Shown: in pieces, positions 1 to 64,000 of the stretch
How the letters are laid out: each line of letters starts with the position of its first letter
How positions within the stretch are numbered: the stretch's first letter is position 1
Source: Candidatus Poseidoniaceae archaeon
Lineage (GTDB): Archaea > Thermoplasmatota > Poseidoniia > Poseidoniales > Poseidoniaceae
Assembly (NCBI GenBank): GCA_943788655.1
Contig: CALSRB010000005.1
Location: 258,502-322,501, forward strand
Reading direction: 5' to 3'
DNA length: 64,000 bases
Made by a program: the position numbers and the translations under genes
The notes under the pieces: model-generated
What the model was told of the DNA's origin: nothing
What the model saw: the letters and a program-made list of their open reading frames with translations, nothing else
Database searches by the model: none

Positions 1-619
1 GCGTTGGAGCCATTGGAACACTTGCCGAGGCTGCAACACCGCTTGCCAATGTAGGGACAGGAAGTGCGTGGCCCGCAACATCGAGAGCAGCCTCCAATTC
101 TTCTGCCACCGTTAGCAACGATGCTTTGTTCGCCTCTGGTTGGGCTAGATACGATTCGACAGTCGTGAGGTAGCGTGTAACTTCCCCTTTCCCTCCTGTT
201 GCATAAGCAACGGCTAACAGTTTCAGCAGTTTCATTGGATCGGCGAGGGTTGTGAGCTTTGCCAACTCTTGTTCGCTGAGCGATGGAGTGTTGCCTGAAC
301 TGTCACCTGCAGAATCAGGAGTTCCAAGGTAATGCGACAGAGGATCTGGCATGGTCATGATGCCCAAATGGCCAGCAACGAGGTAGTAAATTTCTCCACC
401 CTCGCACTGAATTCGCTCGCTTGCTGCATTGAAATCAAACTCTCCCGGGAGCAGGACAATGTCAGAGAGAACTTCGAAGAACTTCTCCATGGCTTCAAGG
501 CGATCCATTGCCATCAATGTGTGAACCATGTCGGAAGATTCAGTGATACCGAAATAAGCAGCAGCATCGTCAACATCGATGCCATCGGGCAGTGATTCTC
601 CAGGCAATTCATCGACCAT
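1..619 (-). CDS. hypothetical acidic protein, N-terminal part (start ATG at 619; ORF open to window edge)
   Basis: Minus-strand frame beginning ATG at 619-617 (MVDELPGESLPDGIDVDDAAAYFGI...) stays open to position 1. It is absent from the ORF track only because no stop lies in the window. It starts 79 nt downstream of the stop of giant ORF 701..6994 on the same strand. Confidence 0.5.
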   Translation of the reverse strand, partial: MVDELPGESLPDGIDVDDAAAYFGITESSDMVHTLMAMDRLEAMEKFFEVLSDIVLLPGEFDFNAASERIQCEGGEIYYLVAGHLGIMTMPDPLSHYLGTPDSAGDSSGNTPSLSEQELAKLTTLADPMKLLKLLAVAYATGGKGEVTRYLTTVESYLAQPEANKASLLTVAEELEAALDVAGHALPVPTLASGVAASASVPMAPT

Positions 620-700
620 GATTCAACCGCCTACGCCTTGCCCACCTCTGTGTGGTTCTTGAGGATGATGCCACCCTTCGTTTGATGAATCGCCATTGTT

Positions 701-3700
701 TCATCGACTCCTTCCGAGGTCATAGATGGCACGTGATTGAGGTGCTGACCAGCCCGTTTCCTGCAATTGCATGAGGATGCTTCGTTCCTGTTCCTGATCG
801 TCGATGGCGCTTCGCACCCAGTCGGCTGCAGATTCACGGTCGTCCGCTTGCCAGTCTTCGAAGATGCTGAGGTCAATCTTGATTCTTGCTTTACGAACCT
901 TCGCCGAACCGTCTTCTTCTGGTGTTTCTTCGACGGCGACTTTCGAGGCCACCTTGGCTGCGGACACCTTACTCGGGCCCGAGCGGTTTCGTGGTGGACC
1001 AGAGGGGGCTTTGGATTGAGGCGGTCCTGATGTCGGACCTCGACCAGGTGGGCCACCGCTGGGTTTACCAGGCCCTCTTCCAGCAGGCCCTCGTCCCTTT
1101 GGCCCACCTGTAGGGGCTGGACTTGGTCGAGGTTTGCTTTGCTGCGGAGAAGCACGCGTTGATGGGAAGGAAGAAGAAGATGAACCATAATTGTCATCAT
1201 CATCATCCCAGTCATCATCGTCATCATCATCGTAATCGAATTCGTCACTTCTAACCAAGCGGCGGATAACAACCAGAAGCACCACGACGCCAATCAGTGC
1301 GCCAGCGCCCGCTAGAGCAGCGGTGTTTGGAGAAAGGCCGAACAATCCAGACGAGGTTTCATCGTCACTCGCAGATGCAATTGGGCATCCGTCATCATAC
1401 CCGTTCTCGCCAGCAGGCTCATTCGGGCAATTGTCATCATAATCGACGACGCCATCATTGTCAGCGTCACTCTGGGTTGGATCGCAACCGTTTTCATCGA
1501 CGGCGGTCTTGTAGCCAGGTTCTGTCTCAGGGCATAGATCTGGGTACGTTCCCGAAGCGTTGTCTCCATATCCATCTCGATCATAGTCTTCCCATTGGGT
1601 TGGGTTGCCTGCCAAACCTGTTGGTTCGAACAAGTCACGGTACCCGTCACCATCATCGATGCAACCTAAGAAATCAATGAATGAAGTCCCATTTTCAATT
1701 GGGCAGTCATCTGCATTTTGTCCATCGATGTTGTCGCCATAGCCATCACCATCTTGGTCAAACCACTGTGTGGCATCGGTCGGGAATGCATCTCCAGTTT
1801 GGTTTTCACGAAGACCGGAGGTGGCGTTCACAGAGTAGGTGTATGTACCCTTGTAACCATCGCCATCGAGGTCCTGCTCCAGTGCTGTTTCATCGGTACA
1901 GCCGGTGACGTCAACAGGGAAGCCTGCTGGTGTGCTTGGGCAAGCATCGTCTGCGTCGCTCACCCCATCGTCATCGCTGTCCAATTGTGCGGTTGAACAT
2001 CCATTCGCGTCGACTTCGGTTTCCACAGTAAGCGGACACAAATCAACAGGGTCGAACACACCATCACCATCAGAATCTGTTTCGCGCTGGGCTTCACTGC
2101 ATCCAATTGCATCCACGGCATCTTGGTACTCGGTTTGTGGACATTGGTCCATGTCATTCATCACGCCATCTTGGTCGTCATCGAGTTGGTTGTCAGCACA
2201 TCCTGCTTGATTGACCGTGAGTCCTGCGTCGGTGTTCGGACATGTGTCTTGTTCATTTGAGACAAAATCACCATCGTCGTCAGTGTCATCGATAAACCGA
2301 CATCCAATACCGGTTTCACCACCGATTGGCACTGTGCCTTCGAGCACACCAGCAATCGCGGTGCATTCATCTGCTTGGTAGCCTTCAGGGTTGTCTCCAA
2401 ATCCATCACCGTCGAAGTCGAGCCACTGAGTCGGTTCGAGAGGGAAGGCATCGGAGGAATCCTCCCATCCGTCGCCATCGGCGTCAGGGCATCCAAAGAC
2501 AGGGTTGGTGGAATTGCCCCAAACACCAGGGCATCCATCGAGTTCCAATCCGGCACCATTGTTGGTCATATCTTCATCTGAAAGGTTATAGAACGAAGTC
2601 CAACGGTCAGGGTGCCCATCACTGTCGTTATCTTCTGCTGCTGCGATGTCGTCAGGGAACATATCTGGGTTTGTCGCTCCTTGAGAGCTGTTATCACCAT
2701 AGCCGTCCCCATCGGAATCCGTCCATTGTGTTGGATCAAGTGGCCACATATCGGCACCCATGGATTCGTTCCACTCAAGGAAATCTCCAATGTCTGAGGG
2801 GTCCGAAGACCCGTCGAGGTCAGTATCTAAACAACCATTGCGGTCTCGCCATGAAGCACCCCAGTCCCATGGGCATGCATCCCCCGTCACGGTGTCTGAT
2901 TCGTTATCACCCCAACCATCACCGTCGTAATCGGCGTATTGAGATGGGTTGAACGGGAACAAGTCGCCAGTAGGGTTGTTTGGATCGAGGGGTGTTGCGC
3001 AGCAATCAGGCCCTGAATTGTCGCCGTAACCGTCCCCATCAGAATCCTTGGATTGCTTCCAGTTTAGAATGAACACATCGCCGTCGTAAAACGAGACATC
3101 GTTGTCAGACCAGCCGTCCTGATCAAAGTCAATGCAGCCCAGACGACCAAGCCATGAAGTTCCAGCTTCATCTTGGCAAGCATCATCCGTGTCCGCATAA
3201 CCATCGGAATCGAAATCAGAGCAACCATATGTGTAGTAGGCGGATGTGGCGGGGACTGTCGAGCAATCATCTGCCATTGGACCGTCGGGGTTATCGCCGT
3301 AATTGTCAGAATCGCTGTCTGCCCATTGATTGCCCAATGCAGGCAAATCATCAACGAGGTCAAACACAAGATCTCGGTCTGTGTCCTGATAAATTCTCAT
3401 TACGCTCACATCGTCGAGTGTGTCATCCCAAACGCCGAGATGGATGGTCCCATTGCCGTCTGTTTGTGCGTTGGTTTGACTTCCAGCCGTTTTGTAGCCA
3501 AACGAAAGGGTCGACCATGATGTGCTGTTCATGGAGGCAGCGTCTTTGGCAATCGCGTTCCATGTTAGGACGTTGTCAGAGCCTGTGCTGGTCATGAGAA
3601 GGTAATGCGCATCCATCACGATAAGATCCCAAGCGCCTTCCAAGTTCGATTCAGGTTGTGCTCCAAAGGCCACCCATTCGCTGCTGTTGGTGCGGGTGTA

Positions 3701-6700
3701 AATCGAAGGTGTCGGCGTGTTGCTGCGCAAAGCGAGCGTCGGCTCACTTCCCCCAACGAGATCGAGGTTGTATTGCGCCATTGAGCCCGCAGGTTGGGGA
3801 ACGACTGCGCTTGTCCAGTTGGTGTCGTTCGCACTGCGCTCATGAATCGAAAGGACACCCGTGCTTGTGAGGGTGGCTGCAATGATTGAACCGTTATCGG
3901 TCACTGAGAGGCGGAGATCAGAGGAAAGGTCAGTCAAACCAGTGATGTTGTGCAATTCAGTCGAAGTTGAGTTGATGACCCAAAGAGCGAGGTTTGCGTC
4001 AACACCGTCATCGTTGATGACCAAGACTCCAAGGGAACCATCGTGAAGATAGGCGGCTGATTGTTGCTCTGAAACGACTGCCATGGATGCTCCAGAGGCG
4101 AGTGGAGAGGGGTATTCGATCGCCCATGTGGTCCCACCAGCTGGTTGTCGGGCGAGTTCCAACGAATCGTTTCCAGCATTGCGATAAATCAACACCGTCT
4201 CGTTGTTGGATGATTCAAGACCTTGAGCCATGACGGACACTGGGCCATCGAGCAAGAGTTGAGATCGCACGAGGGAAGTGGTCCACCCAGTTTCGGATTC
4301 AATCGAGGTGAAGAGTTGGTCGGTTCCAATCGAGGCGAAGGCAAGGCGCTGTTGGCCCGAAGTATCAAGCGTCATGCCCAGATGCTCGCCGAATTGCCCC
4401 GTTGTAACAATTGATTGCTCAACCGCAGTGTAGCCCACGATTGTTCGATGCGTAAGACCGGTTTCGCCATCGGCTTGGTAGATGACAGGCCGTCCAGATG
4501 CCGTGGTTGTGAATGCGTATTCTCGGGTTTCGTCACTGCTCTCGACCACGATGGTCTCGCTCCAAACGCCAGCAGGTGTGGCATCGTCCACGTGCTCAAT
4601 GAAGTGGGATGCGTTGTTGGAGAAAGTGACAAACATGCTTGTTTCGCCACGGGCAGAGGTGCTGAGTTCTAACTGAGTGAGGCTGGACGAGTAGGTGAAG
4701 ACGGATGACTCCCAGTCTCTTTCCGAATGAATTTGGTAATTGAGGGTGTGGGATTCGGCGCTCATGTCCCGGCGGCTCAGAACGAGCTCGCTGAGTCCGT
4801 CACCGTCCAAATCACCTTGAGTGGCGGCCAAAAGGCCAATGTTTTCGCCGGTTTGGCCAGTCGCTAAAAGTTCCCAATCCGATCGCAATCCGATCGAGGA
4901 ACCTAGGATCAATTCCACTTGCCCGCTGTTTCCAGGGTTGGCTTGCATCATGAGCACATCATCGTATCCGTCTTCATTAACGTCGCCTGCAGGCTCAAAG
5001 GAGCGCCCAAGGACGGCGTTAGCCACCCCTGAGGAAAGGGTGTAATCGGGTTCTGCTGAGGAGGCAATCCCCTCAGAAGATCCATAGTAGGCCCAGACCT
5101 TACCGCTTCGGTATCCTGTACCGTTGAATGGTTCACCGAACATGAAATCATCAAAGCCATCTCCGTTGACATCGCCGAGGTAGTTTAACGACCAGCCAAG
5201 GAGTTTACCTTGCAAGTTTGATTGAATGCGTTGGTCGCATGTACCGTTGTAGCCCGTGGCTTGTCCAAAGAAAATCTCCACTGCCGAATACCCAAGTGGG
5301 CTAGGGAAACTTCCTGTGTTGGCGACAAGCAAATCACTCATTCCATCCCCATTCAGATCGCCGTTTGCGGCAATGGTTTGACCGAAACGAGGGCCATCCG
5401 TGCTTTGAGTGATGTTTCGAACGAAATCGAGACCAGAGGTGTTTCCACTGAAAATTTTGAGTTGGCCGTTGTTCTGAATGGTTTCAGTCACATCTTCGAC
5501 GTAAGTGTATGCAACCGCCACCAAATCGGACATTGAATCGTTGTTCATGGTTTCTGAAGCAGCAAGCGACCAACCGAGGGAGGTGCTGTCTTCTCCAGTC
5601 ACATTCCACCACGATGAAGTTTCGAGTCCCGAAGCGTTGCCGAGGTGAATGACAATCCGACCTGGTGCTCCTGTATAGGCTTCATCGGTGTCGTTCCAGC
5701 CAGGCGATCCGATGGCGACATCGGACAGTCCATCTCCGTTGAAATCGGCAACTGATAACCCGTGGCCAAACATCGCCCCGTCCATGTCGCCTTCAAGTGT
5801 GACATCTGCAACGAGCGAGGCTCCACTGGTTGAACCGTAATGGATGAGCACTCGTCCCATTTCTGCCCCTGTGCCGTCATAAGATGGTTCTGCAATCACA
5901 AGATCATCGAAACCGTCACCGTTCAAATCACCCATTTCAAGCGCCCCCTCATCGGCGCCTTGAGCCCCAATGATGGTGTGTGAAGGAGTTGGATTAATCC
6001 GACCGGTTTCTTGGCCTGAAAGACTTCGTAATAGCTGCAACGTCACATTCTCATCTTGACCGACGGCTGTGACGATTTGCTCGAGTGAATTTCCATCAAG
6101 CCCCATGCCGAGATGTGGCACGATGTTCGCATCTCGGAGCAGCACTCGGTGATCGTACATCATTCCGTCAACTCGGATCAATCGGATTTCACCTGCATCC
6201 GGGGCGGCATAGGCAATGTGGACCACCTCATGTTCATCCACTGCCAGTTCAATGTCCCTGCTCACAGGGCCTTGGTCGAGCATGGCATGTGACCATCGAG
6301 TGCCACTGAAATCAATCTCCCACAGCGAACCATTGGTATCGCGGAACACACCCCATTCGAGTTCGTTCTGACGAAGTCCAAGGCGGAAATCAGTTGGATT
6401 GACGTCCTCAACAATCGTTCGAACAAGCCATGTGGTTTCCAGATAAACTTGCCCTGCGTACGCCACACGTGCGACTTTGATGTCCGTTCCGTCAGCGTAC
6501 ATGATGTACGGTCGGCCGTTTTCGCTGATCGCGAGGGAGCAATCCACCAAACTCTCTTCAGAAGTTGAGGCGACAGTATCGACCAGAGCATCGTTCCAGC
6601 TGCCGTTCGAGGCTTGGGTTGCATAATGCACTTCACCCTCGGCGGTCGTCCAACAAAGATTCACAGATTCTCCACGAGCAAGGACCATATCGGGCGTACC

Positions 6701-6994
6701 GGGGGTTGAATTTTCAAAAATTGAATCTGTTGATTCTACCCAAGTGTTCAATCCAGATTCATCTCGGACAACACCCTGCACCAAGCCATCGAAGTCCAAT
6801 TGAGTCCCTGCAAAGTCGTGTCCATAGCCATTCGAAAAAGGCACATATTCACTGGTTTGGAGTACAGTCTGCTCGGAATCCAACGAAGCTGTTGGCATGG
6901 AATTACCGGCCAATGGGGTCATTGATTGAATCAAAAACAAGACCGTGATGGTCAGCGCCAAAGTTGGAAAGGAGACACTGCGTTGCTCGGCCAT
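701..6994 (-). CDS. giant type-I membrane surface protein (~2098 aa): FG-GAP (integrin-alpha-like) repeats plus thrombospondin-type-3-like Ca-binding repeats, C-terminal TM anchor, low-complexity cytoplasmic tail
   Basis: Track ORF 701..7138; start refined to ATG 6994 (MAEQRSVSFPTLALTITVLFLIQSM, hydrophobic signal-like). FG-GAP-like units include FNGDGLSDVAIGSPG, DLNGDGMSDLLVAN and DVNGDGFDDFMFGEP. There are more than 15 DxDxDGxxDxxD units, some canonical TSP3 DxDxDGxxDxxDxCP (DDDQDGVMNDMDQCP, DSDGDGVFDPVDLCP, DADNDGVVDYDDNCP). A single C-terminal TM (ALIGVVVLLVVIRRL) is followed by a poly-Asp run, Gly/Pro-rich GRGP repeats and a terminal ...KIDLSIFEDW... segment. N-x-S/T sequons are frequent. 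Confidence 0.8.
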   Translation of the reverse strand: MAEQRSVSFPTLALTITVLFLIQSMTPLAGNSMPTASLDSEQTVLQTSEYVPFSNGYGHDFAGTQLDFDGLVQGVVRDESGLNTWVESTDSIFENSTPGTPDMVLARGESVNLCWTTAEGEVHYATQASNGSWNDALVDTVASTSEESLVDCSLAISENGRPYIMYADGTDIKVARVAYAGQVYLETTWLVRTIVEDVNPTDFRLGLRQNELEWGVFRDTNGSLWEIDFSGTRWSHAMLDQGPVSRDIELAVDEHEVVHIAYAAPDAGEIRLIRVDGMMYDHRVLLRDANIVPHLGMGLDGNSLEQIVTAVGQDENVTLQLLRSLSGQETGRINPTPSHTIIGAQGADEGALEMGDLNGDGFDDLVIAEPSYDGTGAEMGRVLIHYGSTSGASLVADVTLEGDMDGAMFGHGLSVADFNGDGLSDVAIGSPGWNDTDEAYTGAPGRIVIHLGNASGLETSSWWNVTGEDSTSLGWSLAASETMNNDSMSDLVAVAYTYVEDVTETIQNNGQLKIFSGNTSGLDFVRNITQSTDGPRFGQTIAANGDLNGDGMSDLLVANTGSFPSPLGYSAVEIFFGQATGYNGTCDQRIQSNLQGKLLGWSLNYLGDVNGDGFDDFMFGEPFNGTGYRSGKVWAYYGSSEGIASSAEPDYTLSSGVANAVLGRSFEPAGDVNEDGYDDVLMMQANPGNSGQVELILGSSIGLRSDWELLATGQTGENIGLLAATQGDLDGDGLSELVLSRRDMSAESHTLNYQIHSERDWESSVFTYSSSLTQLELSTSARGETSMFVTFSNNASHFIEHVDDATPAGVWSETIVVESSDETREYAFTTTASGRPVIYQADGETGLTHRTIVGYTAVEQSIVTTGQFGEHLGMTLDTSGQQRLAFASIGTDQLFTSIESETGWTTSLVRSQLLLDGPVSVMAQGLESSNNETVLIYRNAGNDSLELARQPAGGTTWAIEYPSPLASGASMAVVSEQQSAAYLHDGSLGVLVINDDGVDANLALWVINSTSTELHNITGLTDLSSDLRLSVTDNGSIIAATLTSTGVLSIHERSANDTNWTSAVVPQPAGSMAQYNLDLVGGSEPTLALRSNTPTPSIYTRTNSSEWVAFGAQPESNLEGAWDLIVMDAHYLLMTSTGSDNVLTWNAIAKDAASMNSTSWSTLSFGYKTAGSQTNAQTDGNGTIHLGVWDDTLDDVSVMRIYQDTDRDLVFDLVDDLPALGNQWADSDSDNYGDNPDGPMADDCSTVPATSAYYTYGCSDFDSDGYADTDDACQDEAGTSWLGRLGCIDFDQDGWSDNDVSFYDGDVFILNWKQSKDSDGDGYGDNSGPDCCATPLDPNNPTGDLFPFNPSQYADYDGDGWGDNESDTVTGDACPWDWGASWRDRNGCLDTDLDGSSDPSDIGDFLEWNESMGADMWPLDPTQWTDSDGDGYGDNSSQGATNPDMFPDDIAAAEDNDSDGHPDRWTSFYNLSDEDMTNNGAGLELDGCPGVWGNSTNPVFGCPDADGDGWEDSSDAFPLEPTQWLDFDGDGFGDNPEGYQADECTAIAGVLEGTVPIGGETGIGCRFIDDTDDDGDFVSNEQDTCPNTDAGLTVNQAGCADNQLDDDQDGVMNDMDQCPQTEYQDAVDAIGCSEAQRETDSDGDGVFDPVDLCPLTVETEVDANGCSTAQLDSDDDGVSDADDACPSTPAGFPVDVTGCTDETALEQDLDGDGYKGTYTYSVNATSGLRENQTGDAFPTDATQWFDQDGDGYGDNIDGQNADDCPIENGTSFIDFLGCIDDGDGYRDLFEPTGLAGNPTQWEDYDRDGYGDNASGTYPDLCPETEPGYKTAVDENGCDPTQSDADNDGVVDYDDNCPNEPAGENGYDDGCPIASASDDETSSGLFGLSPNTAALAGAGALIGVVVLLVVIRRLVRSDEFDYDDDDDDDWDDDDDNYGSSSSSFPSTRASPQQSKPRPSPAPTGGPKGRGPAGRGPGKPSGGPPGRGPTSGPPQSKAPSGPPRNRSGPSKVSAAKVASKVAVEETPEEDGSAKVRKARIKIDLSIFEDWQADDRESAADWVRSAIDDQEQERSILMQLQETGWSAPQSRAIYDLGRSR

Positions 6995-7136
6995 AGCGTC
7001 TATACGCCCCCCCTCCTTGAAAACGCTTGTCGAATAATGACTGCTATGACCCCCGTAGGGGGTCACAATAATCCACTCGGATGCTTGTCGAAAAAAAGAG
7101 CGAGAAGTTGACAAAAGGGGGCCACCTGCTATTGCC

Positions 7137-7769
7137 ATGAGCGGAGGTCATTGGCTGATTTGTGCCGATGGCATGTGGCCAAAGAAAACCACTTGGGAGC
7201 CACTCGTGCAAGATGCAGCGGTGATCCTTGCTTGCGATGGCGCCTATCACCAGTGCCTCGAATACGGCGTCACACCAGACGCGATTATTGGAGATATGGA
7301 CAGCATTGGGAACATCGACTTACCAGAGCAGATTACAAGGGTCGAAAAGCCAAATCAAGAACAAAGCGATTTGACAAAAGCTCTGGCTTATGCCAACGAA
7401 CATTCGGCAACGAATGTTGACGTCATAGGCATCGAAGGGGGTACATTGGGTCACAAAGTCGCCCCGCTTTTTGCCTTGTACGATGCCCCTCCAAACACCA
7501 CCCTTCATTTCGAACACGGAAGGATGATGTGCGCCCGGAACGGATTCGTAGAGTTCAACTCTATAGAAATAGGAAGCCGTGTTTCGTTATTTGCAATTGG
7601 GCCTGCGAAAGGCGTTCACCTCGAGGGGTGCGACTGGCCATTGAACGACGAGGCACTCGAACCGGGCACGAGAGGATTGAACAATACATCTGCTCAACCA
7701 AGTGTCAAGCTAACTGTGGAGAATGGTGCTGTTGTGATTTGCGTTGAGCCCCTCACAATGGGCCCTTAG
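7137..7769 (+). CDS. thiamine pyrophosphokinase-like protein
   Basis: ACDGAYHQCLEYGVTPDAIIGDMDSI matches the TPK catalytic-domain signature (D-G-A ... P-D ... GDxDS); the length of ~210 aa is consistent. Confidence 0.5.
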   Translation: MSGGHWLICADGMWPKKTTWEPLVQDAAVILACDGAYHQCLEYGVTPDAIIGDMDSIGNIDLPEQITRVEKPNQEQSDLTKALAYANEHSATNVDVIGIEGGTLGHKVAPLFALYDAPPNTTLHFEHGRMMCARNGFVEFNSIEIGSRVSLFAIGPAKGVHLEGCDWPLNDEALEPGTRGLNNTSAQPSVKLTVENGAVVICVEPLTMGP

Positions 7770-8631
7770 GTAAGTAATCACGAATCATGGAAGAGTAATC
7801 GCCCTCTCCGTCCCACTTCATTGCATGTTCATCAACTCGAGCACGCTCGAGCGTTTGCTCAAACCCACCCCAGTCCTCAATCAAATTGAGGTTATAGGCC
7901 GCCTTTGGCGTGTAACCAGGCAGGAAATTCCTCCAAGTGAACGGCACTCGACCTGGAGTGATTCGGTTGACCATACCTACGATCGAGGTGTTACACGTGG
8001 TCAAGAAGGAGTGATACCATTCACCTTTGACAGCCAATGAATTGGCTTTGTTGGTTAATGCGTGAAGCAAGTCCTTCTCTTTGCCTGGAGGCGTGATGGC
8101 CCGGAACATGTAGTCCTTGTTACCTCGGGCATTGGTGCGCAGACCCAATAAATCCCGCTCAAAGCCAACCAATAGGTAGAGCTCAAAATGGCGCCAAAAA
8201 CCGAGCCACGGATGGTAACGCTGACCCTTTCTTCGGCGTGCCTCAAAGGAAAAGGAAAGGCATGTCCCATCATTGAATTCGAAAGTGAGGAAGGTGTGGG
8301 CCATGCCGTGAATGCTGTGGAAATGGTCGACAACAAACCACACATCTTTGATTTCATCTGCACGAACTTCAACGGTATCAGCCCATGATTCATCCCGATC
8401 CCGAGTCGATCTCCAAAAGAAATCTCGAACGTTGTTGAACCGTATGGAATCGCCGTTGACATCGGCCGTCGTCGTCCGTTCGCAATCGGAATTCCAATCG
8501 TCTTCCAATTGAGGAACCCGTGGCCGAACCCGAACCATCCAAATCAAAACTGACAGAATGAGAAAACCTACGATGCTGATGCCAATGTACCCGAGGATTG
8601 TCAACCAATCAAGTTCCATTCCATTCACCAC
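7753..8631 (-). CDS. hypothetical membrane-anchored protein (N-terminal TM, His/Trp-rich extracytoplasmic domain)
   Basis: 292-aa ORF with N-terminal hydrophobic segment LTILGYIGISIVGFLILSVLIWMV and no recognised catalytic motif. It overlaps the stop of the preceding convergent gene by 17 nt. Confidence 0.5.
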   Translation of the reverse strand: MVNGMELDWLTILGYIGISIVGFLILSVLIWMVRVRPRVPQLEDDWNSDCERTTTADVNGDSIRFNNVRDFFWRSTRDRDESWADTVEVRADEIKDVWFVVDHFHSIHGMAHTFLTFEFNDGTCLSFSFEARRRKGQRYHPWLGFWRHFELYLLVGFERDLLGLRTNARGNKDYMFRAITPPGKEKDLLHALTNKANSLAVKGEWYHSFLTTCNTSIVGMVNRITPGRVPFTWRNFLPGYTPKAAYNLNLIEDWGGFEQTLERARVDEHAMKWDGEGDYSSMIRDYLPKGPL

Positions 8632-9965
8632 TTATGCCAGATCCGTAGGTCCTGATCCCACCAATCCATCGAGCCATCTGGTTGTTGGCGCCAGAGGGTT
8701 CCGGAGTCATCGGTTGTGGTTGGCATGCCTTCTGGGTCGGGTGAGCCATCAGGAAGGATTGTTGGGGTCGGGCCTAGTGAACGAAGTCCACTGCCCTCCT
8801 CTTCATCTTTGACCCGTACGAGCATGAAGAAGACAATGAATGCTACGATGAGCCCGAGGGCGCCAATTGAATACCAACCGACGGATTCCGTTTCCGTATC
8901 TTCTCCAAAGGAACGAGTTGGAAGAGCTTCCGCTTCTTCTTTCGTTAAATCCTCGCTTGGTTGCCGGACGAGGTTGAGACCGTGAACGGTTCGAATCTGC
9001 TCATTATTGATGACTTCAAGGCTGATCAGATGAACCCCCGCAGGAAGCACGGAACAGTCGTAAGTGTTGCTTTCTGTGCCGGGCAATTGTTGACCCTGAA
9101 CCGACCAAATTTTGTCAAAGGAGGTGAAATCAACACCAGCCATGTTTGGGACCATCGTGATTAGGCACGGCGTATCTGTGGTGTTGCCATCACCACGAAC
9201 GCTTAACGAAAAGGCAGGTGCTGGTCGATTGTGAATCGTGATGTTGAGCCACGATTCAGTGGTTTGCCCCAAGTCATTGCGATAGGCTTCTTTGAGCATG
9301 TATTCACCCGCTGGCCAATGGGAACAGTTCAGTGAAGTTTGGTTATCGAGAACGGTGAACGGCGCTCCTGAGAAGGTACGAACGCCTTCTGCGGCGTACC
9401 GAGGTCCAGTTTCATCTGCAAAGAGTCGGTCAATCGTGCACGCATCCCCTGTCTCAATCAATGCTGGAGCCTCAAGATCCAAGGTGATTTGGGGTGTTTT
9501 CAGCGCGGGCCTGAGGACATATGTTGGCAATTGAATGGTGGTGATGGTCTCGCCGTTTTGGTTCACAATTTCAAGCCGAAGTGCGTGCTCGCCTTGAGCC
9601 CAAGCATCGTAAATGATGCTGGCATTTGATTGACCTGAAAAGGACATGGTGCGGCTGTCATGGACCTCCCGATCTTTGTGAACACCATACAGTCGCAGCT
9701 CGATATTGGAGAACTCATTTGTGGTGTTCATGATCACAACCACTCGAATCGCATCTGCATCGCCGTCTTGATTGAGGTCCAGCGTATCGTTGCGGAGGGC
9801 CACTAAAGCGAGGCCTTCTGCTTCCAAAGCCTCCTCCGAAGACGAGGTTTCTGCACCAACGGTTTCCACCAAACCAAGCGGAGCGCCCATGCTGGCCAAC
9901 AGCACAATCAACATCACAAGGCTGCTTCGACGTCCTTCAAGCATTGATTTCACCCTCCGTAACAT
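8625..9965 (-). CDS. type-I membrane surface protein (446 aa) with signal peptide, Ig-like beta-rich ectodomain, C-terminal TM and acidic/aromatic cytoplasmic tail
   Basis: N-terminal signal-like LVMLIVLLASMGAPLGLVETVGA. C-terminal TM WYSIGALGLIVAFIVFFMLV followed by tail ...DGSMDWWDQDLRIWHKW. Same architecture as the neighbouring giant proteins. Confidence 0.65.
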   Translation of the reverse strand: MLRRVKSMLEGRRSSLVMLIVLLASMGAPLGLVETVGAETSSSEEALEAEGLALVALRNDTLDLNQDGDADAIRVVVIMNTTNEFSNIELRLYGVHKDREVHDSRTMSFSGQSNASIIYDAWAQGEHALRLEIVNQNGETITTIQLPTYVLRPALKTPQITLDLEAPALIETGDACTIDRLFADETGPRYAAEGVRTFSGAPFTVLDNQTSLNCSHWPAGEYMLKEAYRNDLGQTTESWLNITIHNRPAPAFSLSVRGDGNTTDTPCLITMVPNMAGVDFTSFDKIWSVQGQQLPGTESNTYDCSVLPAGVHLISLEVINNEQIRTVHGLNLVRQPSEDLTKEEAEALPTRSFGEDTETESVGWYSIGALGLIVAFIVFFMLVRVKDEEEGSGLRSLGPTPTILPDGSPDPEGMPTTTDDSGTLWRQQPDGSMDWWDQDLRIWHKW

Positions 9966-12486
9966 CTGGCGCTGGTACTGGCAGCGGAGGGAGGTTTTCG
10001 AGCGGAATCATGCCAGTTTGCGGTTGGGCTTGACTCATCTCTTCGAGAGAACGAGATTGTTTTTCCTCGAAGAGAGCCTCTTCTAAATCGTGTTCATTGC
10101 GGCCCGATTTGACGACCAGTGCTGCGCTCGCACCTAAGATGAAGCCGAGACCGATGACGAGGTAGGTCAACCATGAGGCTTCAGGATTCTCACCGAGAAT
10201 GGCAACGGCTGCAGCGAATTCGCCATACTCATCCGACCATCCATCGTTGTTTGAATCAACGCACCCTTGCACATCGCGCTTGGAAGTACCAGCCTGCTCA
10301 GGACAGTCATCCCGGAAGGCGCCAAGTGGCACATCACCAAATCCATCACCATCGAGGTCTCGCCATTGCAAGGCTTCTGTTGGGAAGGCATCTGCGGCTC
10401 CTTGTGGGTGAGCTTCCCACGATGCTGTGGGATCCGACCAACCGTCTCCATCAGTGTCACGGCAGCCAAGGCGGTCAAGCATGGAAGTGCCGCGCACTTC
10501 CGGACATGCATCGCCCTGGTTCCCTTCTTCCCGATCGCCGTAACCATCACCATCAGAATCTCGCCATTGGGTCGGCTCATGGATGAATGCATCGCCAAGG
10601 TCCGACCAGCCATCGCCGTCAGTGTCAGCACAGCCCCATCGGTCGCCGCCTGAGGAAGGGCCGACTGAGGTGCCTGCTTGGTCAGGGCATACGTCAGCGG
10701 TTGTCCCTCGTGGGTTGTCCCCGCGTCCATCGCCATCGATGTCATGCCATTGAGTTGGATCCATCGGCCATGCGTCACCACGGCCACCCGGGCTTGCAAG
10801 CCAAGCATTTGTCGGGTCTGACCAGCCGTCTTGGTCGCTGTCTGGGCAGCCCCATCGGTCGAAGGTGGAAGCACCCTCGGTGGTCTTGCAACCATCGCCA
10901 CGGTAGGCATTTCGAAGGGTCTGACCATCGAAGTATTCGATGTTGTCACCGTAGCCGTCATCATCGGTGTCATGCCATTGACTTCGGTCTTCGGGGAAAG
11001 CATCGGCAAAACCGGCTGGGTGAGCAATCCAGTCGTTCGTTGGATTCGAAAATCCATCTTTGTCTGTATCTCGGCAACCCAAACGGTCGGCGTAAGAGAT
11101 CCATCCGGATTCTACTTCTTCTGGAGAAGAGAACACGCATACATCGCCCTCATAACCTTCTAAGTTGTCACCGTAACCATCACCATCTGTGTCACGATAT
11201 TGCGTGGGGATGAAGGGAAAATCATCGACTTGAGAGGCACCGTAGGTTTGGTTGTCGCCCCAACCATCCTCGTCGGTGTCAAGCCATTGAGTGGGATTAT
11301 CTGGGAAGTCGTCAACGAGGTTTGCCCCTTCGCTCTGGTTGTCACCCCAGCCATCAAAATCACGATCGCGCCACTGTGTTTCTTCGAACGGGAACGCGTC
11401 CGAACCATTGACGACCGTCCAGTTGACATCACCATCAGAATAGGTGTCGCCGTCCGAATCCGTGCAGCCATAACGGTCGCCGGATGAACTTCCGGTGATG
11501 AAAGGGCACGCATCCGGTGTTGTGGCATTGAAGAGATAGGAGCCTATGCCCCAACTGAGTCGAGAGGTGTTCCAGGCTTGATCAGCCCAGTTGTCGCCAT
11601 AACCATCAGAATCTGTGTCATTCCATTGGGTTGCATCGAGAGGGAAGGCATCACCTGTACCAACGGGGTGGGCGAACCAAGCGGTCACGCCATCAAGACC
11701 ACCTGGGTCCTCATCCGAGTAGCCGTCGCCGTCGGAATCAAGGCATCCAAAACGGTCCAATGAAGAGTAGCCACGTCGATAGGGGCAATGATCGCCCTGG
11801 TAGCCGTCAAGGTTGTCACCGTAATTGTCGTTGTCGCTGTCGAGCCATTGTGTTGGTTCAAGGAAAAAGGCATCAGCGCCGTTTTGTGGCAACCATCCCG
11901 CTTCGGGATCAGACCAGCCATCGCCGTCGGTGTCAGGGCATCCTTTCCGATCATTGGAAGAGGAACCGACCACATCGTCGCAATCATCGTCGATGTCAAC
12001 AAAGCCATCTTCATCGCTGTCTCGGTTGGTCTTGTCAATCGAAGGCGTGATTGTGTAATCGAACCCATCGTTGCACCATGAGTCGTCCGCTTTGACCTTG
12101 AAGTAAACGAAACTTTGTGCCCCAACGGTGGTTGAGAGGGTTTTCGAAGCAGCATTGTCGTCGACATAGGAGTCCACAATGGTCCCGCCTTGGGCGTTTA
12201 GCAGGGAAACCCGTCCTTGCCACCCATCACCAGGGCACCACCACGCAGGACCGTTCATGGTTCCCGAAAAAGAAATCTGAACAATGTCGCCTTTCTTTGC
12301 TTCAATCTTCCAATAATCGGACTGATCATTTCCCGCATCGCAGTCGGGGTCGCAGACATAACCGCTGGAAGTAACACCGTCTGTCAGGGGCGTAGCGCTC
12401 TGAATATTGTTATCGGCAACAGCAGGTGGAATTGTACAAAGCAGCAAGGCCGCGAGCCATAGGGCCAGCACACGCCTCGCGAGCAT
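9937..12486 (-). CDS. giant surface protein (~850 aa) made almost entirely of ~17 thrombospondin-type-3-like Ca-binding repeats, C-terminal TM anchor
   Basis: Track ORF 9937..12678; start refined to ATG 12486 (MLARRVLALWLAALLLCTIPPAVA signal). Alternating repeat flavours are seen (DTDGDGWSDPEAG / DSDNDNYGDNLDG / DSDGDGYSDEDPG / DTDEDGWGDNQTY ...), each flanked by a Cys pair. C-terminal TM LTYLVIGLGFILGASAALVV followed by an acidic tail. Confidence 0.8.
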   Translation of the reverse strand: MLARRVLALWLAALLLCTIPPAVADNNIQSATPLTDGVTSSGYVCDPDCDAGNDQSDYWKIEAKKGDIVQISFSGTMNGPAWWCPGDGWQGRVSLLNAQGGTIVDSYVDDNAASKTLSTTVGAQSFVYFKVKADDSWCNDGFDYTITPSIDKTNRDSDEDGFVDIDDDCDDVVGSSSNDRKGCPDTDGDGWSDPEAGWLPQNGADAFFLEPTQWLDSDNDNYGDNLDGYQGDHCPYRRGYSSLDRFGCLDSDGDGYSDEDPGGLDGVTAWFAHPVGTGDAFPLDATQWNDTDSDGYGDNWADQAWNTSRLSWGIGSYLFNATTPDACPFITGSSSGDRYGCTDSDGDTYSDGDVNWTVVNGSDAFPFEETQWRDRDFDGWGDNQSEGANLVDDFPDNPTQWLDTDEDGWGDNQTYGASQVDDFPFIPTQYRDTDGDGYGDNLEGYEGDVCVFSSPEEVESGWISYADRLGCRDTDKDGFSNPTNDWIAHPAGFADAFPEDRSQWHDTDDDGYGDNIEYFDGQTLRNAYRGDGCKTTEGASTFDRWGCPDSDQDGWSDPTNAWLASPGGRGDAWPMDPTQWHDIDGDGRGDNPRGTTADVCPDQAGTSVGPSSGGDRWGCADTDGDGWSDLGDAFIHEPTQWRDSDGDGYGDREEGNQGDACPEVRGTSMLDRLGCRDTDGDGWSDPTASWEAHPQGAADAFPTEALQWRDLDGDGFGDVPLGAFRDDCPEQAGTSKRDVQGCVDSNNDGWSDEYGEFAAAVAILGENPEASWLTYLVIGLGFILGASAALVVKSGRNEHDLEEALFEEKQSRSLEEMSQAQPQTGMIPLENLPPLPVPAPDVTEGEINA

Positions 12487-12711
12487 GGTTGCCCAAGAGG
12501 TGGTGTGCCTATGAACACTACCCGTCGCCATTGACAGGTGGTGGTTGCCAAAGTACCGTTTAGGATTGTGGCCGAGCAGCCAAATTAAGTTCTTCAGATG
12601 AGCAAAACGGCATGGTTGTTGAGGATTCAGATTTGGAATGCTGAATGCTGTGTATTGGAGCAAGATTACCTTGAACAAACTTGACCGATGGGTTTCATCA
12701 ATCCATCCGCC

Positions 12712-13995
12712 TCAGAGTGCGTTTGGTGCTTGATTGCCTAACAACGAAGCGTAAATTCGCTCAAAATCTTCCGCATTGTGTTCGTATGTATATTGAGACA
12801 ATACCCGCTCCCTACCAGCTTTCGCCTTGTTGATTCGCTGCTCAGGAGCATCGAGCATTCGACAGACAGACTTCGCCAAATCGATTGGGTCTCCTGAGTT
12901 GAAGAGATCACCAACCGAATGATCGATCATTTCGGTCAAAGGAGGTTGATTTACGGTTACAACTGGTGTGCCACTGGCCAATGATTCGAGTGGAATCAGA
13001 CCCTGCCCCTCATAGTAGGAGGGGTAGACAACGAGATCTGCAGAACGGAAGTGCTGTGCTAAATCCTCAAACGACATACTGCTGCGAATAAATACCGCAT
13101 GTTCGACGCCCAATTTTCGAGCATTTTTTAGCAGTCTTTTCTTCATGTGTCCCCTGCCAACGATGACCAATCTGGCACCTGGATGCTCTTGTAAAATAGC
13201 AGGGAGGGCTCGAATGAGAGTCATGTAGCCCTTTCTGGCGACGAGTCTTCCAACTGCTAACATCATGGGAGTTTTTGTCTCAGCCATGTAACTCAAGGCA
13301 GCTTCGTCTCCACAATCATAAGATGAACGTATTTTTTCATGATTTAATTGCTCTTCCTCATCGTCTTGATTCGGAGGTCGAAACACCTTATGGTCGCATC
13401 CCCATAGCACAACTTCACAATTAAAATTGTCAGATGGCTTGTACCAATTTTCGAATTCTGATAGGGTCGATTTAGAATTCGAAACACATATACTTGATTC
13501 GAGGATTCCTGCTCGTTCATATTTTGAATAATACGTACCAGTCAACCTTATTGCAAGGTCGTTTGGATTTCTCCAAGTAGCGGACTCCTTAGCCTTCGCC
13601 GCCCGAATCACTCCTTGCTTCTCGCCCAACCAAGAACCGTGCAAAGAGGAGCAAACTGGAGCGATGTTCTCTTCCATAAATCTAAACTCTTTCCTAGAAA
13701 AAGACGCTAATGGTAAATGGATGTGGATCACATCGATCGCTTCTAATCTGTTGAGATGCTTCAGGGCCTTTAACGAGTTTTTAGCATAGGAACGAGTAAA
13801 CGCCATCGGGGCCTTCAACCAAGGCACTTCGATAATGGTCACACCTTGTTGGGCTGGAGCCTTTCCTTTGTGTGCTCGTGTGATGATGGTGATGCTGTGC
13901 CCACGTGCCGCCAAATGGCCTGCAAGATGGAACACCACCGAGCCAATCCCCCCCCATCGGGGAGGGTATTCACCCGACACCATGACGATGTGCAT
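12712..13995 (-). CDS. glycosyltransferase family 4 (GT-B, group 1)
   Basis: Track ORF 12712..14301; start refined to ATG 13995 (MHIVMVSGEYPPRWGGIGSVV, the typical GT4 N-terminus). C-terminal half has a GT4 EX7E-like region (PSYYEGQGLIPLESLASGTPVV). Divergent from the GT2 gene at 14102. Confidence 0.75.
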   Translation of the reverse strand: MHIVMVSGEYPPRWGGIGSVVFHLAGHLAARGHSITIITRAHKGKAPAQQGVTIIEVPWLKAPMAFTRSYAKNSLKALKHLNRLEAIDVIHIHLPLASFSRKEFRFMEENIAPVCSSLHGSWLGEKQGVIRAAKAKESATWRNPNDLAIRLTGTYYSKYERAGILESSICVSNSKSTLSEFENWYKPSDNFNCEVVLWGCDHKVFRPPNQDDEEEQLNHEKIRSSYDCGDEAALSYMAETKTPMMLAVGRLVARKGYMTLIRALPAILQEHPGARLVIVGRGHMKKRLLKNARKLGVEHAVFIRSSMSFEDLAQHFRSADLVVYPSYYEGQGLIPLESLASGTPVVTVNQPPLTEMIDHSVGDLFNSGDPIDLAKSVCRMLDAPEQRINKAKAGRERVLSQYTYEHNAEDFERIYASLLGNQAPNAL

Positions 13996-14101
13996 GACGG
14001 TCCGAGTGCGCACTTGGGTTTCAATGTCACCGAAATGAATCACCACCTCCTTCAACTTCTCGTTCCAATGCTTTGAAGGGGGTTGTGTTTGTCGGAGAAT
14101 C

Positions 14102-14875
14102 ATGGGCGAAAAACTCCCAGTTACCGTGACGGTGATTCTTCCAACTCGAAACGAAGAGGAAGCATTAGGTCCGACCATTGACGCAATCCCTCGAGGATGG
14201 TGTAAAAACCTCGAAATTATGATTGTTGATGGAAATTCCAGCGACCGAACACGTGAAATCGCCCTCGAAAAGAAAATTCGAGTCCACCTCGAAGACCGCA
14301 AAGGATACGGTCGAGCCTACAGAACTGGGTTTGACGTGGCTAAAAACGACATCATCGTGACAATGGATGCAGACTGCACCTACCCTGCTGAACTCGTGCC
14401 AACCCTCGTGAAGCGCTTGCTGGATGACGACCTTGATTTCATCACATGCGATCGACTCTCGCTTGCTGAAGAGGGTTCCATGCCCGGCATCCATGGATTT
14501 GGTAACTGGGCGCTTTCCTTCACTGCTCGACTCTTGTTTGGTTACGGAATCAAAGATTCCCAATCCGGCATGTGGGTGTTCAGGAAATCCATCTTTGACA
14601 ACGAAGCAATGCGTCCAACCAACGACGGTATGCCCCTTTCTGAAGAGATGAAAATTCTCGCTCGTCGTGTCCTTGGAAAGAACAAGGCCGTAGAAATCTC
14701 CGTCCCATACCGTCCACGTGTTGGTGAAGCAGAAATCCACACATGGGGCGATGGATGGAAGAACTTCAAATTCCTCTTCGCTCGCCGAGTGGGTCTTCAC
14801 CGAACTCGAACACCGTGGGGCGCACGCCCCTCAAACCCTGATTCGACCAATGGCGACATTCCTGAACAAGCTTGA
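14102..14875 (+). CDS. glycosyltransferase family 2, dolichyl-phosphate mannosyl/glucosyltransferase (DPM1/Agl)-like
   Basis: N-terminal VILPTRNEEEAL ... IMIVDGNSSDRT ... MDADCTYP are the GT2/GT-A DxD-type motifs typical of Dpm1-like enzymes. Confidence 0.75.
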   Translation: MGEKLPVTVTVILPTRNEEEALGPTIDAIPRGWCKNLEIMIVDGNSSDRTREIALEKKIRVHLEDRKGYGRAYRTGFDVAKNDIIVTMDADCTYPAELVPTLVKRLLDDDLDFITCDRLSLAEEGSMPGIHGFGNWALSFTARLLFGYGIKDSQSGMWVFRKSIFDNEAMRPTNDGMPLSEEMKILARRVLGKNKAVEISVPYRPRVGEAEIHTWGDGWKNFKFLFARRVGLHRTRTPWGARPSNPDSTNGDIPEQA

Positions 14876-14886
14876 GTTGATGCTCT

Positions 14887-15522
14887 GTGGAATTCTGGCA
14901 CCAAAAATGGTCAACCAATCAAATTGGGTTCCACCGGCCCGTGGTGAACGATCTGCTAGCCAAGCACTGGTCGAGCATTGAAGCAAATCAAGGCGCCAAT
15001 GTGCTCGTACCATTGTGTGGAAAAACCATGGACATGCACTGGTTAAGCGACAAGGGCCACACAATCACAGGGATTGAATTGGTCGAACAGGCCGTTCATC
15101 AGTTCTTTGATGAGGGCAAAACAACGCCTGCGATTCAGCAAGAAGGTGCTCACAAAAGGTACACTGCCGGTGACTTGACCATCTTGCAAGGTGATTTGTT
15201 CACCCTGCCAGCCGAGGCTGCTTCATGCGAGGCATGGTACGACCGGGCGGCAATGGTGGCCCTCCCCTCGACCATGCGGCAAGCCTATGTGAATCAAATT
15301 CATTCGTTGTGCACACCTGGTTCTGTAGGATTGATGATTACCTTTGCCTATCCGCAAGAGCAGATGCAGGGCCCTCCGTTTTCATTGCCTGATCAAGAAG
15401 TGAGCGCTTTATTTGCAGACAGGTTTCAAGTCACCCTCCTCGAAACTGTTCAACTGGAAGATGAAAAGCAACGGGGCCTGTCTGAACTCACGTCATCGGT
15501 GTTCAAACTGGTACGAATTTGA
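14887..15522 (+). CDS. thiopurine S-methyltransferase (TPMT/Tpm) family methyltransferase
   Basis: MEFWHQKWSTNQIGFHRPVVNDLLAKHW...VLVPLCGKTMDMHWLSDKGHTITGIELVEQAV matches the conserved TPMT N-terminal region and SAM-binding fold. Confidence 0.75.
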   Translation: MEFWHQKWSTNQIGFHRPVVNDLLAKHWSSIEANQGANVLVPLCGKTMDMHWLSDKGHTITGIELVEQAVHQFFDEGKTTPAIQQEGAHKRYTAGDLTILQGDLFTLPAEAASCEAWYDRAAMVALPSTMRQAYVNQIHSLCTPGSVGLMITFAYPQEQMQGPPFSLPDQEVSALFADRFQVTLLETVQLEDEKQRGLSELTSSVFKLVRI

Positions 15523-15523
15523 A

Positions 15524-18500
15524 TCAAACGTTGTCCCAATCGAGGTCAGCGCCGGTCAATGGCTTTGCTTCTTTAGGTTCGCCGTCGTCCTCTGCTTCAA
15601 CCTCGGTCGCACCATCCATGGCCCCACCTTCTAAGGAAGATGGCGCTGCTTTGGCAATTGGTTCAACTCGCTTCACAGAACTAAATGCATCCCAAGATTC
15701 GATCATGTCCAATTCAGCAAGTCGGGATCGTCGGCGCGTGGCCATCATCGCCACGAGAACAAGCAGCCCAACAAAGCCACCAATTGCGCCAACAAGCATC
15801 ATTGTTCGGTTGTCGGTTGGAGGCTCGGTGATGTCGAGGGTGACGCTGATGACATCGACGTTGGCATCTTCACCCTCGCCGTCGGTTGCGATGACTTTCA
15901 TGTTTGGTCGCCCCGCACCGTCTGGACGCAGTTCGAGCGCACCTTCCCAAACACCGTCACCGTTTGTGTCTGAAAGGTTGAAGGCCCATTCTTGTTGATT
16001 GTATTTGACCGTCACACGAACATCTTCTGTCGTTCCATCTGCGTCGTCCATAGTCACGGTGACTGACAAGGTGTTGACTTGCCCTGCCACCAAGGGAACT
16101 GGAGAATAAACGAGGTTCGATAGGCGCGGCAAACTCGATTGAACTGTGATGTTGGCAAAGACTTCGTCTTCTCCACCACGGCTGTCTCGAATGTAGAGCG
16201 AAATCATATGCTCACCTGGCGACAAACGGACTTCGTCCATGCTCCGTGTCGAGAGGATGCTGTACGTCCCATTAAGGGCCCAATGGCGCCATTCTCGAGC
16301 CACCATATCATCGTCCGCATCACTTGATTCCTCGCTGAGAATGATGACGCCCCCCGCCTCAATTGAATCACGATTTGCAGGCGCCACCATCGTAGCAATC
16401 GGGTCCGATTGGCCAATCGTGAGCGTCAAGAACGTACTCGAGGCCAAGCCTGTTTCGTCTTGAAGCGTAACTTCGATTGAATGCGTTCCTGCTGGAAGAT
16501 TGCTGATGTGAGTTTGGCTTGGGTCGACTGCGTCCAACAGGGGTTCACTCAACAAGTCACTGCGAACCGTCAATGTGAAATTGTCCCCATCATAATCGAG
16601 GGAAGGAACAGCGTTCCAAAAAATCGGTTCTGAGGAGCGGAGGATCTCGCCATCCACGGGCGTAACCAATTCGAGAACCGGGGCAGAGGTCGACACTTCG
16701 ATGGTCTTCGACACGAGCACTGGCTCGTGGATTCCATCATCCAAACTGAGCGTGACCGTGTGTGTTCCTGCCGAGAGTCGGCCGTCAAAAATGAGGTAAT
16801 CCTCGCCCTCTGGGGTAAGGCGACCGTCCAAATCACTTGACCATACGACGACCAAAAATTCTGAGCCTGCAAACGGTTGAGCATCAGCACAGTGCCATGT
16901 ACCGTTCACCGGAAATGTGAAGCAAGCAGCATCATAATCGCCTGAGCCATTAGCTGAGAACCAGATTGTTTCTGAGGATGTGTAGACTTGTGTTTCGAGG
17001 GGTGACTCAATGATGGCCCGAGGGAGCGAATTGTCAACGGTCACCAACGTGCTGTTGATCCTTGTTGAATTGATGTGTTCTGGCCGATCATCAACCACCC
17101 GCATTTCGATGGTGTGAACGCCCCTTGACAAATGGCCAGTCCAGGTGGTTGCATTCGCACCGTTGGACCAAGCGAGTTGTCCATCCAAACTCGACCACCA
17201 TTCAACTTCGAGGGTATCTCCTTCGGGATCGATGGTCGTCGTTCCATCGAAGGTGACCAGGCTTTCACTGTAGTTTTCTGCTCGTTGAACTTCGAACATG
17301 GGTTCTGGAACCTCGTTGAACAATTCAACAGGGATTCGGTACTCGGTTGGTGGGTTGATGTTGTCAAAGGCATAAATCACAACATCGAACGTCGAAGGAA
17401 CGCTTTCATCCATCGTGAGATTCATCCACAACTCGTCGGGGCACGAAGTGGCTTCTTCTTCATCAAAAATGTAAGAGCGTCCCAACCAACATACCAGCGG
17501 GTCGTTCTCAAGATCATAAGTGCCTGAAAGGTTGAAGAGGACATGTTGGGTTCGAGGGATGATCAATTCAGACCAAGGCGAGAGGGCAGGTTCAACATCG
17601 AGCACAATGATGGGTGCTTGGTTGATGAGTTCTATGATTCTCTGCTCATCAACGCAATGCGCAGCATCATCGCAAACGCTCAGCGTGATCGTGTGAATGC
17701 CATCGGACAGTTCACAGGACCAAGTGTCGTTGACATTGACCGTGAAAGGTACACCGTCGGCTGGGCTGTTTGCGCCGTCCCAACTCACGAGGCAGGAGTC
17801 TTCAATGCTGCCATCGAGGTCACTCGTCCATGCCCAAACAAGAGCGTCGTTGTCCAAATCCCAAGAGTGAGAAGCATTGAACAAAACAGCGCCTTGTGAA
17901 GGGTAGACCATGCTGTCTAACGGGGTGTCCCAAATGACGAATGGGGGTTGGTTCTCCAGTGGGAGAACACAATTGATGAAACGGTCTTGGTCGAGGACAT
18001 CGCTGGTGGAGTTCGAAATGCTGTCGTAACCACAGTCAATCTCGACCATGTTGTGGCTCGATGCCCCTGTATTGGTCCAGCGCTGACCCACGAAATTCGG
18101 CAATTCAACATAGCCAAGGTCGTTGGTTGTCGCTTGCAGTGAGGGTTCAAAGTCTGTGAAATTCGCATTGACATTGGCGTTTGGAATGCCATTGTTGACG
18201 GTGTTTACAACCCACACTGTGATGTCCCAAGCAACGTCAACATGAGCGCCAGAAGCGATGGTTGCAAGGCTCAAGTCCACGCCAGATGGCCGGTGTAGAC
18301 GCAGTGAGGAAGTGCTGTCGAGTTGCAGACCTTTTGCGCCTGTTGCATCGGTAAGGGTTGACCAATTCACCTGACTGTTTTGTAGCACAATGGACCCCGT
18401 GCAATCGGCAGTGATGGTGTTTCCATAGCCGGAGAGGTCTGTGTGATCTACCAAGGTAAGGCATGCTGTGTCACCGGAGAGGTGTGTTCTGCTAAGACTC

Positions 18501-20341
18501 GATGGGAAATTGCCATTGTTGTCTGCGTTCCATTCAATGCCACTGTGATTGCCAGTCATGCTGATGAGGTCCATGTCGGCTGCGGCATAGTTGAGGGAAA
18601 TGGCTGGAATTCCAGGTGAATCCAGGTCGATGGTTGCGCCGTGCACTTGGACCCGTCCGCCTTGTTGACCGAGCGTCAAGCCTTGATTGTCAACAATCAG
18701 AGGTGAGCGAGCGGGGTTGTTGTCTGAAAGAGAGAGCTCGTAGAGCCACAAGTCAACAGAGTTGAGAGCATAAAGACCCGATCCCGAGGAACCTGTGACG
18801 GTGCAATTTCGGCATGTCACATCACCAGAAGAAGATTCAATGTCGTTTGATTTTTCATAATACAAACCTGCCTGATCTCCAAGAGGGGCCGAGGCGGGGT
18901 CGCCACCATTGTCATTCGCGGTGAGGTTTTCGAAGGTAACGTATCGAGCGTCGTAAACGTGCGCCCCTGATTCCCCATTGGAGGAAAGATTGAGGCCTTC
19001 AACAATCACCGTTGCTTTGTCGATGAACAAGCCATCCTTGGTGTTGTTGTGAAGGTTCCAATCCGATCCCTGCATGGCACCGCCAGAAGTCGATGAAACG
19101 CCAGATCCTACTGAACCAGAGACTGTGAGACCGTCAAAGTGTGGCGCAAAGAACGAGGAACGAACCGCGACACCTGATTCGTGTGGACCTTGCCCTGGGT
19201 CCCCTGAATTGAGGACCGTTAAATTCCGGAAGGTCGTCGAACTGTCAACGAAGTACAGTCGGACACCAACAGTGGTTGAGTCCTCGACAAGGGTGTTTTC
19301 GAACCATGCTCCAGTGGCATTGACATCGATGGCAGCATAGCCGATGTTGGCTGTCGTGGCCCCAGCCCCACCTGTGCCTCGAACCGTAAGATTGGTGAAA
19401 TCCGCCGTTTCATAGTTTGTGTAATTCGTGTGGTTGAGTTTGTCAACATAGACACCCCTGTACATGGAATTGGTGACCGTGGCATCTTTGACAACCGCTC
19501 GGGTGTACCCACCGTCATCCACATGGCGAACAACGATTCCGTTGTCCGATTTGTCGATGGTGATGTTTGTCAAAAGTGGTTGACTGTCTTCGACCCAAAC
19601 GCCTGCAACCATTGCCCAAGAAGATCCGCTGATGTTGTCCATGACGACGTTGCGAACCAATCCACCTGAACCACCCCAGATGTTGATGGCTCGAGTGAGG
19701 TGATCGGTGAAATATGCTCCATCCACAATGGGTGTGCTGCCTGCCCCAATGGAGAGTCCAATTCCATAGCGCCAATCGTTCTGAAACGGAACCATGCGGC
19801 CCGCCTGATCGATGTAAAGGTCATGAATGGTCGGTGACGAACTGCTGAACAAATCCATGCCGACTCGGTCTGGATTGATGATGGTGAGGTTGGCGAAGAA
19901 AGGGTTGCTTCCGTACATGGTAACGCCATAGATTGAATCCTCAATCGTCAAGTTTTCGATGACAGACCCTCGGCCGTTTGAACTGCTGTTGAATTGGAGC
20001 CCTTCGTGATCTGAACTAGCAAATGAATACATGACAACAGGGCAGCTTGATGTGCCTTCAACCGTCAAGCGACCTTCAACATAGATTCGAGCACCAGCGC
20101 CAAGTTCGATTTGGGTGCAGGCACTGACGATGAGTTCGTCGAACACGGTAATCGTGTAACTCGTGGTGACGGTCACTGTTCCCGACCATGTGGTCTGCGC
20201 TTTTGGCGAGGCAGGCTTAGCATCGACCGGTTCAGATTCATCAAGGTCGCTTGCAGGAGAGAGAACGCCGCCATATGGCATGCTGACCAACAATCCAACC
20301 AAGACAAGAGCCAACCAATGTCGCTGCGCCTTTGTGTCCAT
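15524..20341 (-). CDS. giant surface protein (~1605 aa): right-handed parallel beta-helix repeats plus Ig/PKD-like domains, C-terminal TM anchor and acidic cytoplasmic tail
   Basis: Track ORF 15524..20365; start refined to ATG 20341 (MDTKAQRHWLALVLVGLLVSMPYGG signal). The first ~700 aa carry repetitive NxTI/NLTV beta-helix-like units (NLTIEDSIYGVTMYGSNPFFANLTIINPDRVGMDLF...). These are followed by repeated ~100-aa beta-rich modules. TM segment MMLVGAIGGFVGLLVLVAMMA, then tail ending ...ADLDWDNV. Confidence 0.75.
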   Translation of the reverse strand: MDTKAQRHWLALVLVGLLVSMPYGGVLSPASDLDESEPVDAKPASPKAQTTWSGTVTVTTSYTITVFDELIVSACTQIELGAGARIYVEGRLTVEGTSSCPVVMYSFASSDHEGLQFNSSSNGRGSVIENLTIEDSIYGVTMYGSNPFFANLTIINPDRVGMDLFSSSSPTIHDLYIDQAGRMVPFQNDWRYGIGLSIGAGSTPIVDGAYFTDHLTRAINIWGGSGGLVRNVVMDNISGSSWAMVAGVWVEDSQPLLTNITIDKSDNGIVVRHVDDGGYTRAVVKDATVTNSMYRGVYVDKLNHTNYTNYETADFTNLTVRGTGGAGATTANIGYAAIDVNATGAWFENTLVEDSTTVGVRLYFVDSSTTFRNLTVLNSGDPGQGPHESGVAVRSSFFAPHFDGLTVSGSVGSGVSSTSGGAMQGSDWNLHNNTKDGLFIDKATVIVEGLNLSSNGESGAHVYDARYVTFENLTANDNGGDPASAPLGDQAGLYYEKSNDIESSSGDVTCRNCTVTGSSGSGLYALNSVDLWLYELSLSDNNPARSPLIVDNQGLTLGQQGGRVQVHGATIDLDSPGIPAISLNYAAADMDLISMTGNHSGIEWNADNNGNFPSSLSRTHLSGDTACLTLVDHTDLSGYGNTITADCTGSIVLQNSQVNWSTLTDATGAKGLQLDSTSSLRLHRPSGVDLSLATIASGAHVDVAWDITVWVVNTVNNGIPNANVNANFTDFEPSLQATTNDLGYVELPNFVGQRWTNTGASSHNMVEIDCGYDSISNSTSDVLDQDRFINCVLPLENQPPFVIWDTPLDSMVYPSQGAVLFNASHSWDLDNDALVWAWTSDLDGSIEDSCLVSWDGANSPADGVPFTVNVNDTWSCELSDGIHTITLSVCDDAAHCVDEQRIIELINQAPIIVLDVEPALSPWSELIIPRTQHVLFNLSGTYDLENDPLVCWLGRSYIFDEEEATSCPDELWMNLTMDESVPSTFDVVIYAFDNINPPTEYRIPVELFNEVPEPMFEVQRAENYSESLVTFDGTTTIDPEGDTLEVEWWSSLDGQLAWSNGANATTWTGHLSRGVHTIEMRVVDDRPEHINSTRINSTLVTVDNSLPRAIIESPLETQVYTSSETIWFSANGSGDYDAACFTFPVNGTWHCADAQPFAGSEFLVVVWSSDLDGRLTPEGEDYLIFDGRLSAGTHTVTLSLDDGIHEPVLVSKTIEVSTSAPVLELVTPVDGEILRSSEPIFWNAVPSLDYDGDNFTLTVRSDLLSEPLLDAVDPSQTHISNLPAGTHSIEVTLQDETGLASSTFLTLTIGQSDPIATMVAPANRDSIEAGGVIILSEESSDADDDMVAREWRHWALNGTYSILSTRSMDEVRLSPGEHMISLYIRDSRGGEDEVFANITVQSSLPRLSNLVYSPVPLVAGQVNTLSVTVTMDDADGTTEDVRVTVKYNQQEWAFNLSDTNGDGVWEGALELRPDGAGRPNMKVIATDGEGEDANVDVISVTLDITEPPTDNRTMMLVGAIGGFVGLLVLVAMMATRRRSRLAELDMIESWDAFSSVKRVEPIAKAAPSSLEGGAMDGATEVEAEDDGEPKEAKPLTGADLDWDNV

Positions 20342-20458
20342 GTCCTTAGGCCGTTGCAAATGCACTTCAATGGTTCGGCTTTGTGCATGCGCTGACCGTA
20401 TTCGGGCCTCATGTCATTACTTCGCAACCAATAAGACCAGTCGGCGATTGGCCAAATC

Positions 20459-20692
20459 ATGCCTGAGGCTTTTGTGTTGTTCAAAACCCTTCCATCCCAC
20501 GAGCGTGAGGTCTACCTTGCCCTTTCAGAACACAAAGCCATTGCCGAGGTCCATGCTCTTTACGGCGAATTTGATCTTTTGGTTCGCGTCAGTTCGGAAG
20601 ACCCTGGCGAACTCACCTCAATGCTCATGAGAGAATTCCGTCAAATTGCTGGCGTAAAAGAAACACAGACGCTGATTGCTGTCGAATATTAA
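20459..20692 (+). CDS. stand-alone Lrp/AsnC-type RAM (ligand-binding) domain protein, 77 aa
   Basis: beta-alpha-beta-beta-alpha-beta RAM-like sequence lacking an N-terminal HTH: ...IAEVHALYGEFDLLVRVSSEDPGEL...IAGVKETQTLIAV. Confidence 0.6.
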   Translation: MPEAFVLFKTLPSHEREVYLALSEHKAIAEVHALYGEFDLLVRVSSEDPGELTSMLMREFRQIAGVKETQTLIAVEY

Positions 20693-20702
20693 GGTGAGAA
20701 AA

Positions 20703-20936
20703 ATGGCGATTGGATTTGTATTAATTACCACGCAACCAGGACGAGAACACGATGTTCGTGCAACGCTTGATGGCATCGAATTTGTCACTGACCGATGGAT
20801 GTTGTTCGGTGAATACGACTTGATTGCTCGAGTTCAAGCCGATGATGAATACACCCTCACTCGCTGCATTGTCGAAGAAATTCGAGTCATCGATGGCATC
20901 GCAGACACCAAGACATTGATCGGTGCTGAACTCTGA
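20703..20936 (+). CDS. stand-alone Lrp/AsnC-type RAM domain protein, 77 aa (paralog of 20459..20692)
   Basis: Track ORF 20676..20936; start refined to ATG 20703, preceded by GGTGAG. The sequence ...VTDRWMLFGEYDLIARVQADDEYTL...IDGIADTKTLIGAEL is clearly paralogous to the upstream gene. Confidence 0.6.
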   Translation: MAIGFVLITTQPGREHDVRATLDGIEFVTDRWMLFGEYDLIARVQADDEYTLTRCIVEEIRVIDGIADTKTLIGAEL

Positions 20937-23147
20937 TCACAACAGTGAATGAAGTTGTGCCTCAAGGGCTTTTGCCGCTCGTGGGCACCCCGCTGCTCGA
21001 TGTTGTGTGATGGCTTCACGGAGCGCAATCCTTCGCATGTTGGGTTGTAGTTTCGCTTTGCATGTCCACCATCGAGCGTGCAATCGGTGAAGGGTTGCGC
21101 TGGTTGCAGTTTGTGTTGGCTCTTTGATGAGATTGAACATCTGTTTGGCCTTGATATCATCTAAGCCAATCAATTGCTCGACCAACGAAAGACGCAATGC
21201 ATCGGCCCGGATGCTGTTGGTTTGGGCTTCGATGGCCTCCTGCATACGTTCGGTATCGAGGGATGTGGCATCGCTTGGTTTGGTCGCAAAGAGAGCCGCT
21301 TTTGCCTCCATACCCAGCAAAAGTGGTTGGGCGAATCCTGCAATCCCTGCAAGCGAAGCACGAAGGCGTTCGGCTCGTTCAAAGTCATCTTCACAGAGGG
21401 CAAGAGCATGCTGAATCATAGAGAGGGCCACAAGCGTGACAGAACGCTGTTCTGGGTGGCCTTCTGGAACTTTCACCTTCGCAAGGTACTGTTTCACATC
21501 AGTGGAGAGGGAGGGGTCTACATGGTCGAAGACTCGATCATCCATTCGCCTTGAGGCAGCAGCGAGTGCCATTCGATTGATGTCGGCCTGATCGGACGAA
21601 TCCAAACCTTCTTCAATGATTTCATCCGCATCTTGGATGCGCCCTTCAAGCATGGCCAATCCAAGCGCTAAGTGGCGGGATTCTACGGAATCTTCCATCC
21701 CTTCGAGGTGGCGACGGACGTGTTCTGGCTCGCATCGCTCGATGGCCACTTTCCCTGCTAAATAATGCAAATGTGATGGCATTGTTGAAACCTTAATCGC
21801 TTGCTCAAGCAACACGGAAAAGGCGCCAGAATGAGTTTCCAACAACCGTTCCATTTCCGCATCAAGCTGCGTGTCGATGCCTTCTTCGAGGCTGGCAATT
21901 CGGTGATAGAGAAGAATAATCTGATCATCTGCTGTTTCTGCCAAACCCTCCCAGTGTTTGACTGCCGCCTTGTGCAACCTGCGCTTCGTGTCATCATCAA
22001 GAGCAGACCTGCGGACGTTGCGAACCAAATGTTGGATTTCCATTTTCTCAAGGTTCGAAGTCCAGCGCAGGAACGCATAATCATCCAATATGCCGACGAC
22101 TTCGCTGTCGAACGCTTTGCTTGCTTCGATGGGCATTGGAACCATCACGATGTGGTCAAGCCCACTCCGAGTCGAATGATCGAGGGTTGACAGAACAACA
22201 TTCTCGACATACGATTGGACATCAGCTCCCGCCTCCGGCAAGGGCGAACCTTCCTCATGGAGAAGAATGGCTAGCGGGTGACCACCGAGGCTTTCTGCGA
22301 TGTGCATCCGTTCCCCTTCCGCTATTGAGTCTCCTAAGAGCTGCGCGGCATCCTTGACTTCGAGCGAGGGGACGGCGATTCGAGGAAGAGCTTCCGGGAA
22401 TGAAAGAGGTTCACGCCCGATGAGGAGCATGTGGGCTGCTTGTGCAGCGTCAAGTTCTTTGCAAAAGGCACGGATTGAGGCAATGTGACGCTCTGGAATG
22501 AGGTGGGCATCATCGATGACGAGCACATCACCTTTGCACTTCATTGCAGCGTATTCAGCAAGAGCATGGTTGTTTTTGGGAAAGGGACCTTTGAAGCCCC
22601 ATTGATCGCAGAGGGTGTGCAAGTCGGTGAATTCACCAACCTGTGCCCAACGAACATTTGTTCCTGAATCGAGAAGGTGCTCACTGACCAGACCCCCCAC
22701 CGTTGTTTTTCCAATCCCGGGCAAACCACTCAACACCATGCAGTGTTCTTGGAGAATGCTTTCACTGACCTCGGCGGCAAGGTGATGGCGCCCGTGCACT
22801 TCCCCAAGCACTGGTAAAGCACCGAATGAATTGCCTCGAGCCGTCTTTTTCCGAACTTTTGCATCGCCGAGCGAGTCGAGTGTGTCTCGCCCCTGATCGG
22901 TGAGGTGGTAGACATGCCTTCGTCGAGAACCCCCGCCAATCACGTGTGCTTTTCGTTTGAACACGAGGCCACTGCTTTCAAGGCCACTCAACGGGGCGTT
23001 GAGTGCGCTTCGAACAACGCCAAGTGCTTCACTGATACCCGGAAGGGAGAGGTGACGGGTGACGTCCCAAGCTTTCTCCATCGCTGGTGAAAAGCCTCCG
23101 AGCCAGCGCAAAATACGCTCTTGAGGACCGGAAAGACCACCAACCAT
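20937..23147 (-). CDS. STAND/AAA-like P-loop NTPase with N-terminal winged-helix DNA-binding domain and long C-terminal alpha-helical (TPR-like) region, 736 aa
   Basis: N-terminal ~90 aa wHTH-like (ISEALGVVRSALNAPLSGLESSGLV...RRRHVYHLTDQG). Walker A LSGLPGIGKTTVGG and Walker B GDVLVIDDAHL. The remaining ~450 aa are Leu/Ala/Glu-rich helical repeats. Confidence 0.7.
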   Translation of the reverse strand: MVGGLSGPQERILRWLGGFSPAMEKAWDVTRHLSLPGISEALGVVRSALNAPLSGLESSGLVFKRKAHVIGGGSRRRHVYHLTDQGRDTLDSLGDAKVRKKTARGNSFGALPVLGEVHGRHHLAAEVSESILQEHCMVLSGLPGIGKTTVGGLVSEHLLDSGTNVRWAQVGEFTDLHTLCDQWGFKGPFPKNNHALAEYAAMKCKGDVLVIDDAHLIPERHIASIRAFCKELDAAQAAHMLLIGREPLSFPEALPRIAVPSLEVKDAAQLLGDSIAEGERMHIAESLGGHPLAILLHEEGSPLPEAGADVQSYVENVVLSTLDHSTRSGLDHIVMVPMPIEASKAFDSEVVGILDDYAFLRWTSNLEKMEIQHLVRNVRRSALDDDTKRRLHKAAVKHWEGLAETADDQIILLYHRIASLEEGIDTQLDAEMERLLETHSGAFSVLLEQAIKVSTMPSHLHYLAGKVAIERCEPEHVRRHLEGMEDSVESRHLALGLAMLEGRIQDADEIIEEGLDSSDQADINRMALAAASRRMDDRVFDHVDPSLSTDVKQYLAKVKVPEGHPEQRSVTLVALSMIQHALALCEDDFERAERLRASLAGIAGFAQPLLLGMEAKAALFATKPSDATSLDTERMQEAIEAQTNSIRADALRLSLVEQLIGLDDIKAKQMFNLIKEPTQTATSATLHRLHARWWTCKAKLQPNMRRIALREAITQHRAAGCPRAAKALEAQLHSLL

Positions 23148-23247
23148 GCTCTACCGAAGCACAGGCTCCTTTCTAACCACCGCTTTTGTTGCATCACCTC
23201 CGCCAACCAAGGGTTTCCTTTTTTGGGGGCGGCGGGAAGGAAAGGGC

Positions 23248-24975
23248 ATGCCTGTCACCCTCGCTTCGGTGGATTTCCCCAAGCGACCGGGGGTGTATCT
23301 CTTCAAAACCAACAAAGGGCGTGTTCTGTATGTTGGAAAGGCGACGAAGCTGAATGAGCGAATCCGTTCCTACTTTGCACACACGCCTGACCGGCAAATG
23401 ATTCCCGAACTTGTGCGCAGATCCGATGACATCGAATGCATTGTGACCAATTCTCCTGAAGAGGCGCTCATCCTCGAACGTCAGTTGATTCGACAACACA
23501 AGCCGCGCTACAATTCAATGCTCAAGGATGACAAATCCTACCCATTCTTGGTGTTGACAAAAGAAGAAATTCCACGCATTATGTACACCCGCCACCCGCC
23601 CAAAGGCAGCCTGCGATGGGGACCTTTTCCCAATGCTGGTGCGGCAAAACAAGTCATGCAACTCCTTCGAAGGCAATTTGGAATCCGTGATTGCAAAGAG
23701 TTGCTCCCCCAAGGCTGCCTCTCAATGCACATTGGCCTCTGTGCAGGACCCTGCATCGATGCCACTGGCTATGCAGAACGGGTCAACACCGCCCGACGAG
23801 TCCTCAACGGCGACGCAGTGGCATTGCTTGAGGAACTCGCCAGCGAAATGGATGCCGCCTCTGAAGCGATGAAGTTCGAACAAGCCGCTGCCCACCGAGA
23901 TACCATTCGCGCTGTTCGGGCGACAACAGGCCAGCATGTTGTCTCAAGTAAGGTGTATCGAGACTGCGATGCGATTGGAATTGTGGCACAAGGCGAGATG
24001 GCAGCTGTCGTGATCATGCATGCCGATCAAGGGGTCGTGAAGGGCCAGGAAGTGTGGCCTATGGTCCACCGCGGCGATTTGGGTGAAACAGTTGCAAATT
24101 TCGTGGCCGAGCATTATGCCAACCGCCGCCCACCACGCTTGCTGCTCACACCAACACCACTCTTGGACGGTGTTGAGGAGTGGCTTTGCAGCCGTCGAGA
24201 AGCAAAGGTCGAGGTCAGAACACCGCTGAGAGGCGATTTGGTGACATTGTTGACCCTTGCTCGTCAAAACGCAGATATTCAGATGACGCGATTGGCCAAC
24301 GCAACGAGTGGCTCGCTTGAACAGCGGGCAGCGAACGAAGGGGCTGCCGTGTTAGGCATGGAGCAACTAAACCACATCGTTTGTTTCGACATGGCGCAAT
24401 TGCTTGGGGATGAACGGGTGGGTGCAAGTGTGACGCTCCGCAATGGCCGACCTGCCAAGAAAGAGTACCGAACGTACATCGTCAAGACCGACGCCATGGA
24501 TGACCTACGAATGATGAGGGAAGTTGTTGAACGCTGGCTAAAACGACAAGATACATGGCCCGACCTGTTGTTGATCGATGGAGGTGAAACACATCTCTCA
24601 ACCATCTCGGCGCTTCTTGAGGAACACGGTGTGCTTGGTGAGTTTGGCCTTGCGGCGCTGGCCAAGCGGGAAGAAACGATTTACAGAAATGGCCACGAAC
24701 CAATCGTACTTGACCGAAAGGGTCGAGTCATGGTCCACGCTCGTGATGAAGCACATCGATTTGTCAACACCTATCACCGAAAACGTCGAGGCAAAAGCAG
24801 AATGGCCGATCCGCTCCAAGGTGTGGAAGGACTTGGTGCAAAAAAAATGCAGAACTTATTACGGCATTTTGGCGGCCGGCAAGGCATTCAGCATGCTTCA
24901 GCGGATAACCTCACGACCGTGCCCGGCATCGGTCCAGCGCTTGCGCAACGCATCTATGATGCACTGCATAACTGA
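23248..24975 (+). CDS. uvrC: excinuclease ABC subunit C
   Basis: Track ORF 23146..24975; start refined to ATG 23248 (MPVTLASVDFPKRPGVYLF...VLYVGKATKLNERIRSYF, the GIY-YIG motif). C-terminal HhH region present (TTVPGIGPALAQRIYDAL). Confidence 0.9.
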   Translation: MPVTLASVDFPKRPGVYLFKTNKGRVLYVGKATKLNERIRSYFAHTPDRQMIPELVRRSDDIECIVTNSPEEALILERQLIRQHKPRYNSMLKDDKSYPFLVLTKEEIPRIMYTRHPPKGSLRWGPFPNAGAAKQVMQLLRRQFGIRDCKELLPQGCLSMHIGLCAGPCIDATGYAERVNTARRVLNGDAVALLEELASEMDAASEAMKFEQAAAHRDTIRAVRATTGQHVVSSKVYRDCDAIGIVAQGEMAAVVIMHADQGVVKGQEVWPMVHRGDLGETVANFVAEHYANRRPPRLLLTPTPLLDGVEEWLCSRREAKVEVRTPLRGDLVTLLTLARQNADIQMTRLANATSGSLEQRAANEGAAVLGMEQLNHIVCFDMAQLLGDERVGASVTLRNGRPAKKEYRTYIVKTDAMDDLRMMREVVERWLKRQDTWPDLLLIDGGETHLSTISALLEEHGVLGEFGLAALAKREETIYRNGHEPIVLDRKGRVMVHARDEAHRFVNTYHRKRRGKSRMADPLQGVEGLGAKKMQNLLRHFGGRQGIQHASADNLTTVPGIGPALAQRIYDALHN

Positions 24976-27900
24976 TCATTCAAATCGATCGTCGCCAAGG
25001 TCTTGGAGAAGGGTGTCATCGAACGATGGTACCGTTGTTTCCATAGGGAGATCCATTGGAGGAATTGGCGGTGTGGCATCATTGTTGAAATCCCTCAGTT
25101 CATCTAACTCGCCATGAAGAGCCGTGCTTGTAAAACCAGAAAGGTCAGCGAATTCATCGTTCCCGATTTGCGGTTTGGATGCAATCGCTGCTGCCTTTCG
25201 TGCTCGCTTCTTCTTTCGTTTTCTTCGGCGGCGGCGGACAAAGAGCAAGAGAAGAATGACGAGGATGGCAGGGTACTTCCAGAATTGAACAAAGAAGTAC
25301 ATCCACGAGAAATGAAGTTGGAAGGAGATTGTGTCATCAACATCACCTGCAGGTAGGGTGTAGGTGATTTCCTGGCGACCATCAACGGATCGAACCACAA
25401 TGTTGCCTTGAGTCGACTCCAGATTCTCCAATGTAATCCCCGGGGGCATGAGAAGGGTTAGCGGCCCATTCAAGGGCAATTCAAATTCAGGAACGAGGGT
25501 GCTGTTGAAGTCGAGACGATACGAGAGTGTATCGGTTGAGTCACCCCCATTCGGAAGCGTGACGCCACCCCATCCGACGATCCCGTTGGTGAGCATGCCC
25601 GTGATGCTCTGCATCATCATGGACATTGGTTCAACGAAAGTCGAGCGCATTGTGTCGGTAATCAGACTGATTTGAAGACCATCTACATCGCCGCCAAACA
25701 CTCGCCCCCAATCGCCATCGAGTTGCAATTTGAACGTGACTTTCGGGATGGTTAAGGTCAAACTTAGCGGTTCCTCATCGCTAACAATCAGGTCCGGAGC
25801 ACCAACGCCTTTGAGCCGGGTTTTGACTTCGAAATCCGTGATATCAACCGACTTGAAATTCAATTCTTCTTGATCCATTAGCCTCGCTGCTGCCTCGTGT
25901 GTGAACTGAGTAAACAATTCACCAACACGCTTGACAAAGGCCGTCAAGCCATCGGAGGTGAATACGAGGGTAAGGTTCTCGTTACAGACACTGTAATTGA
26001 AATCACACACAGACCCAAGAATGTCGCTGAGGTTATATGTCCGGTTTATCGGGTTCTCAACGCGACTTGCGATATCAAGGGCCAACCGAACAAGGTCAGA
26101 AGGCAACACCTCCATTGTTATGCTGTGGTCATCTGTGGAGGGGATGTACTCCTGTGGAATCATAATTCGATGTACAGACACATCAGCATCCAGACCTAAT
26201 TCGACAGACAGCGTTTGGGTGAATTCATTGATGTCAATTGAACTTGCGTCCATTTCGAGCGCCGTCGTGACGCAAGTTCGTTGCGTCGTCTGACATTTCA
26301 CATTTTGATAATCATCGCGCACCACTTGGCGCCAATCGTATGGATTTGTTCCAGCGAACGAGATGACATTACTGTCGTTCTCCCCGATGGTCTCCTTGAG
26401 AATAAGGCGATCGTTCCCCTCGGCCGTGCGGACCCAAGTCGGAAGAATGATTTCCAATGTCACTTCTGAAGGGGGTAGGTTCGAAGGTACAATACCTGAG
26501 AGGAAGTCATCACTGAGGGTGGTTCTAAGGGACAAACCAGCATTCAGCACACGTTCAAAATCATCCTCTGTGAGAACGTTAATGAATTCCGCTAATGTTT
26601 CGTCGTCATTGTTTTCTGAGATAATATCCAGAAGACGCATTGAGAATGGTTGGCTTGTCGTGGTGAGGTACACCGGATGGTTTGTACCCATGGCATCTTC
26701 GCCTTCAACACAGAAGCGGAGTTCAACACCCGCTGGTGCAACTTCCGAGCACCCAGTTGAGTGAGAATAATTTAGGCCACCAGAGAGCTGTGTTCCAACC
26801 GCTTCTTGAGTGGAAACCCACGTCAGGTCGTTCATTTCAATCGTTTCGATGCCGGCAACTGCAGAGGATACACCTTCAGCAATCACGTCAACAGGGAATT
26901 GTGAGGTGAAGTTGTCCAAGTCAACAAGGCCGTTGTGGTAGGCCAAACGAATGCCATCTGCGGTCACAACCGGCACCGTTGCTCGCTCAGCCACCGAAAT
27001 CAGTGATACGCCCCAATCGTCCATTGTGGCTTGGTCAAGGTAGTGCATACCGGCTGTAAAACCGAGGGTTGCTGCGGATTCGTCTTCAATATCAAGGGTG
27101 ATGTGAAGATCCAATGCTTTGGAGCCCGAGGGCACATCCACCGTGCTCGTACCGGTTCGGTTACGATGCTTGAGCGTCAATTCAACCCCCTGACTTAGGT
27201 CGCTGTCTGTGGGTTGAGCAAGGCGATGGTCGAGCGTCCAAGAACTGGAATTGTACGGCGATGCACCTGTGTGCTCAATCAGCGTACCTGATGCGTCAAC
27301 AGCATCAATGGTGGCATAACTCGGTGGATTCACTGTGTAGGTCGCAAGATGCCCAGGGCGAGCCACGAAATCGAATGTCGAAGTGATTTCTGTGCCCATG
27401 ACCAAGAGTCCTTGGTAGGCTCGTTCAAGGTCCAGGTCCGGGTTTGGCAGTAAATTGAACGTCGATTGATCGAGTTGAATGAGCGCTGAAGTCGAAATGC
27501 AAATTGGTGGATTGAAGACATCGTTCTGTGAAGCACCTTCTTCTGCTGCGTCCGATGTGGGGTCAATCGAACAAGCAGTTGTTGTCGTACCCTCAATGTA
27601 TTGGTTGGAGTAATCTGTCGTGACTGCGACTTCGCCGAAACTGGATTCAAGGGAATCCTCAATGGCGTTGGAAAGTTCAATCTTCAACTTCGAGCCGACC
27701 GTTGGTGAGCCGGAGCCAGCGGTTTCTTGGTCGAAATAATTGCGGATGAAATCTGCCGGCGCACCGTCGTCTTCATCCAGGCCGTCGTTTGCAAGAGCGC
27801 TTGTGATGAACGGATCGGTGAAGCCAAGTGCTTCACGGTCGAACTCACGAATGGCCCATTGCAACTCCAATTGTATTTGTTCAGTACCGAGCATTGTGAA

Positions 27901-28122
27901 CTCATAGGTGCCTTCAATCCAATCCTGCATGTTCGGTGTTCCATCGTCTGAATCGTCGTACGTATCACAGATTCCATCAACGGCAACCCCGGGATCCTTG
28001 TCACACGATGCCATACCAGCTGCCGCAGCCATGGGGGCAAAGATCGAGACGGCCATCAAAGCAATCAGCACGTGGGCGAGGGCTTGCTGACGAAGGTTCG
28101 ACAAAACAGTGTGCTCGCTCAT
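24976..28122 (-). CDS. giant type-I membrane surface protein (1048 aa), beta-rich ectodomain of unknown fold, C-terminal TM plus basic then acidic cytoplasmic tail
   Basis: N-terminal signal-like VLIALMAVSIFAPMAAAAGMAS. C-terminal TM YPAILVILLLLFV is followed by RRRRRKRKKKRARK and then an acidic tail ending ...LLQDLGDDRFE. The stop abuts the uvrC stop (convergent). Confidence 0.7.
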   Translation of the reverse strand: MSEHTVLSNLRQQALAHVLIALMAVSIFAPMAAAAGMASCDKDPGVAVDGICDTYDDSDDGTPNMQDWIEGTYEFTMLGTEQIQLELQWAIREFDREALGFTDPFITSALANDGLDEDDGAPADFIRNYFDQETAGSGSPTVGSKLKIELSNAIEDSLESSFGEVAVTTDYSNQYIEGTTTTACSIDPTSDAAEEGASQNDVFNPPICISTSALIQLDQSTFNLLPNPDLDLERAYQGLLVMGTEITSTFDFVARPGHLATYTVNPPSYATIDAVDASGTLIEHTGASPYNSSSWTLDHRLAQPTDSDLSQGVELTLKHRNRTGTSTVDVPSGSKALDLHITLDIEDESAATLGFTAGMHYLDQATMDDWGVSLISVAERATVPVVTADGIRLAYHNGLVDLDNFTSQFPVDVIAEGVSSAVAGIETIEMNDLTWVSTQEAVGTQLSGGLNYSHSTGCSEVAPAGVELRFCVEGEDAMGTNHPVYLTTTSQPFSMRLLDIISENNDDETLAEFINVLTEDDFERVLNAGLSLRTTLSDDFLSGIVPSNLPPSEVTLEIILPTWVRTAEGNDRLILKETIGENDSNVISFAGTNPYDWRQVVRDDYQNVKCQTTQRTCVTTALEMDASSIDINEFTQTLSVELGLDADVSVHRIMIPQEYIPSTDDHSITMEVLPSDLVRLALDIASRVENPINRTYNLSDILGSVCDFNYSVCNENLTLVFTSDGLTAFVKRVGELFTQFTHEAAARLMDQEELNFKSVDITDFEVKTRLKGVGAPDLIVSDEEPLSLTLTIPKVTFKLQLDGDWGRVFGGDVDGLQISLITDTMRSTFVEPMSMMMQSITGMLTNGIVGWGGVTLPNGGDSTDTLSYRLDFNSTLVPEFELPLNGPLTLLMPPGITLENLESTQGNIVVRSVDGRQEITYTLPAGDVDDTISFQLHFSWMYFFVQFWKYPAILVILLLLFVRRRRRKRKKKRARKAAAIASKPQIGNDEFADLSGFTSTALHGELDELRDFNNDATPPIPPMDLPMETTVPSFDDTLLQDLGDDRFE

Positions 28123-28173
28123 ACTGTCTGCTTGTCACGCCACATTCATAGGCGTTCCCCCCTTGTTGCAAGC

Positions 28174-29355
28174 ATGAGTGGTTCAAGCGACCAAGCCCCC
28201 GTGCAAGTGGTGGTTTGGACCGCAAAAGAACATGCTACGAGTCTTCATGCAGCCTTGAAGGCTCTTGGCTGGCATTACCCTTTTGCACAATCCAAAGTGA
28301 ACAAGGAAGGCGAAGTTGGCTTTCCATGCCTCCAAACAGAGCCTTTCTCCAAAGAGGAATTGAGGGCTTTGGAACTGAAGGCAACCGACCCGTTTACGTT
28401 CAACCTTCAATCCATTGAAATCACAGGGCGCTCGGTGAATCCTCATGAGCAACTCAAACGCACCCTTGAGGTGTGGTGCGCTCACAACTTCACCTCGAAT
28501 CATCGGCCAACAGGGCTTCAACTTCCGACGAAATGGGAACGATTGGGAGACCTCGTCATCCTTTCAGAAGAAGCGTTCAACTCGGTGCAATGGAACGAAG
28601 TCTTGAACCGTGTGAACGAGGCTGAGAAAACCAATCTTTGGCAAGCCATTGCGCAGTCGCTTGGTGGAACAAAGCTGGCGAGGCAAGCCCAAATTCTCGA
28701 CAACATCACCCGAAGTCCGCAGGTATGTTTGCTGCATGGCGATTCAGCATGGGTTGAGTTTTCCGATTACGGTGTTCAGTTTGGCTTTGATGCCGAACAC
28801 GTGATGTTTTCCTCTGGCAATGTCACTGAGCGTCATCGAATCGGATCAATGGATATGTCGGATGAAATAATTGTTGATGCCTACGCTGGCACAGGGTACT
28901 ACACGCTTCCTATGTTGGTTCGAAGCAACGCTGCCCATGTGCATGCTTGTGAGTTGAACCCTGCTTCAATTACAGGACTGCGATGGGGGGCGAACGCCAA
29001 TGGAGTTGAACAAAAACTCACCGTCCACCAAGGGAATAACCAGGACACGCTTCCGTCTTTGAAGGGATTGGCCGATCGATGCCACCTTGGCCTTTTGCCC
29101 AGTTCAGAAGGTGTTTGGGCACACGCACTTGCATGCCTCAAACCGACCGGTGGGATGCTTCACATTCACATGAACGTGGAAAAGGAACGCATCGAAGAAT
29201 GGCGTGCCGATACCATTGCCACGCTGGAGATGATGGCAGAGGAGGCTGGCCGTTCATGGAACATCACAAGTGTACACGTCGAACATGTCAAATCATTTTC
29301 GCCCGGCGTCATTCATGTCGTGCTTGACGTGCTGTGCAGCGTGCGCGTCGAATGA
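28174..29355 (+). CDS. class-I SAM-dependent methyltransferase of the Trm5/Tyw2 (Met-10+) family, possible tRNA wyosine-pathway enzyme with N-terminal extension
   Basis: Track ORF 28072..29355; start refined to ATG 28174 (MSGSSDQAPVQVVVW). C-terminal domain IIVDAYAGTGYYTLPMLVRSNAAHVHACELNP resembles the Trm5/Tyw2 SAM-binding motif I (D-x-F/Y-A-G-x-G). Confidence 0.5.
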   Translation: MSGSSDQAPVQVVVWTAKEHATSLHAALKALGWHYPFAQSKVNKEGEVGFPCLQTEPFSKEELRALELKATDPFTFNLQSIEITGRSVNPHEQLKRTLEVWCAHNFTSNHRPTGLQLPTKWERLGDLVILSEEAFNSVQWNEVLNRVNEAEKTNLWQAIAQSLGGTKLARQAQILDNITRSPQVCLLHGDSAWVEFSDYGVQFGFDAEHVMFSSGNVTERHRIGSMDMSDEIIVDAYAGTGYYTLPMLVRSNAAHVHACELNPASITGLRWGANANGVEQKLTVHQGNNQDTLPSLKGLADRCHLGLLPSSEGVWAHALACLKPTGGMLHIHMNVEKERIEEWRADTIATLEMMAEEAGRSWNITSVHVEHVKSFSPGVIHVVLDVLCSVRVE

Positions 29356-29361
29356 GGTGCA

Positions 29362-30369
29362 TCAAGCGCCCGGGTCATCCAACAACACCGCGTCAAAGGT
29401 TGGCTTTGGTTCGTCTTGTTCAATGCCGAGCGGTGGATCGATTCGAGCGACGTAGAAGACAGCGAAACAGACCCCTCCCAATGCTAAGAACGAACCAAGG
29501 CTCAAGCCGATGACGCCAAAGGCCCCACTCAGACTTGAAAACCAAGTGGTGCTGTCCTCGTTGACAACTTCGCCCGACCGGAGGGTGCCGTCTGGATCGG
29601 ACACACCAATCATGCGAACGCTGATGATTTCAGCCTCATAGGTCGGTCGTCCAGCAGAAGAGGCAGGATTCTGAACAATTTCTTCGCCGGTTGGATCATC
29701 TGACGTTGGTGTGAGCGCAATAGCACGAACGTGACTCATACCATTTCGGACAATTCCAAAGGTTGCATAGCCCTCATCATCCCTGTTCTCAGGGTCAAGA
29801 TTGTGCGCTTCGGTCTCAGCGATGTACCACTGAGCATCCGCAGAGTCTGGGTCTTGACTGCGAGCCATTCCTATAGCACCATCGACATGGGAAAGATTTG
29901 GATCTATTTCCAGAGGAATGGTCTCCCCCGTGCCACCGCTGCCACATTGTGGGCTGGTGAGTGGATAAGCACCGATCTTGGAACAGGTTGGATCGCCGCC
30001 TTGGACAACGAAATCATCGATCACACGGTGGAAGAAAATTCCGTCATAAATTCCGTTCTCGACGTTCTTGACCATGTTCTCTGTCGTGATTGGAGCCCAT
30101 TGCTCAAACAGTTCAATCACAATAACTCCGTAGGCGCGGGAATTAAAGTGAGCGGGAACATAGGAAACTTCGAGTTCGACTATGGCGTTGCCTTGGTAGG
30201 TGAGTTTCATTGGCGTGTCTTCCGGTTCGGGTCCGTCAGTCCACATGGTTGGGTCAATGCCAACCGTGCGCCATCCACTGTTGCCAGTCTCTGCACTGGC
30301 CATTGGTGCAATGGTCATTGTCATGCATAACAGATTGAGGATGAGCAAGCAGGCAACCCGTCCTTTCAT
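29362..30369 (-). CDS. secreted cyclophilin-type peptidyl-prolyl cis-trans isomerase, membrane-anchored by a C-terminal TM
   Basis: Track ORF 29362..30471; start refined to ATG 30369 (MKGRVACLLILNLLCMTMTIAPMASA signal). Cyclophilin core VIVIELFEQWAPITTENMVKNV...IFFHRVIDDFVVQGGDPT. C-terminal TM AFGVIGLSLGSFLALGGVCFAVFYV plus short tail ...FDAVLLDDPGA. Confidence 0.8.
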   Translation of the reverse strand: MKGRVACLLILNLLCMTMTIAPMASAETGNSGWRTVGIDPTMWTDGPEPEDTPMKLTYQGNAIVELEVSYVPAHFNSRAYGVIVIELFEQWAPITTENMVKNVENGIYDGIFFHRVIDDFVVQGGDPTCSKIGAYPLTSPQCGSGGTGETIPLEIDPNLSHVDGAIGMARSQDPDSADAQWYIAETEAHNLDPENRDDEGYATFGIVRNGMSHVRAIALTPTSDDPTGEEIVQNPASSAGRPTYEAEIISVRMIGVSDPDGTLRSGEVVNEDSTTWFSSLSGAFGVIGLSLGSFLALGGVCFAVFYVARIDPPLGIEQDEPKPTFDAVLLDDPGA

Positions 30370-30459
30370 GGTTAGGCGAACCGGTTCCCCCCCATCAATC
30401 GTGCGGAAGAGCGTCGCTTCGACCCATAGACCAAAAAGGGGAAGCGGCGTGTTTGAATC

Positions 30460-30849
30460 ATGGAACCACAATCCAATTTCGTACCAAACCTAACCCTCGG
30501 CTATGGAGCATTCCTCATTCTATGGGGTATTGCTGTCTCGATTCTCTCAGAATCCGAATCGATTACCTCGTACTTCCCAAGCATCCTCGGCGTACCGCTC
30601 GCGCTTGCTGGCTTGATGGTCATGCGAACGCCCGAAAAGCGAAAACTTTGGATGCACATTGCTGCGACGTTTGGGTTGCTCTGTGCGATCGGAGGCACTC
30701 GATTCTTCATGGTCATGGGCGATGGAATCACCTATGCCTCTGGCTCTATGCTCATGCTGTTGGTCACTGGCAGCGCCTACACCGCTGTGTGTGTTCGTTC
30801 CTTCATCGCTGCTCGCAAAGCCCGAGAAGCGGCGGAAGCCAGCGCATGA
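30460..30849 (+). CDS. small integral membrane protein (4 predicted TM), function unknown
   Basis: 129-aa ORF containing four hydrophobic stretches; no recognised motif. Confidence 0.45.
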   Translation: MEPQSNFVPNLTLGYGAFLILWGIAVSILSESESITSYFPSILGVPLALAGLMVMRTPEKRKLWMHIAATFGLLCAIGGTRFFMVMGDGITYASGSMLMLLVTGSAYTAVCVRSFIAARKAREAAEASA

Positions 30850-30903
30850 GTTTGATTCACATCAAAGCGTCATGCTCTTGATGGAGAAGGACTTGGAACA
30901 ATC

Positions 30904-32805
30904 ATGGCTGATGCCGACGCTTCCGTTCACGAGGCTTCAGTGGAGGCTGTTTTGATTTCCGGCCATGAGAAAGATGGAGTGGCTCGACGCCAACTGACCC
31001 TCTCTGCCGTCGGTACAATGGCTGTTGCAGTGGTCTTCTTGTTGCTGGCCATGACTTTTGGCGAGACCCTTATTTCAAGCACGGTGGATGAGGAATTCGA
31101 AGGTGACTGGTGGAACACACCTCTGCACCTTCGCCACCAAATGGACCTTCCAATGGACACGCTACGAGCACAATTACCTGTGAATGGAACCTACGAAGCA
31201 TTGCCATACACAGAGCACTTTATCGAAGTTGAACTCCCCGCAAGTGAGCAAGATGCTGGGTTCCCCGGACCCGCTCTCATGCACGTTGCGTTGTGGCTTC
31301 CAAATGTGCCAGAAGGAACTCAAGTTCCTGTCATTATGACCATCCATCCCTACTACGACTTCGGTGGGGAAGGGTTGCCGGGTATTGGCGACGACTCCTC
31401 ACCGAACACAGTCCCAGACGGCGGCGTAGGAAAATGGGTCTATGACACATTCCTACCGCATGGCTATGCCTTTGCTCAAGCCTCAACCTTCGGCACAGGA
31501 CAGTCCACCCACTGTCAAGATGTGAAAGGTCTTGGTGAGCAAACTGGTATTCAAGCGGTGACCGATTGGCTTGGGCAGCAAAACTGGTCGAATGGCAATG
31601 TCGGATTGATGGGCAAATCCTACGCAGGCACCACCAACTGGGAAGCTGCCCAAAACCCTTCGGAGCACCTGAAAACAATCGTGCCGATCTCAGGCTCCAT
31701 TGGTGTCCAAGAAATGTTCTACCGCAACGGCTCTTCTGAAGCCCGAGCGATGGGGTATGACGCAGCCTACCAAGCGGCGACCACCGATCTAACAACCGAT
31801 GACATGCGATTGTGCTCAGACGATGCAATTGGCCCACTTAATCCGTTTTCGACATGGGGTTGGGCCGAATTCGGCGGGGCTGAATGGAACGACTACTGGG
31901 ACGAACGAAGGCACCTTCCTGACGTCTTGGAAAACTACCGTGGCAGTGTTTACATCGTGTGGGGAATGCAAGACTGGAACGTCGATCCATACCACGCTTT
32001 CCCAACATACCAGATGCTGATTGATGCAGGGATTAACGCTCGTGCCATCTCTGGCCAATGGGCCCACAATTACCCTGACCAACCCGATCGACACAGTGAA
32101 CTCGACACTGGATATGGAAAGGAAGCCTATCCAAACATGAGCCGTATGGACTGGGCCGTCGAGTTATATGGTTGGTTCAATTATTACCTCAAAGGCATCG
32201 GTGACGAACCTGAGCCAATGGTGCAAATGCAAACGAATGATGGCCGATGGCACGTGGAAACAACATGGCCACCTGCCGACATGATGTGGGACATGCACAC
32301 CATCGACACCACTTGGGGCAACCTCGGCACGGTGAACGGTGTTGGCAGTTCAGTCACACTCACCAGTCCAACATTCAGCAACGAAACTCACATCTCTGGC
32401 TTGCCAACACTCCATCTTGATGTCACGACTCAAGCCTGCAACGGTGGTCAAATTTTTGCAACCCTTTACGATGACACGGCAAACCTTCGACTTGGACATG
32501 CAACAATGGACATTCGATACAGAGACGGAGGCTATGATGCTCAACCAACGGCACCTCTCAGCCAATACACCATGCTGATGGAATTCAATCCACTTGACGT
32601 TGTGTTGCCCGCTGGCCACGCCCTGCGCTTGGAATTATCCGAAACGGGTGAGGATTACCTGCCGGGGCCCTGTGCTTCAAACCCAGCTGGCGGATTAAGC
32701 ATCAACGGTGGCACCTTTGGCCTGCCCTTGATCGACAGGCCGACATCCCACGAGGCGTGGTTTGAAGCGCCTCACTGGTGGGATCAACAGCCCATCCCCT
32801 CTTGA
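30904..32805 (+). CDS. CocE/NonD-family serine hydrolase / Xaa-Pro dipeptidyl-peptidase (S15), N-terminal membrane anchor
   Basis: Nucleophile elbow GKSYAGTT (GxSYxG). The size of ~630 aa and the alpha/beta-hydrolase plus C-terminal beta-sandwich layout are consistent with the S15/CocE family. N-terminal TM MAVAVVFLLLAMTF. Confidence 0.7.
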   Translation: MADADASVHEASVEAVLISGHEKDGVARRQLTLSAVGTMAVAVVFLLLAMTFGETLISSTVDEEFEGDWWNTPLHLRHQMDLPMDTLRAQLPVNGTYEALPYTEHFIEVELPASEQDAGFPGPALMHVALWLPNVPEGTQVPVIMTIHPYYDFGGEGLPGIGDDSSPNTVPDGGVGKWVYDTFLPHGYAFAQASTFGTGQSTHCQDVKGLGEQTGIQAVTDWLGQQNWSNGNVGLMGKSYAGTTNWEAAQNPSEHLKTIVPISGSIGVQEMFYRNGSSEARAMGYDAAYQAATTDLTTDDMRLCSDDAIGPLNPFSTWGWAEFGGAEWNDYWDERRHLPDVLENYRGSVYIVWGMQDWNVDPYHAFPTYQMLIDAGINARAISGQWAHNYPDQPDRHSELDTGYGKEAYPNMSRMDWAVELYGWFNYYLKGIGDEPEPMVQMQTNDGRWHVETTWPPADMMWDMHTIDTTWGNLGTVNGVGSSVTLTSPTFSNETHISGLPTLHLDVTTQACNGGQIFATLYDDTANLRLGHATMDIRYRDGGYDAQPTAPLSQYTMLMEFNPLDVVLPAGHALRLELSETGEDYLPGPCASNPAGGLSINGGTFGLPLIDRPTSHEAWFEAPHWWDQQPIPS

Positions 32806-32814
32806 GGCGAAGAC

Positions 32815-33174
32815 ATGCGCGTGCTCGCCTTCGAAGACACCTACGACCTAACGGCGATGCTTGACGCTGCAGGTTGTAACCTCAGTGGTGTCGAATTGGT
32901 GCAACGCTGGAACTCGGACGATCCTCTCAAACACATCATGGAATTCAAACCAGATGTGGTGATGTTGGATTTTTTCATGCCACCATACACTGGCCTCGAA
33001 GTACTTCAGATGCTCAACATGGCCGCGCACAACAAGCAACTCTCACGCCCGAACCTCATTATCGGCATTTCGAGCGAAGCGGAAGCAAACAAAGCCCTCG
33101 CAAAGGAGGGCGCGGATGCCTGCATCATCAAATTCGATATTCACACTCTGGACCTGTGGAAGACAAAAATATGA
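32815..33174 (+). CDS. single-domain CheY-like response-regulator receiver (REC) protein
   Basis: REC-fold residues at canonical spacing: acidic pocket FEDTYD, phospho-acceptor Asp in DVVMLDFFMPPYTGLEV, Ser in IIGISSEAE, Lys in ACIIKFD. No kinase is adjacent. Confidence 0.5.
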   Translation: MRVLAFEDTYDLTAMLDAAGCNLSGVELVQRWNSDDPLKHIMEFKPDVVMLDFFMPPYTGLEVLQMLNMAAHNKQLSRPNLIIGISSEAEANKALAKEGADACIIKFDIHTLDLWKTKI

Positions 33175-33220
33175 AGTTCGAAAGCGATGAGGCTAAATTC
33201 TTGCTGTCCCTGTAAGTGCC

Positions 33221-33940
33221 ATGGCCGATATTGCTGATGTGAGTTCACCCTTGATGGATGAACTGTCTGCGCTCGGCCCCATTTTTGGAATCGTTTTAAT
33301 CCTCGGTGGTGTCTTTTTGATGCTACGGGGCCATGAACGGTTGCAATACGTCGCTGGCGCAACGGGTGCTGGCATGGGCTATGTGTTAACACCAACCTTG
33401 TCTTCATTGATCCCAGATACAGGACTCGAAGATTTGCACGTGATGATCATCCTCATGCTGCTTTTCTCTGGCATCATGCTCATGACCATACAGATGAGCA
33501 TCTACCTCATGGCGTCGATGGGCACCTACATCATGTTCTCGTGGTCCTTCCATTGGCTCGATGGAAAAGGCATGGAAATTGCCGACAGTGAGTTCATCAC
33601 AAACGTCATGGCAATCGTAGCCTTCTTTTCCGTTATCTGGGTTCGAAAACAGTTACCAATGCTCGTTTCAGCGTTGCTTGGGAGCATTGCAACACTTTCT
33701 GGACTCTTGGTGCTCAACGGCCAACCGCTCGCTAATTTCAATCCACAAAACACCTCTACGCTTGCCATTGTGTTCGTGCTCTTCATCGTAAGTGTGACGT
33801 TTCAATCTCGAGCTATTAAGCGAAAGCAAGAGGAAGAAGATGGAGAAGAAGAACAACCTCCTACCAAATATACCAACCAACCAACTGCACCGCGAACAAC
33901 GCGTGTACCTTCACAATACGATTTGCCCGACCTTCGCTAA
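33221..33940 (+). CDS. hypothetical integral membrane protein (~6 TM) with Glu-rich C-terminal tail
   Basis: 239-aa ORF with multiple hydrophobic segments; C-terminal tail KRKQEEEDGEEEQPPTKYTNQ. Confidence 0.5.
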   Translation: MADIADVSSPLMDELSALGPIFGIVLILGGVFLMLRGHERLQYVAGATGAGMGYVLTPTLSSLIPDTGLEDLHVMIILMLLFSGIMLMTIQMSIYLMASMGTYIMFSWSFHWLDGKGMEIADSEFITNVMAIVAFFSVIWVRKQLPMLVSALLGSIATLSGLLVLNGQPLANFNPQNTSTLAIVFVLFIVSVTFQSRAIKRKQEEEDGEEEQPPTKYTNQPTAPRTTRVPSQYDLPDLR

Positions 33941-33984
33941 GCCGTAGGACGAACCTTGAAATCACCGACTCGGAAGCAACGCCC

Positions 33985-34902
33985 ATGGCAAGCGAATTGG
34001 ACTACGGTCCGGCGCATACCGATCGGCAAACCTTCGTGGCCATCGGCCTCGTTGCCTCCCTTCTTATCATGGTCTATGCCATGACTGATTTGCAGAGTTT
34101 GGTTGCTGAAAGCGCTGAATCTCTTAACGGCTCACGCAATCCATCTTGGGTTGTGACCGGTGCCCGATGCATTGCTTTGGGAATGGGACTCATCGCCGTT
34201 GGAATGATGTTCCGAGTTGGCCCTGGCAACATGCAAGTGCTCCTTCATGAGCAACGTGAAGTGAAATTGATTCATCCAGTTGGGTTTGAAAAATTCGTCA
34301 CCTTTAGTTCGTGGACGTTGCTAAGCAACATTCTGTATTTTGCCAGTGCTCTCACCGCCAGCGTGTACAGCACGGACGGTGGTTCGATTCCGTCATGGTT
34401 AGAACTCGTTCAAGTTAACATGTTTGTCATTGCATGTGGTTCGGCTTTCTTGACGGCAACGGTCGTTCGATACATCATCCTGCCCGATTTTGTTGATTCA
34501 GAGCGCGATTCACAATACATGTTCCAATACCACGAACAGGTGATGCACAATTTTGCGGCCATGTTTTTGGCCGTTGAGGTCATGCTTGTGGCACCTGTCT
34601 TGCACCCTGAACTCGCCTTGTCTTGCGTCGGGATGGGGTTGGTTTACGTCGCCTTTGCCTACCTTTATGCCTACAAGGGCGGAGGGTACTATGCCTACAG
34701 TTTCATTGACCCGAGGAAGAAATTCGCCCCCTTCATCATGCTTGGCCTCGCAGGGGCGATTGCCGTGTTCTATCTTGGAATCTTACTCGCTAGTCGCCTT
34801 GTGGAATGGAATGTCTACCTCGGAAGCATCGTGTTGGCACTCTGGGTGTCCCTCATCGTGCAGTTCTGGTCAACTGACCCAGAAACTCAGTCTTCATCGT
34901 AA
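33985..34902 (+). CDS. hypothetical integral membrane protein (~7-8 TM)
   Basis: 305-aa ORF that is hydrophobic throughout; no recognised motif. Confidence 0.5.
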   Translation: MASELDYGPAHTDRQTFVAIGLVASLLIMVYAMTDLQSLVAESAESLNGSRNPSWVVTGARCIALGMGLIAVGMMFRVGPGNMQVLLHEQREVKLIHPVGFEKFVTFSSWTLLSNILYFASALTASVYSTDGGSIPSWLELVQVNMFVIACGSAFLTATVVRYIILPDFVDSERDSQYMFQYHEQVMHNFAAMFLAVEVMLVAPVLHPELALSCVGMGLVYVAFAYLYAYKGGGYYAYSFIDPRKKFAPFIMLGLAGAIAVFYLGILLASRLVEWNVYLGSIVLALWVSLIVQFWSTDPETQSSS

Positions 34903-35609
34903 GGTTGCCAATCGTCTTGGCCTTCCTCACGGAACCACCAGTATCCATCTTCGTCCTCGAACCACTCAACGCCGTTCTCGTCAATGGAGTACCCTTCGAC
35001 TTCTTCCTCTTCCTCTTCGTAGACTTCTTGCTCAGCGTTTGGATCAACCATTCCAGATTCTTGCGAGATCTGTTGCTTAAGTTGGTCAAGTTCCTCGTCT
35101 GCGTCAGCGAAAACTCGATTCTCGGTGATAATCTCTGCTTGATGATCACCTTGGCGGATTGCATCGTCTGAGTCAGCCAAGAAATCGTCGCTCATTCGAG
35201 CCTTAAATTCCTCAAATTCATCGCGTCCGTAACTTCCAAGGAACTCATCGCCTTTGGATTGCATCAAGTCATCGAGGTTTGCCCGCTTCTCACGCTTGAG
35301 TTCAGGAGCATCTGGAACACTGCCAGCATAGAATGAGTCTTCATCGTCTGAGAGTTTGCCAAAGGATCGTCCTTCAGGGTCAACTTCTTCGATGGCTTCA
35401 ATGATGAGATCGTGTTCCTCTTCATCGAGGTTCTCTTCTTCGTATTGTTCACCGACCATGGTGACCAATTTGTTGAGATTGCGGGCCAATTTACGGTCGT
35501 CGTCCTCAAACTCACTCACGAGTTTGTCAACCTGTTTCAACAACCGCTCGTATGGCGTGCCGGTGATAGCGCCAAGGAAACGCCCAAAGCCCCCTTTCTT
35601 TCTCGCCAT
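34887..35609 (-). CDS. hypothetical highly acidic cytoplasmic protein (~240 aa)
   Basis: Track ORF 34887..35678; start refined to ATG 35609 (MARKKGGFGRFLGAITGTPYERLL). The rest is Asp/Glu-rich with C-terminal ...EEEEEEVEGYSIDENGVEWFEDEDGYWWFREEGQDDWQPYDED. Divergent from the JAMM gene at 35706. Confidence 0.5.
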   Translation of the reverse strand: MARKKGGFGRFLGAITGTPYERLLKQVDKLVSEFEDDDRKLARNLNKLVTMVGEQYEEENLDEEEHDLIIEAIEEVDPEGRSFGKLSDDEDSFYAGSVPDAPELKREKRANLDDLMQSKGDEFLGSYGRDEFEEFKARMSDDFLADSDDAIRQGDHQAEIITENRVFADADEELDQLKQQISQESGMVDPNAEQEVYEEEEEEVEGYSIDENGVEWFEDEDGYWWFREEGQDDWQPYDED

Positions 35610-35705
35610 AGTGATTGGTGCACACCAGTCCTTTTGAAAGATTCTTTCCCTCCATGGACCTCCGCACAGTTCATTCAAGAGGGCCTCTTAGCCACGCCGA
35701 GGGCG

Positions 35706-36467
35706 ATGGTGGAATCTTGGCTGGTTGAGTTGATGACCACGTACAACGAGGAGTCGTACACCGGTCGAGAGGCTTACACGGCTCAAGTGCATCTTCCCGG
35801 TCAAGTGTTCGAATCGCTCGTTTGGTGGGCACTTCAAGCGCTTCCTGATGAAATTCTGGTCGGGCTCGACATCGATTCAGAAACGCCTCATGTTGAAGAA
35901 GTGGATTTGGCTTTCAGCGCACAAGAGAGCACGTCAAACTTGTTTCAAGGCCAAGGGTATCGAATCAAAGAGGCGCACATCGTAAATCGCGGCGATTCCT
36001 ATTCGGTTCATCACCTGCCTGAAGATTGGACGGATGACATGTTTTCCAGTTCTCGAGGTTCACGCGCTGGTCGTTTTACCCATTGGTTGCATACCCATCC
36101 AAACGCCCCTGCGATCCCAAGTGGTGCTGATGCTGATGCGGCGCAAGAAACCGCAGGCATCGATATGATCCTCGGGCTAAGGTTTTCTCCCGAAGGCCCA
36201 TTGCCATGGTTTGACGATGTGGAAGGCCAACGAAGAAGGGTTGGCAAAGAGGCTGTTCCACAACCAACCAAAGCTCGTCGCCGATCGTTTTTCCAACGCC
36301 AACAACTTCCTGTTCTCGGGGTTGCACCGAGTGGCCACAAAATCCACGAAATACAATTGATTGCCTTTCACAAAAACGGACTTGGCGTCAACGTCGTATT
36401 GGTGGATGAAGAAGGCTATCCATACGGCTGGAGCCAATTCAACGATCACGCCACAAGTGAGGCATGA
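35706..36467 (+). CDS. JAMM/MPN+ (Mov34) family metalloprotease-like protein
   Basis: Track ORF 35412..36467; start refined to ATG 35706 because upstream codons overlap the opposite-strand gene. Complete JAMM motif FTHWLHTHPNAPAIPSGADAD (HxHx7Sx2D) with upstream Glu (EEVDL). Confidence 0.6.
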   Translation: MVESWLVELMTTYNEESYTGREAYTAQVHLPGQVFESLVWWALQALPDEILVGLDIDSETPHVEEVDLAFSAQESTSNLFQGQGYRIKEAHIVNRGDSYSVHHLPEDWTDDMFSSSRGSRAGRFTHWLHTHPNAPAIPSGADADAAQETAGIDMILGLRFSPEGPLPWFDDVEGQRRRVGKEAVPQPTKARRRSFFQRQQLPVLGVAPSGHKIHEIQLIAFHKNGLGVNVVLVDEEGYPYGWSQFNDHATSEA

Positions 36468-36967
36468 AGGGTTTCTAGGCGTTCGGGATTGACCCCTAAA
36501 TCGCCCTGACCCAAACGAGATTGTGAGTGCAACTCGATCTGTGTTGTGTCAACATCAACCACTGTTAAGGACACGGCTACATCATCAGGAAACCGCCAGA
36601 AACTCGTTCGAACAACAAAATGAATGTATGAACTGTTTTCATCATTATCCTCCACAAGAACGTCTCCATTGTTGGATTCAATGAAGTCATCGAGGTTTGC
36701 TTGCACCTCATTCATCGGGGCTTGGATGGTTAAACTGAGATCATCCATTCTGAAATCAGAACCGCCGCCGAGGTGTGCGCAGTTCATGCTGTTGGTTTCG
36801 CATTGCGGCATTGTTTCAAACGGTTCATCACCAGCGCTCGTTAGGATCCAGAGTTGGCAGAGCAACCAGGGGGCAATGAGTGCACTGACAACCAGCAGTA
36901 CGTTCGTACGGGAGAGGAAATTTCGCTCAGATGTCACGGCGTTCCCATCCTGTGTCCGACCATGCAT
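36446..36967 (-). CDS. hypothetical secreted/membrane protein, possibly DUF1499-like
   Basis: Track ORF 36446..37018; start moved to an internal ATG (MHGRTQ...) to limit overlap with gpmA. Hydrophobic segment VLLVVSALIAPWLLCQLWIL. The C-terminal ...SRLGQGDLGVNPERLE resembles the DUF1499 signature, but this is recalled from memory, not searched. Confidence 0.35.
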   Translation of the reverse strand: MHGRTQDGNAVTSERNFLSRTNVLLVVSALIAPWLLCQLWILTSAGDEPFETMPQCETNSMNCAHLGGGSDFRMDDLSLTIQAPMNEVQANLDDFIESNNGDVLVEDNDENSSYIHFVVRTSFWRFPDDVAVSLTVVDVDTTQIELHSQSRLGQGDLGVNPERLETLHASLVA

Positions 36968-37640
36968 AGACCATCGGTTGGCCTGTTGGAACCTCAAGGG
37001 AAAGCACTTCTTCTTCACTCAATCCTTCGATGTGCATGATGATGCTGCGAAGCGAATTACCGTGCGCTGCAACAAATACATTGTTGCCAGATTCAAGGGC
37101 AGGAACAAGGGTTGAATCAAGGTACGGAATGGTGCGTTCCGCAGTGAGTTTGAGCGATTCACCAGATGGCGGTGGGACATCAAAAGAGCGTCGCCAAATG
37201 TGCACTTGTTCCTCTCCGTACTGCCGTCGAGTTGCATCTTTGTTCAACCCTTGCAAGTCACCATACATTCGCTCGTTTAGTTGCCATGAGACATGAACTG
37301 GAAGCAAATCTTCTGAGCCGGCATCGCCTTTGATTTGAGCCCATTCAATCATTCTCGCTTCGTTTTCTGAAACGGAATCAACGCCGGCCTCTGGCTGTGG
37401 GTATTGGAACACGGGCGTCTTCCCGCCGTTGTGCTGAGCAAGCGCAAGCATGGCGGTCATTTGAGCGCGAATGAGCGTCGAAACGTGCACTTCATCGATG
37501 TCAAGATGAGCGATTTGCTGACCGCCCGCGATGGCTTCTTCGATCCCGACGTTGGTCAGTGGCACATCCACCCAGCCGGTGAACAACTTGGCAGCGTTCC
37601 ACATGGATTGGCCGTGGCGCATCAAAATGAGCAGTGACAT
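36927..37640 (-). CDS. gpmA: 2,3-bisphosphoglycerate-dependent phosphoglycerate mutase
   Basis: MSLLILMRHGQSMWNAAKLFTGWVDVPLTNVGIEEA is the histidine-phosphatase RHG motif and dPGM signature; the length of 237 aa is consistent. Confidence 0.9.
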   Translation of the reverse strand: MSLLILMRHGQSMWNAAKLFTGWVDVPLTNVGIEEAIAGGQQIAHLDIDEVHVSTLIRAQMTAMLALAQHNGGKTPVFQYPQPEAGVDSVSENEARMIEWAQIKGDAGSEDLLPVHVSWQLNERMYGDLQGLNKDATRRQYGEEQVHIWRRSFDVPPPSGESLKLTAERTIPYLDSTLVPALESGNNVFVAAHGNSLRSIIMHIEGLSEEEVLSLEVPTGQPMVYAWSDTGWERRDI

Positions 37641-37694
37641 GGTTTCTCCCTGATGTTGGGGCAGCGCCGCCTCTCAATGAACATGGCGGCGAAA

Positions 37695-38534
37695 TCACGC
37701 AAAGAGCGCTGGCAGCCCCGCGAGAATAAAAATCGGCAAAAGCCCCATTGCGAGGTCGCGCAAAAGGAGGAACAGAAGTGTCTTGGTATTGATTTCTGCA
37801 AGTTTGTCGAATTCAACCTGCATCTTAGAATCCACAACTTCTGAAAGCTTTCCTGCTCCAGTTTTAGCGACCTCAATCGCTGCACCAAGCGCAAGACCTC
37901 CCAACAACCCTTGTGGCGTGAGTTTACGAGCCATGAGGGCTCGAGTGCCCCAAATTTTGAGGGATCGTTTAGCGACGCGTTCGCCGTTTGACTCATCTTC
38001 TGTAGAATCATGAGAACTTGGTTTTGGCTTGGTCAGTGAAAATTTTTGCAGCCACGAACGTGCTTTTATGCCAATATCTGCCACTTTTCGCAACTTGGCG
38101 ATGTCTTGCCGTTCAATTGCTTTCAGCATTCTGCGAACTCGTGCAATCCTGAGTAGATCGAGAAAAATCCATACGAACAAAGACAAGATGAGCAATCCCA
38201 TACCAACCTCACTTACCTCTCCCCATGTGGTCCATCCAATCGGATCGGAGACACTTCGAATCAAGAGAACCAGCAAAGGTGGGATGCTGAATGCTAGAAC
38301 TTCATTCAGTGCGAGAACTCCGAAACCACGAACTGGTAAATCTCGTAACTGCTTCAGTGCCCAGCCTGAATGTGGTGCGAGCTTTCCAATGGCTTTTCTG
38401 AATGGAGCGGCTAGAAAGAGAATTCGAAGCATTAAGGGCAACCAAATAACCACCAGAACATAGCCATCCCAAGGACCCGATGGTGGAAATTCTGGGAGTT
38501 GTAATGGGGTCGCCACACCTTCACATAGAGCCAC
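37695..38534 (-). CDS. hypothetical integral membrane protein
   Basis: 279-aa ORF with several TM-like segments and a central charged coiled region; no recognised motif. Confidence 0.45.
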   Translation of the reverse strand: MALCEGVATPLQLPEFPPSGPWDGYVLVVIWLPLMLRILFLAAPFRKAIGKLAPHSGWALKQLRDLPVRGFGVLALNEVLAFSIPPLLVLLIRSVSDPIGWTTWGEVSEVGMGLLILSLFVWIFLDLLRIARVRRMLKAIERQDIAKLRKVADIGIKARSWLQKFSLTKPKPSSHDSTEDESNGERVAKRSLKIWGTRALMARKLTPQGLLGGLALGAAIEVAKTGAGKLSEVVDSKMQVEFDKLAEINTKTLLFLLLRDLAMGLLPIFILAGLPALFA

Positions 38535-38682
38535 AGAACTTCAATCCAACCCCAGATTAAGCTCAATCCCATGCATCTAGTGATTGCATTTCACATCCGG
38601 CGACAGTACGATTCGTCATCAAAACCACCGAAGCGCTCATGTCCATCCAGTGGATGGGCGGTGCATGCCCTTCACACACAAC

Positions 38683-39027
38683 ATGGCCGACTGGCTTGGT
38701 TTCAACATCGACAAAGCATGGTTGGAAGAAAACATCCGATGGAAGGACTTCGGCACAGGCGTTCGATTGGGACGGTTGTACCGAGAAGACGCATGTTCGC
38801 TTGTGTTGTACGAAGCAGACTCTGAAGTGACTGTCGACGCTTTCATGCCTCATAGCCATCCTGGCGGAGAAGCATACATCGTTCTCGAGGGCGAGGTTTG
38901 GGACGAAGATGGCACCTACCCCGCTGGTTCCCTTGTGTGGATGAATCGAGAAACAACACACACGCCGAAGACCCGAGGAAAGACGCTGATATTGGTGCTC
39001 TGGCCTGAGGGCGTCAAGAGTGCTTGA
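38683..39027 (+). CDS. cupin-domain protein
   Basis: Track ORF 38584..39027; start refined to ATG 38683 (MADWLGFNID). Cupin motif 1 FMPHSHPGGEAYIVLEGEV (G(X)5HxH(X)3-4E(X)6G-like). Confidence 0.6.
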   Translation: MADWLGFNIDKAWLEENIRWKDFGTGVRLGRLYREDACSLVLYEADSEVTVDAFMPHSHPGGEAYIVLEGEVWDEDGTYPAGSLVWMNRETTHTPKTRGKTLILVLWPEGVKSA

Positions 39028-39319
39028 CAATCTCTTCGAGATCGTATTCACCACCGGACAGCAGCCCCTCAAAGAGGAACGGCCCCGCTGGCACCACCGC
39101 TGCAATGAATCCGTGAATCAAAGCGGTCATGGTCCAGTGCTTGCCAACGCCAAGGAACAGCAAACCGATGTAAGCAACGAACAAACCACCGTGGAGTGAA
39201 CCCATGAGGCTGACCATTGCAGGGTCGCCTGCGATGTACTTCAACGGCATTGCATACCCCATCAAAATGAGAAATGAAAAACCTTCGAGGTAGCCGACAA
39301 AGGCGACGAGCGATTTCAT
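39014..39319 (-). CDS. small integral membrane protein (3 TM, DUF3817-like), last gene of the ABC operon
   Basis: 101 aa, hydrophobic. It overlaps the upstream ATPase gene by 4 nt (translational coupling). Confidence 0.45.
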
Positions 39320-40296
39320 GCTTTGACCTCAATCATCGGACGGCTTGAGCCGCAAGAGGGACAGAGTTGCTCTTCGATTCCATCGTACGCATGCTTACAC
39401 GCAGGGCACGTCATGGTCAATTCCATCTTCCCCATTGCTTCAACAGCTTCGCCTTGCAAGGAAAGATAACCGCTGTCGGCGTTGCCGACCGTGTATCGAC
39501 CTGCACCACCGATTCGAACCAACAAATCTGGTGGCAAGGTGACTGTCCCCGTCTCATCGATGATGAGTTCTCGGTCTTTGCCAAGGTTTTCAACGTCCAC
39601 ATCTGCACCGTGTTCTGCGACAAAACGTCCATCACGAAGTTCGAGCGAACGGTTGGCAAAGGCTGCGACTTCTTTTGAGTGCGTCACAATCAAGAACGAG
39701 ACGCCATCATTTTCGTGGAGGTCTTTGAACAGAGCGAGCACTTCTCTCCCCGTCACTGGGTCAAGGGCGCCTGTCGGCTCATCAGCCAAAATCAAACGCG
39801 GGTTCGTGATGAGGGCTCGAGCAATCGCAACACGTTGCTGCTCGCCACCACTCAACATCATTGGCAACGCATGAGCGCGGTGGATCATGCCCAGTCGTTC
39901 AAGCATCTGATCGGCGAGCTTGAGTGCCTTTCGAGAGGCGACGCCTTGGTGACGAAGCGGTTGTGCAACGTTGTCACGTGCATTCAGGTTCGGTAAGAGA
40001 TTGCCCTCTTGAAAAATAAACGACACCGTTTTCTGGCGCAATTCAACCAATTCTTGACCGGTCAATCTTGTCATGTTTTTTCCTGCCAATGAAACGGAGC
40101 CTGCGCTGGCTTTCATGAGACCGCCGAGGCATTTCATCAAGGTCGATTTTCCTGAACCTGAAGGACCAACCACTGCAATGGCTTCGCCTTGCTTCATATC
40201 GATGTGAAGCCCTCGAAGAGCAACGACGTTTCCGTCCTCTGCTTTTGATTGGTACACGTGGTAAAGTCCATCTGCTTTCAAAATACTATCCTTCAT
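39316..40296 (-). CDS. ABC transporter ATP-binding protein (MacB/LolD-like) with C-terminal Cys4 zinc-ribbon
   Basis: Walker [10 protein letters not shown], signature [15 protein letters not shown], Walker [10 protein letters not shown]-terminal extension ends ...[22 protein letters not shown]. Confidence 0.85.
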
Positions 40297-40299
40297 GCT

Positions 40300-43200
40300 T
40301 CATTCCCCCTTGAGCACACTGGCTAAGTCCGACTTCAATGCCCTGCGAGTGGTCACCAGAAGTGCCACAACAACTGCGGCGAACACTGCAAGCGACACCA
40401 AGATGATTTGAGACCATGGATAGACCAGCGTTCGCTGGATGGTGGTCGTTGAGCCTCCAAAGATTTGGAAGATGAATCCGAAGACGTCAAAGAACCCGTT
40501 AAAGGACAAGGCAAGACCGACACCGAGGACAATTCCGAGCGCCATTGAAACCATGACAATGGAGAGGATCTCGAACAACACCAACCGAATGATTTGGTTC
40601 GGAGATGCCCCAATGGCTTGGAGAACTGCGAGTTCCTTTTGCCTCTGGCTCAACACAAGTGAAAGGAAGACGAAACTTGAAGCGACAGCTGCGATGCTGG
40701 CGACGACGAATTGAAGCGAGAGCAATCCAGGTGTCCCAAAGATCAATCCTCCATTTCGCTCAACATCCTTGTGTGTGCTTGCCCAATCTTCGACGCTCGA
40801 GACGCGAGCGTCGGCAGATATCTTGGACCCCAAAGCCTCGAGTTCTTCGTTGTCTATGCCGTTCACATCAACAATCCATGTCGTTGATGTGTAATTATTG
40901 ACTTCATCATCGCCAACCAACGTGCGCCATGAGGATTCACCAATGATCAGTGAACCAAGGGCTGTAGCGGAGTTGACTCCAGGAATATATTCGTGGTTCC
41001 CCATGTAGTACATGTCTGCAGTGTAAGGCGTACTGGTGATTCTGACCGTGGTATCTGACAAGAACAACGGGGCTGCAAGCGGTGGTGGGACCAAAGAGGC
41101 ACCCGAAGCGCAGGATGTTTCTTCCGCAGCAGTGCCATCAGGGCAAGTCGCGTTGGTCAGTATTGCTTGAGATAAGTCAAAGAAACCGAACGCACCTTCA
41201 AGATTAGCGTCAGTGAAATCCGTTCCTTCAAGCGAGCCGCCCATGATGTTCACTAAGACGGTGTTTTGCAAGTTTGCACCTCTAAAATTGGCATATGACA
41301 AATCGGTGTTGACAAGAATGGATTCGCTCAAGTTGCTTTGAGCGAAATTCGAGCCTGTGAAGTTACCTCGTGAGAGGTCGACTCGGCCGATGTTGCGCCC
41401 ACTAAGGTCTTGTCCTGCGAGATCTAAATTGGACCAGTCGCTGTCCATCAAGAGAGTGTAGGCATCAAACAAAGCCATTGGGTCCGATTCATTTGAACCC
41501 CCGGTCGTGAAATTGAATTCGATTTTCTCCCATACGAGGGTGAGTGTTTTCGATTTATCATCGCCTGGTTTCAACAAGGTGTCATCGAGACGACCTTCTT
41601 CACCGCCTCGGCCTGATCCTGCCAGGTCAAGGGAGTACGCAGCGTCTTCTCCAGCGCTAAAGCCGCCTGCAGCGTAGGCTGCCAACGCATTATCGACATT
41701 GGAGCCCGGCAGAGCTTGTTCGCTCCATCGTAAGATGTCGCCGTTATTGTCCAGCAGAACATACGTTGGCAAGGTGTCGCCACCGTTGTTGTCGGCTAAG
41801 CCGATTTCAGCGACTGTTGTGGCCACTGGAGTGACACTCTCTTTGGTGAATTCACCGACAAGTTCGAGCAATGCAGTTTCGTTCAATGGTTGTTCAACCG
41901 TTATTTTGAGATCTGATCCGACTGTTGCATCAACCGTCTTTTCATCGACAAGAGTCCCTGTGTAACCTTGCACTGCTGCGAGGGTGACGATGGAAAGAGT
42001 GAGCAACATGATGACTGCCAAGCGGTTCACTGATTCAGCCGAACCCGATCCTTTCAAACCGCGTTTCACGTCCTTAAGAAGCGGCGTTCGACCAAAGATG
42101 ACCTGCATAATTTGAGGTCCACGTGCCCCGATGCGACCCAGCAAGAGAGCGCCGCCAATCCACAAAGCGAAGGGGCCAAAGATGTTAATCAGACCCTCGA
42201 AGAAGAAGTTGGATACAATACCATCTTCACTGCCATTGGATTCCAACCATGTGTCTGTTACCGCCAGCATACCAAAGAGGAAGGCAAGCCAGTGAAGCCA
42301 TCGCTTTGGTTCTGCAGCCTGACTTGTTTTGCGGACACCTTCTTCGATTTCGAGTTCAATGAATTGTCGCGAGCGGCTTCGTCCGAAGAGCAAGGCAAGT
42401 CCCAGTGTGGTCACTGCTGTGAAGATGGTGGAACCAATGGAGAGCGTTGGATTCACATCAAAATCACCCATCCTAAACTCCATGAAGCCCACCGCCGACA
42501 AGACAATCGGAACAGCCAACATCGCCAAGAGATACCCGGCGAGCCAAGCCACTGATGACATCACAAAGAGTTCCAGCAACACCATACCCTGCAGACTTTG
42601 ACCGTCGGCACCAATCACGCGATGAATGCTAATTTCCCGCCGCCGTTGTTCAAGCGAAAGGACAAGCCCGTAAATCAAAACTGAAATGGAAAGGAACACG
42701 ATTGGGATCATGATGATGTAATCGAAAATTTGAATCAGACCGAGGAAGATATTCAGGAACAAAATGGTTCCACTAATGATGTCAGTGTAGTACAGTTCAA
42801 CCCCTTCATCGGTATAAGAGCCGTCTTGTACCTCCGTGCCCAGTGCTTCCAACCATTCGGCTGCGTCGGCAGTTGATGTGGTCGGTAGTGCTCCCCGGTC
42901 AATTGTGGCACCGAGGTACATGTGATCGTTGTCCATCAGAACACTACGTTGCTCTTCTGTCATCACTTCCCATGTCGAAAAGATGGGATTGAATGGGAGG
43001 GTTGGGTTGCCGAAGTCCCATGGCTCATAGATGCCCATCACGGTGAGATTCTCAACGGTCATCCACATGCGACAGTAAATCATTTCATTGTTTTCAGGCG
43101 TGATCTCACCAGCACAATTTTCTTCAGTAACTGTTCCCTCGACGATGGTTGATTCATCAACGACGTAGGCAAAGGTGAGGGCGTCAAGAACATCTCCTAC

Positions 43201-43920
43201 ATTGGCTTGAGCCTCGCTCGCAATGGTTGAAGGGAGGATAACGCCGCGGTTGGCGGTCATGTTTTCTGGACTCGGCCATTCCCCTGCCCCAGCAATGATG
43301 TTTTCACTGTAGCGTTCAGCAAGTTCTCCGTCAAAGGCCTCAGGACCATAGAAACGAATGGCTCGCTTGTCTGAAATTGGTGGTCCAGCTTCTGCTGCTT
43401 CTGGGTAGTCGAACGTCACATTCCCCCAATATGGATTGGCATCATCCGTTACGATTCTCATTTCAAGTGGCTGAGCGACCACGAAGTCGATGTTGAATAA
43501 GCCCGCACTGTGGATGCCTTGACGGCCCAGGACAAGCGTACAGTCGTTAAACTGTGAGAATTCTTCCCGCAATTCATCGCATACTTCCACCATGGTCGAG
43601 GTGTTATTAGACCAGCCAGTGGCGTTCTCGACCGGTGTTCGAGCGTATTCGATTTTAGCATCAAGAGGTTCCGATTTGAGGGACTCTTCGAAAAAGAGTT
43701 GGGACAATCCAACGCCGTAGGCGAGCACGGTCGTGATGACAAGTGAAGCGAGAAAGACACCTGCAACAACCGCTAACCCTCGCTCTTTCCCACGCCAGGC
43801 CCCTTGACCTGCGAGGCGAAGACGAGTGGGGAGTTCCATTGCCTTGTGCTTTAGTCGGCCTAATCGCGAGCGTCCGGCGGAAAAGTCAGCGTCTTTTAGC
43901 TCATCTTTTGGTTCACTCAT
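40300..43920 (-). CDS. ABC transporter permease with two FtsX-type 4-TM domains and large extracytoplasmic regions, one carrying pentapeptide repeats (1206 aa)
   Basis: N-terminal TM LAVVAGVFLASLVITTVLAYGV. First FtsX block at ~aa 370-560, second at ~aa 1080-1200 (LSQRQKELAVLQAIGASPNQI is FtsX-like). Between them lies a pentapeptide-repeat run DLSGRNIGRVDLSRGNFTGSNFAQSNLSESILVNTDLSYANFRGANLQNTVL. Start overlaps the upstream ATPase stop by 4 nt. Confidence 0.8.
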   Translation of the reverse strand: MSEPKDELKDADFSAGRSRLGRLKHKAMELPTRLRLAGQGAWRGKERGLAVVAGVFLASLVITTVLAYGVGLSQLFFEESLKSEPLDAKIEYARTPVENATGWSNNTSTMVEVCDELREEFSQFNDCTLVLGRQGIHSAGLFNIDFVVAQPLEMRIVTDDANPYWGNVTFDYPEAAEAGPPISDKRAIRFYGPEAFDGELAERYSENIIAGAGEWPSPENMTANRGVILPSTIASEAQANVGDVLDALTFAYVVDESTIVEGTVTEENCAGEITPENNEMIYCRMWMTVENLTVMGIYEPWDFGNPTLPFNPIFSTWEVMTEEQRSVLMDNDHMYLGATIDRGALPTTSTADAAEWLEALGTEVQDGSYTDEGVELYYTDIISGTILFLNIFLGLIQIFDYIIMIPIVFLSISVLIYGLVLSLEQRRREISIHRVIGADGQSLQGMVLLELFVMSSVAWLAGYLLAMLAVPIVLSAVGFMEFRMGDFDVNPTLSIGSTIFTAVTTLGLALLFGRSRSRQFIELEIEEGVRKTSQAAEPKRWLHWLAFLFGMLAVTDTWLESNGSEDGIVSNFFFEGLINIFGPFALWIGGALLLGRIGARGPQIMQVIFGRTPLLKDVKRGLKGSGSAESVNRLAVIMLLTLSIVTLAAVQGYTGTLVDEKTVDATVGSDLKITVEQPLNETALLELVGEFTKESVTPVATTVAEIGLADNNGGDTLPTYVLLDNNGDILRWSEQALPGSNVDNALAAYAAGGFSAGEDAAYSLDLAGSGRGGEEGRLDDTLLKPGDDKSKTLTLVWEKIEFNFTTGGSNESDPMALFDAYTLLMDSDWSNLDLAGQDLSGRNIGRVDLSRGNFTGSNFAQSNLSESILVNTDLSYANFRGANLQNTVLVNIMGGSLEGTDFTDANLEGAFGFFDLSQAILTNATCPDGTAAEETSCASGASLVPPPLAAPLFLSDTTVRITSTPYTADMYYMGNHEYIPGVNSATALGSLIIGESSWRTLVGDDEVNNYTSTTWIVDVNGIDNEELEALGSKISADARVSSVEDWASTHKDVERNGGLIFGTPGLLSLQFVVASIAAVASSFVFLSLVLSQRQKELAVLQAIGASPNQIIRLVLFEILSIVMVSMALGIVLGVGLALSFNGFFDVFGFIFQIFGGSTTTIQRTLVYPWSQIILVSLAVFAAVVVALLVTTRRALKSDLASVLKGE

Positions 43921-44642
43921 TCTTCTTCCCCTCCTTGTTCGTCATCAAGACCCCAGGCAGATCGGATGTCAGATGCCTCCGTACGTCCATCGTTGAGCAA
44001 CAACATTCGGTCGGCGTTTGAAGCCAAATCTGGGTCGTGTGTTACCATCAAAATTGAGACCGGATTCACAGCATCATGGCAGAGTTCTTTGAAGAGAGCC
44101 ATGACTTCCTTCCCGCTTGCAATGTCGAGGTTTCCAGTCGGTTCATCCGCTAGGAGGACGGGACGGTTGCCTGCGATTGCCCGAGCGATCGCAACGCGTT
44201 GTTGTTGACCACCTGAAAGTTGGTCTGGAATGAAGTCCATGCGATCTCCAAGGCCGACTTTTTCCAGCGCAACCTTAGCAGCTTGCACCGCATTGAAAGA
44301 TGGCATACCTGAAAGTTCGAGGGCCATGGCCACATTGTCAACAGCCGTGAGGTTGTCCAAGAGGTGGAAGTCTTGGAAAATCCAGCCAACGGATTCACGA
44401 CGAACATCGACGACTGAAGAGGGATTTTTGGTACCGTATTTCTTTTCACCGAGTGTGATCGATCCGCTGTCACCAGAAAGCAAGCCTCCAATGATGTTGA
44501 GCAACGTCGACTTCCCCGAGCCAGAAGGTCCCATCAATGCAACCATCTCGCCTTGTTTGATGCTCATGTCCACGCCTTTGAGGACTTGCAGTTTGTTGGA
44601 GCCAGACCCGAAAGCCTTCGTAAGATTGGTAACTTCTAGCAT
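43917..44642 (-). CDS. ABC transporter ATP-binding protein (LolD/MacB-like), first gene of operon
   Basis: Walker [13 protein letters not shown], signature [15 protein letters not shown], Walker B VLLADEPTGNLD. Confidence 0.85.
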   Translation of the reverse strand: MLEVTNLTKAFGSGSNKLQVLKGVDMSIKQGEMVALMGPSGSGKSTLLNIIGGLLSGDSGSITLGEKKYGTKNPSSVVDVRRESVGWIFQDFHLLDNLTAVDNVAMALELSGMPSFNAVQAAKVALEKVGLGDRMDFIPDQLSGGQQQRVAIARAIAGNRPVLLADEPTGNLDIASGKEVMALFKELCHDAVNPVSILMVTHDPDLASNADRMLLLNDGRTEASDIRSAWGLDDEQGGEEE

Positions 44643-44702
44643 GTGTGTTCCTCCTTGTATGTTCTTTTTTCTAAAATGGATATATCAATGCCTGTTTTAC
44701 AA
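44643..44702 (-). promoter_or_regulatory. promoter/RBS region of the ABC operon: TATA-like GATATATC palindrome and strong SD (AAGGAGGA) 5 nt upstream of ATG
   Basis: The minus-strand sequence upstream of the 44642 start reads ...TTGATATATCCATTTTAGAAAAAAGAACATACAAGGAGGAACAC-ATG. The AT-rich element sits ~40 nt upstream of the start codon. The TetR gene ends immediately upstream. Confidence 0.4.
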
Positions 44703-45347
44703 TCAACTCATCGCATCCTCGTCGACAGGTCGTAAAATCAAATGGAGGGTTCGCCCGAGCAAGTCATGAAGCAACAGGGTTTCCTCTGAAGGTGGCTTGC
44801 CTTTGGTGTACGTCTGGAGCGTCGGTCCGTAAAATGCATCACCGACGCCATCAGTCAAATTCTGAAGAACCTCAATCGAAAGGTCAGTGCGCACCAGCCC
44901 CCATTCTTGGCCCAATCTGAGCCCTTCACGGAAATGGCTTTGAAGCGGTGCACTGCACACGACAAGCCGTTCGTAAATCGGGTGGTTCGAGGGGATCTGT
45001 TGGGAAACCATTTGCCCGATCTCAACAAAATCATTGTCATCCCAAAACCGCTCTGTAATGAGTCTGGATTCACGCATGTGAACCCAATAATCTGTTGGGG
45101 AAGTCGGTTGGCCATGCTCATCAAGGCGTAAACGAAGCGCATCCAATCCTTCTTTCATGACGGTGAAAAACAAATCTGCCTTGTCTTCAAACCAATAGTA
45201 AAACTGCCCTTTTGAAATTTCAAGTTCCTTTAGGAGCAGGTTGAGCGACGTAGCATCATAGCCATGAATCGCGAACTGAATTTTGGAAATCCCGAGCACC
45301 CGTTCCTTCTCCTCGTCAGGAAGATTGAGAAATCGGTTCAACGGCAT
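44703..45347 (-). CDS. TetR/AcrR-family transcriptional regulator
   Basis: N-terminal HTH ...ATSLNLLLKELEISKGQFYYWFEDKADLF matches the TetR_N signature. A TATA-like GGTATAAATATC lies ~35-45 nt upstream of its start. Confidence 0.8.
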   Translation of the reverse strand: MPLNRFLNLPDEEKERVLGISKIQFAIHGYDATSLNLLLKELEISKGQFYYWFEDKADLFFTVMKEGLDALRLRLDEHGQPTSPTDYWVHMRESRLITERFWDDNDFVEIGQMVSQQIPSNHPIYERLVVCSAPLQSHFREGLRLGQEWGLVRTDLSIEVLQNLTDGVGDAFYGPTLQTYTKGKPPSEETLLLHDLLGRTLHLILRPVDEDAMS

Positions 45348-45539
45348 GGCTTCACTTCAAACCGCCGGTCTGACCCCCGGTATAAATATCTTTGTCGGGG
45401 CTCCCAATCATCAAATTCGCAGGATAGAGAAGTCTTCGGTGCTATGTTGATCACCTCGAACGAGGTAAAACCCTCTGGCATTTTTGAAGAAAGCTACCGC
45501 TGAAGTGCACAGCAAATAACTGGCTCAAACGAGCGAGGT

Positions 45540-45731
45540 TCACTCGACCTTACTGACGCCAACGGCGTTTGGTCCCTTTGGACTTTCGCCGATTTCGAAA
45601 GTGACGGTATCACCGTCGGTGATTTCTCCGGTAACTTCGGAGATGTGCACGAAGAGATCGTCGCCACCCTCAATTTCAATAAATCCGAATCCTTTTACTT
45701 GGTTAAACCACTTGACAGTTCCTTGCGCCAT
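45540..45731 (-). CDS. csp: cold-shock protein (CspA family)
   Basis: [33 protein letters not shown] carries the RNP1 motif KGFGFI and RNP2-like FVHIS; 63 aa. Confidence 0.9.
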
Positions 45732-45804
45732 ATTCCCGTCTCAATGCATCAAGTACTTGAGGAAGATGGATGGGGGAACAGGCAAAGTAGCGGAGTTTCG
45801 ACCT

Positions 45805-46776
45805 TCAAGACTCGGCCGAAGCGCTTGTTTGGGCACTTTTTCTCATGAGGCTGGTGAACAATGGAGGAAGAAGAGCAGCCCAGAACATCACGTAGTAGCC
45901 AAACGGCAATTGAGGTGCTTCGTCGTGGACATCCAACCGATGGTAAGGGGTGCTCGCTTTGAGATGATGTGATGGGTGAAGGGGAAGTTCAAGGAGGGTC
46001 CAACGGGACCAACGATGACGGCTTTCCCAAGCATGCGTGGCGTTCGGTCGCTCATCGGCACCTCGCTGCAAACCGTGATGTTGGAGGTAATTGACATATT
46101 CGACGAGGAAAATGGCTACGGCGGCCTGAGAAACAAAGGCCAAACAAAGCACTGGACTGTACACACCAAGGCACAGCAAGAACGTCGCCTCGAGTGCCAA
46201 TGATCGACCGGTGTCTTTTGGTCGAGCCTTCCATGCCCCGCGAATTTGCAACGGCACCGTTCGCAGCACATGGAAGTAGAGGTTTCGCCCCCAGGGCGAG
46301 GAAGTTGGATCGACCGGGCGAGCCCAGTGTCTGTGGTGAGTGTGGTTGTGCTCAACCGTGAAGTGTAGGTAAAGAACGCTGAACAAGTCAAGGCGAGCAA
46401 GCCACCAGCTCGTTGAGCGAAGGCGACGGTGACCAAGTTCATGGGCAGCGACGATGCCTGAGCCGCCGGTACTCAAGCCTGTTGAAATGACGCCCAACCA
46501 GACAAAACCGTTCAGTCCGTCGATTGAAACTCGCCATAGAAGGGTGACGACAAGGATCGGAACGAGAAGACCGTGAAGGTGGAGAATGATGTTGTGGGCT
46601 CGACCTTCTTGGAGGGGGTTCGTACTGGTGCTCTTTCCTGCGATGAGTTCGATCAGTGGATACACCAAAAGAACGGTGAAAATGGTCAGTCCCATCCACC
46701 ACGATCCAGCGAGCAGGCTGGCCAAGGTCATGGCAGGAGCAACAAGACCCAGCACGTGTGGTTGCCACTTGTTCAT
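45805..46776 (-). CDS. AlkB-type integral-membrane di-iron hydroxylase / fatty-acid desaturase superfamily protein
   Basis: Histidine boxes HELGHR, EHNHTHH and LPLHPSHH, plus NYLQHHGL (compare AlkB NYIEHYGL), in a multi-TM protein of 323 aa. Confidence 0.7.
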   Translation of the reverse strand: MNKWQPHVLGLVAPAMTLASLLAGSWWMGLTIFTVLLVYPLIELIAGKSTSTNPLQEGRAHNIILHLHGLLVPILVVTLLWRVSIDGLNGFVWLGVISTGLSTGGSGIVAAHELGHRRLRSTSWWLARLDLFSVLYLHFTVEHNHTHHRHWARPVDPTSSPWGRNLYFHVLRTVPLQIRGAWKARPKDTGRSLALEATFLLCLGVYSPVLCLAFVSQAAVAIFLVEYVNYLQHHGLQRGADERPNATHAWESRHRWSRWTLLELPLHPSHHLKASTPYHRLDVHDEAPQLPFGYYVMFWAALLPPLFTSLMRKSAQTSASAES

Positions 46777-46813
46777 GTGGCTTCATCGGCGGGTGGGTTA
46801 AGTGGCTTTGCAA

Positions 46814-46930
46814 TCACTGGCCCGATAAGAATCGGAAAAGTCGGGTGAAAAACGAAGGTCGGAAGATTCCATTGTTGGTTTCTTGGCGATCCATGACGGT
46901 ATCGACGTATGAAGAGAGGTAGGCGTCCAT
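46814..46930 (-). CDS. small ORF B (38 aa), paralog of adjacent small ORF A
   Basis: ATG overlaps the TGA of sORF A (TGATG). MDAYLSSYVDTVMDRQETNNGIFRPS... shares Y-[IV]-D-x-V-M-D-x-Q-x-x-x-N-G-I-F with sORF A. Confidence 0.25.
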   Translation of the reverse strand: MDAYLSSYVDTVMDRQETNNGIFRPSFFTRLFRFLSGQ

Positions 46931-47094
46931 CAGAGTTGACCCCCATCGATGTGGAATGTACCACGTGCGTTTGGCGTTGCTCGATAATCAGCAATTGCAT
47001 GGATGATGGTTTCCATGACGTTCGCAAATATACCATTGCGATGGTTTTGCTGATCCATTACTGCGTCGATGTATGTTTCTAGTTCGATGTCCAT
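46930..47094 (-). CDS. small ORF A (54 aa)
   Basis: MDIELETYIDAVMDQQNHRNGIFANV... It is preceded by GAGGGAACAAAC-ATG (SD-like), a 6-bp stem hairpin (CTGAAG...CTTCAG) and a TATA-like TACAAATATACA ~45 nt upstream. Below the ORF-track size cutoff. Confidence 0.3.
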   Translation of the reverse strand: MDIELETYIDAVMDQQNHRNGIFANVMETIIHAIADYRATPNARGTFHIDGGQL

Positions 47095-47174
47095 GTTTGT
47101 TCCCTCTGAAGCTTGTTTGTCTTCAGTGTATATTTGTAACCGGACCTATATCAACCAGTGGTGAATTCGCCAAC

Positions 47175-47217
47175 ACATAGGTGCAATAATAAAAGTAGAT
47201 GTTCTTAAAAACACTGA
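47175..47217 (-). terminator. T-rich tract downstream of the PhoU-like gene (archaeal oligo-T terminator candidate)
   Basis: The minus-strand sequence after the stop reads ATCAGTGTTTTTAAGAACATCTACTTTTATTATT. Confidence 0.3.
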
Positions 47218-48276
47218 TTAGTCGATGCGTTGCAGTTCACTGAATACCTTCATGTTGAGCAGGATTTCCCCAAAATCTCGAGCGTATGCACACAATCTCC
47301 GAACTGACTCCGAGAGCCGCAAATCAAAGGCCATCCACTGATTTGAGCGATGGTGTTCGAGGACGTCTTGCTCGTGTGCGAGCAATCGCCGTTGTGCTTC
47401 TTTGAGGTCGTAGCGAGCCGCTTCAATACGATTTGAGTCACGTGTACGGATGTTGATCATCAGTTCTTTTAGGCTCCCTTGCCAAATCGGTAGTTGCTCC
47501 AATGGCGTCATGCTGATCATGTTCTTTGTGATCTTTGGATGTTCGATGACCAGGTTTGCGATGCTGAATGAATGGTCCATCATGCGTTCGAGCGCCCTGG
47601 CAAGATTAGCATATTCGACAGCTTGCGTTCGTGTGAGGTTGAGTTGTGTGGCCACTGCGTGCGAATCAAGAAGAATTCGAACCTGGCGGTCAATCAGGTA
47701 CAGCAGGGCGTCGACTTCATTCTCTCGCTCTTCTGCGTCAGTGATGTATGAGCGGCTTTCGCCCTCAAACACGCTGATGATGTCCCGGGTTAACGAAGTC
47801 ACTTGCAAGTACATGCGGTTGAGGCTTGCGTGAAGCGGCATGTCGCCAGCATTCATCAAGCACTTGAGTTGAATGCTGTTTTCTGATTCATCCATGATTT
47901 CAAAGCCGCGGGTGCTTCGCAAGAACCTTCTCACTTGGACGCTCACATCCTTCGCCTCGTCAGTTCGATGGACAATCTGAATCTCATCAGAACCCGATAT
48001 GTAGGCACCCATCAAATGGTCGTGCAGACTGTTTTCAGGCAAATTTTTGGTTGTAAAAAACGCCTTATGGAGCAGTTGCTCTTTGGCATCTAAAGGCGTA
48101 ATCCGCAAGGCCCCACTTGGCCGCCAGTCGACCCGCAACGAGTCGCGTGCTGCAAGACCTTGTGCCATTACCCACGGCTTTGGGAGGCTGACTGTGAACG
48201 TGCTGCCGCCTGTGGACTGGAGTTTGCGGACTTCGTTTTTTCCTTCACCGATTGACATTGGAACACCCTCTCCCAA
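47218..48276 (-). CDS. phosphate-uptake regulator PhoU-like protein with N-terminal AbrB/SpoVT-type swapped-hairpin domain
   Basis: N-terminus GGSTFTVSLPKPWVMAQGLAARDSLRV is AbrB/MazE-like. The remaining ~280 aa form two helical PhoU-like repeats. Divergent from the PiT gene. Confidence 0.55.
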   Translation of the reverse strand: MGEGVPMSIGEGKNEVRKLQSTGGSTFTVSLPKPWVMAQGLAARDSLRVDWRPSGALRITPLDAKEQLLHKAFFTTKNLPENSLHDHLMGAYISGSDEIQIVHRTDEAKDVSVQVRRFLRSTRGFEIMDESENSIQLKCLMNAGDMPLHASLNRMYLQVTSLTRDIISVFEGESRSYITDAEERENEVDALLYLIDRQVRILLDSHAVATQLNLTRTQAVEYANLARALERMMDHSFSIANLVIEHPKITKNMISMTPLEQLPIWQGSLKELMINIRTRDSNRIEAARYDLKEAQRRLLAHEQDVLEHHRSNQWMAFDLRLSESVRRLCAYARDFGEILLNMKVFSELQRID

Positions 48277-48339
48277 TAAATACCTCTATATAGAATATAC
48301 ATGGTTTTGGATATATACTGAATTTGAGTAGAGCAACAC
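48277..48339. promoter_or_regulatory. divergent AT-rich intergenic region with multiple TATA-like elements between the PhoU-like and PiT genes
   Basis: CTCTATATAGAATATACATGGTTTTGGATATATACTGA carries TATATA elements ~25-30 nt from each divergent start codon. Confidence 0.45.
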
Positions 48340-50463
48340 ATGGAACCCGTAACCGTGATTTTGATTGGATTGGCCCTTGTTGTCTGCGCATACATGGCTT
48401 GGAACATCGGTGCAAACGATGTTGCAAACGCAATGGGCACCTCTGTCGGATCAAGAGCATTGACCCTCAAACAAGCCGTAATCATCGCTGCTGTCTTCGA
48501 ATTCTGTGGTGCGTTCTTTGCAGGCGATGCCGTAACAGATACGGTGCGCAAGGGCATTCTTACCGTTGATTTCAGCGACGGGACCGTGGATGCTGTGCTC
48601 TCCCAGGACATTGCGTTCGGATTCATTGCTGCAATGATGGCGGCTGCAACATGGCTTACCATCGCAACACGGATGGGCCTGCCCGTTTCCACCACGCACT
48701 CCATCATCGGTGGAATTCTCGGTGTTGGATTGATTCTTGAAGTCAAGCACGGCGAGTCCCTCATCGATTGGGAAGTGGTCCAGAAAGTCGTCATGTCTTG
48801 GGTGGCAAGCCCGCTCATGGGCGGAATCATCGGTTTCTTCTCCTTCATGATCATCAAGAAGTTAATCCTCGACAGCGAGAACCCAATTGACCGATCTCGG
48901 TGGCTGGCTCCTGTGCTGGCCTTCCCGACCTTCTTCGTCCTCGGCCTCGCGCTTCAATTCAAGGCACTCAAAGGCTTCATATCGAGAGCTTACAACGAAG
49001 GGTGGATTGAAAATAAGAACGATTGGTTACCCGTCAAGGAAGACGGTGTCTGGGACCCGTGGGCTGACAACGCCTGGATTCCAATCAACTCAATCATGCT
49101 CGCAGCAGTGATTGGCGTCATCGCAAGCTTGGGGCTTTACTTCGTGCTCCGTCGCATTGACATCAATGAAGAAAAGCGCGGGTTCCGTGGTGTCGAGCGA
49201 ATTTTCGTTTGGCTTCAAATTATCACAGCAGCCTACGTTGCTTTTGCACACGGAGCAAACGACCGCTCCAATGCGATTGGACCAATGGCCGCAGTGTGGC
49301 AAGTTCTGAGCAGCGACACAGGCGAACTCGCGGCGAAAGCAGACATTCCACTCTGGCTCATCCTCCTTGGTTCTGCTGGAATCGCGATCGGTGTCATGAC
49401 ATGGGGATGGAGGGTTATGGAAACCATCGGAAAGAAGATCACCGATATTACACCAACCCGTGGATTTGCCGCAGAATTTGGTGCAGCAACCACCATTCTG
49501 GTGTTCTCGATGCCTTTCTTGGCCGTTCCTGTCTCAACCACGCACACACTTGTTGGCGCCGTGGTTGGTGTCGGTCTGGCTGGTGGTGCAAAGGCTGTTG
49601 ACTTCCGTGTCTTCGGTAAGATTGCCGCCTCATGGGTTGCAAGCGTTCCAGCAGCAGCGTTCGGTGCCATCGTGCTGTTCGTCGCCTCTGGTGGCGAATC
49701 GCTCAACATGATCGTCTTGCTCCCACTCTCCTTCATGGCCGTTGGTTATGCAATCTGGAAGAGCAGCGGTGAGGTGCATGTTGAAGATGCCCTTTCCGAT
49801 GTTGGCGGCGACGGTCACTCCGTCACACCGTTCGAATTGTTCCACGCTCACGCTCAAGAAGTTGAGAAAACCGTTGAGCACATGCTTGAGGCAGTGAACA
49901 TGGCCTGTGATGGTGAGGATGCAAGCGAGGCAATCCAAGCGACCATCGATGCAGAACTTGTGGCTGACAACGTCAAGAGTGAAGTGCGCCGATTGGCCCT
50001 TAACGACATGCGCATGGGTGTTCAAATCAGCCTTGATGACTTCCTTTACATGGTAACTCGACAGGATCGCATCGCCGATTACGCACAGAATGTCGCCGAA
50101 CAGTTGGCTTTCCGACCGTTGTTTGACGATGACCAAGCCAAGGAAAATCTGAAGGAAATGGCCAAGGCGGTTTCCGAAACGGTTGCAAAGTATGAGGACG
50201 CTGTTGAAGCGCTCCGTGACTTCACCATCAGTGGACAAACCAAGGCTGCCGAGACCAAACTCGCTGAACTCATCAAAGAAGTGAACCTCAAGGAGCACGA
50301 AGCCGATGGTGTCGAAGCAATGGCAGCAGCCTACGTGTTCACCAACGGTGAAGATGCGCCGCTTGCAGCCATGCACATGTACCGTGTGTTGCAGCGACTT
50401 GACGATGTGGCAAACGCCTGTGAGAAAGCGGCCAACGCTTTCTTGCCGATCCTCAACCGCTGA
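48340..50463 (+). CDS. pit: inorganic phosphate transporter, PiT family, fused to a C-terminal cytoplasmic PhoU-like/DUF47-like helical domain (707 aa)
   Basis: PiT signature GANDVANAMGTSVGS occurs twice (internal duplication ...GANDRSNAIGPMAAV). More than 10 TM segments. The last ~230 aa are a soluble helical domain (...HAHAQEVEKTVEHMLEAV...). Confidence 0.8.
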   Translation: MEPVTVILIGLALVVCAYMAWNIGANDVANAMGTSVGSRALTLKQAVIIAAVFEFCGAFFAGDAVTDTVRKGILTVDFSDGTVDAVLSQDIAFGFIAAMMAAATWLTIATRMGLPVSTTHSIIGGILGVGLILEVKHGESLIDWEVVQKVVMSWVASPLMGGIIGFFSFMIIKKLILDSENPIDRSRWLAPVLAFPTFFVLGLALQFKALKGFISRAYNEGWIENKNDWLPVKEDGVWDPWADNAWIPINSIMLAAVIGVIASLGLYFVLRRIDINEEKRGFRGVERIFVWLQIITAAYVAFAHGANDRSNAIGPMAAVWQVLSSDTGELAAKADIPLWLILLGSAGIAIGVMTWGWRVMETIGKKITDITPTRGFAAEFGAATTILVFSMPFLAVPVSTTHTLVGAVVGVGLAGGAKAVDFRVFGKIAASWVASVPAAAFGAIVLFVASGGESLNMIVLLPLSFMAVGYAIWKSSGEVHVEDALSDVGGDGHSVTPFELFHAHAQEVEKTVEHMLEAVNMACDGEDASEAIQATIDAELVADNVKSEVRRLALNDMRMGVQISLDDFLYMVTRQDRIADYAQNVAEQLAFRPLFDDDQAKENLKEMAKAVSETVAKYEDAVEALRDFTISGQTKAAETKLAELIKEVNLKEHEADGVEAMAAAYVFTNGEDAPLAAMHMYRVLQRLDDVANACEKAANAFLPILNR

Positions 50464-50553
50464 GCGAGCCATTGATACCGAGGCGCTTCGAGGCACGGGC
50501 ATCCGAGCCGTTCCCCACCGGGCCTTGCCCAACAGTGGAAGCAGGACTCTGGA

Positions 50554-51570
50554 GTGATCCCTATGGCAGGCATGGACCCTCAACTGAAAGCTAAACTGCA
50601 GAAGCAACGCTACCACATTGTTGGTGAGCACGGCGGGGTGAAAACATGCCACTGGACCAAAGAATCCCTGCTTCGTGACCGCCAGTGCTACAAAGGGAAA
50701 TTCTACGGCATTGCAAGCCACAACTGCATGCAGATGTCGCCGGTGGTCGATCAGTGCAACCTTGCTTGCACTTACTGCTGGCGAGAACCACACATGGACA
50801 CGCTCGAGTTAACCGATCAAGACCCGCTTGAGTTGCTTTACGAATCAGTACGAGCTCAGCGTCGGTTGCTGTCTGGCTTTGGTGGCAACCCAAAGGTGCC
50901 TCGTGAAAAGTGGTTGGACGCTCAGAACCCAAAGCACGTCGCCATCTCTCTGAATGGTGAACCAACCCTCTACACCCGCCTCTCAGAATACATGGATCTG
51001 TGCCACAAGCACGGCATGACAACGATGCTTGTCACCAACGGAACCCTTCCAAAAGTGATTGAGAAGTTGGACACCCTACCGACCCAATTGTATGTCTCAG
51101 TCGATGCGCCTAACAAGGAAGTCTTCGATGCTGTATGCAAGCCAAAATGGAACGGTAACGCCTGGGATAAGTTCGAGGAAACCATCGACCTTCTGCCATC
51201 ACTCGACACCAGAATTGTCGCGCGTCATACACTGATGAAGGGCGTCAACATGTCGGACAAGCACATCGAGCAGTTTGCTGCATTGGACAACCGAGCCGAT
51301 CCTGACTACATCGAAAACAAGGGCTACGTATTCGTTGGACACAGCCGAGAAAACTTGAGCATTGAGAACATGCCAAGCCATGAAGACATCATGGATTTCT
51401 CCAACAAAATTGCGCCCCTGACCAACCGGGAAGTGCTCTCTGATTCCCGCCCGAGCCGTGTGGCTCTTGTGGGGAGGGAGATTTCACCAATCCCGATTCC
51501 TGAAGCAACGATGTTCTTCCCTGAGGATCTGGGAATCGCGCCTTCAGTGAAGCATTTGCCGATGGCTTAA
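50554..51570 (+). CDS. taw1: tRNA 4-demethylwyosine synthase (TYW1/Taw1), radical SAM
   Basis: CNLACTYCWR is the radical-SAM CxxxCxxC motif with the preceding conserved TYW1 region KGKFYGIASHNCMQMSPVVDQ. The length of 338 aa is typical of archaeal Taw1. Confidence 0.85.
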   Translation: MIPMAGMDPQLKAKLQKQRYHIVGEHGGVKTCHWTKESLLRDRQCYKGKFYGIASHNCMQMSPVVDQCNLACTYCWREPHMDTLELTDQDPLELLYESVRAQRRLLSGFGGNPKVPREKWLDAQNPKHVAISLNGEPTLYTRLSEYMDLCHKHGMTTMLVTNGTLPKVIEKLDTLPTQLYVSVDAPNKEVFDAVCKPKWNGNAWDKFEETIDLLPSLDTRIVARHTLMKGVNMSDKHIEQFAALDNRADPDYIENKGYVFVGHSRENLSIENMPSHEDIMDFSNKIAPLTNREVLSDSRPSRVALVGREISPIPIPEATMFFPEDLGIAPSVKHLPMA

Positions 51571-51634
51571 GCATCCGTCTTGATTGAATCAAATCCACGA
51601 TGGATTTGGGTTCAAGCCAAGGTCCTGCGGTGAA

Positions 51635-51850
51635 TCACTCGCCAGACGGTCCGTCCAACAGCACCTGGAACTCTTTGGTTGCCAGGATGAGTGTTGGAGC
51701 CCAAAGGCCGACAAAGATACCCAACATCTGATCGTCACCAATGAAGTAAATGTACAACGACAATACCACTGACAACATGCTTGCGATTAATCCAATTCTT
51801 GCTATAGTTCCACTCATATTTTGCTCACCTAATTTTATGTCTTTCATCAT
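51635..51850 (-). CDS. small membrane protein (71 aa, 2 TM), hypothetical
   Basis: Hydrophobic ORF (GLIASMLSVVLSLYIYFIG ... IFVGLWAPTLILAT). Confidence 0.3.
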   Translation of the reverse strand: MMKDIKLGEQNMSGTIARIGLIASMLSVVLSLYIYFIGDDQMLGIFVGLWAPTLILATKEFQVLLDGPSGE

Positions 51851-52206
51851 TCATTCTTAAAGGGATGTTTTGAAAACACGGTCAAAACGGCGATTTTGAA
51901 CCCTCTAAGCGTCCTTCGACCGTTCATTCCCCTGCATCCTTCAACGGCCTCACCCTAACCCTTCTGGAATCGAACCAGACCTTCTGCTTGCGCAGCGTGC
52001 ACCGTACACCAAGGGAGGCCATTTCGGGCTTACCACCATTCCTACACAGCCACATTTGTGCGAACACGCGCCAAAGTGCGAACCCCATTCTCTGGGCCAG
52101 TGGCAGTGGTGTGCAAGATCTTCAAGACTCGTCTCCTTGCGCAGATAAAGCGCCAGCAATCAACGGCCAATCGTGTCCTAAGTGCAGATAGGCTTGCAGA
52201 TAACCA

Positions 52207-52941
52207 TCACCACCCATCGACAACCCTCCTCCACTGAGGTGGAAGTTCATCCTCGACGTATTCACCTTCATCCAACGAAACGACGGTCAGTTCAAGCCTG
52301 TGAATGGGCCTTGGTGCGTCGAATCCAAGTTCGTCATAGTACGCCTCCACCGCGGCCATGACTTCTGTTAATTGGGCAGTTCCATGCGCCACTGTGATGA
52401 CTTCCCTGCAATCAAACGACTTCGAGGTGTGCACTGTGATGCCAAACGCTTGAGCCTTTGAATGCTGAATCAAATGCTTCGCTAAGTGAGGTGTGGCCGA
52501 TGATCCCGACCATTTCAGGCCAACCATGGGGTTTGACATCCACGATTCTTTTGTTTGCAGTACGGTGGTTTGATGCTTCCACCACGGGCATCTTCCAACC
52601 ACCTGTTGCTGCAGTGCATGCCTGACGGCCAGCGCTGAATGCTTGGAGTGCAAGGAAGGCGCAAGACTGATGAGATCCCCGTACACAATGTTCAGATGGA
52701 AATGCTCGTTCTTGAGCCTGTAGGACCTCTTTTTGATTTGTTCAGGCAAGCACTTTGGATGATCAACAAGCCACTGGAGGTAGGCAAGGTAGGCCTTGGC
52801 CGGCCATGCAAACCTCGCAGGAACTGGCGTTTTGAACACCATTCCATGCTCTTCTCCATCCATGTAGACCGTTGACCATGTGTCGTGCCAGTTCTCCCAT
52901 GTGATGGCGTTTGGATGGATCGGTTTCTTCCTGTTCTTCAT
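52207..52941 (-). CDS. hypothetical protein (244 aa), possibly part of the degraded region
   Basis: ORF from the track; no recognised motifs. Its 5' end overlaps the 3' end of the upstream frameshifted ORF. Confidence 0.3.
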   Translation of the reverse strand: MKNRKKPIHPNAITWENWHDTWSTVYMDGEEHGMVFKTPVPARFAWPAKAYLAYLQWLVDHPKCLPEQIKKRSYRLKNEHFHLNIVYGDLISLAPSLHSKHSALAVRHALQQQVVGRCPWWKHQTTVLQTKESWMSNPMVGLKWSGSSATPHLAKHLIQHSKAQAFGITVHTSKSFDCREVITVAHGTAQLTEVMAAVEAYYDELGFDAPRPIHRLELTVVSLDEGEYVEDELPPQWRRVVDGW

Positions 52942-54532
52942 CCAACATTTTCTGCACTTGAGATGGCATCAGCGCCATTTCCAGTATTGTGTTCCAAAAC
53001 CATGGTTTCATGGCTTCAAACCAATCAACTCCGCCCCATTCTCCATCCGCATGATGGTGAACTTTGAACACCGTTGCACTGTATGTTTGCATTTCATGAT
53101 TGGCGTTTTCTCCAAGCCATTCAATGGTGCAGACCTCACTCATCGATGTTGACTCGGTGAGAGGAAATTCTCCACCTGGATGATTGTACCAGCATACGCC
53201 AGATTCGTCGGTTGGCACGTGCTTGTGATCCAAAATAACCAGCCCTCCATCCCTTATGTTGTGAGCAAACTGGGCCATCATCTCTGGAAAGGCATTGTTC
53301 CTATTCTCAACAAACTCGTCAAGCCACGTCAACCAGTCAACATAGAGGACATCAATGGGTGGCGAGTTGGACAGAAAATCGTAGGCCTCCCTCATGACAT
53401 GCAGTTGCCAGTGCGGTGTGGCGAGTGAGGTTTTCCTGAACACTGGCCAGCCTTCAGAGGAGTCATGCAGCCTCTGATAGATGGCATGGTTGATGACATC
53501 TGCGTGGTATGGCCATTCATCAGGAACACACAACATCCCGACATCGACCAAGACCTGCAAAAACGGATGGCCTGCATCTTCAAACAAACTCATGCTCGCA
53601 TGGTAGTGGCTCGCTGCTGCTGGGTGAGCCACCACAAGGGGTCTGTCTTCATCAATTTCAATGGGCAAACCAATGCCCATGCCATTGGCTTCACCATAGG
53701 TGACGCAGCTTCCAAACCCGTTAATTGGCAGCTTCCTTGTCATGCCTTGACCCATCAAACACACCTCGGATGCCCAAGTGGCACAACCCTGAAGATTCTC
53801 TTGGTTTGCCTTTCCAGCCTTTCGTATTGATTGGCCAGAACCACACCGCCCGAGCCACTGTGTTTTGCAGTGTCGTAGATGGTGTCGTTGTGCATGGTGA
53901 CAATATGGGCCGTGCACAGCTTGCCATTTGCATCTGGATCGCTTGGTGGGTTGACCGAGTAAAAGCACAAGAAAAACAGGTCGTTGAGTTTGACCAGTTC
54001 GTCGATGTAATGCTCAATTCTCCTCACATCGTGGTTGCAGTACGCCAATTGCATGCCGTATGGTTTGAGGGCATTCGACCAAGAGTGCGGTGACTGTGAA
54101 TTGGTGATTGTCTTGAAATCATCAGGGCTCCACATTTGCTCCCGTTGTTCTTGCAATCATAGCCAACGTAGTCGCCACACAAGAGGGCCCAATCTGCTTG
54201 GTCATGATTCGATCGCCATAAGGTCAGAGAAGTATGGACCTTCAAACTCATCCGCCAATGGGCGGATCCCACAGTGGGGCGTTTGCGTTTGGTGTCCATA
54301 CCAGTCACAACCACTCCGTGGAAAATTTCTCATCATAGGAGGGATGCTCGTCCTCTGACATCACAAGTGGTGTTGCCGTTTCACAACCAAGGCATGTGCA
54401 GTCATCATTTCCCATTCTTTCATGGCTTGTGATTCCTCCATCACCGCAGTCGTGAGTTCCATTTCTCTGCTTCATGTAGGCGATAGCAAGCATCGCCATG
54501 GTCATGTCGGTGTAGTGTTGCAGTTTTTTCAT
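52763..54532 (-). pseudogene. calcineurin-like metallophosphoesterase-related gene broken into four or more overlapping frames
   Basis: Consecutive same-strand ORFs 54305..54532, 54024..54314, 53755..54156 and 52763..53968 overlap end-to-start in frames 1, 2, 0 and 1. The fragments carry phosphoesterase-like motifs in the expected order: LLCGDYVGYD (motif II GDxVDRG-like), YCNHDV (GNHE-like), LVILDHKHV and VHHH (GH/GHxH-like). Confidence 0.4.
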
Positions 54533-54557
54533 TCCGTTCTTCTTTTGTCATCTTTTT

Positions 54558-55362
54558 TCACCTCATAGGTATTCTCTGTCTTGATGTGGCCTTCCTGATG
54601 GCCATTCTTCTTCCACTTCTTTGATGTATTCGATTTGCGCTCATATCATGCTCGAAGCCCATTTTCCAAATGTGCGTGTCTTCAATGCACAAGATGGAGC
54701 AACGAAAGCATCGCAAGTGGGAAGCTTTGCCCTTGCTTTTTGTTCGATGCAAAAGTCGACTTCTGATGGCTTGGACCGTTGGTTTGCCACCGTATTCGGG
54801 CACGTGCTCAGGGCAGGTCCAAAACGCTCCAAGCGAATGCTCCACGATGCCTTTCATGAAGAACTGAAGGACATTGGGTTGCCAAGGTGGGCCGAGTTGC
54901 TCCACACCGATTCCAACTGTTTTCTCGTAGTGCTTAACAAGCGAGCCTGGCGTCACCCAGTCTTCGTATTCGATGCACATGTCGAAGCTGAAGGTGTGGC
55001 CATAATCGCCGGTCACCGTGATGGTATATCCGTCGATGGCGATGGCAGGTGAATCGTGCATGAACTGCATAAGTCCAAGCCAGTGTTCCCTTTCGGCAAC
55101 CGCTTCTGGCGGTTCGGTATCAGGTTCTCCAAACGTGAGATAAGTCGTCAAGAGAAGTGAGCACTAGCTCCCATTCAGGCCATGTGTCCCAATCATTACC
55201 TTCTGCGGTGTTGTGTTGATTGTAGGCTGAGAAAATCTGCATGAATTTCTCAGGCAATTGCAGGTTGCCATTGTGGTCGATGAGTTCATCTGGGTCAGTG
55301 TATCCTTGTTGGACAAACCAATTTTCGTGTTTAATGTTTATGTTGTGTATTTTTTTTGTCAT
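54558..55362 (-). pseudogene. hypothetical gene split by a frameshift (fragments 55120..55362 and 54558..55151)
   Basis: Two same-strand ORFs overlap by 32 nt; the downstream part of the second becomes Arg/Lys-rich and non-protein-like. AT-rich surroundings. Confidence 0.3.
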
Positions 55363-55408
55363 TGTATCCTTTCCTTTTTGTGTTCTTTATTTTTTGAGTC
55401 AAAGCAAG

Positions 55409-55480
55409 CAGAGGTACCCGGATTCGAACCGGGGTCCAGGGATCCGAAGCCCCTGATGCTATCCACTACACCATACCTCC
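55409..55480 (-). tRNA. tRNA-Arg (anticodon TCG), CCA not encoded
   Basis: Minus strand reads GGAGGTA-TG-GTGTAGTGGATAGCAT-C-AGGGG-CTTCGGA-TCCCT-GGAC-CCCGG-TTCGAAT-CCGGG-TACCTCT-G. Acceptor stem 7 bp (G1-U71 wobble), T-arm CCCGG/TTCGAAT/CCGGG. Anticodon loop CU-UCG-GA with U33 and G37. Variable loop 4 nt, discriminator G. Confidence 0.6.
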
Positions 55481-55499
55481 ATGCTGCTTTCAAACAGTG

Positions 55500-55830
55500 A
55501 AAACGCGTATGCAATGTTGGAAAAGAGCGATAACGCCCTTTCTGTGGTTGCATAAGCAGCGTTCACTGCCAAACCCAGATCAGTCGCACTAACTGCGATG
55601 ACGGAGGGTCCGCATCAACGAAAATAGAATGTTGAATTTTGGTCCCCTCATACTTGCTCACCTGTTCCGGTACATCTCACCATAAGCGGACCTCCCATAA
55701 AAAACTTTCGCTCAGCACAGCGTTTCTTGAGCCCCTAAGTGTCCGCGCAAGCGCGGAAAGTAACATTATCGCGCCCGCACGTGGGGCATACTTAGGAGGA
55801 AATTGAACCTCCCGAAGTACACGGTTAATT
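55500..55830 (-). ncRNA. candidate structured ncRNA, possibly a reduced RNase P RNA, immediately 5' of the tRNA
   Basis: ~350-nt ORF-free segment. The minus strand contains ...GGGAGGUCCGCUUAUGG... (compare RNase P P4 5' strand GGAAAGUCCGGGCUCCAUAGG) and, ~150 nt downstream, CCACAGAAAGGGCGUUAUCGC (compare bacterial CCACGACAGAACCCGGCUUAUCGG, the ACAGAA P4 3' region). Strong hairpins such as UCCGCG-CUUG-CGCGGA. The order of motifs is consistent, but P4 pairing is imperfect. Confidence 0.3.
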
Positions 55831-55853
55831 GGTCCAAATTCAAAGAATCTAAC

Positions 55854-56514
55854 TCAAGCCGAATCTTCTGGGAACACAATGGTTGCATCTCCCTCAACCC
55901 ACTGCTTGTGCTTCTTCATGCAGGCTTTGAACGCCTCACTTTCGAGGTTCTCCGTTAACCATTCTACCACGTTGGCCCACGGCTGAACATCAAACCAATC
56001 TCGATTGTGATTGGCAAACTGCCGAACAAAGGGGAACAACGCATCGCTCAATGCTTCACTCATCAAGGGTTCAGTGGCCAATCGCCGGTCCAAATCCATC
56101 AGGTAAGCCGAGGCAAGAGTGCGTTGTTCGATTTCGTCAACGTCTTCGTAGCGGTTGGGGTACTTGTATCGGTCAAGATGGAACTTGAATTCATCATCGT
56201 TGCGTGAAATCCAATGCTGTTCTTCTTCTGACAACGTCCAATCCAAGACGTGCTGCATAATCTCGAGGCTCTCTTCAATGACGGTTCCATCGGCCAATAA
56301 CAGAGACCGGGACGGTGCCTTTGGGTGAAACTTCCATCATGTGTTCAGGTCGGTCCCGAAGGATCACTTCCCTCAATTCAACTTGGAACTGGGTGCGGAC
56401 AATGGACATCCGAGCGCGCATGGCGTATGGGCACCTGCGAAACGAATAGAGAATGGGTAGCGCCATCAGATGGCCTCCATCTTCACTCAGGGGGAATTGG
56501 TGGAGCGTAGCCAC
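55854..56514 (-). pseudogene. glutathione S-transferase-family gene interrupted by a single-nucleotide frameshift
   Basis: N-terminal thioredoxin-like part (56275..56514: LYSFRRCPYAMRARMSI ... EVSPKGTVPVSV) and C-terminal part (55854..56297: ADGTVIEESLEIMQHVLDW...) are each GST-like. They join through the canonical ...KGTVPVL-xDG-xVIxESxAI... segment, but in frames offset by 1 nt near 56285-56300. Confidence 0.5.
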
Positions 56515-57547
56515 CTTTCACTGCCTCTTGCACAATGGCGATATCGGCGTCGACCATCATTTGCACAAGTTCCTCAAAGGAAGTACCTGGAACCCAACCG
56601 AGTTCCTTCTCAGCAAGAGCAGGGTCGCCGATCAACAGGTCAACTTCTGCAGGGCGGAAGAACTTGGGATTGGTGCGAACACGAATCATACCGTCTTGAT
56701 CGGTGGCGATGGTGTCAACCCCTTCGCCTGACCAAACAAGGTTCATGCCAACGTGGCTGAATGCAAGGGTGATCATGTCACGCACGCTGTGAGTGCGGCC
56801 TGTTGCGACAACATAGTCGCCGGGCGTTTCTTGTTGAAGCATGCGCCATTGCATCTCCACATAGTCCCCAGCAAAGCCCCAGTCGCGCTTCGCATCGACG
56901 TTGCCGATCCAGAGGCATTCATCGAAGCCCTTTGCGATCCGAGCTGCCGTCATCGTCACCTTGCGGGTCACGAATTCAAGGCCACGGCGTGGGCTTTCGT
57001 GGTTGAAGAGGATACCAGTGCAGGCAAACATATCGTAGGACTCACGGTAATTTCGGGTGATTTCGAAAGCGAACACCTTTGCGCATCCATACGGTGAGCG
57101 AGGATGGAAGGGTGTGGCTTCTGTTTGAGGAACATCGCGCACCTTTCCATATTGTTCTGAAGAACCGGCTTGATAGAAGCGGCAGTGCGGAGCATGCTTG
57201 CGAATCGCTTCAAGGCACCGCAATGCCCCAAGGCCGGTGATGTCAGCGGTCATCATTGGTGAGCGCCATGATTCAGGAACGAAGGACATGGCACCAAGGT
57301 TGTAGAATTCATCGGGTTGGGATTGTGCAACAGCGTTGTCGATGGAGTTTTGATCGGCAAGGTCACCGTTGACGAGGTGGAATTTTTCGTGAGTCAGAAG
57401 GTGGTTGATGAGGCTTCGACCGGAGGTTGGTTGTGAGACCCGACGGACCAATCCATAGACTTCGTAGCCCTTCTCAAGCAAGAGTTCTGCAAGGTATGAA
57501 CCATCTTGGCCAGTGATTCCCGTCACCATTGCTGTTTTGCCGCTCAT
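56483..57547 (-). CDS. gmd: GDP-mannose 4,6-dehydratase
   Basis: Track ORF 56483..57649 (TTG start); more likely starts at ATG 57547 (MSGKTAMVTGITGQDGSYLAELLLEKGYEVYGLVRR, the hallmark GMD N-terminus). Short-chain dehydrogenase fold. Confidence 0.9.
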   Translation of the reverse strand: MSGKTAMVTGITGQDGSYLAELLLEKGYEVYGLVRRVSQPTSGRSLINHLLTHEKFHLVNGDLADQNSIDNAVAQSQPDEFYNLGAMSFVPESWRSPMMTADITGLGALRCLEAIRKHAPHCRFYQAGSSEQYGKVRDVPQTEATPFHPRSPYGCAKVFAFEITRNYRESYDMFACTGILFNHESPRRGLEFVTRKVTMTAARIAKGFDECLWIGNVDAKRDWGFAGDYVEMQWRMLQQETPGDYVVATGRTHSVRDMITLAFSHVGMNLVWSGEGVDTIATDQDGMIRVRTNPKFFRPAEVDLLIGDPALAEKELGWVPGTSFEELVQMMVDADIAIVQEAVKGGYAPPIPPE

Positions 57548-57663
57548 GACTATCGGTAGGTATCTCCCTTTTTGAATCGGTCGTGTCAACGCGTGGGAGA
57601 AAAAGAGGTGAAGGTTTGCCAACCAAGGGTGGATTTCAAAGCAGGTCAACAGTTGAGAGAACC

Positions 57664-58953
57664 ATGGCAGCGGGCACGAAAGGGGCAGAGAAGCGCCTGC
57701 GCGTTCTCGTCGTGCGCGGTTCGTTCGCTCAGCTCGGTGGTGCTGAGCGGGAGTTGTTGCAACTGTTGCGCAACGTCGATCAGCGTTGGGATGTTGGCCT
57801 TGCCACGCTCGAATTCCCGGAGCACGCTCGCTCGTTGATTGAAGGAGCCGACATCACCGTTTACTCACTCGATACGCCCCTTGAATGGCCGAGCGGTGCG
57901 GCTGCCGAGGTGCTTGCTTCTTCCAGTAAGAAAACAGCAAAGGCCTGGAAGGATGTCGACATCCCATTCCAAAACTACGACGCTGTTCACCTTTCTGTGT
58001 GCCCTGGCACCCTCGAGATCTTACCAAGAATCCCTGCAGGACTCCCTGTTCACTATCATTGCCTTGAGCCGCCCCGGTGGTTGTACGAAGATTTGCTCCA
58101 CAGGCGTCTTGATGGAACGCTGAAGCGCCCGTTATGGCTCACGAACCTGATTTTTTCGCTGCAACGACGGCGTGACAAAGCGTATGTTCGCCAGCTTATT
58201 GCACGGCCTCATGCCACCCTTTCCGGCAATTCGCCATGGATTCAACAATGGATTTCCGAACTCTATGGTGTGGCCAGCAGCCCAACAAAAACAAACGGTG
58301 AACCCCCCGAACGAGACGCACACCACCGACTGACTGAAGCCACGCATGTACTGAATGTCATCGACTTGGAGAGTTGGCCACAACACCCAACTGATGATGA
58401 GCAAACGGCCCTTGAGGAGGCACCTGCAACCCCGGCAGAGTATGTTGTCACCGTTGGCCAAGTCATCCATGCCAAAGGAGCGTGGTCGACTGTTGAATCG
58501 CTGAAAGACACCGGGCTTGGCCTTGTTCAAGTCGGCGGAGGCAGGGAAGAGGACAAGCAAGCACTTGTTCAACGGGGCAAGGCAATCGGCGTCGAAGTCG
58601 TCTGCATGCCAAGGCTTTCCCAAGCGGCGCTACGAGCCATTATTCGTGGCAGCCGGGCAATGGTAAGCCATGCTCGCCGCGAACCGTTTGGCCTCACACC
58701 GATTGAAGCGATGGCAATTGGGGTACCTGCATTAATGGTGAATGAGAGTGGTTTTGCCGACACAATGGCTGCTTCAGGCTCTGGTCGCTTGATTGAACGG
58801 AGCGATTTGGGTGCATGGAAAGCAGCCTATCTCGATGCAAAGGATCCTCAGCTGCGCCAGCAATGGGCCGAAGCGGGACGACCCTATGTCGAAGCGAGGT
58901 TTTCGATGCAGGTTCAAATCGAAGCCCTCGAACGATTGCTGGTTGTTCATTAA
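57664..58953 (+). CDS. glycosyltransferase family 4 (GT-B)
   Basis: Track ORF 57583..58953 (GTG); likely ATG 57664 (MAAGTKGAEKRLRVLVVRGSFAQLGGAE). C-terminal EX7E motif REPFGLTPIEAMAIGVPALMVNESG. Confidence 0.75.
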   Translation: MAAGTKGAEKRLRVLVVRGSFAQLGGAERELLQLLRNVDQRWDVGLATLEFPEHARSLIEGADITVYSLDTPLEWPSGAAAEVLASSSKKTAKAWKDVDIPFQNYDAVHLSVCPGTLEILPRIPAGLPVHYHCLEPPRWLYEDLLHRRLDGTLKRPLWLTNLIFSLQRRRDKAYVRQLIARPHATLSGNSPWIQQWISELYGVASSPTKTNGEPPERDAHHRLTEATHVLNVIDLESWPQHPTDDEQTALEEAPATPAEYVVTVGQVIHAKGAWSTVESLKDTGLGLVQVGGGREEDKQALVQRGKAIGVEVVCMPRLSQAALRAIIRGSRAMVSHARREPFGLTPIEAMAIGVPALMVNESGFADTMAASGSGRLIERSDLGAWKAAYLDAKDPQLRQQWAEAGRPYVEARFSMQVQIEALERLLVVH

Positions 58954-58973
58954 GGGTCAGCGGTTTAACCTCC

Positions 58974-59618
58974 GTGAACACTGAGGGGACCCCAAAGAAA
59001 CTGGCCATCATCGGCGCTGGCGGCATCGGAAGCAATCTTGCTGAACTTTTGATTCCTGCCTTGCGAAGGTTGAGCATATCTGCAAACATAACTGTGATGG
59101 ATGATGACGTGGTTGAGTCGGGGAACCTTGGCCATCAACGCTACACTGAGAACGACCTTGGTGTCAAAAAGGTGGATGCATTGGTTTCAAGATTACACAA
59201 CGAATCAAGCACTGTCCAAGTTTCTGCTTGCACAGAAAACCTCCGTGATGCAACCCAACTGGGTGGTTTTGACATGGTTGTTGTCTGCGTCGATCGGCCT
59301 GAACCACGCCGACTTGTGCATGCACTAAATGTTCCATGGGTTGACTTGAGATGCGGTGGTGACGGGTACGTGATGTTGAGTTACCAATCTGAACGTTCCC
59401 TTGTTCGCCACATGACACCAGACCATCAACCGATGAGCTGCCAACACCCCGGCGCCCTCGAAGATGGCAACCTTGAATTTGGATTTGCCAACGCAGCTTC
59501 ACTCGGTGCTCAATGGGCGCTCCAACTGCTCCGGGGCCAACAACCTCCTGTGCAATCGATGGGATCGTTGACCTATGGTGCGTTCAATTTCCCAACTGTC
59601 CCTGAGGTGAACGCATGA
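58974..59618 (+). CDS. minimal ThiF/MoeB/E1-like adenylyltransferase-superfamily protein (~214 aa)
   Basis: Rossmann motif KLAIIGAGGIGSNLA. E1 signature MDDDVVESGNLGHQRY (compare DxDxVExSNLNRQ). Further E1-like blocks GVKKVDALVSRLHNESS and FDMVVVCVDRPEPRRLV. No CxxC zinc motif and no rhodanese domain. Start placed at GTG 58974 because the upstream part of track ORF 58815.. overlaps the GT4 gene. The last codons overlap the next gene's ATG (ATGA). Confidence 0.65.
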   Translation: MNTEGTPKKLAIIGAGGIGSNLAELLIPALRRLSISANITVMDDDVVESGNLGHQRYTENDLGVKKVDALVSRLHNESSTVQVSACTENLRDATQLGGFDMVVVCVDRPEPRRLVHALNVPWVDLRCGGDGYVMLSYQSERSLVRHMTPDHQPMSCQHPGALEDGNLEFGFANAASLGAQWALQLLRGQQPPVQSMGSLTYGAFNFPTVPEVNA

Positions 59619-60169
59619 TTGTCATACCAGATTTGGACCAACTTGAGTTGGACGATGAGGCATGGGGCCGTCTGTGCACCATGGCGGGCGAACGTCGAAT
59701 CGGAGATGAAATCATGGAGATACAAGCCAAAGCAGCGCTTCTTGGCCGATGGGATGTGGTGTATGTTTTGTCTCGGCTTGCTGGTTTGGAAACATCAGTG
59801 CTTATCGATGCTGAAGACAATGTTTCCGTCGATTGGGGAAGCCCCGGTCGAGTCGCCCTGGCCCCTCCTGTTGGATGCGCTGCACCGTTCAAGGTGTGGA
59901 CGCACACACACCCAGGGTTTGAGGCGTATTGGAGTGGAACGGATACCAACAGTTTGGCGATTGCGAGTGGGATTGTTTCCAAGGCGCTGGTGCTTGGGGC
60001 ACCCGGCATTAAACAGAGCCGGAACGCAACGCTCGCTTCAGTTGACGACGAAGTGGATCGGATTTCACCCCAAGAACCGTTGAACTACTGGACGGATGAA
60101 CCTGTGACTCCATGGGCTTCCTTTTATGCAGAATTATCGGAACAAGCGATGGTCGAGGTGAGCGCATGA
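59615..60169 (+). CDS. JAMM/MPN+ family metalloprotease (deubiquitinase-like), 184 aa
   Basis: Complete JAMM motif VWTHTHPGFEAYWSGTDTN (HxHx7Sx2D) with upstream acidic residue (LIDAEDN). ATG overlaps the stop of the E1-like gene; its own stop overlaps the next ATG. Confidence 0.65.
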   Translation: MIVIPDLDQLELDDEAWGRLCTMAGERRIGDEIMEIQAKAALLGRWDVVYVLSRLAGLETSVLIDAEDNVSVDWGSPGRVALAPPVGCAAPFKVWTHTHPGFEAYWSGTDTNSLAIASGIVSKALVLGAPGIKQSRNATLASVDDEVDRISPQEPLNYWTDEPVTPWASFYAELSEQAMVEVSA

Positions 60170-60405
60170 CGTCAATTCGAGCCCCGAAAGATGAAGACGA
60201 GCGGAGAAAGGCGCACCTCGCTGTTGCATTAGGCATGGGTCGCTGTCTTGAGGATGTGGTTGGAGAAATCATCGGTGAAATCCCTGACGAAGCCCTGCTC
60301 ATGGCCATTCGAAATAGAATTCAATTTGCACAAGAAGCAAAGGAAACACTCGACTTTACCGCCCTTGTCAAAGGGATCATTGAACTCCAAAATGAACACG
60401 TATAG
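60166..60405 (+). CDS. small predicted alpha-helical protein (79 aa), function unknown
   Basis: In-frame ATG at 60166 inside track ORF 60112..60405, overlapping the JAMM stop (ATGA). MTSIRAPKDEDERRKAHLAVALGMGRCLEDVVGEI... has no Gly-Gly C-terminus. Confidence 0.45.
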   Translation: MTSIRAPKDEDERRKAHLAVALGMGRCLEDVVGEIIGEIPDEALLMAIRNRIQFAQEAKETLDFTALVKGIIELQNEHV

Positions 60406-60415
60406 AGGTGAACAT

Positions 60416-61357
60416 ATGAAGGTCCCACACAACGAATGCACGGCGTTCAATTGTGTGCTGTGTCATGCTTGGTCGCCTAAAGAATTACGCCGCCAAGACC
60501 TTCATCGTGCTTGGCATAAGAACCTGCAAGCAATGCCGAACGAACAAGCAGAAGAGGTTGGTCAATCCAACAAGATGACATTGGATACGCTGCTCGATCA
60601 AGTTCAGCCTGACCAAGCAGCCGGTGTTTCACTCATCTCATTGCCTGACGAAGCACCGCAACTTATGGCCCATTGCATGGGCTACAATGAGCCAAATTTA
60701 CGCCATCAACTCGAGGCTCGAGCGTTGAAGGACGATGGAGCATTGAGTTTGGAAGATTGGCTTGCGCTGACGCCATACATGATGTTGGATCGTGAAGGCG
60801 AGGTGTCCTACGAACAACGCGGTCAGTTGATGGGGCGCTTTGATTACGAGACAACGAGGTTTTTCCTCGAAATCTGGCATGGTTATTATGGTGTGAACAA
60901 TGCCCTTCGGCTGAGAAACAGCATGGTTCGGATTCATTCTGTCCTTGAGGGCCTACCTTCTACTGAACGCCGTGCATTGACTTTTTTGCACGAAACAGTG
61001 GATGCACAACCTGAGCGAATTGTCGTTGAAGAAGATGGAAGCCTGACCGTTCATGGTGAATCCGGATTGCATTGGCTCATTCTCCCAAGTCATCGAAAGG
61101 TGCCAATTGTCAAGTGCAAAGAAATTGCGAAAACTGTTTGTATTCAACCCCATGGCCATCAATTGGAATGCCCGAGTGGAGATTATCCTGCTCTGTACGC
61201 CATCAGCATGCTCAATGATCTGGCAACATCCCTTCGAGTGCACACGTTATCCGATGGTCTTGTGACCGAGTTGAAAAAGGCACGATCACGCGTTGGTGTA
61301 ACCGGGCTTCCGGCCTTCAATCAACGCAGAGAGTCCTTCCAGCGAGTCTTTGGTTGA
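60416..61357 (+). CDS. hypothetical protein with N-terminal and C-terminal Cys/His clusters (313 aa)
   Basis: Track ORF 60248..61357; start placed at ATG 60416, 10 nt after the previous stop (MKVPHNECTAFNCVLCHAW is a C-x4-C-x2-C-H cluster). A second cluster lies near the C-terminus: KCKEIAKTVCIQPHGHQLECPSGDYP. No recognised catalytic motif. The last 72 nt overlap the convergent fadB-like gene. Confidence 0.5.
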   Translation: MKVPHNECTAFNCVLCHAWSPKELRRQDLHRAWHKNLQAMPNEQAEEVGQSNKMTLDTLLDQVQPDQAAGVSLISLPDEAPQLMAHCMGYNEPNLRHQLEARALKDDGALSLEDWLALTPYMMLDREGEVSYEQRGQLMGRFDYETTRFFLEIWHGYYGVNNALRLRNSMVRIHSVLEGLPSTERRALTFLHETVDAQPERIVVEEDGSLTVHGESGLHWLILPSHRKVPIVKCKEIAKTVCIQPHGHQLECPSGDYPALYAISMLNDLATSLRVHTLSDGLVTELKKARSRVGVTGLPAFNQRRESFQRVFG

Positions 61358-63376
61358 GAAAATCTCAGTCAACCGGTCGAGTTCCATTTGCAAACCTGCT
61401 GACAAGTCTGTCTTGGAAGTTGCATCGATCAAGTCGCTTGCCATCTTCAACGCAATTGGGGCTGTTCTGGAGAGGGATTTCATTTGCCGAGCGATGTTCT
61501 TGTCGTCTGCATCAAATCCATCTGGGCAGGTTCCTGCCATGATTGTCGCCATGTTCTCGTCGCTGTAGAACGAAGTGGCGAATGAGGCGACGGCTGAATC
61601 TGGATGCGCTGGTGAACCTGGGTATTTGTTGCTGGGCTTGCCTTGGCTGGCAAGTTCGCTGACACATGCATCCACCGATGCGACATCGACCAAATGGGTT
61701 AACAGTCCCAGATCGAATCCTGTTTGAGCGTTCATGAAATTTCCAGCAAGGACCGACCAGCGAGCTGCTGGGATGCCACAAATTCGTGCAGGCCGTTGAG
61801 TACCGCCCAATCCGGGATAGATACCAATCGAAGTTTCTGGGAAGCGGAATTGTGTGCGACGTGTTCCGATTCGGTAGTCACATGCAAGAGCAAGTTCCAA
61901 ACCGCCACCAAGCGCCAACCCTGTGGTCAGTGCCACCGTTGTCTTTCTTGAAGATTCCAATTTGTTGAGCATGGTGTGGCCATCTGCAGTGAAGGTCACA
62001 ATTTCAGGAATTGAATCAGCACGGATCTTGTCGACAAAGAATTTCACATCCGCTCCAGCCACGAAGGCCTTTCCGGCACCATCGAGAACGATGGTGTGGA
62101 CCGAATCGTCAGCATTCACTGCATCGAGCGCTGAGTTGAGTTGGCCGACCACAGTTTCGTTGAGGGCGTTCATGGCTTCTGGTCGGTTGATGGTAAGGGT
62201 TGCAACGCCATTCTCAATCGAAGTGTCGACGTAGGAGAAGTTCCATGCTTGATTCGAAGTTGCTTGTGCACCGAAGAATTCAGGCACCTTCCATGCTCGT
62301 GCTTCGTCGCTTTGAGCGCTCAATGAGGCGTAGGCTTCAGCCATGCGATGAGCTTCTTGAATTCCAACTCGGTTCATCATTTCAAATGGACCTCGTGCCC
62401 ATCGCAGACCAACCTTAGCGCCTCGATCAACATCTTCCATCGAGCAAACTCCTTCTTCGACGATTTGTGCAGCCACGCCAAACACAACACCGTACAGTCG
62501 TTCCGCAATGGTCGTGTATTGTTCAGATGAATAGGCATCATCACCTGCAACATCCCAATGAGCATTGGCTTCAATCAAATCACGCAAGTTTTGAGCACCA
62601 ACATAGCGGGGGGTGTGCAATTGTTCGGCAAGGTAATCCGTTGAATGAAGGGCAATCGGTGGGCCAGTCAAGTTCATCAGTCCAAATGGACCAAGTCCAA
62701 TGCGGAATGCTTTGCAAGCCGCTGCATCGATCTGCGCTGCTGTTGCAACGCCCTCTTCGAGGAGCAAGCATGCTTCGTTGAGCCAAGGCACAAAGAAGCG
62801 GTTGACGACGAAACCTGGTCGGTCACCACAAACGATGACCACCTTTCCGAGCATCTTGCAGTACTGAACGACCTTTTCAATCGTTTCAGGACTTGATGAT
62901 GCCGCTGGTATAACTTCGACCAATCGGTTCTTGGCTGGGTGGTAAAAGAAGTGCAGACCAACGAATCGATCAGGTCGGCCTGTTGCTTCAGCAAGCGCAT
63001 TAACTGAAAGTGAAGAAGTGTTTGAGGCAAGAATCGTATCTGGTCCACACGCTGCATCGAGTGTGGTGAACACGGCGGTTTTTACATCGAAGTCTTCGAA
63101 CACAGCCTCAATGACAAGATCGGTGTTCGCAGCGGTGTTTTCAACACCGACAACCCCAGTGATGCGCCCTTGGATGGCCTCCACTTGAGCAGGGGAGAAA
63201 ATTCGTCGCTCCACTGCTTCGGAGAGGAAATCACTGATGATGCCTTGACCACGGTCAACCCATTGTTGCTCTCGGTCCACCATTTGAACGTCGAATTCTT
63301 CCTGAGCTGTCTTCTGTGCGATTCCGGAACCCATGTTCCCCGCACCAACAATTGCCACTCGCTGAATAGGTTGCAT
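61286..63376 (-). CDS. fused 3-hydroxyacyl-CoA dehydrogenase (N-terminal) / enoyl-CoA hydratase (C-terminal) beta-oxidation enzyme
   Basis: Track ORF 61286..63430; likely start ATG 63376 (MQPIQRVAIVGAGNMGSGIAQK, the HCDH Rossmann motif). C-terminal crotonase region TTGLALGGGLELALACDYRIG. The HCDH-then-ECH order is the reverse of bacterial FadB. Confidence 0.8.
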   Translation of the reverse strand: MQPIQRVAIVGAGNMGSGIAQKTAQEEFDVQMVDREQQWVDRGQGIISDFLSEAVERRIFSPAQVEAIQGRITGVVGVENTAANTDLVIEAVFEDFDVKTAVFTTLDAACGPDTILASNTSSLSVNALAEATGRPDRFVGLHFFYHPAKNRLVEVIPAASSSPETIEKVVQYCKMLGKVVIVCGDRPGFVVNRFFVPWLNEACLLLEEGVATAAQIDAAACKAFRIGLGPFGLMNLTGPPIALHSTDYLAEQLHTPRYVGAQNLRDLIEANAHWDVAGDDAYSSEQYTTIAERLYGVVFGVAAQIVEEGVCSMEDVDRGAKVGLRWARGPFEMMNRVGIQEAHRMAEAYASLSAQSDEARAWKVPEFFGAQATSNQAWNFSYVDTSIENGVATLTINRPEAMNALNETVVGQLNSALDAVNADDSVHTIVLDGAGKAFVAGADVKFFVDKIRADSIPEIVTFTADGHTMLNKLESSRKTTVALTTGLALGGGLELALACDYRIGTRRTQFRFPETSIGIYPGLGGTQRPARICGIPAARWSVLAGNFMNAQTGFDLGLLTHLVDVASVDACVSELASQGKPSNKYPGSPAHPDSAVASFATSFYSDENMATIMAGTCPDGFDADDKNIARQMKSLSRTAPIALKMASDLIDATSKTDLSAGLQMELDRLTEIFSTKDSLEGLSALIEGRKPGYTNA

Positions 63377-63426
63377 GGCTTTGCGAATGGAACTTCGCTC
63401 ATGAACAATGCGGCCCTGCGTTTCCC

Positions 63427-64000
63427 TCAAAAGAGGCTGTTGTAAGCATCGCTTGTTCGTTGATTGTAGACGTTCATGTCAAACGAATGAGCGTGGGCAA
63501 CAAGCGCTTGGTCAGCATCTGGCCATCGATGTTTTTCGTCCGAAGAAGTGCGCTGCTTCCACCCTTGATGGACATCAAGCAGCGCAGCCCGCCATGACAC
63601 GACATCGTCTGCTGGCAAACAGGAGCCTTCTGGCATCAATTCATTATGCGAAGCTTCGTTCGAACAGAGCACTCGCGTTCCTGTCGCCATTGCTTCGAGT
63701 GGAGGGTATCCAAAGCCTTCACTGATGCTTGGGAACAGCAGTGCTTCGCTTGCAAATCGCATGTCCATGAGAGCGGTGTCCGACAAATCGCCGCCGTGAG
63801 CGGTGAAGTGTGGAATGGAATGTGCGGCTGCGAGTTCGACAATCGATGGTGCACCAGTGGGTGATTTGGGATCTCCAACATGATGAACGTGGAGGTCTTG
63901 CTTTACTTCTGCATCGAGGCCGCCAAGCACATTGAACAAGAAATCCATTCGTTTTCTCGGGTCATGGCTTCCGACAATCAAGAGGTGGCAGGCCCGCCCC
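63427..64000 (-). CDS. glycosyltransferase family 4, C-terminal part (gene continues beyond window end)
   Basis: Frame open to the window edge. GT4 C-terminal motif FPSISEGFGYPPLEAMATGTRVLCSNEAS (EX7E). Stop at 63427. Confidence 0.65.
   Translation of the reverse strand, partial: GRACHLLIVGSHDPRKRMDFLFNVLGGLDAEVKQDLHVHHVGDPKSPTGAPSIVELAAAHSIPHFTAHGGDLSDTALMDMRFASEALLFPSISEGFGYPPLEAMATGTRVLCSNEASHNELMPEGSCLPADDVVSWRAALLDVHQGWKQRTSSDEKHRWPDADQALVAHAHSFDMNVYNQRTSDAYNSLF

Follow-up and report, generated by a model that had tools for sequence, protein, structure and literature searches.

Marine Group II (MGII) archaea, as yet uncultured, count among the most abundant surface-ocean microbes. Archaeal S-layer glycoproteins are typically N-glycosylated and anchored by a C-terminal TM helix, and archaeal S-layers usually consist of one or two proteins. 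Many prokaryotic surface proteins that have no signalling role contain FG-GAP propellers (PMC3192720, PMC8023676). An MG-II genome was said to contain 'multiple adhesion domains' (Iverson 2012, as cited in PMC4511931), hypothetical proteins with Ca-dependent adhesin domains were enriched in particle fractions (PMC4511931), and 'thrombospondin genes' were found to be widespread in Poseidoniales (Rinke 2019, PMC6461757). Ca-dependent adhesin, thrombospondin and Ca-binding proteins were taken as evidence of attachment (PMC4511931, PMC6461757, PMC9258230), and MGII were inferred to degrade protein and polysaccharide (PMC6336850, PMC6461757). The earlier reports on MGII genes (Iverson 2012; Rinke 2019, PMC6461757; Meheust 2022, PMC9258230) go no further than counts of domains or KOs. 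They concern the same organisms, and CM001443.1 (Iverson 2012) carries the same locus as the DNA analysed here. In the literature searched, no description was found of the MGII cell envelope, of the conserved block, of the triple-propeller-on-stalk architecture, of the orphan E family, of the C-B-DUF4105 operon or of the A/EF-hand gene pairing.

The stretch analysed (hereafter the window) comprises 64,000 nt of a Candidatus Poseidoniaceae archaeon (CALSRB010000005.1, positions 258,502 to 322,501). Five minus-strand ORFs, here called A-E, were all present where a first-pass annotation, made from the letters alone, had placed them (Table 1), and their summed length of 18,150 nt agrees with its estimate of about 18 kb of coding DNA. 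The start codons taken there agree with orthologue lengths, and the genes are genuine and conserved throughout Poseidoniales. In each product, hydropathy and flanking charges reveal a hydrophobic, signal-like stretch at the N-terminus and a single hydrophobic helix near the C-terminus, and R/K directly follows the TM helix in all orthologues checked (27 of A, 22 of E). A-E are accordingly modelled as type-I (Nout-Cin) single-pass proteins, with signal peptides that hydropathy and flanking charges suggest are cleaved. Ectodomain pI was 4.05-4.4 for A-E vs 4.65-9.4 for 12 other window proteins (mostly cytoplasmic enzymes), as expected from their description as acidic. The single architecture that the five were said to share holds for this topology but not for the ectodomains, as those of B and E match no fold.

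Table 1. Coordinates of genes and protein domains in the window.
Feature	Position	Strand	Description
EF-hand + zinc-ribbon gene (start)	1..619	-	Cytoplasmic, conserved, immediately downstream of A; extends past window edge
Gene A	701..6994	-	2097 aa: signal peptide, three predicted beta-propellers, Ca-repeat stalk, TM helix, 187-aa cytoplasmic tail
A cytoplasmic tail	704..1264	-	187 aa: poly-Asp tract, Pro/Gly/basic-rich segment, conserved C-terminal domain
A Ca-repeat array	1340..3379	-	Residues ~1206-1885 (680 aa); Cys-rich (26 Cys), acidic, 17 Dx[DN]xDG repeats
A third domain	3380..4744	-	Residues ~751-1205 (~455 aa); beta-propeller-like, all-beta, 7-8 blades, no Pfam family (AlphaFold model, Foldseek)
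A middle propeller	4745..5974	-	Residues ~341-750; seven-blade FG-GAP (integrin-alpha-type), Dx[DN]xDG Ca motifs in 6/7 blades
A first beta-propeller	5975..6904	-	Residues ~31-340; about 6 blades, no Pfam family
Lnb_N/DUF4105 protein	7753..8631	-	Pfam Lnb_N 1e-19; one N-terminal TM helix
Gene B	8625..9965	-	446 aa: signal peptide, ~330-aa ectodomain, TM helix, 61-aa tail with conserved W-rich motif
Gene C	9937..12486	-	849 aa: signal peptide, ~125-aa N-terminal domain, 16 Dx[DN]xDG repeats, TM helix, 57-aa tail
GT4 glycosyltransferase	12712..13995	-	427 aa from ATG at 13995; Pfam Glycos_transf_1 2e-33, Glyco_transf_4
GT2, polyprenyl-phosphate hexose synthase-like (Dpm1/AglJ-like)	14102..14875	+	No TM helix
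Gene D	15524..20341	-	1605 aa: signal peptide, right-handed beta-helix, PKD/Ig-like module string, TM helix, 73-aa tail
Gene E	24976..28122	-	1048 aa: signal peptide, ~900-aa ectodomain, TM helix 944-962, poly-basic stop-transfer sequence, 86-aa tail
Cyclophilin PPIase	29362..30369	-	Pfam Pro_isomerase 4e-35; signal peptide + C-terminal TM helix; in conserved block

Full-length orthologues of A (~2100 aa) ranged from 100% down to 31% identity among the matches listed, all from Poseidoniales. The middle propeller matched Pfam FG-GAP (E 2.5e-15), a repeat found in A only among A-E; its Dx[DN]xDG motifs lie at residues 356, 417, 546, 608, 671 and 728, and the AlphaFold model has seven blades of four strands each (model residues 309-728). 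An A-family profile searched against the PDB matched integrin alpha5/alphaV at about 3e-22, with matches that cover the propeller blades only, and Foldseek aligned the middle propeller to the alpha5 headpiece at TMt 0.67. The first propeller was modelled as all-beta with four-strand periodicity (pLDDT 86) and matched triple-propeller proteins in Foldseek (e.g., DDB1, SF3b130, CPSF160). The TM helix occupies residues 1892-1910.

Like metazoan integrin alpha, A thus combines a seven-blade FG-GAP propeller bearing Dx[DN]xDG Ca2+ loops with type-I topology and a single TM helix. It differs in that this propeller is internal, between two other propellers, that Ca motifs fall in 6 of 7 blades rather than in 3-4, and that a Ca-repeat stalk takes the place of the thigh and calf-1/2 domains (AlphaFold model). 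A also lacks GFFKR (no GFF occurs anywhere in the protein), and its tail, annotated initially as short, is 187 aa. No integrin-beta or VWA family was found among roughly 35 window ORFs scanned. Of the integrin-alpha layout proposed for the five proteins, the propeller and the single TM helix stand, in A only; the legs, GFFKR and the short tail do not. Bacterial integrin-type/VCBS FG-GAP proteins resemble A in having seven blades, nearly all with a Ca site, and propellers in tandem within one chain (PMC3192720, PMC8023676), but the examples of PMC3192720 have no TM helix, whereas A is TM-anchored, archaeal and equipped with a conserved cytoplasmic tail.

A has 23 Dx[DN]xDG motifs and C has 16, arranged in a divergent two-motif repeat. 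The strict motif DxDxDGxxDxxDxC(P) occurs 4 times in A and once in C. Canonical TSP3-like DxDxDGxxDxxDxCP units are mixed with TQWxDxDGDGYGDN units in the A array, which is the best-conserved part of the protein, and GCxDxDGDGWSD alternates with TQWxDxDGDGYGDN in C, so that most units are a derived alternating pair when set against the canonical T3 unit. Profile searches, which the first-pass annotation had proposed for these folds, returned FG-GAP for A and Beta_helix for D but not Pfam TSP_3 (PF02412), which matched neither A nor C even at E<=10 and was present in 3/120 of the A relatives listed. The TSP3 assignment for A and C was not confirmed at profile level; both carry a divergent Dx[DN]xDG repeat, and of the FG-GAP plus TSP3 ectodomain described for A only the FG-GAP propeller had a Pfam match. 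Bacterial TSP3 repeat proteins, with acidic, Cys-containing DxDxDGxxDxxDxCP repeats, were the sole sequence matches of the arrays: in NCBIfam the A array matched throspo3_MtsC (4e-10), PA1041 (1e-12) and TraB (4e-10), all far below curated cut-offs, and the sole PDB match of a C profile was the bacterial OmpA-family structure 5wtl (E 1e-5); no eukaryotic thrombospondin or COMP was matched in the latter search. Judged from these comparisons, the repeats of A and C are of a divergent, bacterial-type Dx[DN]xDG kind. As Pfam TSP_3 is silent on them, the Dx[DN]xDG motif is the one feature that points to Ca binding by the arrays. The same design of signal peptide, head, repeat array and TM helix displays a subtilase in relatives P0099 and P0100 and a GDSL-esterase-like head in relative L031, which speaks for the array as a general-purpose display stalk.

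The ectodomains of the other proteins are diverse. C (57-77% identity to orthologues) had been described as a pure TSP3 array; its repeats span DNA about 10192-12036, beside a TM helix at 10111-10167, and are preceded in the protein by the non-repeat N-terminal domain. D was correctly read as a beta-helix with Ig-like modules: Pfam Beta_helix matched in three stretches (E 5e-22), and its profile matched the PKD domains of KIAA0319L in the PDB at 3e-13. The beta-helix occupies residues ~60-650, the PKD/Ig-like modules ~800-1505 and the TM helix 1514-1532; orthologues are about 1600 aa and show faint PKD, PKD_4 and Big_13 matches. A Ca-binding or beta-rich ectodomain, claimed for every protein, was not recovered in B, which matched no family or structure (Pfam, NCBIfam, profile vs PDB), nor in E, an orphan family whose ectodomain is predicted to be mixed alpha/beta, with no DxDxDG motif and no known fold matched. 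B was also considered as a relative of the modules of D; the similarity was non-significant.

N-x-S/T sequons exceeded expectation in A (33 vs 16.9 expected, P<5e-4), D (33 vs 16.8, P<5e-4) and B (7 vs 3.1, P 0.02), with no excess in C or E, so that the ectodomains, all annotated as sequon-dense, are enriched in three cases of five. Density was 0.9-2.2 per 100 aa in the A-E ectodomains vs 0.37 in a comparison set of other window proteins. The excess recurs across 27 orthologues of A (median 1.88x, z 4.1) and 17 of D (z 2.0-4.9). The two glycosyltransferase genes are divergent, as first described. The top NCBIfam matches of GT2 were Dol-P-hexose transferase and AglJ at about 4e-29, with 101 bits vs cut-offs of 375 and 325, and its nearest solved relative was P. 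furiosus DPMS (5mlz, 9.6e-12); for these reasons GT2 is best called 'Dpm1-like' and not an assigned equivalog. Its high conservation (75-92% identity to orthologues) makes a general housekeeping function more probable for GT2 than one reserved for A-E. In at least one relative, L005, the block lacks both GT2 and GT4. The proposal of glycosylated type-I surface proteins is borne out as far as the signal segments, TM helices and positive-inside charges of all five, the conserved sequon excess of A and D and the presence of GT2 and GT4 in the block can bear on it. A and D, and probably B, would be N-glycosylated by the archaeal AglB pathway, which the neighbouring GT2 and GT4 plausibly supply.

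The genes had been described as an island, and one reading would make the region a variable or horizontally acquired surface-glycosylation island. Large surface proteins do adjoin glycosyltransferases here, one slot varies between D and GT2 (TPMT, PPK2, SOD or nothing), and some species carry an extra stalk protein between cyclophilin and Trm5. Against this, the order from a signal-anchored S15 peptidase, also inside the conserved block, to D is preserved in nearly all sufficiently long loci among about 80 Poseidoniales species representatives, and that from D to A in L001-L005, where A identity falls to about 34-37%. The window and CM001443.1, the MG-II genome of 2012, are colinear (87.5% nucleotide identity over 23 kb), UvrC, Trm5/Tyw2, thiamin pyrophosphokinase and other housekeeping genes are interleaved with A-E, GC is uniform over the window (0.49-0.56), and no tRNA was found flanking the block. 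We consider an island highly improbable; colinearity, order kept down to ~35% identity and interleaved housekeeping genes instead mark the region as what appears to be a vertically inherited, conserved core block of the Poseidoniales chromosome.

The reading that we regard as probable is that A-E are Ca-stiffened, probably N-glycosylated display or adhesion proteins of the MGII cell coat. The sequence itself shows the gene structures, topology signals, domains of A and D, repeat content, sequon excess, synteny and lineage restriction; from it we infer that the proteins lie at the surface, are Ca-loaded and glycosylated and function in binding, as well as any role that the GT genes have. A-E would be lineage-specific, Sec-exported, C-terminally anchored, very acidic parts of the outer coat, ordinary prokaryotic adhesin or coat proteins and not integrins. 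A and C would hold their heads (three beta-propellers in A, the small N-terminal domain in C) on long, Cys-rich Dx[DN]xDG arrays. Seawater contains about 10 mM Ca2+, in which these arrays should be metal-loaded, stiff spacers that keep the heads off the membrane, while in D a chain of PKD modules would present the beta-helix. The likeliest targets of the heads are polymers, particles or other cells, in adhesion or substrate capture. Should this hold, a reusable Ca-repeat stalk with a TM anchor suggests how MGII cells could present binding heads and hydrolases in Ca-rich seawater. The five order-specific proteins, in a block that also holds an anchored cyclophilin, glycosylation enzymes and a DUF4105 enzyme, offer targets for metaproteomics, antibodies or FISH-linked labelling, for virus-receptor studies and for cryo-ET interpretation.

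A structural envelope, in which A-E (or E or D alone) form a lattice or glycocalyx in place of a canonical S-layer and serve a mechanical, protective rather than adhesive role, would account for the conservation of all five families in length and position across the order, as expected of core structural parts. Haloarchaeal S-layer-type glycoproteins likewise have a signal peptide, a very acidic ectodomain, many sequons, a C-terminal membrane anchor and Dol-P-sugar-dependent glycosylation genes nearby (here the AglJ-like GT2), and the anchor and N-glycosylation fit archaeal S-layer glycoproteins in general. Five proteins are, however, more than the usual one or two, A-E have no homology to any known S-layer family (Pfam, NCBIfam) and no PGF-CTERM/archaeosortase signal (NCBIfam search), their tails of 57-187 aa misfit sortase-type sorting, and long-stalked propellers and beta-helices resemble binding or enzyme heads; we hold such an envelope to be unlikely. 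Enzyme heads are the substance of a further reading, in which the beta-helix of D (polysaccharide lyase/hydrolase-like) and the outer propellers of A are catalytic and the block degrades high-molecular-weight organic matter. The subtilase and GDSL-esterase-like heads borne on the same stalk and anchor, the S15 peptidase in the block and the degradative life inferred for MGII agree with tethered enzymes, but no catalytic family was detected in A-E (Pfam, NCBIfam), D had no sequence match to a lyase or hydrolase among solved structures, and right-handed beta-helices and propellers are equally often binding modules, which leaves catalysis rather unlikely. That A is an integrin analogue, a transmembrane adhesion receptor signalling via its tail to the downstream EF-hand/zinc-ribbon protein, we judge improbable. 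In its favour, beside the integrin-alpha-type propeller and single TM helix, the tail ends in a conserved domain of about 45-60 aa (roughly DNA 704-877), the last ~47 residues (2051-2097) having a mean column conservation of 0.66 vs 0.44-0.50 elsewhere in the tail, and in the window as in L001-L005 the EF-hand/zinc-ribbon gene immediately follows A, at A identities down to 34%. The absence of thigh/calf domains, of GFFKR and of a beta-subunit or VWA partner in the window speaks against it, as do the tail, in which Pfam found no family or recognisable domain, the adjacency that is the sole link between A and the EF-hand protein, and the many prokaryotic FG-GAP propellers without signalling. Still bolder, and quite improbable, is the proposal that A and the EF-hand/zinc-ribbon protein are an independently arisen adhesion-to-cytoplasm signalling pair and that the co-conserved C-B-DUF4105 operon points to lipid-linked coat processing in the most abundant planktonic archaea of surface seawater. 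If true, outside-in signalling of the integrin kind would have a functional analogue in the A pair, built round a bacterial-type FG-GAP propeller. The findings as a whole leave the picture of integrin origins unchanged, prokaryotic FG-GAP propellers being already known.

The Lnb_N/DUF4105 gene overlaps the 3' end of B by 7 nt, by which C, B and DUF4105 form one apparent operon, and its position is conserved in L001-L005. The cyclophilin PPIase of the block is predicted to be extracellular and membrane-anchored.

Five minus-strand reading frames, designated A to E, were confirmed; their start codons fit the lengths of orthologues, and they sum to 18,150 nt, in line with the ~18 kb of coding DNA first estimated. 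These genes and the other features discussed are located in the table. Comparison with related genomes placed the frames in a conserved gene block. The window stems from a Marine Group II (MGII) archaeon, order Candidatus Poseidoniales. At 87.5% nucleotide identity, 23.1 kb of it aligned colinearly with CM001443.1, an MG-II chromosome of 2.06 Mb from a 2012 assembly, and the same chromosome was the best match when GTDB species representatives were scanned with an alignment of protein E (198 relatives, 80 kept). Almost all of the 80 were labelled Poseidoniales or euryarchaeote/Methanobacteriota MAGs. One, NZEQ01000058.1 (L074), has the archaeal block in full, including E, UvrC, D and Trm5, but its GenBank label reads 'Verrucomicrobiales bacterium' MAG; misbinning or mislabelling is the probable cause.

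The order D, GT2, GT4, C, B, Lnb_N, TPK, A, EF-hand gene was kept at A identities of 51%, 37% and 34%, with locus L005 (different glycosyltransferase slot) as sole exception. Where the sequence was long enough, nearly all species representatives showed S15 peptidase, cyclophilin, Trm5, E, UvrC, ATPase and D in this order. Only two points varied: a slot adjoining D, occupied by TPMT, PPK2 or SOD or left empty, and the interval between cyclophilin and Trm5, where some species encode an extra stalk protein. The island proposed by the first-pass annotation was rejected on this kept order, on the housekeeping genes in between (thiamin pyrophosphokinase, thiopurine-methyltransferase-like, AAA/STAND-like ATPase, UvrC and Trm5/Tyw2 genes lie among A to E), on the flat GC content, and on the lack of a tRNA near the block. 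A 736-aa protein between D and UvrC, combining a PadR-like winged helix with an AAA_22/STAND-like NTPase, kept its position in most relatives at an identity of just 31-53%.

That annotation's observation was otherwise largely real and its interpretation partly right: A to E are surface proteins of type-I topology, probably glycosylated, and FG-GAP and beta-helix domains occur among them. The interpretation went too far on the integrin-like layout, on TSP3 arrays and on ectodomains that are all Ca-binding or beta-rich. The locus also occurs in a genome published in 2012 and the protein class was noted previously; new here are the block as a conserved unit, the architecture worked out for A, the finding that B and E are orphans, and a common display stalk.

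Coordinates of features in the window and in related loci
Feature	Position	Strand	Remark
A	701-6994	minus	
B	8625-9965	minus	
C	9937-12486	minus	
D	15524-20341	minus	
E	24976-28122	minus	
EF-hand/zinc-ribbon gene	1-619	minus	starts 80 nt past A stop, runs off window
its orthologue in L003	16542-18065		
its orthologue in L004	16307-17782		
its orthologue in L005	16476-18128		
GAT-rich 12-mer tandem repeat	1197-1237		3.4 copies; sole DNA-level tandem repeat in region
C, B and DUF4105/Lnb_N gene	7753-12486	minus	
B cytoplasmic tail	8628-8810	minus	
GT4	12712-13995	minus	start most likely 13995
GT2	14102-14875	plus	
PadR-like/NTPase gene	20937-23147	minus	
Cyclophilin	29362-30369	minus	
S15 X-Pro dipeptidyl peptidase	30904-32805	plus	
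FtsX-type permease	40300-43920	minus	
GDP-mannose 4,6-dehydratase and GT4	56483-58953	minus, plus	divergent
Extra stalk gene (906 aa) in L031	6055-8775		between cyclophilin and Trm5, some Poseidoniaceae; also in L028, L029, L033, L036, L059, L066, L083, at about 7 kb

All five proteins begin with basic residues and a hydrophobic segment, and have a single further hydrophobic helix near the C-terminus. Arg/Lys followed this helix in 27/27 A and 22/22 E orthologues examined, and the large domains are therefore predicted to face outward, not into the cytoplasm; the proposed type-I layout (signal-like N-terminus, one C-terminal TM helix) held throughout. Ectodomain pI was 4.05-4.4, as against 4.65-9.4 in 12 other window proteins, mostly cytoplasmic enzymes, so the acidity is specific to A to E and not proteome-wide. 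The five cytoplasmic tails had no match in Pfam. Archaeosortase/PGF-CTERM processing was rejected, since no such NCBIfam match was obtained and long post-TM tails do not suit it. Recent repeat amplification at the DNA level was likewise rejected, the GAT tract being the only tandem repeat found. This tract supplies the codons of a poly-Asp stretch in the tail of A, just inside the membrane, which is kept among orthologues with varying length.

Full-length relatives of protein A number about 100 (~2100 aa, identity 100% down to 31%), and all those with a source name are labelled Poseidoniales, Poseidonia or Euryarchaeota MAG. FG-GAP repeats were recovered in A (Pfam E 2.5e-15). Residues 31-1230 were modelled with AlphaFold from 27 orthologues (pLDDT 86, pTM 0.72, all beta), and strand periodicity in the model indicates a head of three propeller-like domains in tandem, in keeping with Foldseek matches to DDB1, SF3b130 and CPSF160, all triple-propeller proteins. 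The middle propeller was modelled with seven blades of four strands each, carries a Dx[DN]xDG loop in 6/7 blades, and superposed on the integrin alpha5 headpiece (Foldseek TMt 0.66-0.67, ~500 columns, 17% identity). Integrin alpha chains were the top 60 matches of the A-family profile in the PDB (best about 3e-22, over the Ca-binding blades), a dominance that is partly an effect of what was crystallised. The propellers are followed by a 680-residue array (residues ~1206-1885) with 26 Cys, 25% Asp+Glu and 17 Dx[DN]xDG motifs, the most conserved part of A.

The combination of FG-GAP repeats, one TM helix and a short tail had been likened to integrin alpha; the likeness, an FG-GAP propeller on a single-TM type-I anchor, was confined to A among the five proteins. 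The thigh and calf legs of integrins are missing from the A model and the GFFKR motif from its sequence, its tail is long instead of short, and no beta-subunit-like protein was found among the window ORFs scanned. The resemblance is one of shared propeller and anchor, not of family membership. Blade-by-blade Ca loops as in A occur in bacterial propellers (PMC3192720), unlike metazoan integrins. Compared with those bacterial cases, A is somewhat unusual in its TM anchor, in the conservation of the last ~47 residues of its tail (2051-2097), and in its constant downstream gene. The latter, on the same strand and next after the A orthologue in every A locus examined, encodes a cytoplasmic protein of ~500 aa that comprises, from the N-terminus, a conserved domain, a P/E/Q-rich linker, paired EF-hands and, at its C-terminus, a zinc ribbon. 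From their adjacency the two may be read as a possible signalling pair.

The arrays of A and C had been assigned to TSP3 repeats, C being described as a pure array. Neither array matched Pfam TSP_3 or TSP3_bac even at E<=10, canonical DxDxDGxxDxxDxCP units numbered a handful, and NCBIfam matches to MtsC, PA1041 and TraB fell below threshold. The bacterial OmpA-family structure 5wtl was matched; eukaryotic thrombospondin and COMP were not among the matches, and ties to thrombospondin type-3 repeats, as judged from sequence, appear few. Most units of C form an alternating pair (GCxDxDGDGWSD and TQWxDxDGDGYGDN), and C is not a pure array because it opens with a ~125-residue domain lacking repeats.

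D contains a right-handed beta-helix (Pfam E 5e-22), followed by PKD-type modules; the D profile matched the PKD domains of KIAA0319L at 3e-13. These modules surfaced in the profile search only, phmmer of D against the PDB giving no match. B had no match in Pfam, NCBIfam or PDB, and a make-up of D-like Ig modules found no significant support for B (against D, BLASTP E 0.078 and hhalign probability 3%). The B tail bears a strongly conserved Trp-rich motif, G-x-LWR-x3-DG-x2-DWWD-x5-W, which recalls WW- or DUF2510-like short beta motifs, yet no Pfam family fits it. E had no match in Pfam or NCBIfam, none to PDB sequences by profile, and no Ca motif. Its AlphaFold model was mixed alpha/beta of moderate quality (pLDDT 64), and Foldseek against the PDB returned noise only (TM <=0.12), with no structural neighbour. 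Among 1.84 billion representatives the E profile recovered only its own family (253 proteins), the distant members of which lack an informative Pfam match; E is an orphan family.

Arrays of this type recurred under other heads. Two proteins found in the search for A relatives (P0099, P0100; ~1900 aa) have a Peptidase_S8 subtilase behind the signal peptide and 26-28 DxDxDG repeats ahead of a C-terminal TM helix, with 35% identity to the A stalk, and are predicted to be cell-surface proteases on an A-type tether. In the 906-aa extra stalk protein a signal peptide precedes a head bearing a GDSL (FGDSLSDMGN) esterase/lipase motif, and the head is followed by a TSP3-like Ca array, the TM helix and the tail. 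A plan of signal peptide, head, Ca-repeat array, TM helix and tail recurs, and the pairing of array and anchor with differing heads (A, C, subtilase, GDSL) points to the array as a general spacer. Seawater calcium would load and stiffen it, which would keep binding or hydrolytic heads off the membrane; the PKD modules of D may play a comparable spacing role.

With a signal peptide at one end and a TM helix at the C-terminal end, the cyclophilin is an extracellular PPIase anchored to the membrane; a signal anchor lies at the N-terminus of the S15 peptidase. In about 80 species the two genes are syntenic with E and D, and they fit an extracytoplasmic neighbourhood for folding and processing. The genes for C, B and the DUF4105/Lnb_N protein form an apparent operon: successive overlaps measure 29 nt and 7 nt, and loci L001-L005 retain the order. 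DUF4105 is known from the lipoprotein N-acyltransferase of Bacteroides (PMC11573676) and from a T6SS toxin that targets lipids (PMC12994826); here the protein has a single TM helix whose flanking charges give no clear orientation. We infer that A to E are MGII surface-coat components for attachment or substrate capture, and likewise infer their location, metal loading, glycosylation and ligand. Earlier annotations, though coarse, point the same way: the 2012 MG-II genome was credited with 'multiple adhesion domains' (cited in PMC4511931), and there are reports of particle enrichment of hypothetical proteins with Ca-dependent adhesin domains (PMC4511931), 'widespread thrombospondin genes' (PMC6461757) and Ca-binding modules specific to Poseidoniales (PMC9258230).

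Sequon density had been claimed for the ectodomains generally. N-x-S/T sequons exceeded composition-based expectation about twofold in A (33 vs 16.9, P<5e-4) and D (33 vs 16.8, P<5e-4) and were raised in B (7 vs 3.1, P 0.02); no excess was found in C or E. Orthologues repeated the excess for A (27 examined; median 1.88-fold, z 4.1) and D (17 examined; z 2.0-4.9), but not for E. A and D thus appear N-glycosylated, and B probably is too. The divergent placement of GT4 and GT2 between C and D was confirmed. GT2 best matched the haloarchaeal Dol-P-hexose transferase and AglJ models of NCBIfam (both about 4e-29, far below curated cut-offs) and also matched P. furiosus Dol-P-mannose synthase, so the description 'Dpm1-like' is fair; it is 75-92% identical to distant relatives and has no TM helix. 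In L005 both genes are absent from the block and other genes fill their slot; nothing ties GT2 or GT4 specifically to A to E. A second glycan-related pair in the window comprises GDP-mannose 4,6-dehydratase and another GT4. The window also encodes a 1206-aa FtsX-type permease with pentapeptide repeats in its large extracytoplasmic loop.

Follow-up and report, generated by a model that had tools for sequence, protein, structure and literature searches.

A candidate ubiquitin-like conjugation cassette in Poseidoniales archaea and its relatives in magrovirus-like contigs

Prokaryotic E1/E2/JAB systems are working ubiquitination machines in bacterial immunity, as in CBASS, Bil and Bub, and those of archaea bear on the origin of eukaryotic ubiquitin signalling. 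Bacterial operons joining a ubiquitin-like protein (Ubl) with E1, E2 and JAB components were classified as '6d' by Iyer, Burroughs and Aravind in 2006 (PMC1779556) and subsequently investigated as the Bil systems of phage defence (PMC10557695). An operon for Ub, E1-l, E2-l, a small RING protein and Rpn11 is present in Caldiarchaeum subterraneum and in archaea related to it (PMC5654768, PMC3082918), and in the SAMP/UbaA/HvJAMM1 system an archaeal E1-like enzyme and a JAMM protease act on GG-terminated β-grasp modifiers (PMC4443979, PMC4895103). JAMM-processed sulfur carriers are also established, through work on CysO/Mec+ and on DRJAMM (PMC8832034).

Here, we describe four co-directional genes (g1 to g4) at positions 58974-61357 of the plus strand of a 64-kb window, that is, the whole stretch of DNA analysed, from a Poseidoniaceae (Marine Group II) archaeon. 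The Poseidoniales are among the surface ocean's most abundant archaea and are still uncultured. With a probability of roughly 60%, we take the cassette to be the enzymatic core of a ubiquitin-like conjugation/deconjugation system that constitutes a distinct family in Marine Group II and magrovirus-like viruses; because the loci of its relatives hold a Ubl together with the same enzymes, it would be a Ubl-less member of this archaeal and viral family. In the literature searched, no paper ties ThiF, JAB or ubiquitin to either Marine Group II or magroviruses, and the system is apparently undescribed.

[quoted passage not shown] The locus differs from 6d/Bil in that the Pfam Prok-E2 and Prok_Ub models and those of PADLOC do not match g2-g4, in its E1 (minimal, of 214 aa, and bearing an SCQ motif), in the C-terminal placement of the putative E2-like domain within a larger Cys-knuckle protein, and in belonging to archaea and presumed archaeal viruses, with no Ubl at this locus. 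Type II CBASS relies on Cap2, an E2-E1 fusion, and Cap3, a JAB protein, whereas here E1 and E2-like proteins are separate, CD-NTase and effector genes are absent near the cassette, and the relatives use a true Ubl. The Caldiarchaeum operon is alike in combining archaeal E1, E2 and JAMM with a GG-Ubl; its Rpn11-like protein 6fjv is the best, if marginal, solved-structure match of the g2 profile (E 0.026), and the Ubl-family profile built from relatives of the cassette matches ubiquitin itself. However, the E1 described here has no extra UBA-type domains, a RING protein is lacking, UQ_con does not pick up the E2-like domain, and g3 and the Cys knuckle have no counterpart in that operon. The PRTRC systems of plasmids and conjugative elements share with the cassette an association with mobile elements and provide the top model for g1 (PRTRC_ThiF), but g1 stays under its cut-off and models A-F and ParB do not match g2-g4. 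Regarding SAMP/UbaA, g1 scores 29.6 bits against a UbaA cut-off of 450, and the present genes are clustered, common to viruses and include an E2-like partner, while SAMPylation, to our knowledge, needs no E2.

Organisation and distribution of the cassette

The cassette boundaries proposed in the initial annotation, the ATGA overlaps (of the g2 start with the g1 stop, and at the g3 start), the 10-nt gap between the g3 stop and g4, and the 72-nt overlap of the 3' end of g4 with the convergent fadB-like gene (61286-63430, minus strand) were all confirmed in the sequence, and the motifs reported with them are present (Table 1). The start of g1 is backed by the N-termini of its orthologues. The three identical GAGGTGA motifs would fit expression of the cassette as a single polycistronic unit with translational coupling, and they account for the ending …EVxA that recurs at the C-terminus of both g1 and g2. 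Relative to a 91%-identical orthologous locus, dN/dS is 0.10 for g1, 0.07 for g2, 0.07 for g3 and 0.10 for g4: purifying selection acts on all four genes, and the genes are real.

Table 1. Features of the cassette, in coordinates of the 64-kb window
Feature	Position	Strand	Remarks
g1, minimal E1-like (ThiF-fold) adenylating enzyme	58974..59618	+	214 aa, GTG start
g1 Cys156 codon TGC, Ser-Cys-Gln motif	59439..59441	+	candidate thioester-forming Cys of crossover loop
GAGGTGA Shine-Dalgarno-like motif before g2	59604..59610	+	4 nt upstream of start
g2, JAMM/MPN+ metalloprotease, highly divergent	59615..60169	+	184 aa
g2 Glu59 codon	59789-59791	+	part of JAMM motif
g2 JAMM zinc and catalytic motif H97-x-H99-x7-S107-x2-D110	59903..59944	+	HTHPGFEAYWSGTD
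GAGGTGA before g3	60155-60161	+	identical motif, 4 nt upstream of start
g3, predicted four-helix protein	60166..60405	+	79 aa; start ATGA-overlapped
GAGGTGA before g4	60405-60411	+	identical motif, 4 nt upstream of start
g4, N-terminal Cys knuckle, helical middle, putative C-terminal E2(UBC)-like domain, low-confidence tail	60416..61357	+	313 aa
g4 Cys knuckle C8-x4-C13-x2-C16 (…NCVLCHAW)	60437..60463	+	matches CxCCG…CxxCRPW of sister proteins
g4 putative E2/UBC-like domain, residues about 182-290	60959..61285	+	helix, 4-5 beta strands, invariant-Cys loop, helix
g4 Cys242 codon TGT in (T/S)xCIQ	61139..61141	+	candidate E2-type catalytic Cys

The cassette is syntenic throughout the order Poseidoniales. 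It is found in Poseidoniaceae MAGs (including CM001443.1), its four-gene order recurs in at least 18 independent metagenomic or MAG loci, and E1-JAMM-g3 is retained in more distant Marine Group II lineages, some lineages having it without an adjoining g4. The conserved host core is g1-g2-g3. Gene-neighbourhood conservation, suggested as a check in the initial annotation, is thus found in many genomes, and the lack of co-occurrence that was to refute the proposal did not come about. A 340-aa gene in the g4 position of one locus (L023) proved unrelated to g4 by HMM. Compared with locus L001, the cassette proteins are 52-75% identical and fadB 88%, the cassette diverging much faster than fadB.

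Around the cassette lie GT4, GDP-mannose dehydratase, GST-like and fadB genes. The GT4 gene does lie directly upstream on the same strand, at 20 nt, as first reported; its presence there is not constant, a Tyw1-like or MFS gene standing in its place in other lineages of Marine Group II, and it was discarded as part of the unit. A Pfam match to GT4-conflict is only partial (65 of 385 profile positions), and the ORFs adjoining the tRNA gene gave no PDB matches.

The four proteins

The product of g1 matches Pfam ThiF (PF00899) at 1.5e-20 and 73.8 bits, the gathering score being 28.1, and carries IIGAGGIGS and DDDVVESGNLGHQ; neither its sequence nor a domain search revealed zinc CxxC pairs, a rhodanese domain or a ubiquitin-fold domain, in line with its original description as a minimal ThiF/E1 protein. 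By this score and its motifs, it belongs to the E1-like (ThiF/MoeB/UBA) adenylating superfamily with intact ATP/Mg residues: G14, G16, G17, D43, D45, N51, K66, D107, R112 and S155-C156-Q157 are invariant in host and distant relatives. The Ser-Cys-Gln triplet, located beyond the strand that comes next after the GDG motif, is unchanged in all 18 host orthologues and all 12 distant relatives compared and occurs in 79 of the 80 viral homologues, which makes Cys156 a candidate catalytic, thioester-forming residue.

The refuting placement envisaged at the outset, of g1 among MoeB/ThiF housekeeping enzymes, is not what the searches returned, since g1 falls below every NCBIfam housekeeping equivalog cut-off: ThiF (59.2 against 159 and 46.5 against 275), MoeB (34.2 against 449), TcdA (16.4 against 304) and UbaA, as given above. 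Among NCBIfam models, PRTRC_ThiF scores highest with g1 (6.5e-17) and with the majority of the minimal-E1 relatives, the g1 score of 61.7 being far under the cut-off of 144.75. In the PDB, the best sequence match is 9egb/9egc, for which no associated publication was found, and MccB is among the best (E 5e-6). PADLOC returned Cap2 E1 domains as its sole matches to g1, covering the E1 domain only, and nothing for g2-g4, while the INPHARED phage records yielded only distant crAss-like ThiF matches at ~25-32% identity. The closest relatives of g1 include E1-JAMM fusions (P0286, P0304) and Ubl-E1 or Ubl-Ubl-E1 fusions (P0269, P0271, P0283, P0302 and others).

The JAMM assignment of g2 is supported by its motif. 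Its sequence conforms to the JAMM/MPN+ definition E…HxHx7SxxD, with E59, H97, H99, S107 and D110 invariant across 37 host homologues and the motif present in 67 of 67 viral homologues. Against Pfam Prok-JAB, g2 reaches 14.2 bits, under the gathering score of 25; all 37 homologues match this family weakly (best E 9e-4), no other family recurs, and the g2 profile retrieves only JAMM proteins from the PDB (E 0.026-2), headed by the Caldiarchaeum protein and followed by AMSH.

For g3, the initial annotation had proposed an all-helical protein of 80 aa that might be a novel carrier. The predicted model indeed consists of four helices, and is helical to within 2 residues of the end; the length is 79 aa, and g3 is not a carrier with a β-grasp fold. 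The protein has a conserved N-terminal motif, VRxPKD(D/E)xE, ends in Ala or Val, and is an accessory component of the cellular systems. The idea that g3 and g4 represent a split form of the viral protein X (see below) was dropped, as the hhalign match of g3 to X (E 0.006) is not colinear.

Homologues of g4 form only 26 clusters. In its N-terminal knuckle, C8, C13, C16 and W19 are invariant among 14 orthologues, and sister proteins show CYCCGF…CIICRPW or CHCCGH…CELCRPW at this position. Both Cys-His clusters pointed out originally are present in this sequence, the C-terminal one as C234-x7-C242-x3-H246-x-H248-x3-C252; its conservation did not hold, C242 alone being invariant and C252 nearly so in the 14 orthologues. 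H17, C234, H246 and H248 vary, and because the last three do, the C-terminal cluster is not a conserved metal site.

The suggestion that g4 might be an E2 analogue has gained ground. By hhalign, g4 is related to the viral X family (Prob 93-94%, E 8e-8 to 2.5e-7), and the conserved Cys of g4 and X is placed on the E2 catalytic Cys at P 0.011-0.04. Cys242 is invariant in the g4 family and has an equivalent in 52 of 56 viral X proteins (GPICIDN) and in all sister cellular homologues (CIH/CIV), whose genes adjoin Ubl-E1 in the sister loci. The structure model of g4 is of low confidence (pLDDT 49) and gave no Foldseek matches; profiles of g4 and X found nothing among PDB sequences and Pfam, Pfam UQ_con and Prok-E2_A-E matched neither g4 (E<=1) nor 38 X proteins (E<=0.1), and no HPN motif precedes C242. 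We regard g4 as a probable E2-like enzyme, the alignments and the conserved Cys suggesting an E2 fold and activity. Its tail ends in …FQRVFG, with a small final residue, Gly or Ser, among orthologues; this conserved tail was set aside as an E1 substrate, the last 24 codons being antisense to the part of fadB that encodes its conserved crotonase C-terminus.

Modifiers in sister and viral loci

A six-frame HMM search of the window found no Ubl gene (best E 0.4), in agreement with the earlier failure to recognise a GG β-grasp gene at the locus, and there is none in any fadB-syntenic Marine Group II locus; the single GG-ending ORF of the window is a spurious antisense ORF. Nor does the window or any syntenic locus contain a linked ThiS/MoaD carrier, a rhodanese domain or cofactor-biosynthesis neighbours. 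Because the Ubl is absent from both cassette and window, the modifier would be supplied in trans.

That the modifier may be encoded elsewhere had been anticipated, and modifiers do occur in sister and viral loci. The viral loci lie in contigs that, on gene content alone, appear to be magrovirus-like viruses, and follow the fixed order Ubl-X(E2-like)-TFB-like-E1-(Myb-like)-JAMM. Their Ubl (43 of 80 loci) has 65-71 aa and ends in IVGG plus 0-2 residues, and Ubl, X, E1 and JAMM are found together in 39 of the 80. The Ubl profile matches mono-ubiquitin end to end with the GG aligned (E 2e-3 to 9e-3). The small ORFs between viral E1 and JAMM were rejected as Ubls: they are Myb-like, zinc-ribbon or other proteins, and none is GG-ended. 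The tails of the X proteins vary, and host and viral E1s are 30-37% identical. In sister cellular loci the order is g4-like, Ubl-Ubl-E1 fusion, JAMM, g3 homologue; since a GG-Ubl co-occurs with them there, g3 and g4 do not replace the modifier in these systems. The original proposal that E1 plus JAMM marks a non-canonical Ubl module finds support in these relatives, whose E1, JAMM and E2-like proteins sit beside or are fused to a GG-Ubl. We found no description in the literature of a complete Ubl conjugation system in an archaeal virus.

Proposed mechanism and alternatives

In the scheme proposed here, the modifier, the thioester relay, the targets and the E2 fold and activity of g4 are inferred. 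The substrate would be a small Ubl of this family, of about 66 aa and ending in (I/L)VGG, often with 1-2 extra residues after the GG or fused in tandem to E1. The JAMM protease g2 would trim it to expose the Gly-Gly; g1, with ATP/Mg, would adenylate the C-terminus and form a thioester on Cys156, and the Ubl would be handed to Cys242 of g4, within the E2-like domain; target choice probably falls to the Cys knuckle and the helical region of g4. The Ubl would thus be joined to target proteins, from which g2 could take it off again, while g3, the small helical accessory found constantly in the cellular versions, may act as adaptor, regulator or substrate. For the present cassette, the modifier would come from outside the locus.

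Housekeeping sulfur-carrier chemistry, in which g1 would be a ThiF/MoeB-type enzyme activating ThiS, MoaD or SAMP and g2 a MoaD-processing JAMM, is largely refuted and extremely improbable. Although the generic ThiF fold of g1, its weak NCBIfam ThiF and MoeB matches and the existence elsewhere of JAMM-processed sulfur carriers are compatible with it, the equivalog scores are far below the cut-offs, the rhodanese domain, CxxC pair, ThiS/MoaD gene and biosynthetic neighbour are all absent, sulfur transfer has no use for an E2-like partner, and the closest relatives are a minimal-E1 family abundant in viruses and fused to Ubl-like and JAMM domains. Such fusions, of E1 to JAMM and to GG-ended Ubl domains, also count, along with the conservation of the E1-JAMM pair in hosts and viruses, against the adenylation by g1 of a non-protein or peptide substrate in the MccB/PaaA or TcdA manner, with g2-g4 as unrelated accessories and perhaps a link to the glycosyltransferase and GDP-mannose dehydratase genes. 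This reading draws on the MccB match and on the proximity of GT4, but GT4 is not a conserved neighbour, and we consider it very improbable.

Two further readings were weighed. The first, a CBASS-like logic with no Ubl, is that E1 activates the C-terminus of g3 or of the g4 tail; this partner would then be joined to targets and set free by JAMM, in the way that Cap2 and Cap3 handle the CD-NTase. The absence of a Ubl at the locus, the standing of g3 as the most constant partner of E1-JAMM in host lineages, the low-confidence and hence probably disordered g4 tail with its small end residue, and the Cap2 domains returned by PADLOC would all suit it; nonetheless, sister systems hold g3 and g4 homologues plus a genuine GG-Ubl fused to E1, the g3 model leaves no flexible tail, the antisense fadB overlap confounds any reading of conservation in the g4 tail, and the tails of viral X vary, which makes it unlikely. 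The second, a virus-host conflict in which the Ubl-less host enzymes misdirect, consume or strip a magrovirus Ubl, or the viral set hijacks host targets, would explain why the same three enzyme families occur with a Ubl in magrovirus-like contigs, why host loci lack it and why the cassette diverges far faster than fadB against L001. Yet the cassette occupies a fixed chromosomal site order-wide instead of a variable defence island, it is under strong purifying selection, cross-reactivity would have to be presumed for E1s just 30-37% identical, and the viral identity of the contigs comes from gene content alone; we judge this conflict decidedly unlikely.

Returning to the preferred reading, a ubiquitin-like system of a distinct family, Poseidoniales carry a conserved and selected E1/JAMM/E2-like set of a separate sequence family, and the same family occurs with a GG-ended Ubl modifier in magrovirus-like genomes, where it adjoins a TFB homologue of the virus. 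If true, this would add a minimal E1 and an E2-like architecture that are both new, and likely the first complete Ubl system in archaeal viruses. It would also supply a set that is tractable in vitro: the proteins are short, their catalytic residues are clear, and fusions of Ubl to E1 and of E1 to JAMM occur naturally. There is also a small chance that Marine Group II and magroviruses have a private ubiquitin-like currency in common, for which they may compete. The host cassette, lacking a Ubl, may in that case work on the modifier of the virus, or the enzymes of the virus may work on targets in the host; Ubl conjugation would then be a battleground in one of the surface ocean's most abundant virus-host pairs.

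The cassette and its chromosomal setting

The four genes of the cassette, encoding a minimal E1 (g1), a JAMM protease (g2), a small helical protein (g3) and a probable E2-like protein (g4), lie where the initial annotation had placed them, and the tight packing it had described can be read directly from the sequence: ATGA overlaps join g1 to g2 and g2 to g3, g4 starts 10 nt past the g3 stop, and the final 72 nt of g4 are shared with the convergent fadB-like gene. The length of g3, given as 80 aa, had to be corrected by one residue. The start of g1 was set by the N-termini of its orthologues, MN/ME…K(K/S)L(A/L)IIGAGGIG, and not by the upstream ATG at 58815. Identical copies of GAGGTGA stand 4 nt before the starts of g2, g3 and g4, and it is because this motif precedes the next start that g1 and g2 end in …EVxA.

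Features of the cassette and its surroundings (window coordinates)
Feature	Position	Strand	Remark
ORF near tRNA-Arg	52763-53968	-	
Lowest-G+C stretch	54000-56000		48.5% G+C
ORF near tRNA-Arg	54558-55151	-	
tRNA-Arg(TCG)	55408-55480	-	
Upstream GT4	57583-58953	+	
Best six-frame hit of the modifier profile	58793-58981	+	third frame, E 0.4
g1	58974-59618	+	GTG start
g2	59615-60169	+	
g3	60166-60405	+	79 aa
g4	60416-61357	+	
g4/fadB overlap	61286-61357		final 24 g4 codons
Downstream GT4	63427-63981	-	

Purifying selection acts on the whole set of genes: comparison with a 91%-identical locus (L008) gave dN/dS values of 0.10, 0.07, 0.07 and 0.10 for g1 to g4. The last codons of g4 run antisense to the conserved C-terminus of the crotonase-type fadB-like protein (…KDSLEGLSALIEGRKPGYTNA), an overlap retained in every locus seen with g4. 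As the g4 tail, …FQR(V/I)F(G/S), thus lies opposite the conserved fadB end, its apparent conservation is no evidence of function.

Species-representative genomes, scanned with an alignment of the g4 family, gave matches only in MAGs of Poseidoniales/Poseidoniaceae (Marine Group II), among them CM001443.1 at 91% identity. The longer loci all share one neighbourhood, which runs from a GST-like gene, a GDP-mannose dehydratase and a GT4 glycosyltransferase through g1, g2, g3 and g4 to the convergent fadB and a further GT4, with HxlR, an HVO_0163-type HTH gene, Dus, ribosomal protein S2 and a Cas4-like gene beyond. More distant Marine Group II lineages also carry g1-g2-g3 beside fadB at the same place; there g4 is absent or replaced by an unrelated 340-aa gene, and the GT4 position is filled by other genes. 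The E1-JAMM-g3 set is therefore the constant host core and g4 its lineage-specific neighbour, in a fixed chromosomal locus and not a mobile island. Within this locus the cassette diverges much faster than its neighbour, its proteins being 52-75% identical to those of locus L001, as against 88% for fadB.

The two GT4 genes border the cassette-fadB block (loci L001-L007 compared); each matches Pfam GT4-conflict (PF20706) only in part or weakly. Because other genes take the place of the upstream GT4 in the more distant lineages, it was rejected as a member of the unit, and that edge of the locus counts as variable. Further upstream, the tRNA-Arg(TCG) gene adjoins the lowest-G+C stretch, and the two nearby ORFs showed no match to solved structures; the region, which lies upstream of the glycosylation genes, may represent a short piece of integrated or variable DNA.

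The four protein families

The g1 protein has a ThiF fold (Pfam, 73.8 bits against a gathering score of 28.1), lies far under all NCBIfam equivalog cut-offs for ThiF, MoeB, UbaA and TcdA, and finds its best NCBIfam model in PRTRC_ThiF (61.7 against a cut-off of 144.75). PADLOC matched it to the E1 half of Cap2 only, and its sequence matches in the PDB are the 9egb/9egc ThiF-type protein, MccB, Cap2, Uba1 and Uba4. An exhaustive HMMER search places g1 within a distinct family of minimal E1s of about 185-230 aa that share an SCQ motif; the ATP/Mg residues and this Ser-Cys-Gln (C156) are invariant from host orthologues through 30%-identical relatives, and CxxC pairs are absent, as had been noted. 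By sequence, the closest solved structure is 9egb/9egc, matched at E 2.5e-8 across residues 12-83; the protein has 264 aa, is named 'THIF-type NAD/FAD binding fold domain-containing protein' and was deposited as entries of 7-14 chains. A literature search found no paper naming it.

The JAMM motif reported for g2 was borne out, with E59, H97, H99, S107 and D110 invariant across 37 homologues. Prok-JAB is the sole recurring Pfam family, at a score under its gathering score, and the g2 profile matches only JAMM proteins in the PDB, a Caldiarchaeum Rpn11-like protein first (E 0.026). Homologues of g3 form 375 clusters of 78-97 aa, all source labels shown being Poseidoniales/Euryarchaeota; g3 is neither a beta-grasp protein nor an E2.

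Homologues of g4 form only 26 clusters. No sequence match was found in Pfam, NCBIfam, PADLOC or the PDB, and Foldseek on a poor model of g4 returned none. Residues C8, C13, C16 and C242 are invariant; of the C-terminal Cys-His cluster that had been proposed, C242 and the nearly invariant C252 hold, while the remaining Cys and His residues vary. The C-terminal domain of X, a conserved viral protein described below, is homologous to the g4 domain around C242 (hhalign Prob 93-94%, E 8e-8 to 2.5e-7). Against classical E2 sequences, hhalign gave P values of only 0.011-0.04 for the domain profile; both runs align the invariant Cys (CIQP in g4, GPICIDN in X) with the catalytic Cys of G-x-ICLD. An E2-like fold is likely for g4, a catalytic role for C242 somewhat less so.

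The modifier in sister loci and viruses

The link to a ubiquitin-like modifier (Ubl) comes from the longer relatives of g1. Two are E1-JAMM fusions (P0286, P0304); in four others (P0269, P0271, P0283, P0302) the E1 is directly preceded by one or two N-terminal domains, each about 66 aa long and ending in …(L/I)VGG, and in P0280 and P0294 the same domain ends in GC. Of 80 viral loci searched with an HMM of this domain, 43 gave hits (E down to 6e-18), namely ORFs of 65-71 aa in which 0-2 residues follow a terminal IVGG. The profile also matches mono-ubiquitin from end to end at E 2e-3 to 9e-3, its Gly-Gly in register. Natural fusions of these two kinds are represented by P0286, P0304, P0269 and P0271 and by loci L107-L111 and L120; in the Ubl-Ubl-E1 polyproteins each Ubl ends in LVGG, an architecture implying that the precursor would be self-processed in a JAMM-dependent manner.

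When metagenomes were scanned with the cellular Ubl, sister cellular loci emerged on contigs whose G+C is 42-60%. Two gene orders occur: g4-like - [Ubl-Ubl-E1] - JAMM - g3, and Ubl - E1 - JAMM, the latter at times accompanied by a weakly g4-like gene. Both the N-terminal knuckle (CxCCG…CxxCRPW) and the Cys-Ile motif are preserved in the g4-like proteins. Every component of the window's cassette thus recurs in company with a genuine ubiquitin-like modifier.

The Ubl is absent from the 64-kb window (six-frame HMM) and from every Marine Group II locus with the cassette beside fadB. The best hit in the window, which is not significant, overlaps the GT4 3' end and stops 10 nt past the g1 start, exactly the position that an upstream Ubl fusion to the E1 would occupy (…NDCWLFIKGQ… against …NSWVFADGQ…), and may reflect chance or a decayed remnant.

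At least 321 viral contigs in IMG/VR carry a minimal E1 of the g1 family. Eighty of the loci were fetched, and 67 of them have a g2-type JAMM gene (E down to 1e-25) after the E1 and co-directional with it, HxHx7SxxD being present in every one. These contigs, of about 35% G+C and many of them 86-96 kb, encode a TFIIB-type zinc-ribbon protein, a Cpn60/TCP1 chaperonin and an ATP-dependent DNA ligase, a gene content that agrees with the magroviruses described for Marine Group II (PMC5434244), and we infer from gene content only that they are magrovirus-like. Protein X, of about 380-440 aa, is encoded upstream of the E1, and the gene order is fixed as Ubl - X(E2-like) - TFB-like - E1 - (Myb-like) - JAMM; Ubl, X, E1 and JAMM are all present in 39 of the 80 loci.

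Several further features accompany the viral module. The module is co-directional throughout, with a small zinc-ribbon ORF between Ubl and X (L027-L106, e.g., L092:3183-7157), and is usually followed by a GroES-like gene and a chaperonin, or by an ATP-dependent DNA ligase. Conserved ORFs of some 90-120 aa lie 3' of the JAMM gene (L029:6595-6882, L032:8536-8907 and relatives); their product, with …VS(V/K)REIKRIF…QLP…F…RAE… and an acidic tail containing EFGEWN, has no Pfam match and may be histone-fold-like or DNA-associated. A Myb/SANT-like HTH domain (W-x2-E-E-x2-L…G-R-(T/S)…A-I-x-x-R-x-x-x-L) is joined N- or C-terminally to related minimal E1s (P0279, P0280, P0284, P0285, P0288, P0289) and occurs, single or repeated, in ORFs between E1 and JAMM in 23 viral loci (e.g., L040:6555-7697, L049:6776-7084), which suggests a link to DNA-binding proteins.

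A candidate ubiquitin-like relay

The system is functionally akin to the bacterial Ubl-E1-E2-JAB operons (Iyer class 6d, later Bil), to Cap2/Cap3 of CBASS and to the Caldiarchaeum Ub operon; it is, however, no sequence-level member of these, of PRTRC or of SAMP/UbaA, since their defining features were tested and not found. It is distinguished by a 214-aa E1 that has the SCQ motif but lacks a zinc site, a Cys-knuckle protein bearing an E2-like domain, g3 as partner, fusions that occur naturally (Ubl-Ubl-E1 and E1-JAMM), and a spread over both archaea of Marine Group II and magrovirus-like viruses. A literature search found no paper tying Marine Group II or magroviruses to ThiF, JAB or ubiquitin.

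A CBASS-like scheme, in which a non-Ubl C-terminus, that of g3 or g4, takes the place of the Ubl, is unlikely, given that g3, g4 and Ubl occur together in sister systems, that the g3 C-terminus is helical and that the g4 tail is under antisense constraint. Slightly less probable is a virus-host conflict in which the host enzymes act on the viral Ubl; the evidence allows this without favouring it, and the fixed locus and purifying selection speak against it. Adenylation of a non-protein substrate by g1 is very improbable in view of the gene context and the fusion proteins, and housekeeping sulfur transfer, contradicted by the family cut-offs as well as by gene context, a shade more so.

The gene structure, families, conserved residues, fusions and co-occurrence shown here are best read as a ubiquitin-like relay whose thioester steps, E2 activity, targets and modifier in this genome are putative. 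The g2 protease would mature the Ubl and also reverse conjugation; g1 would adenylate its Gly-Gly end and probably hold it on C156, from where it would pass to C242 in the E2-like domain of g4, whose Cys knuckle and helical region would take part in choosing the target, with g3 as a presumed accessory specific to the cellular versions. The viral module, for its part, looks like a complete ubiquitin-like system of archaeal viruses, and from the neighbouring viral TFB-like gene and the Myb/SANT-like domains fused or adjacent to the E1 one may speculate that the clients are transcription or chromatin proteins.
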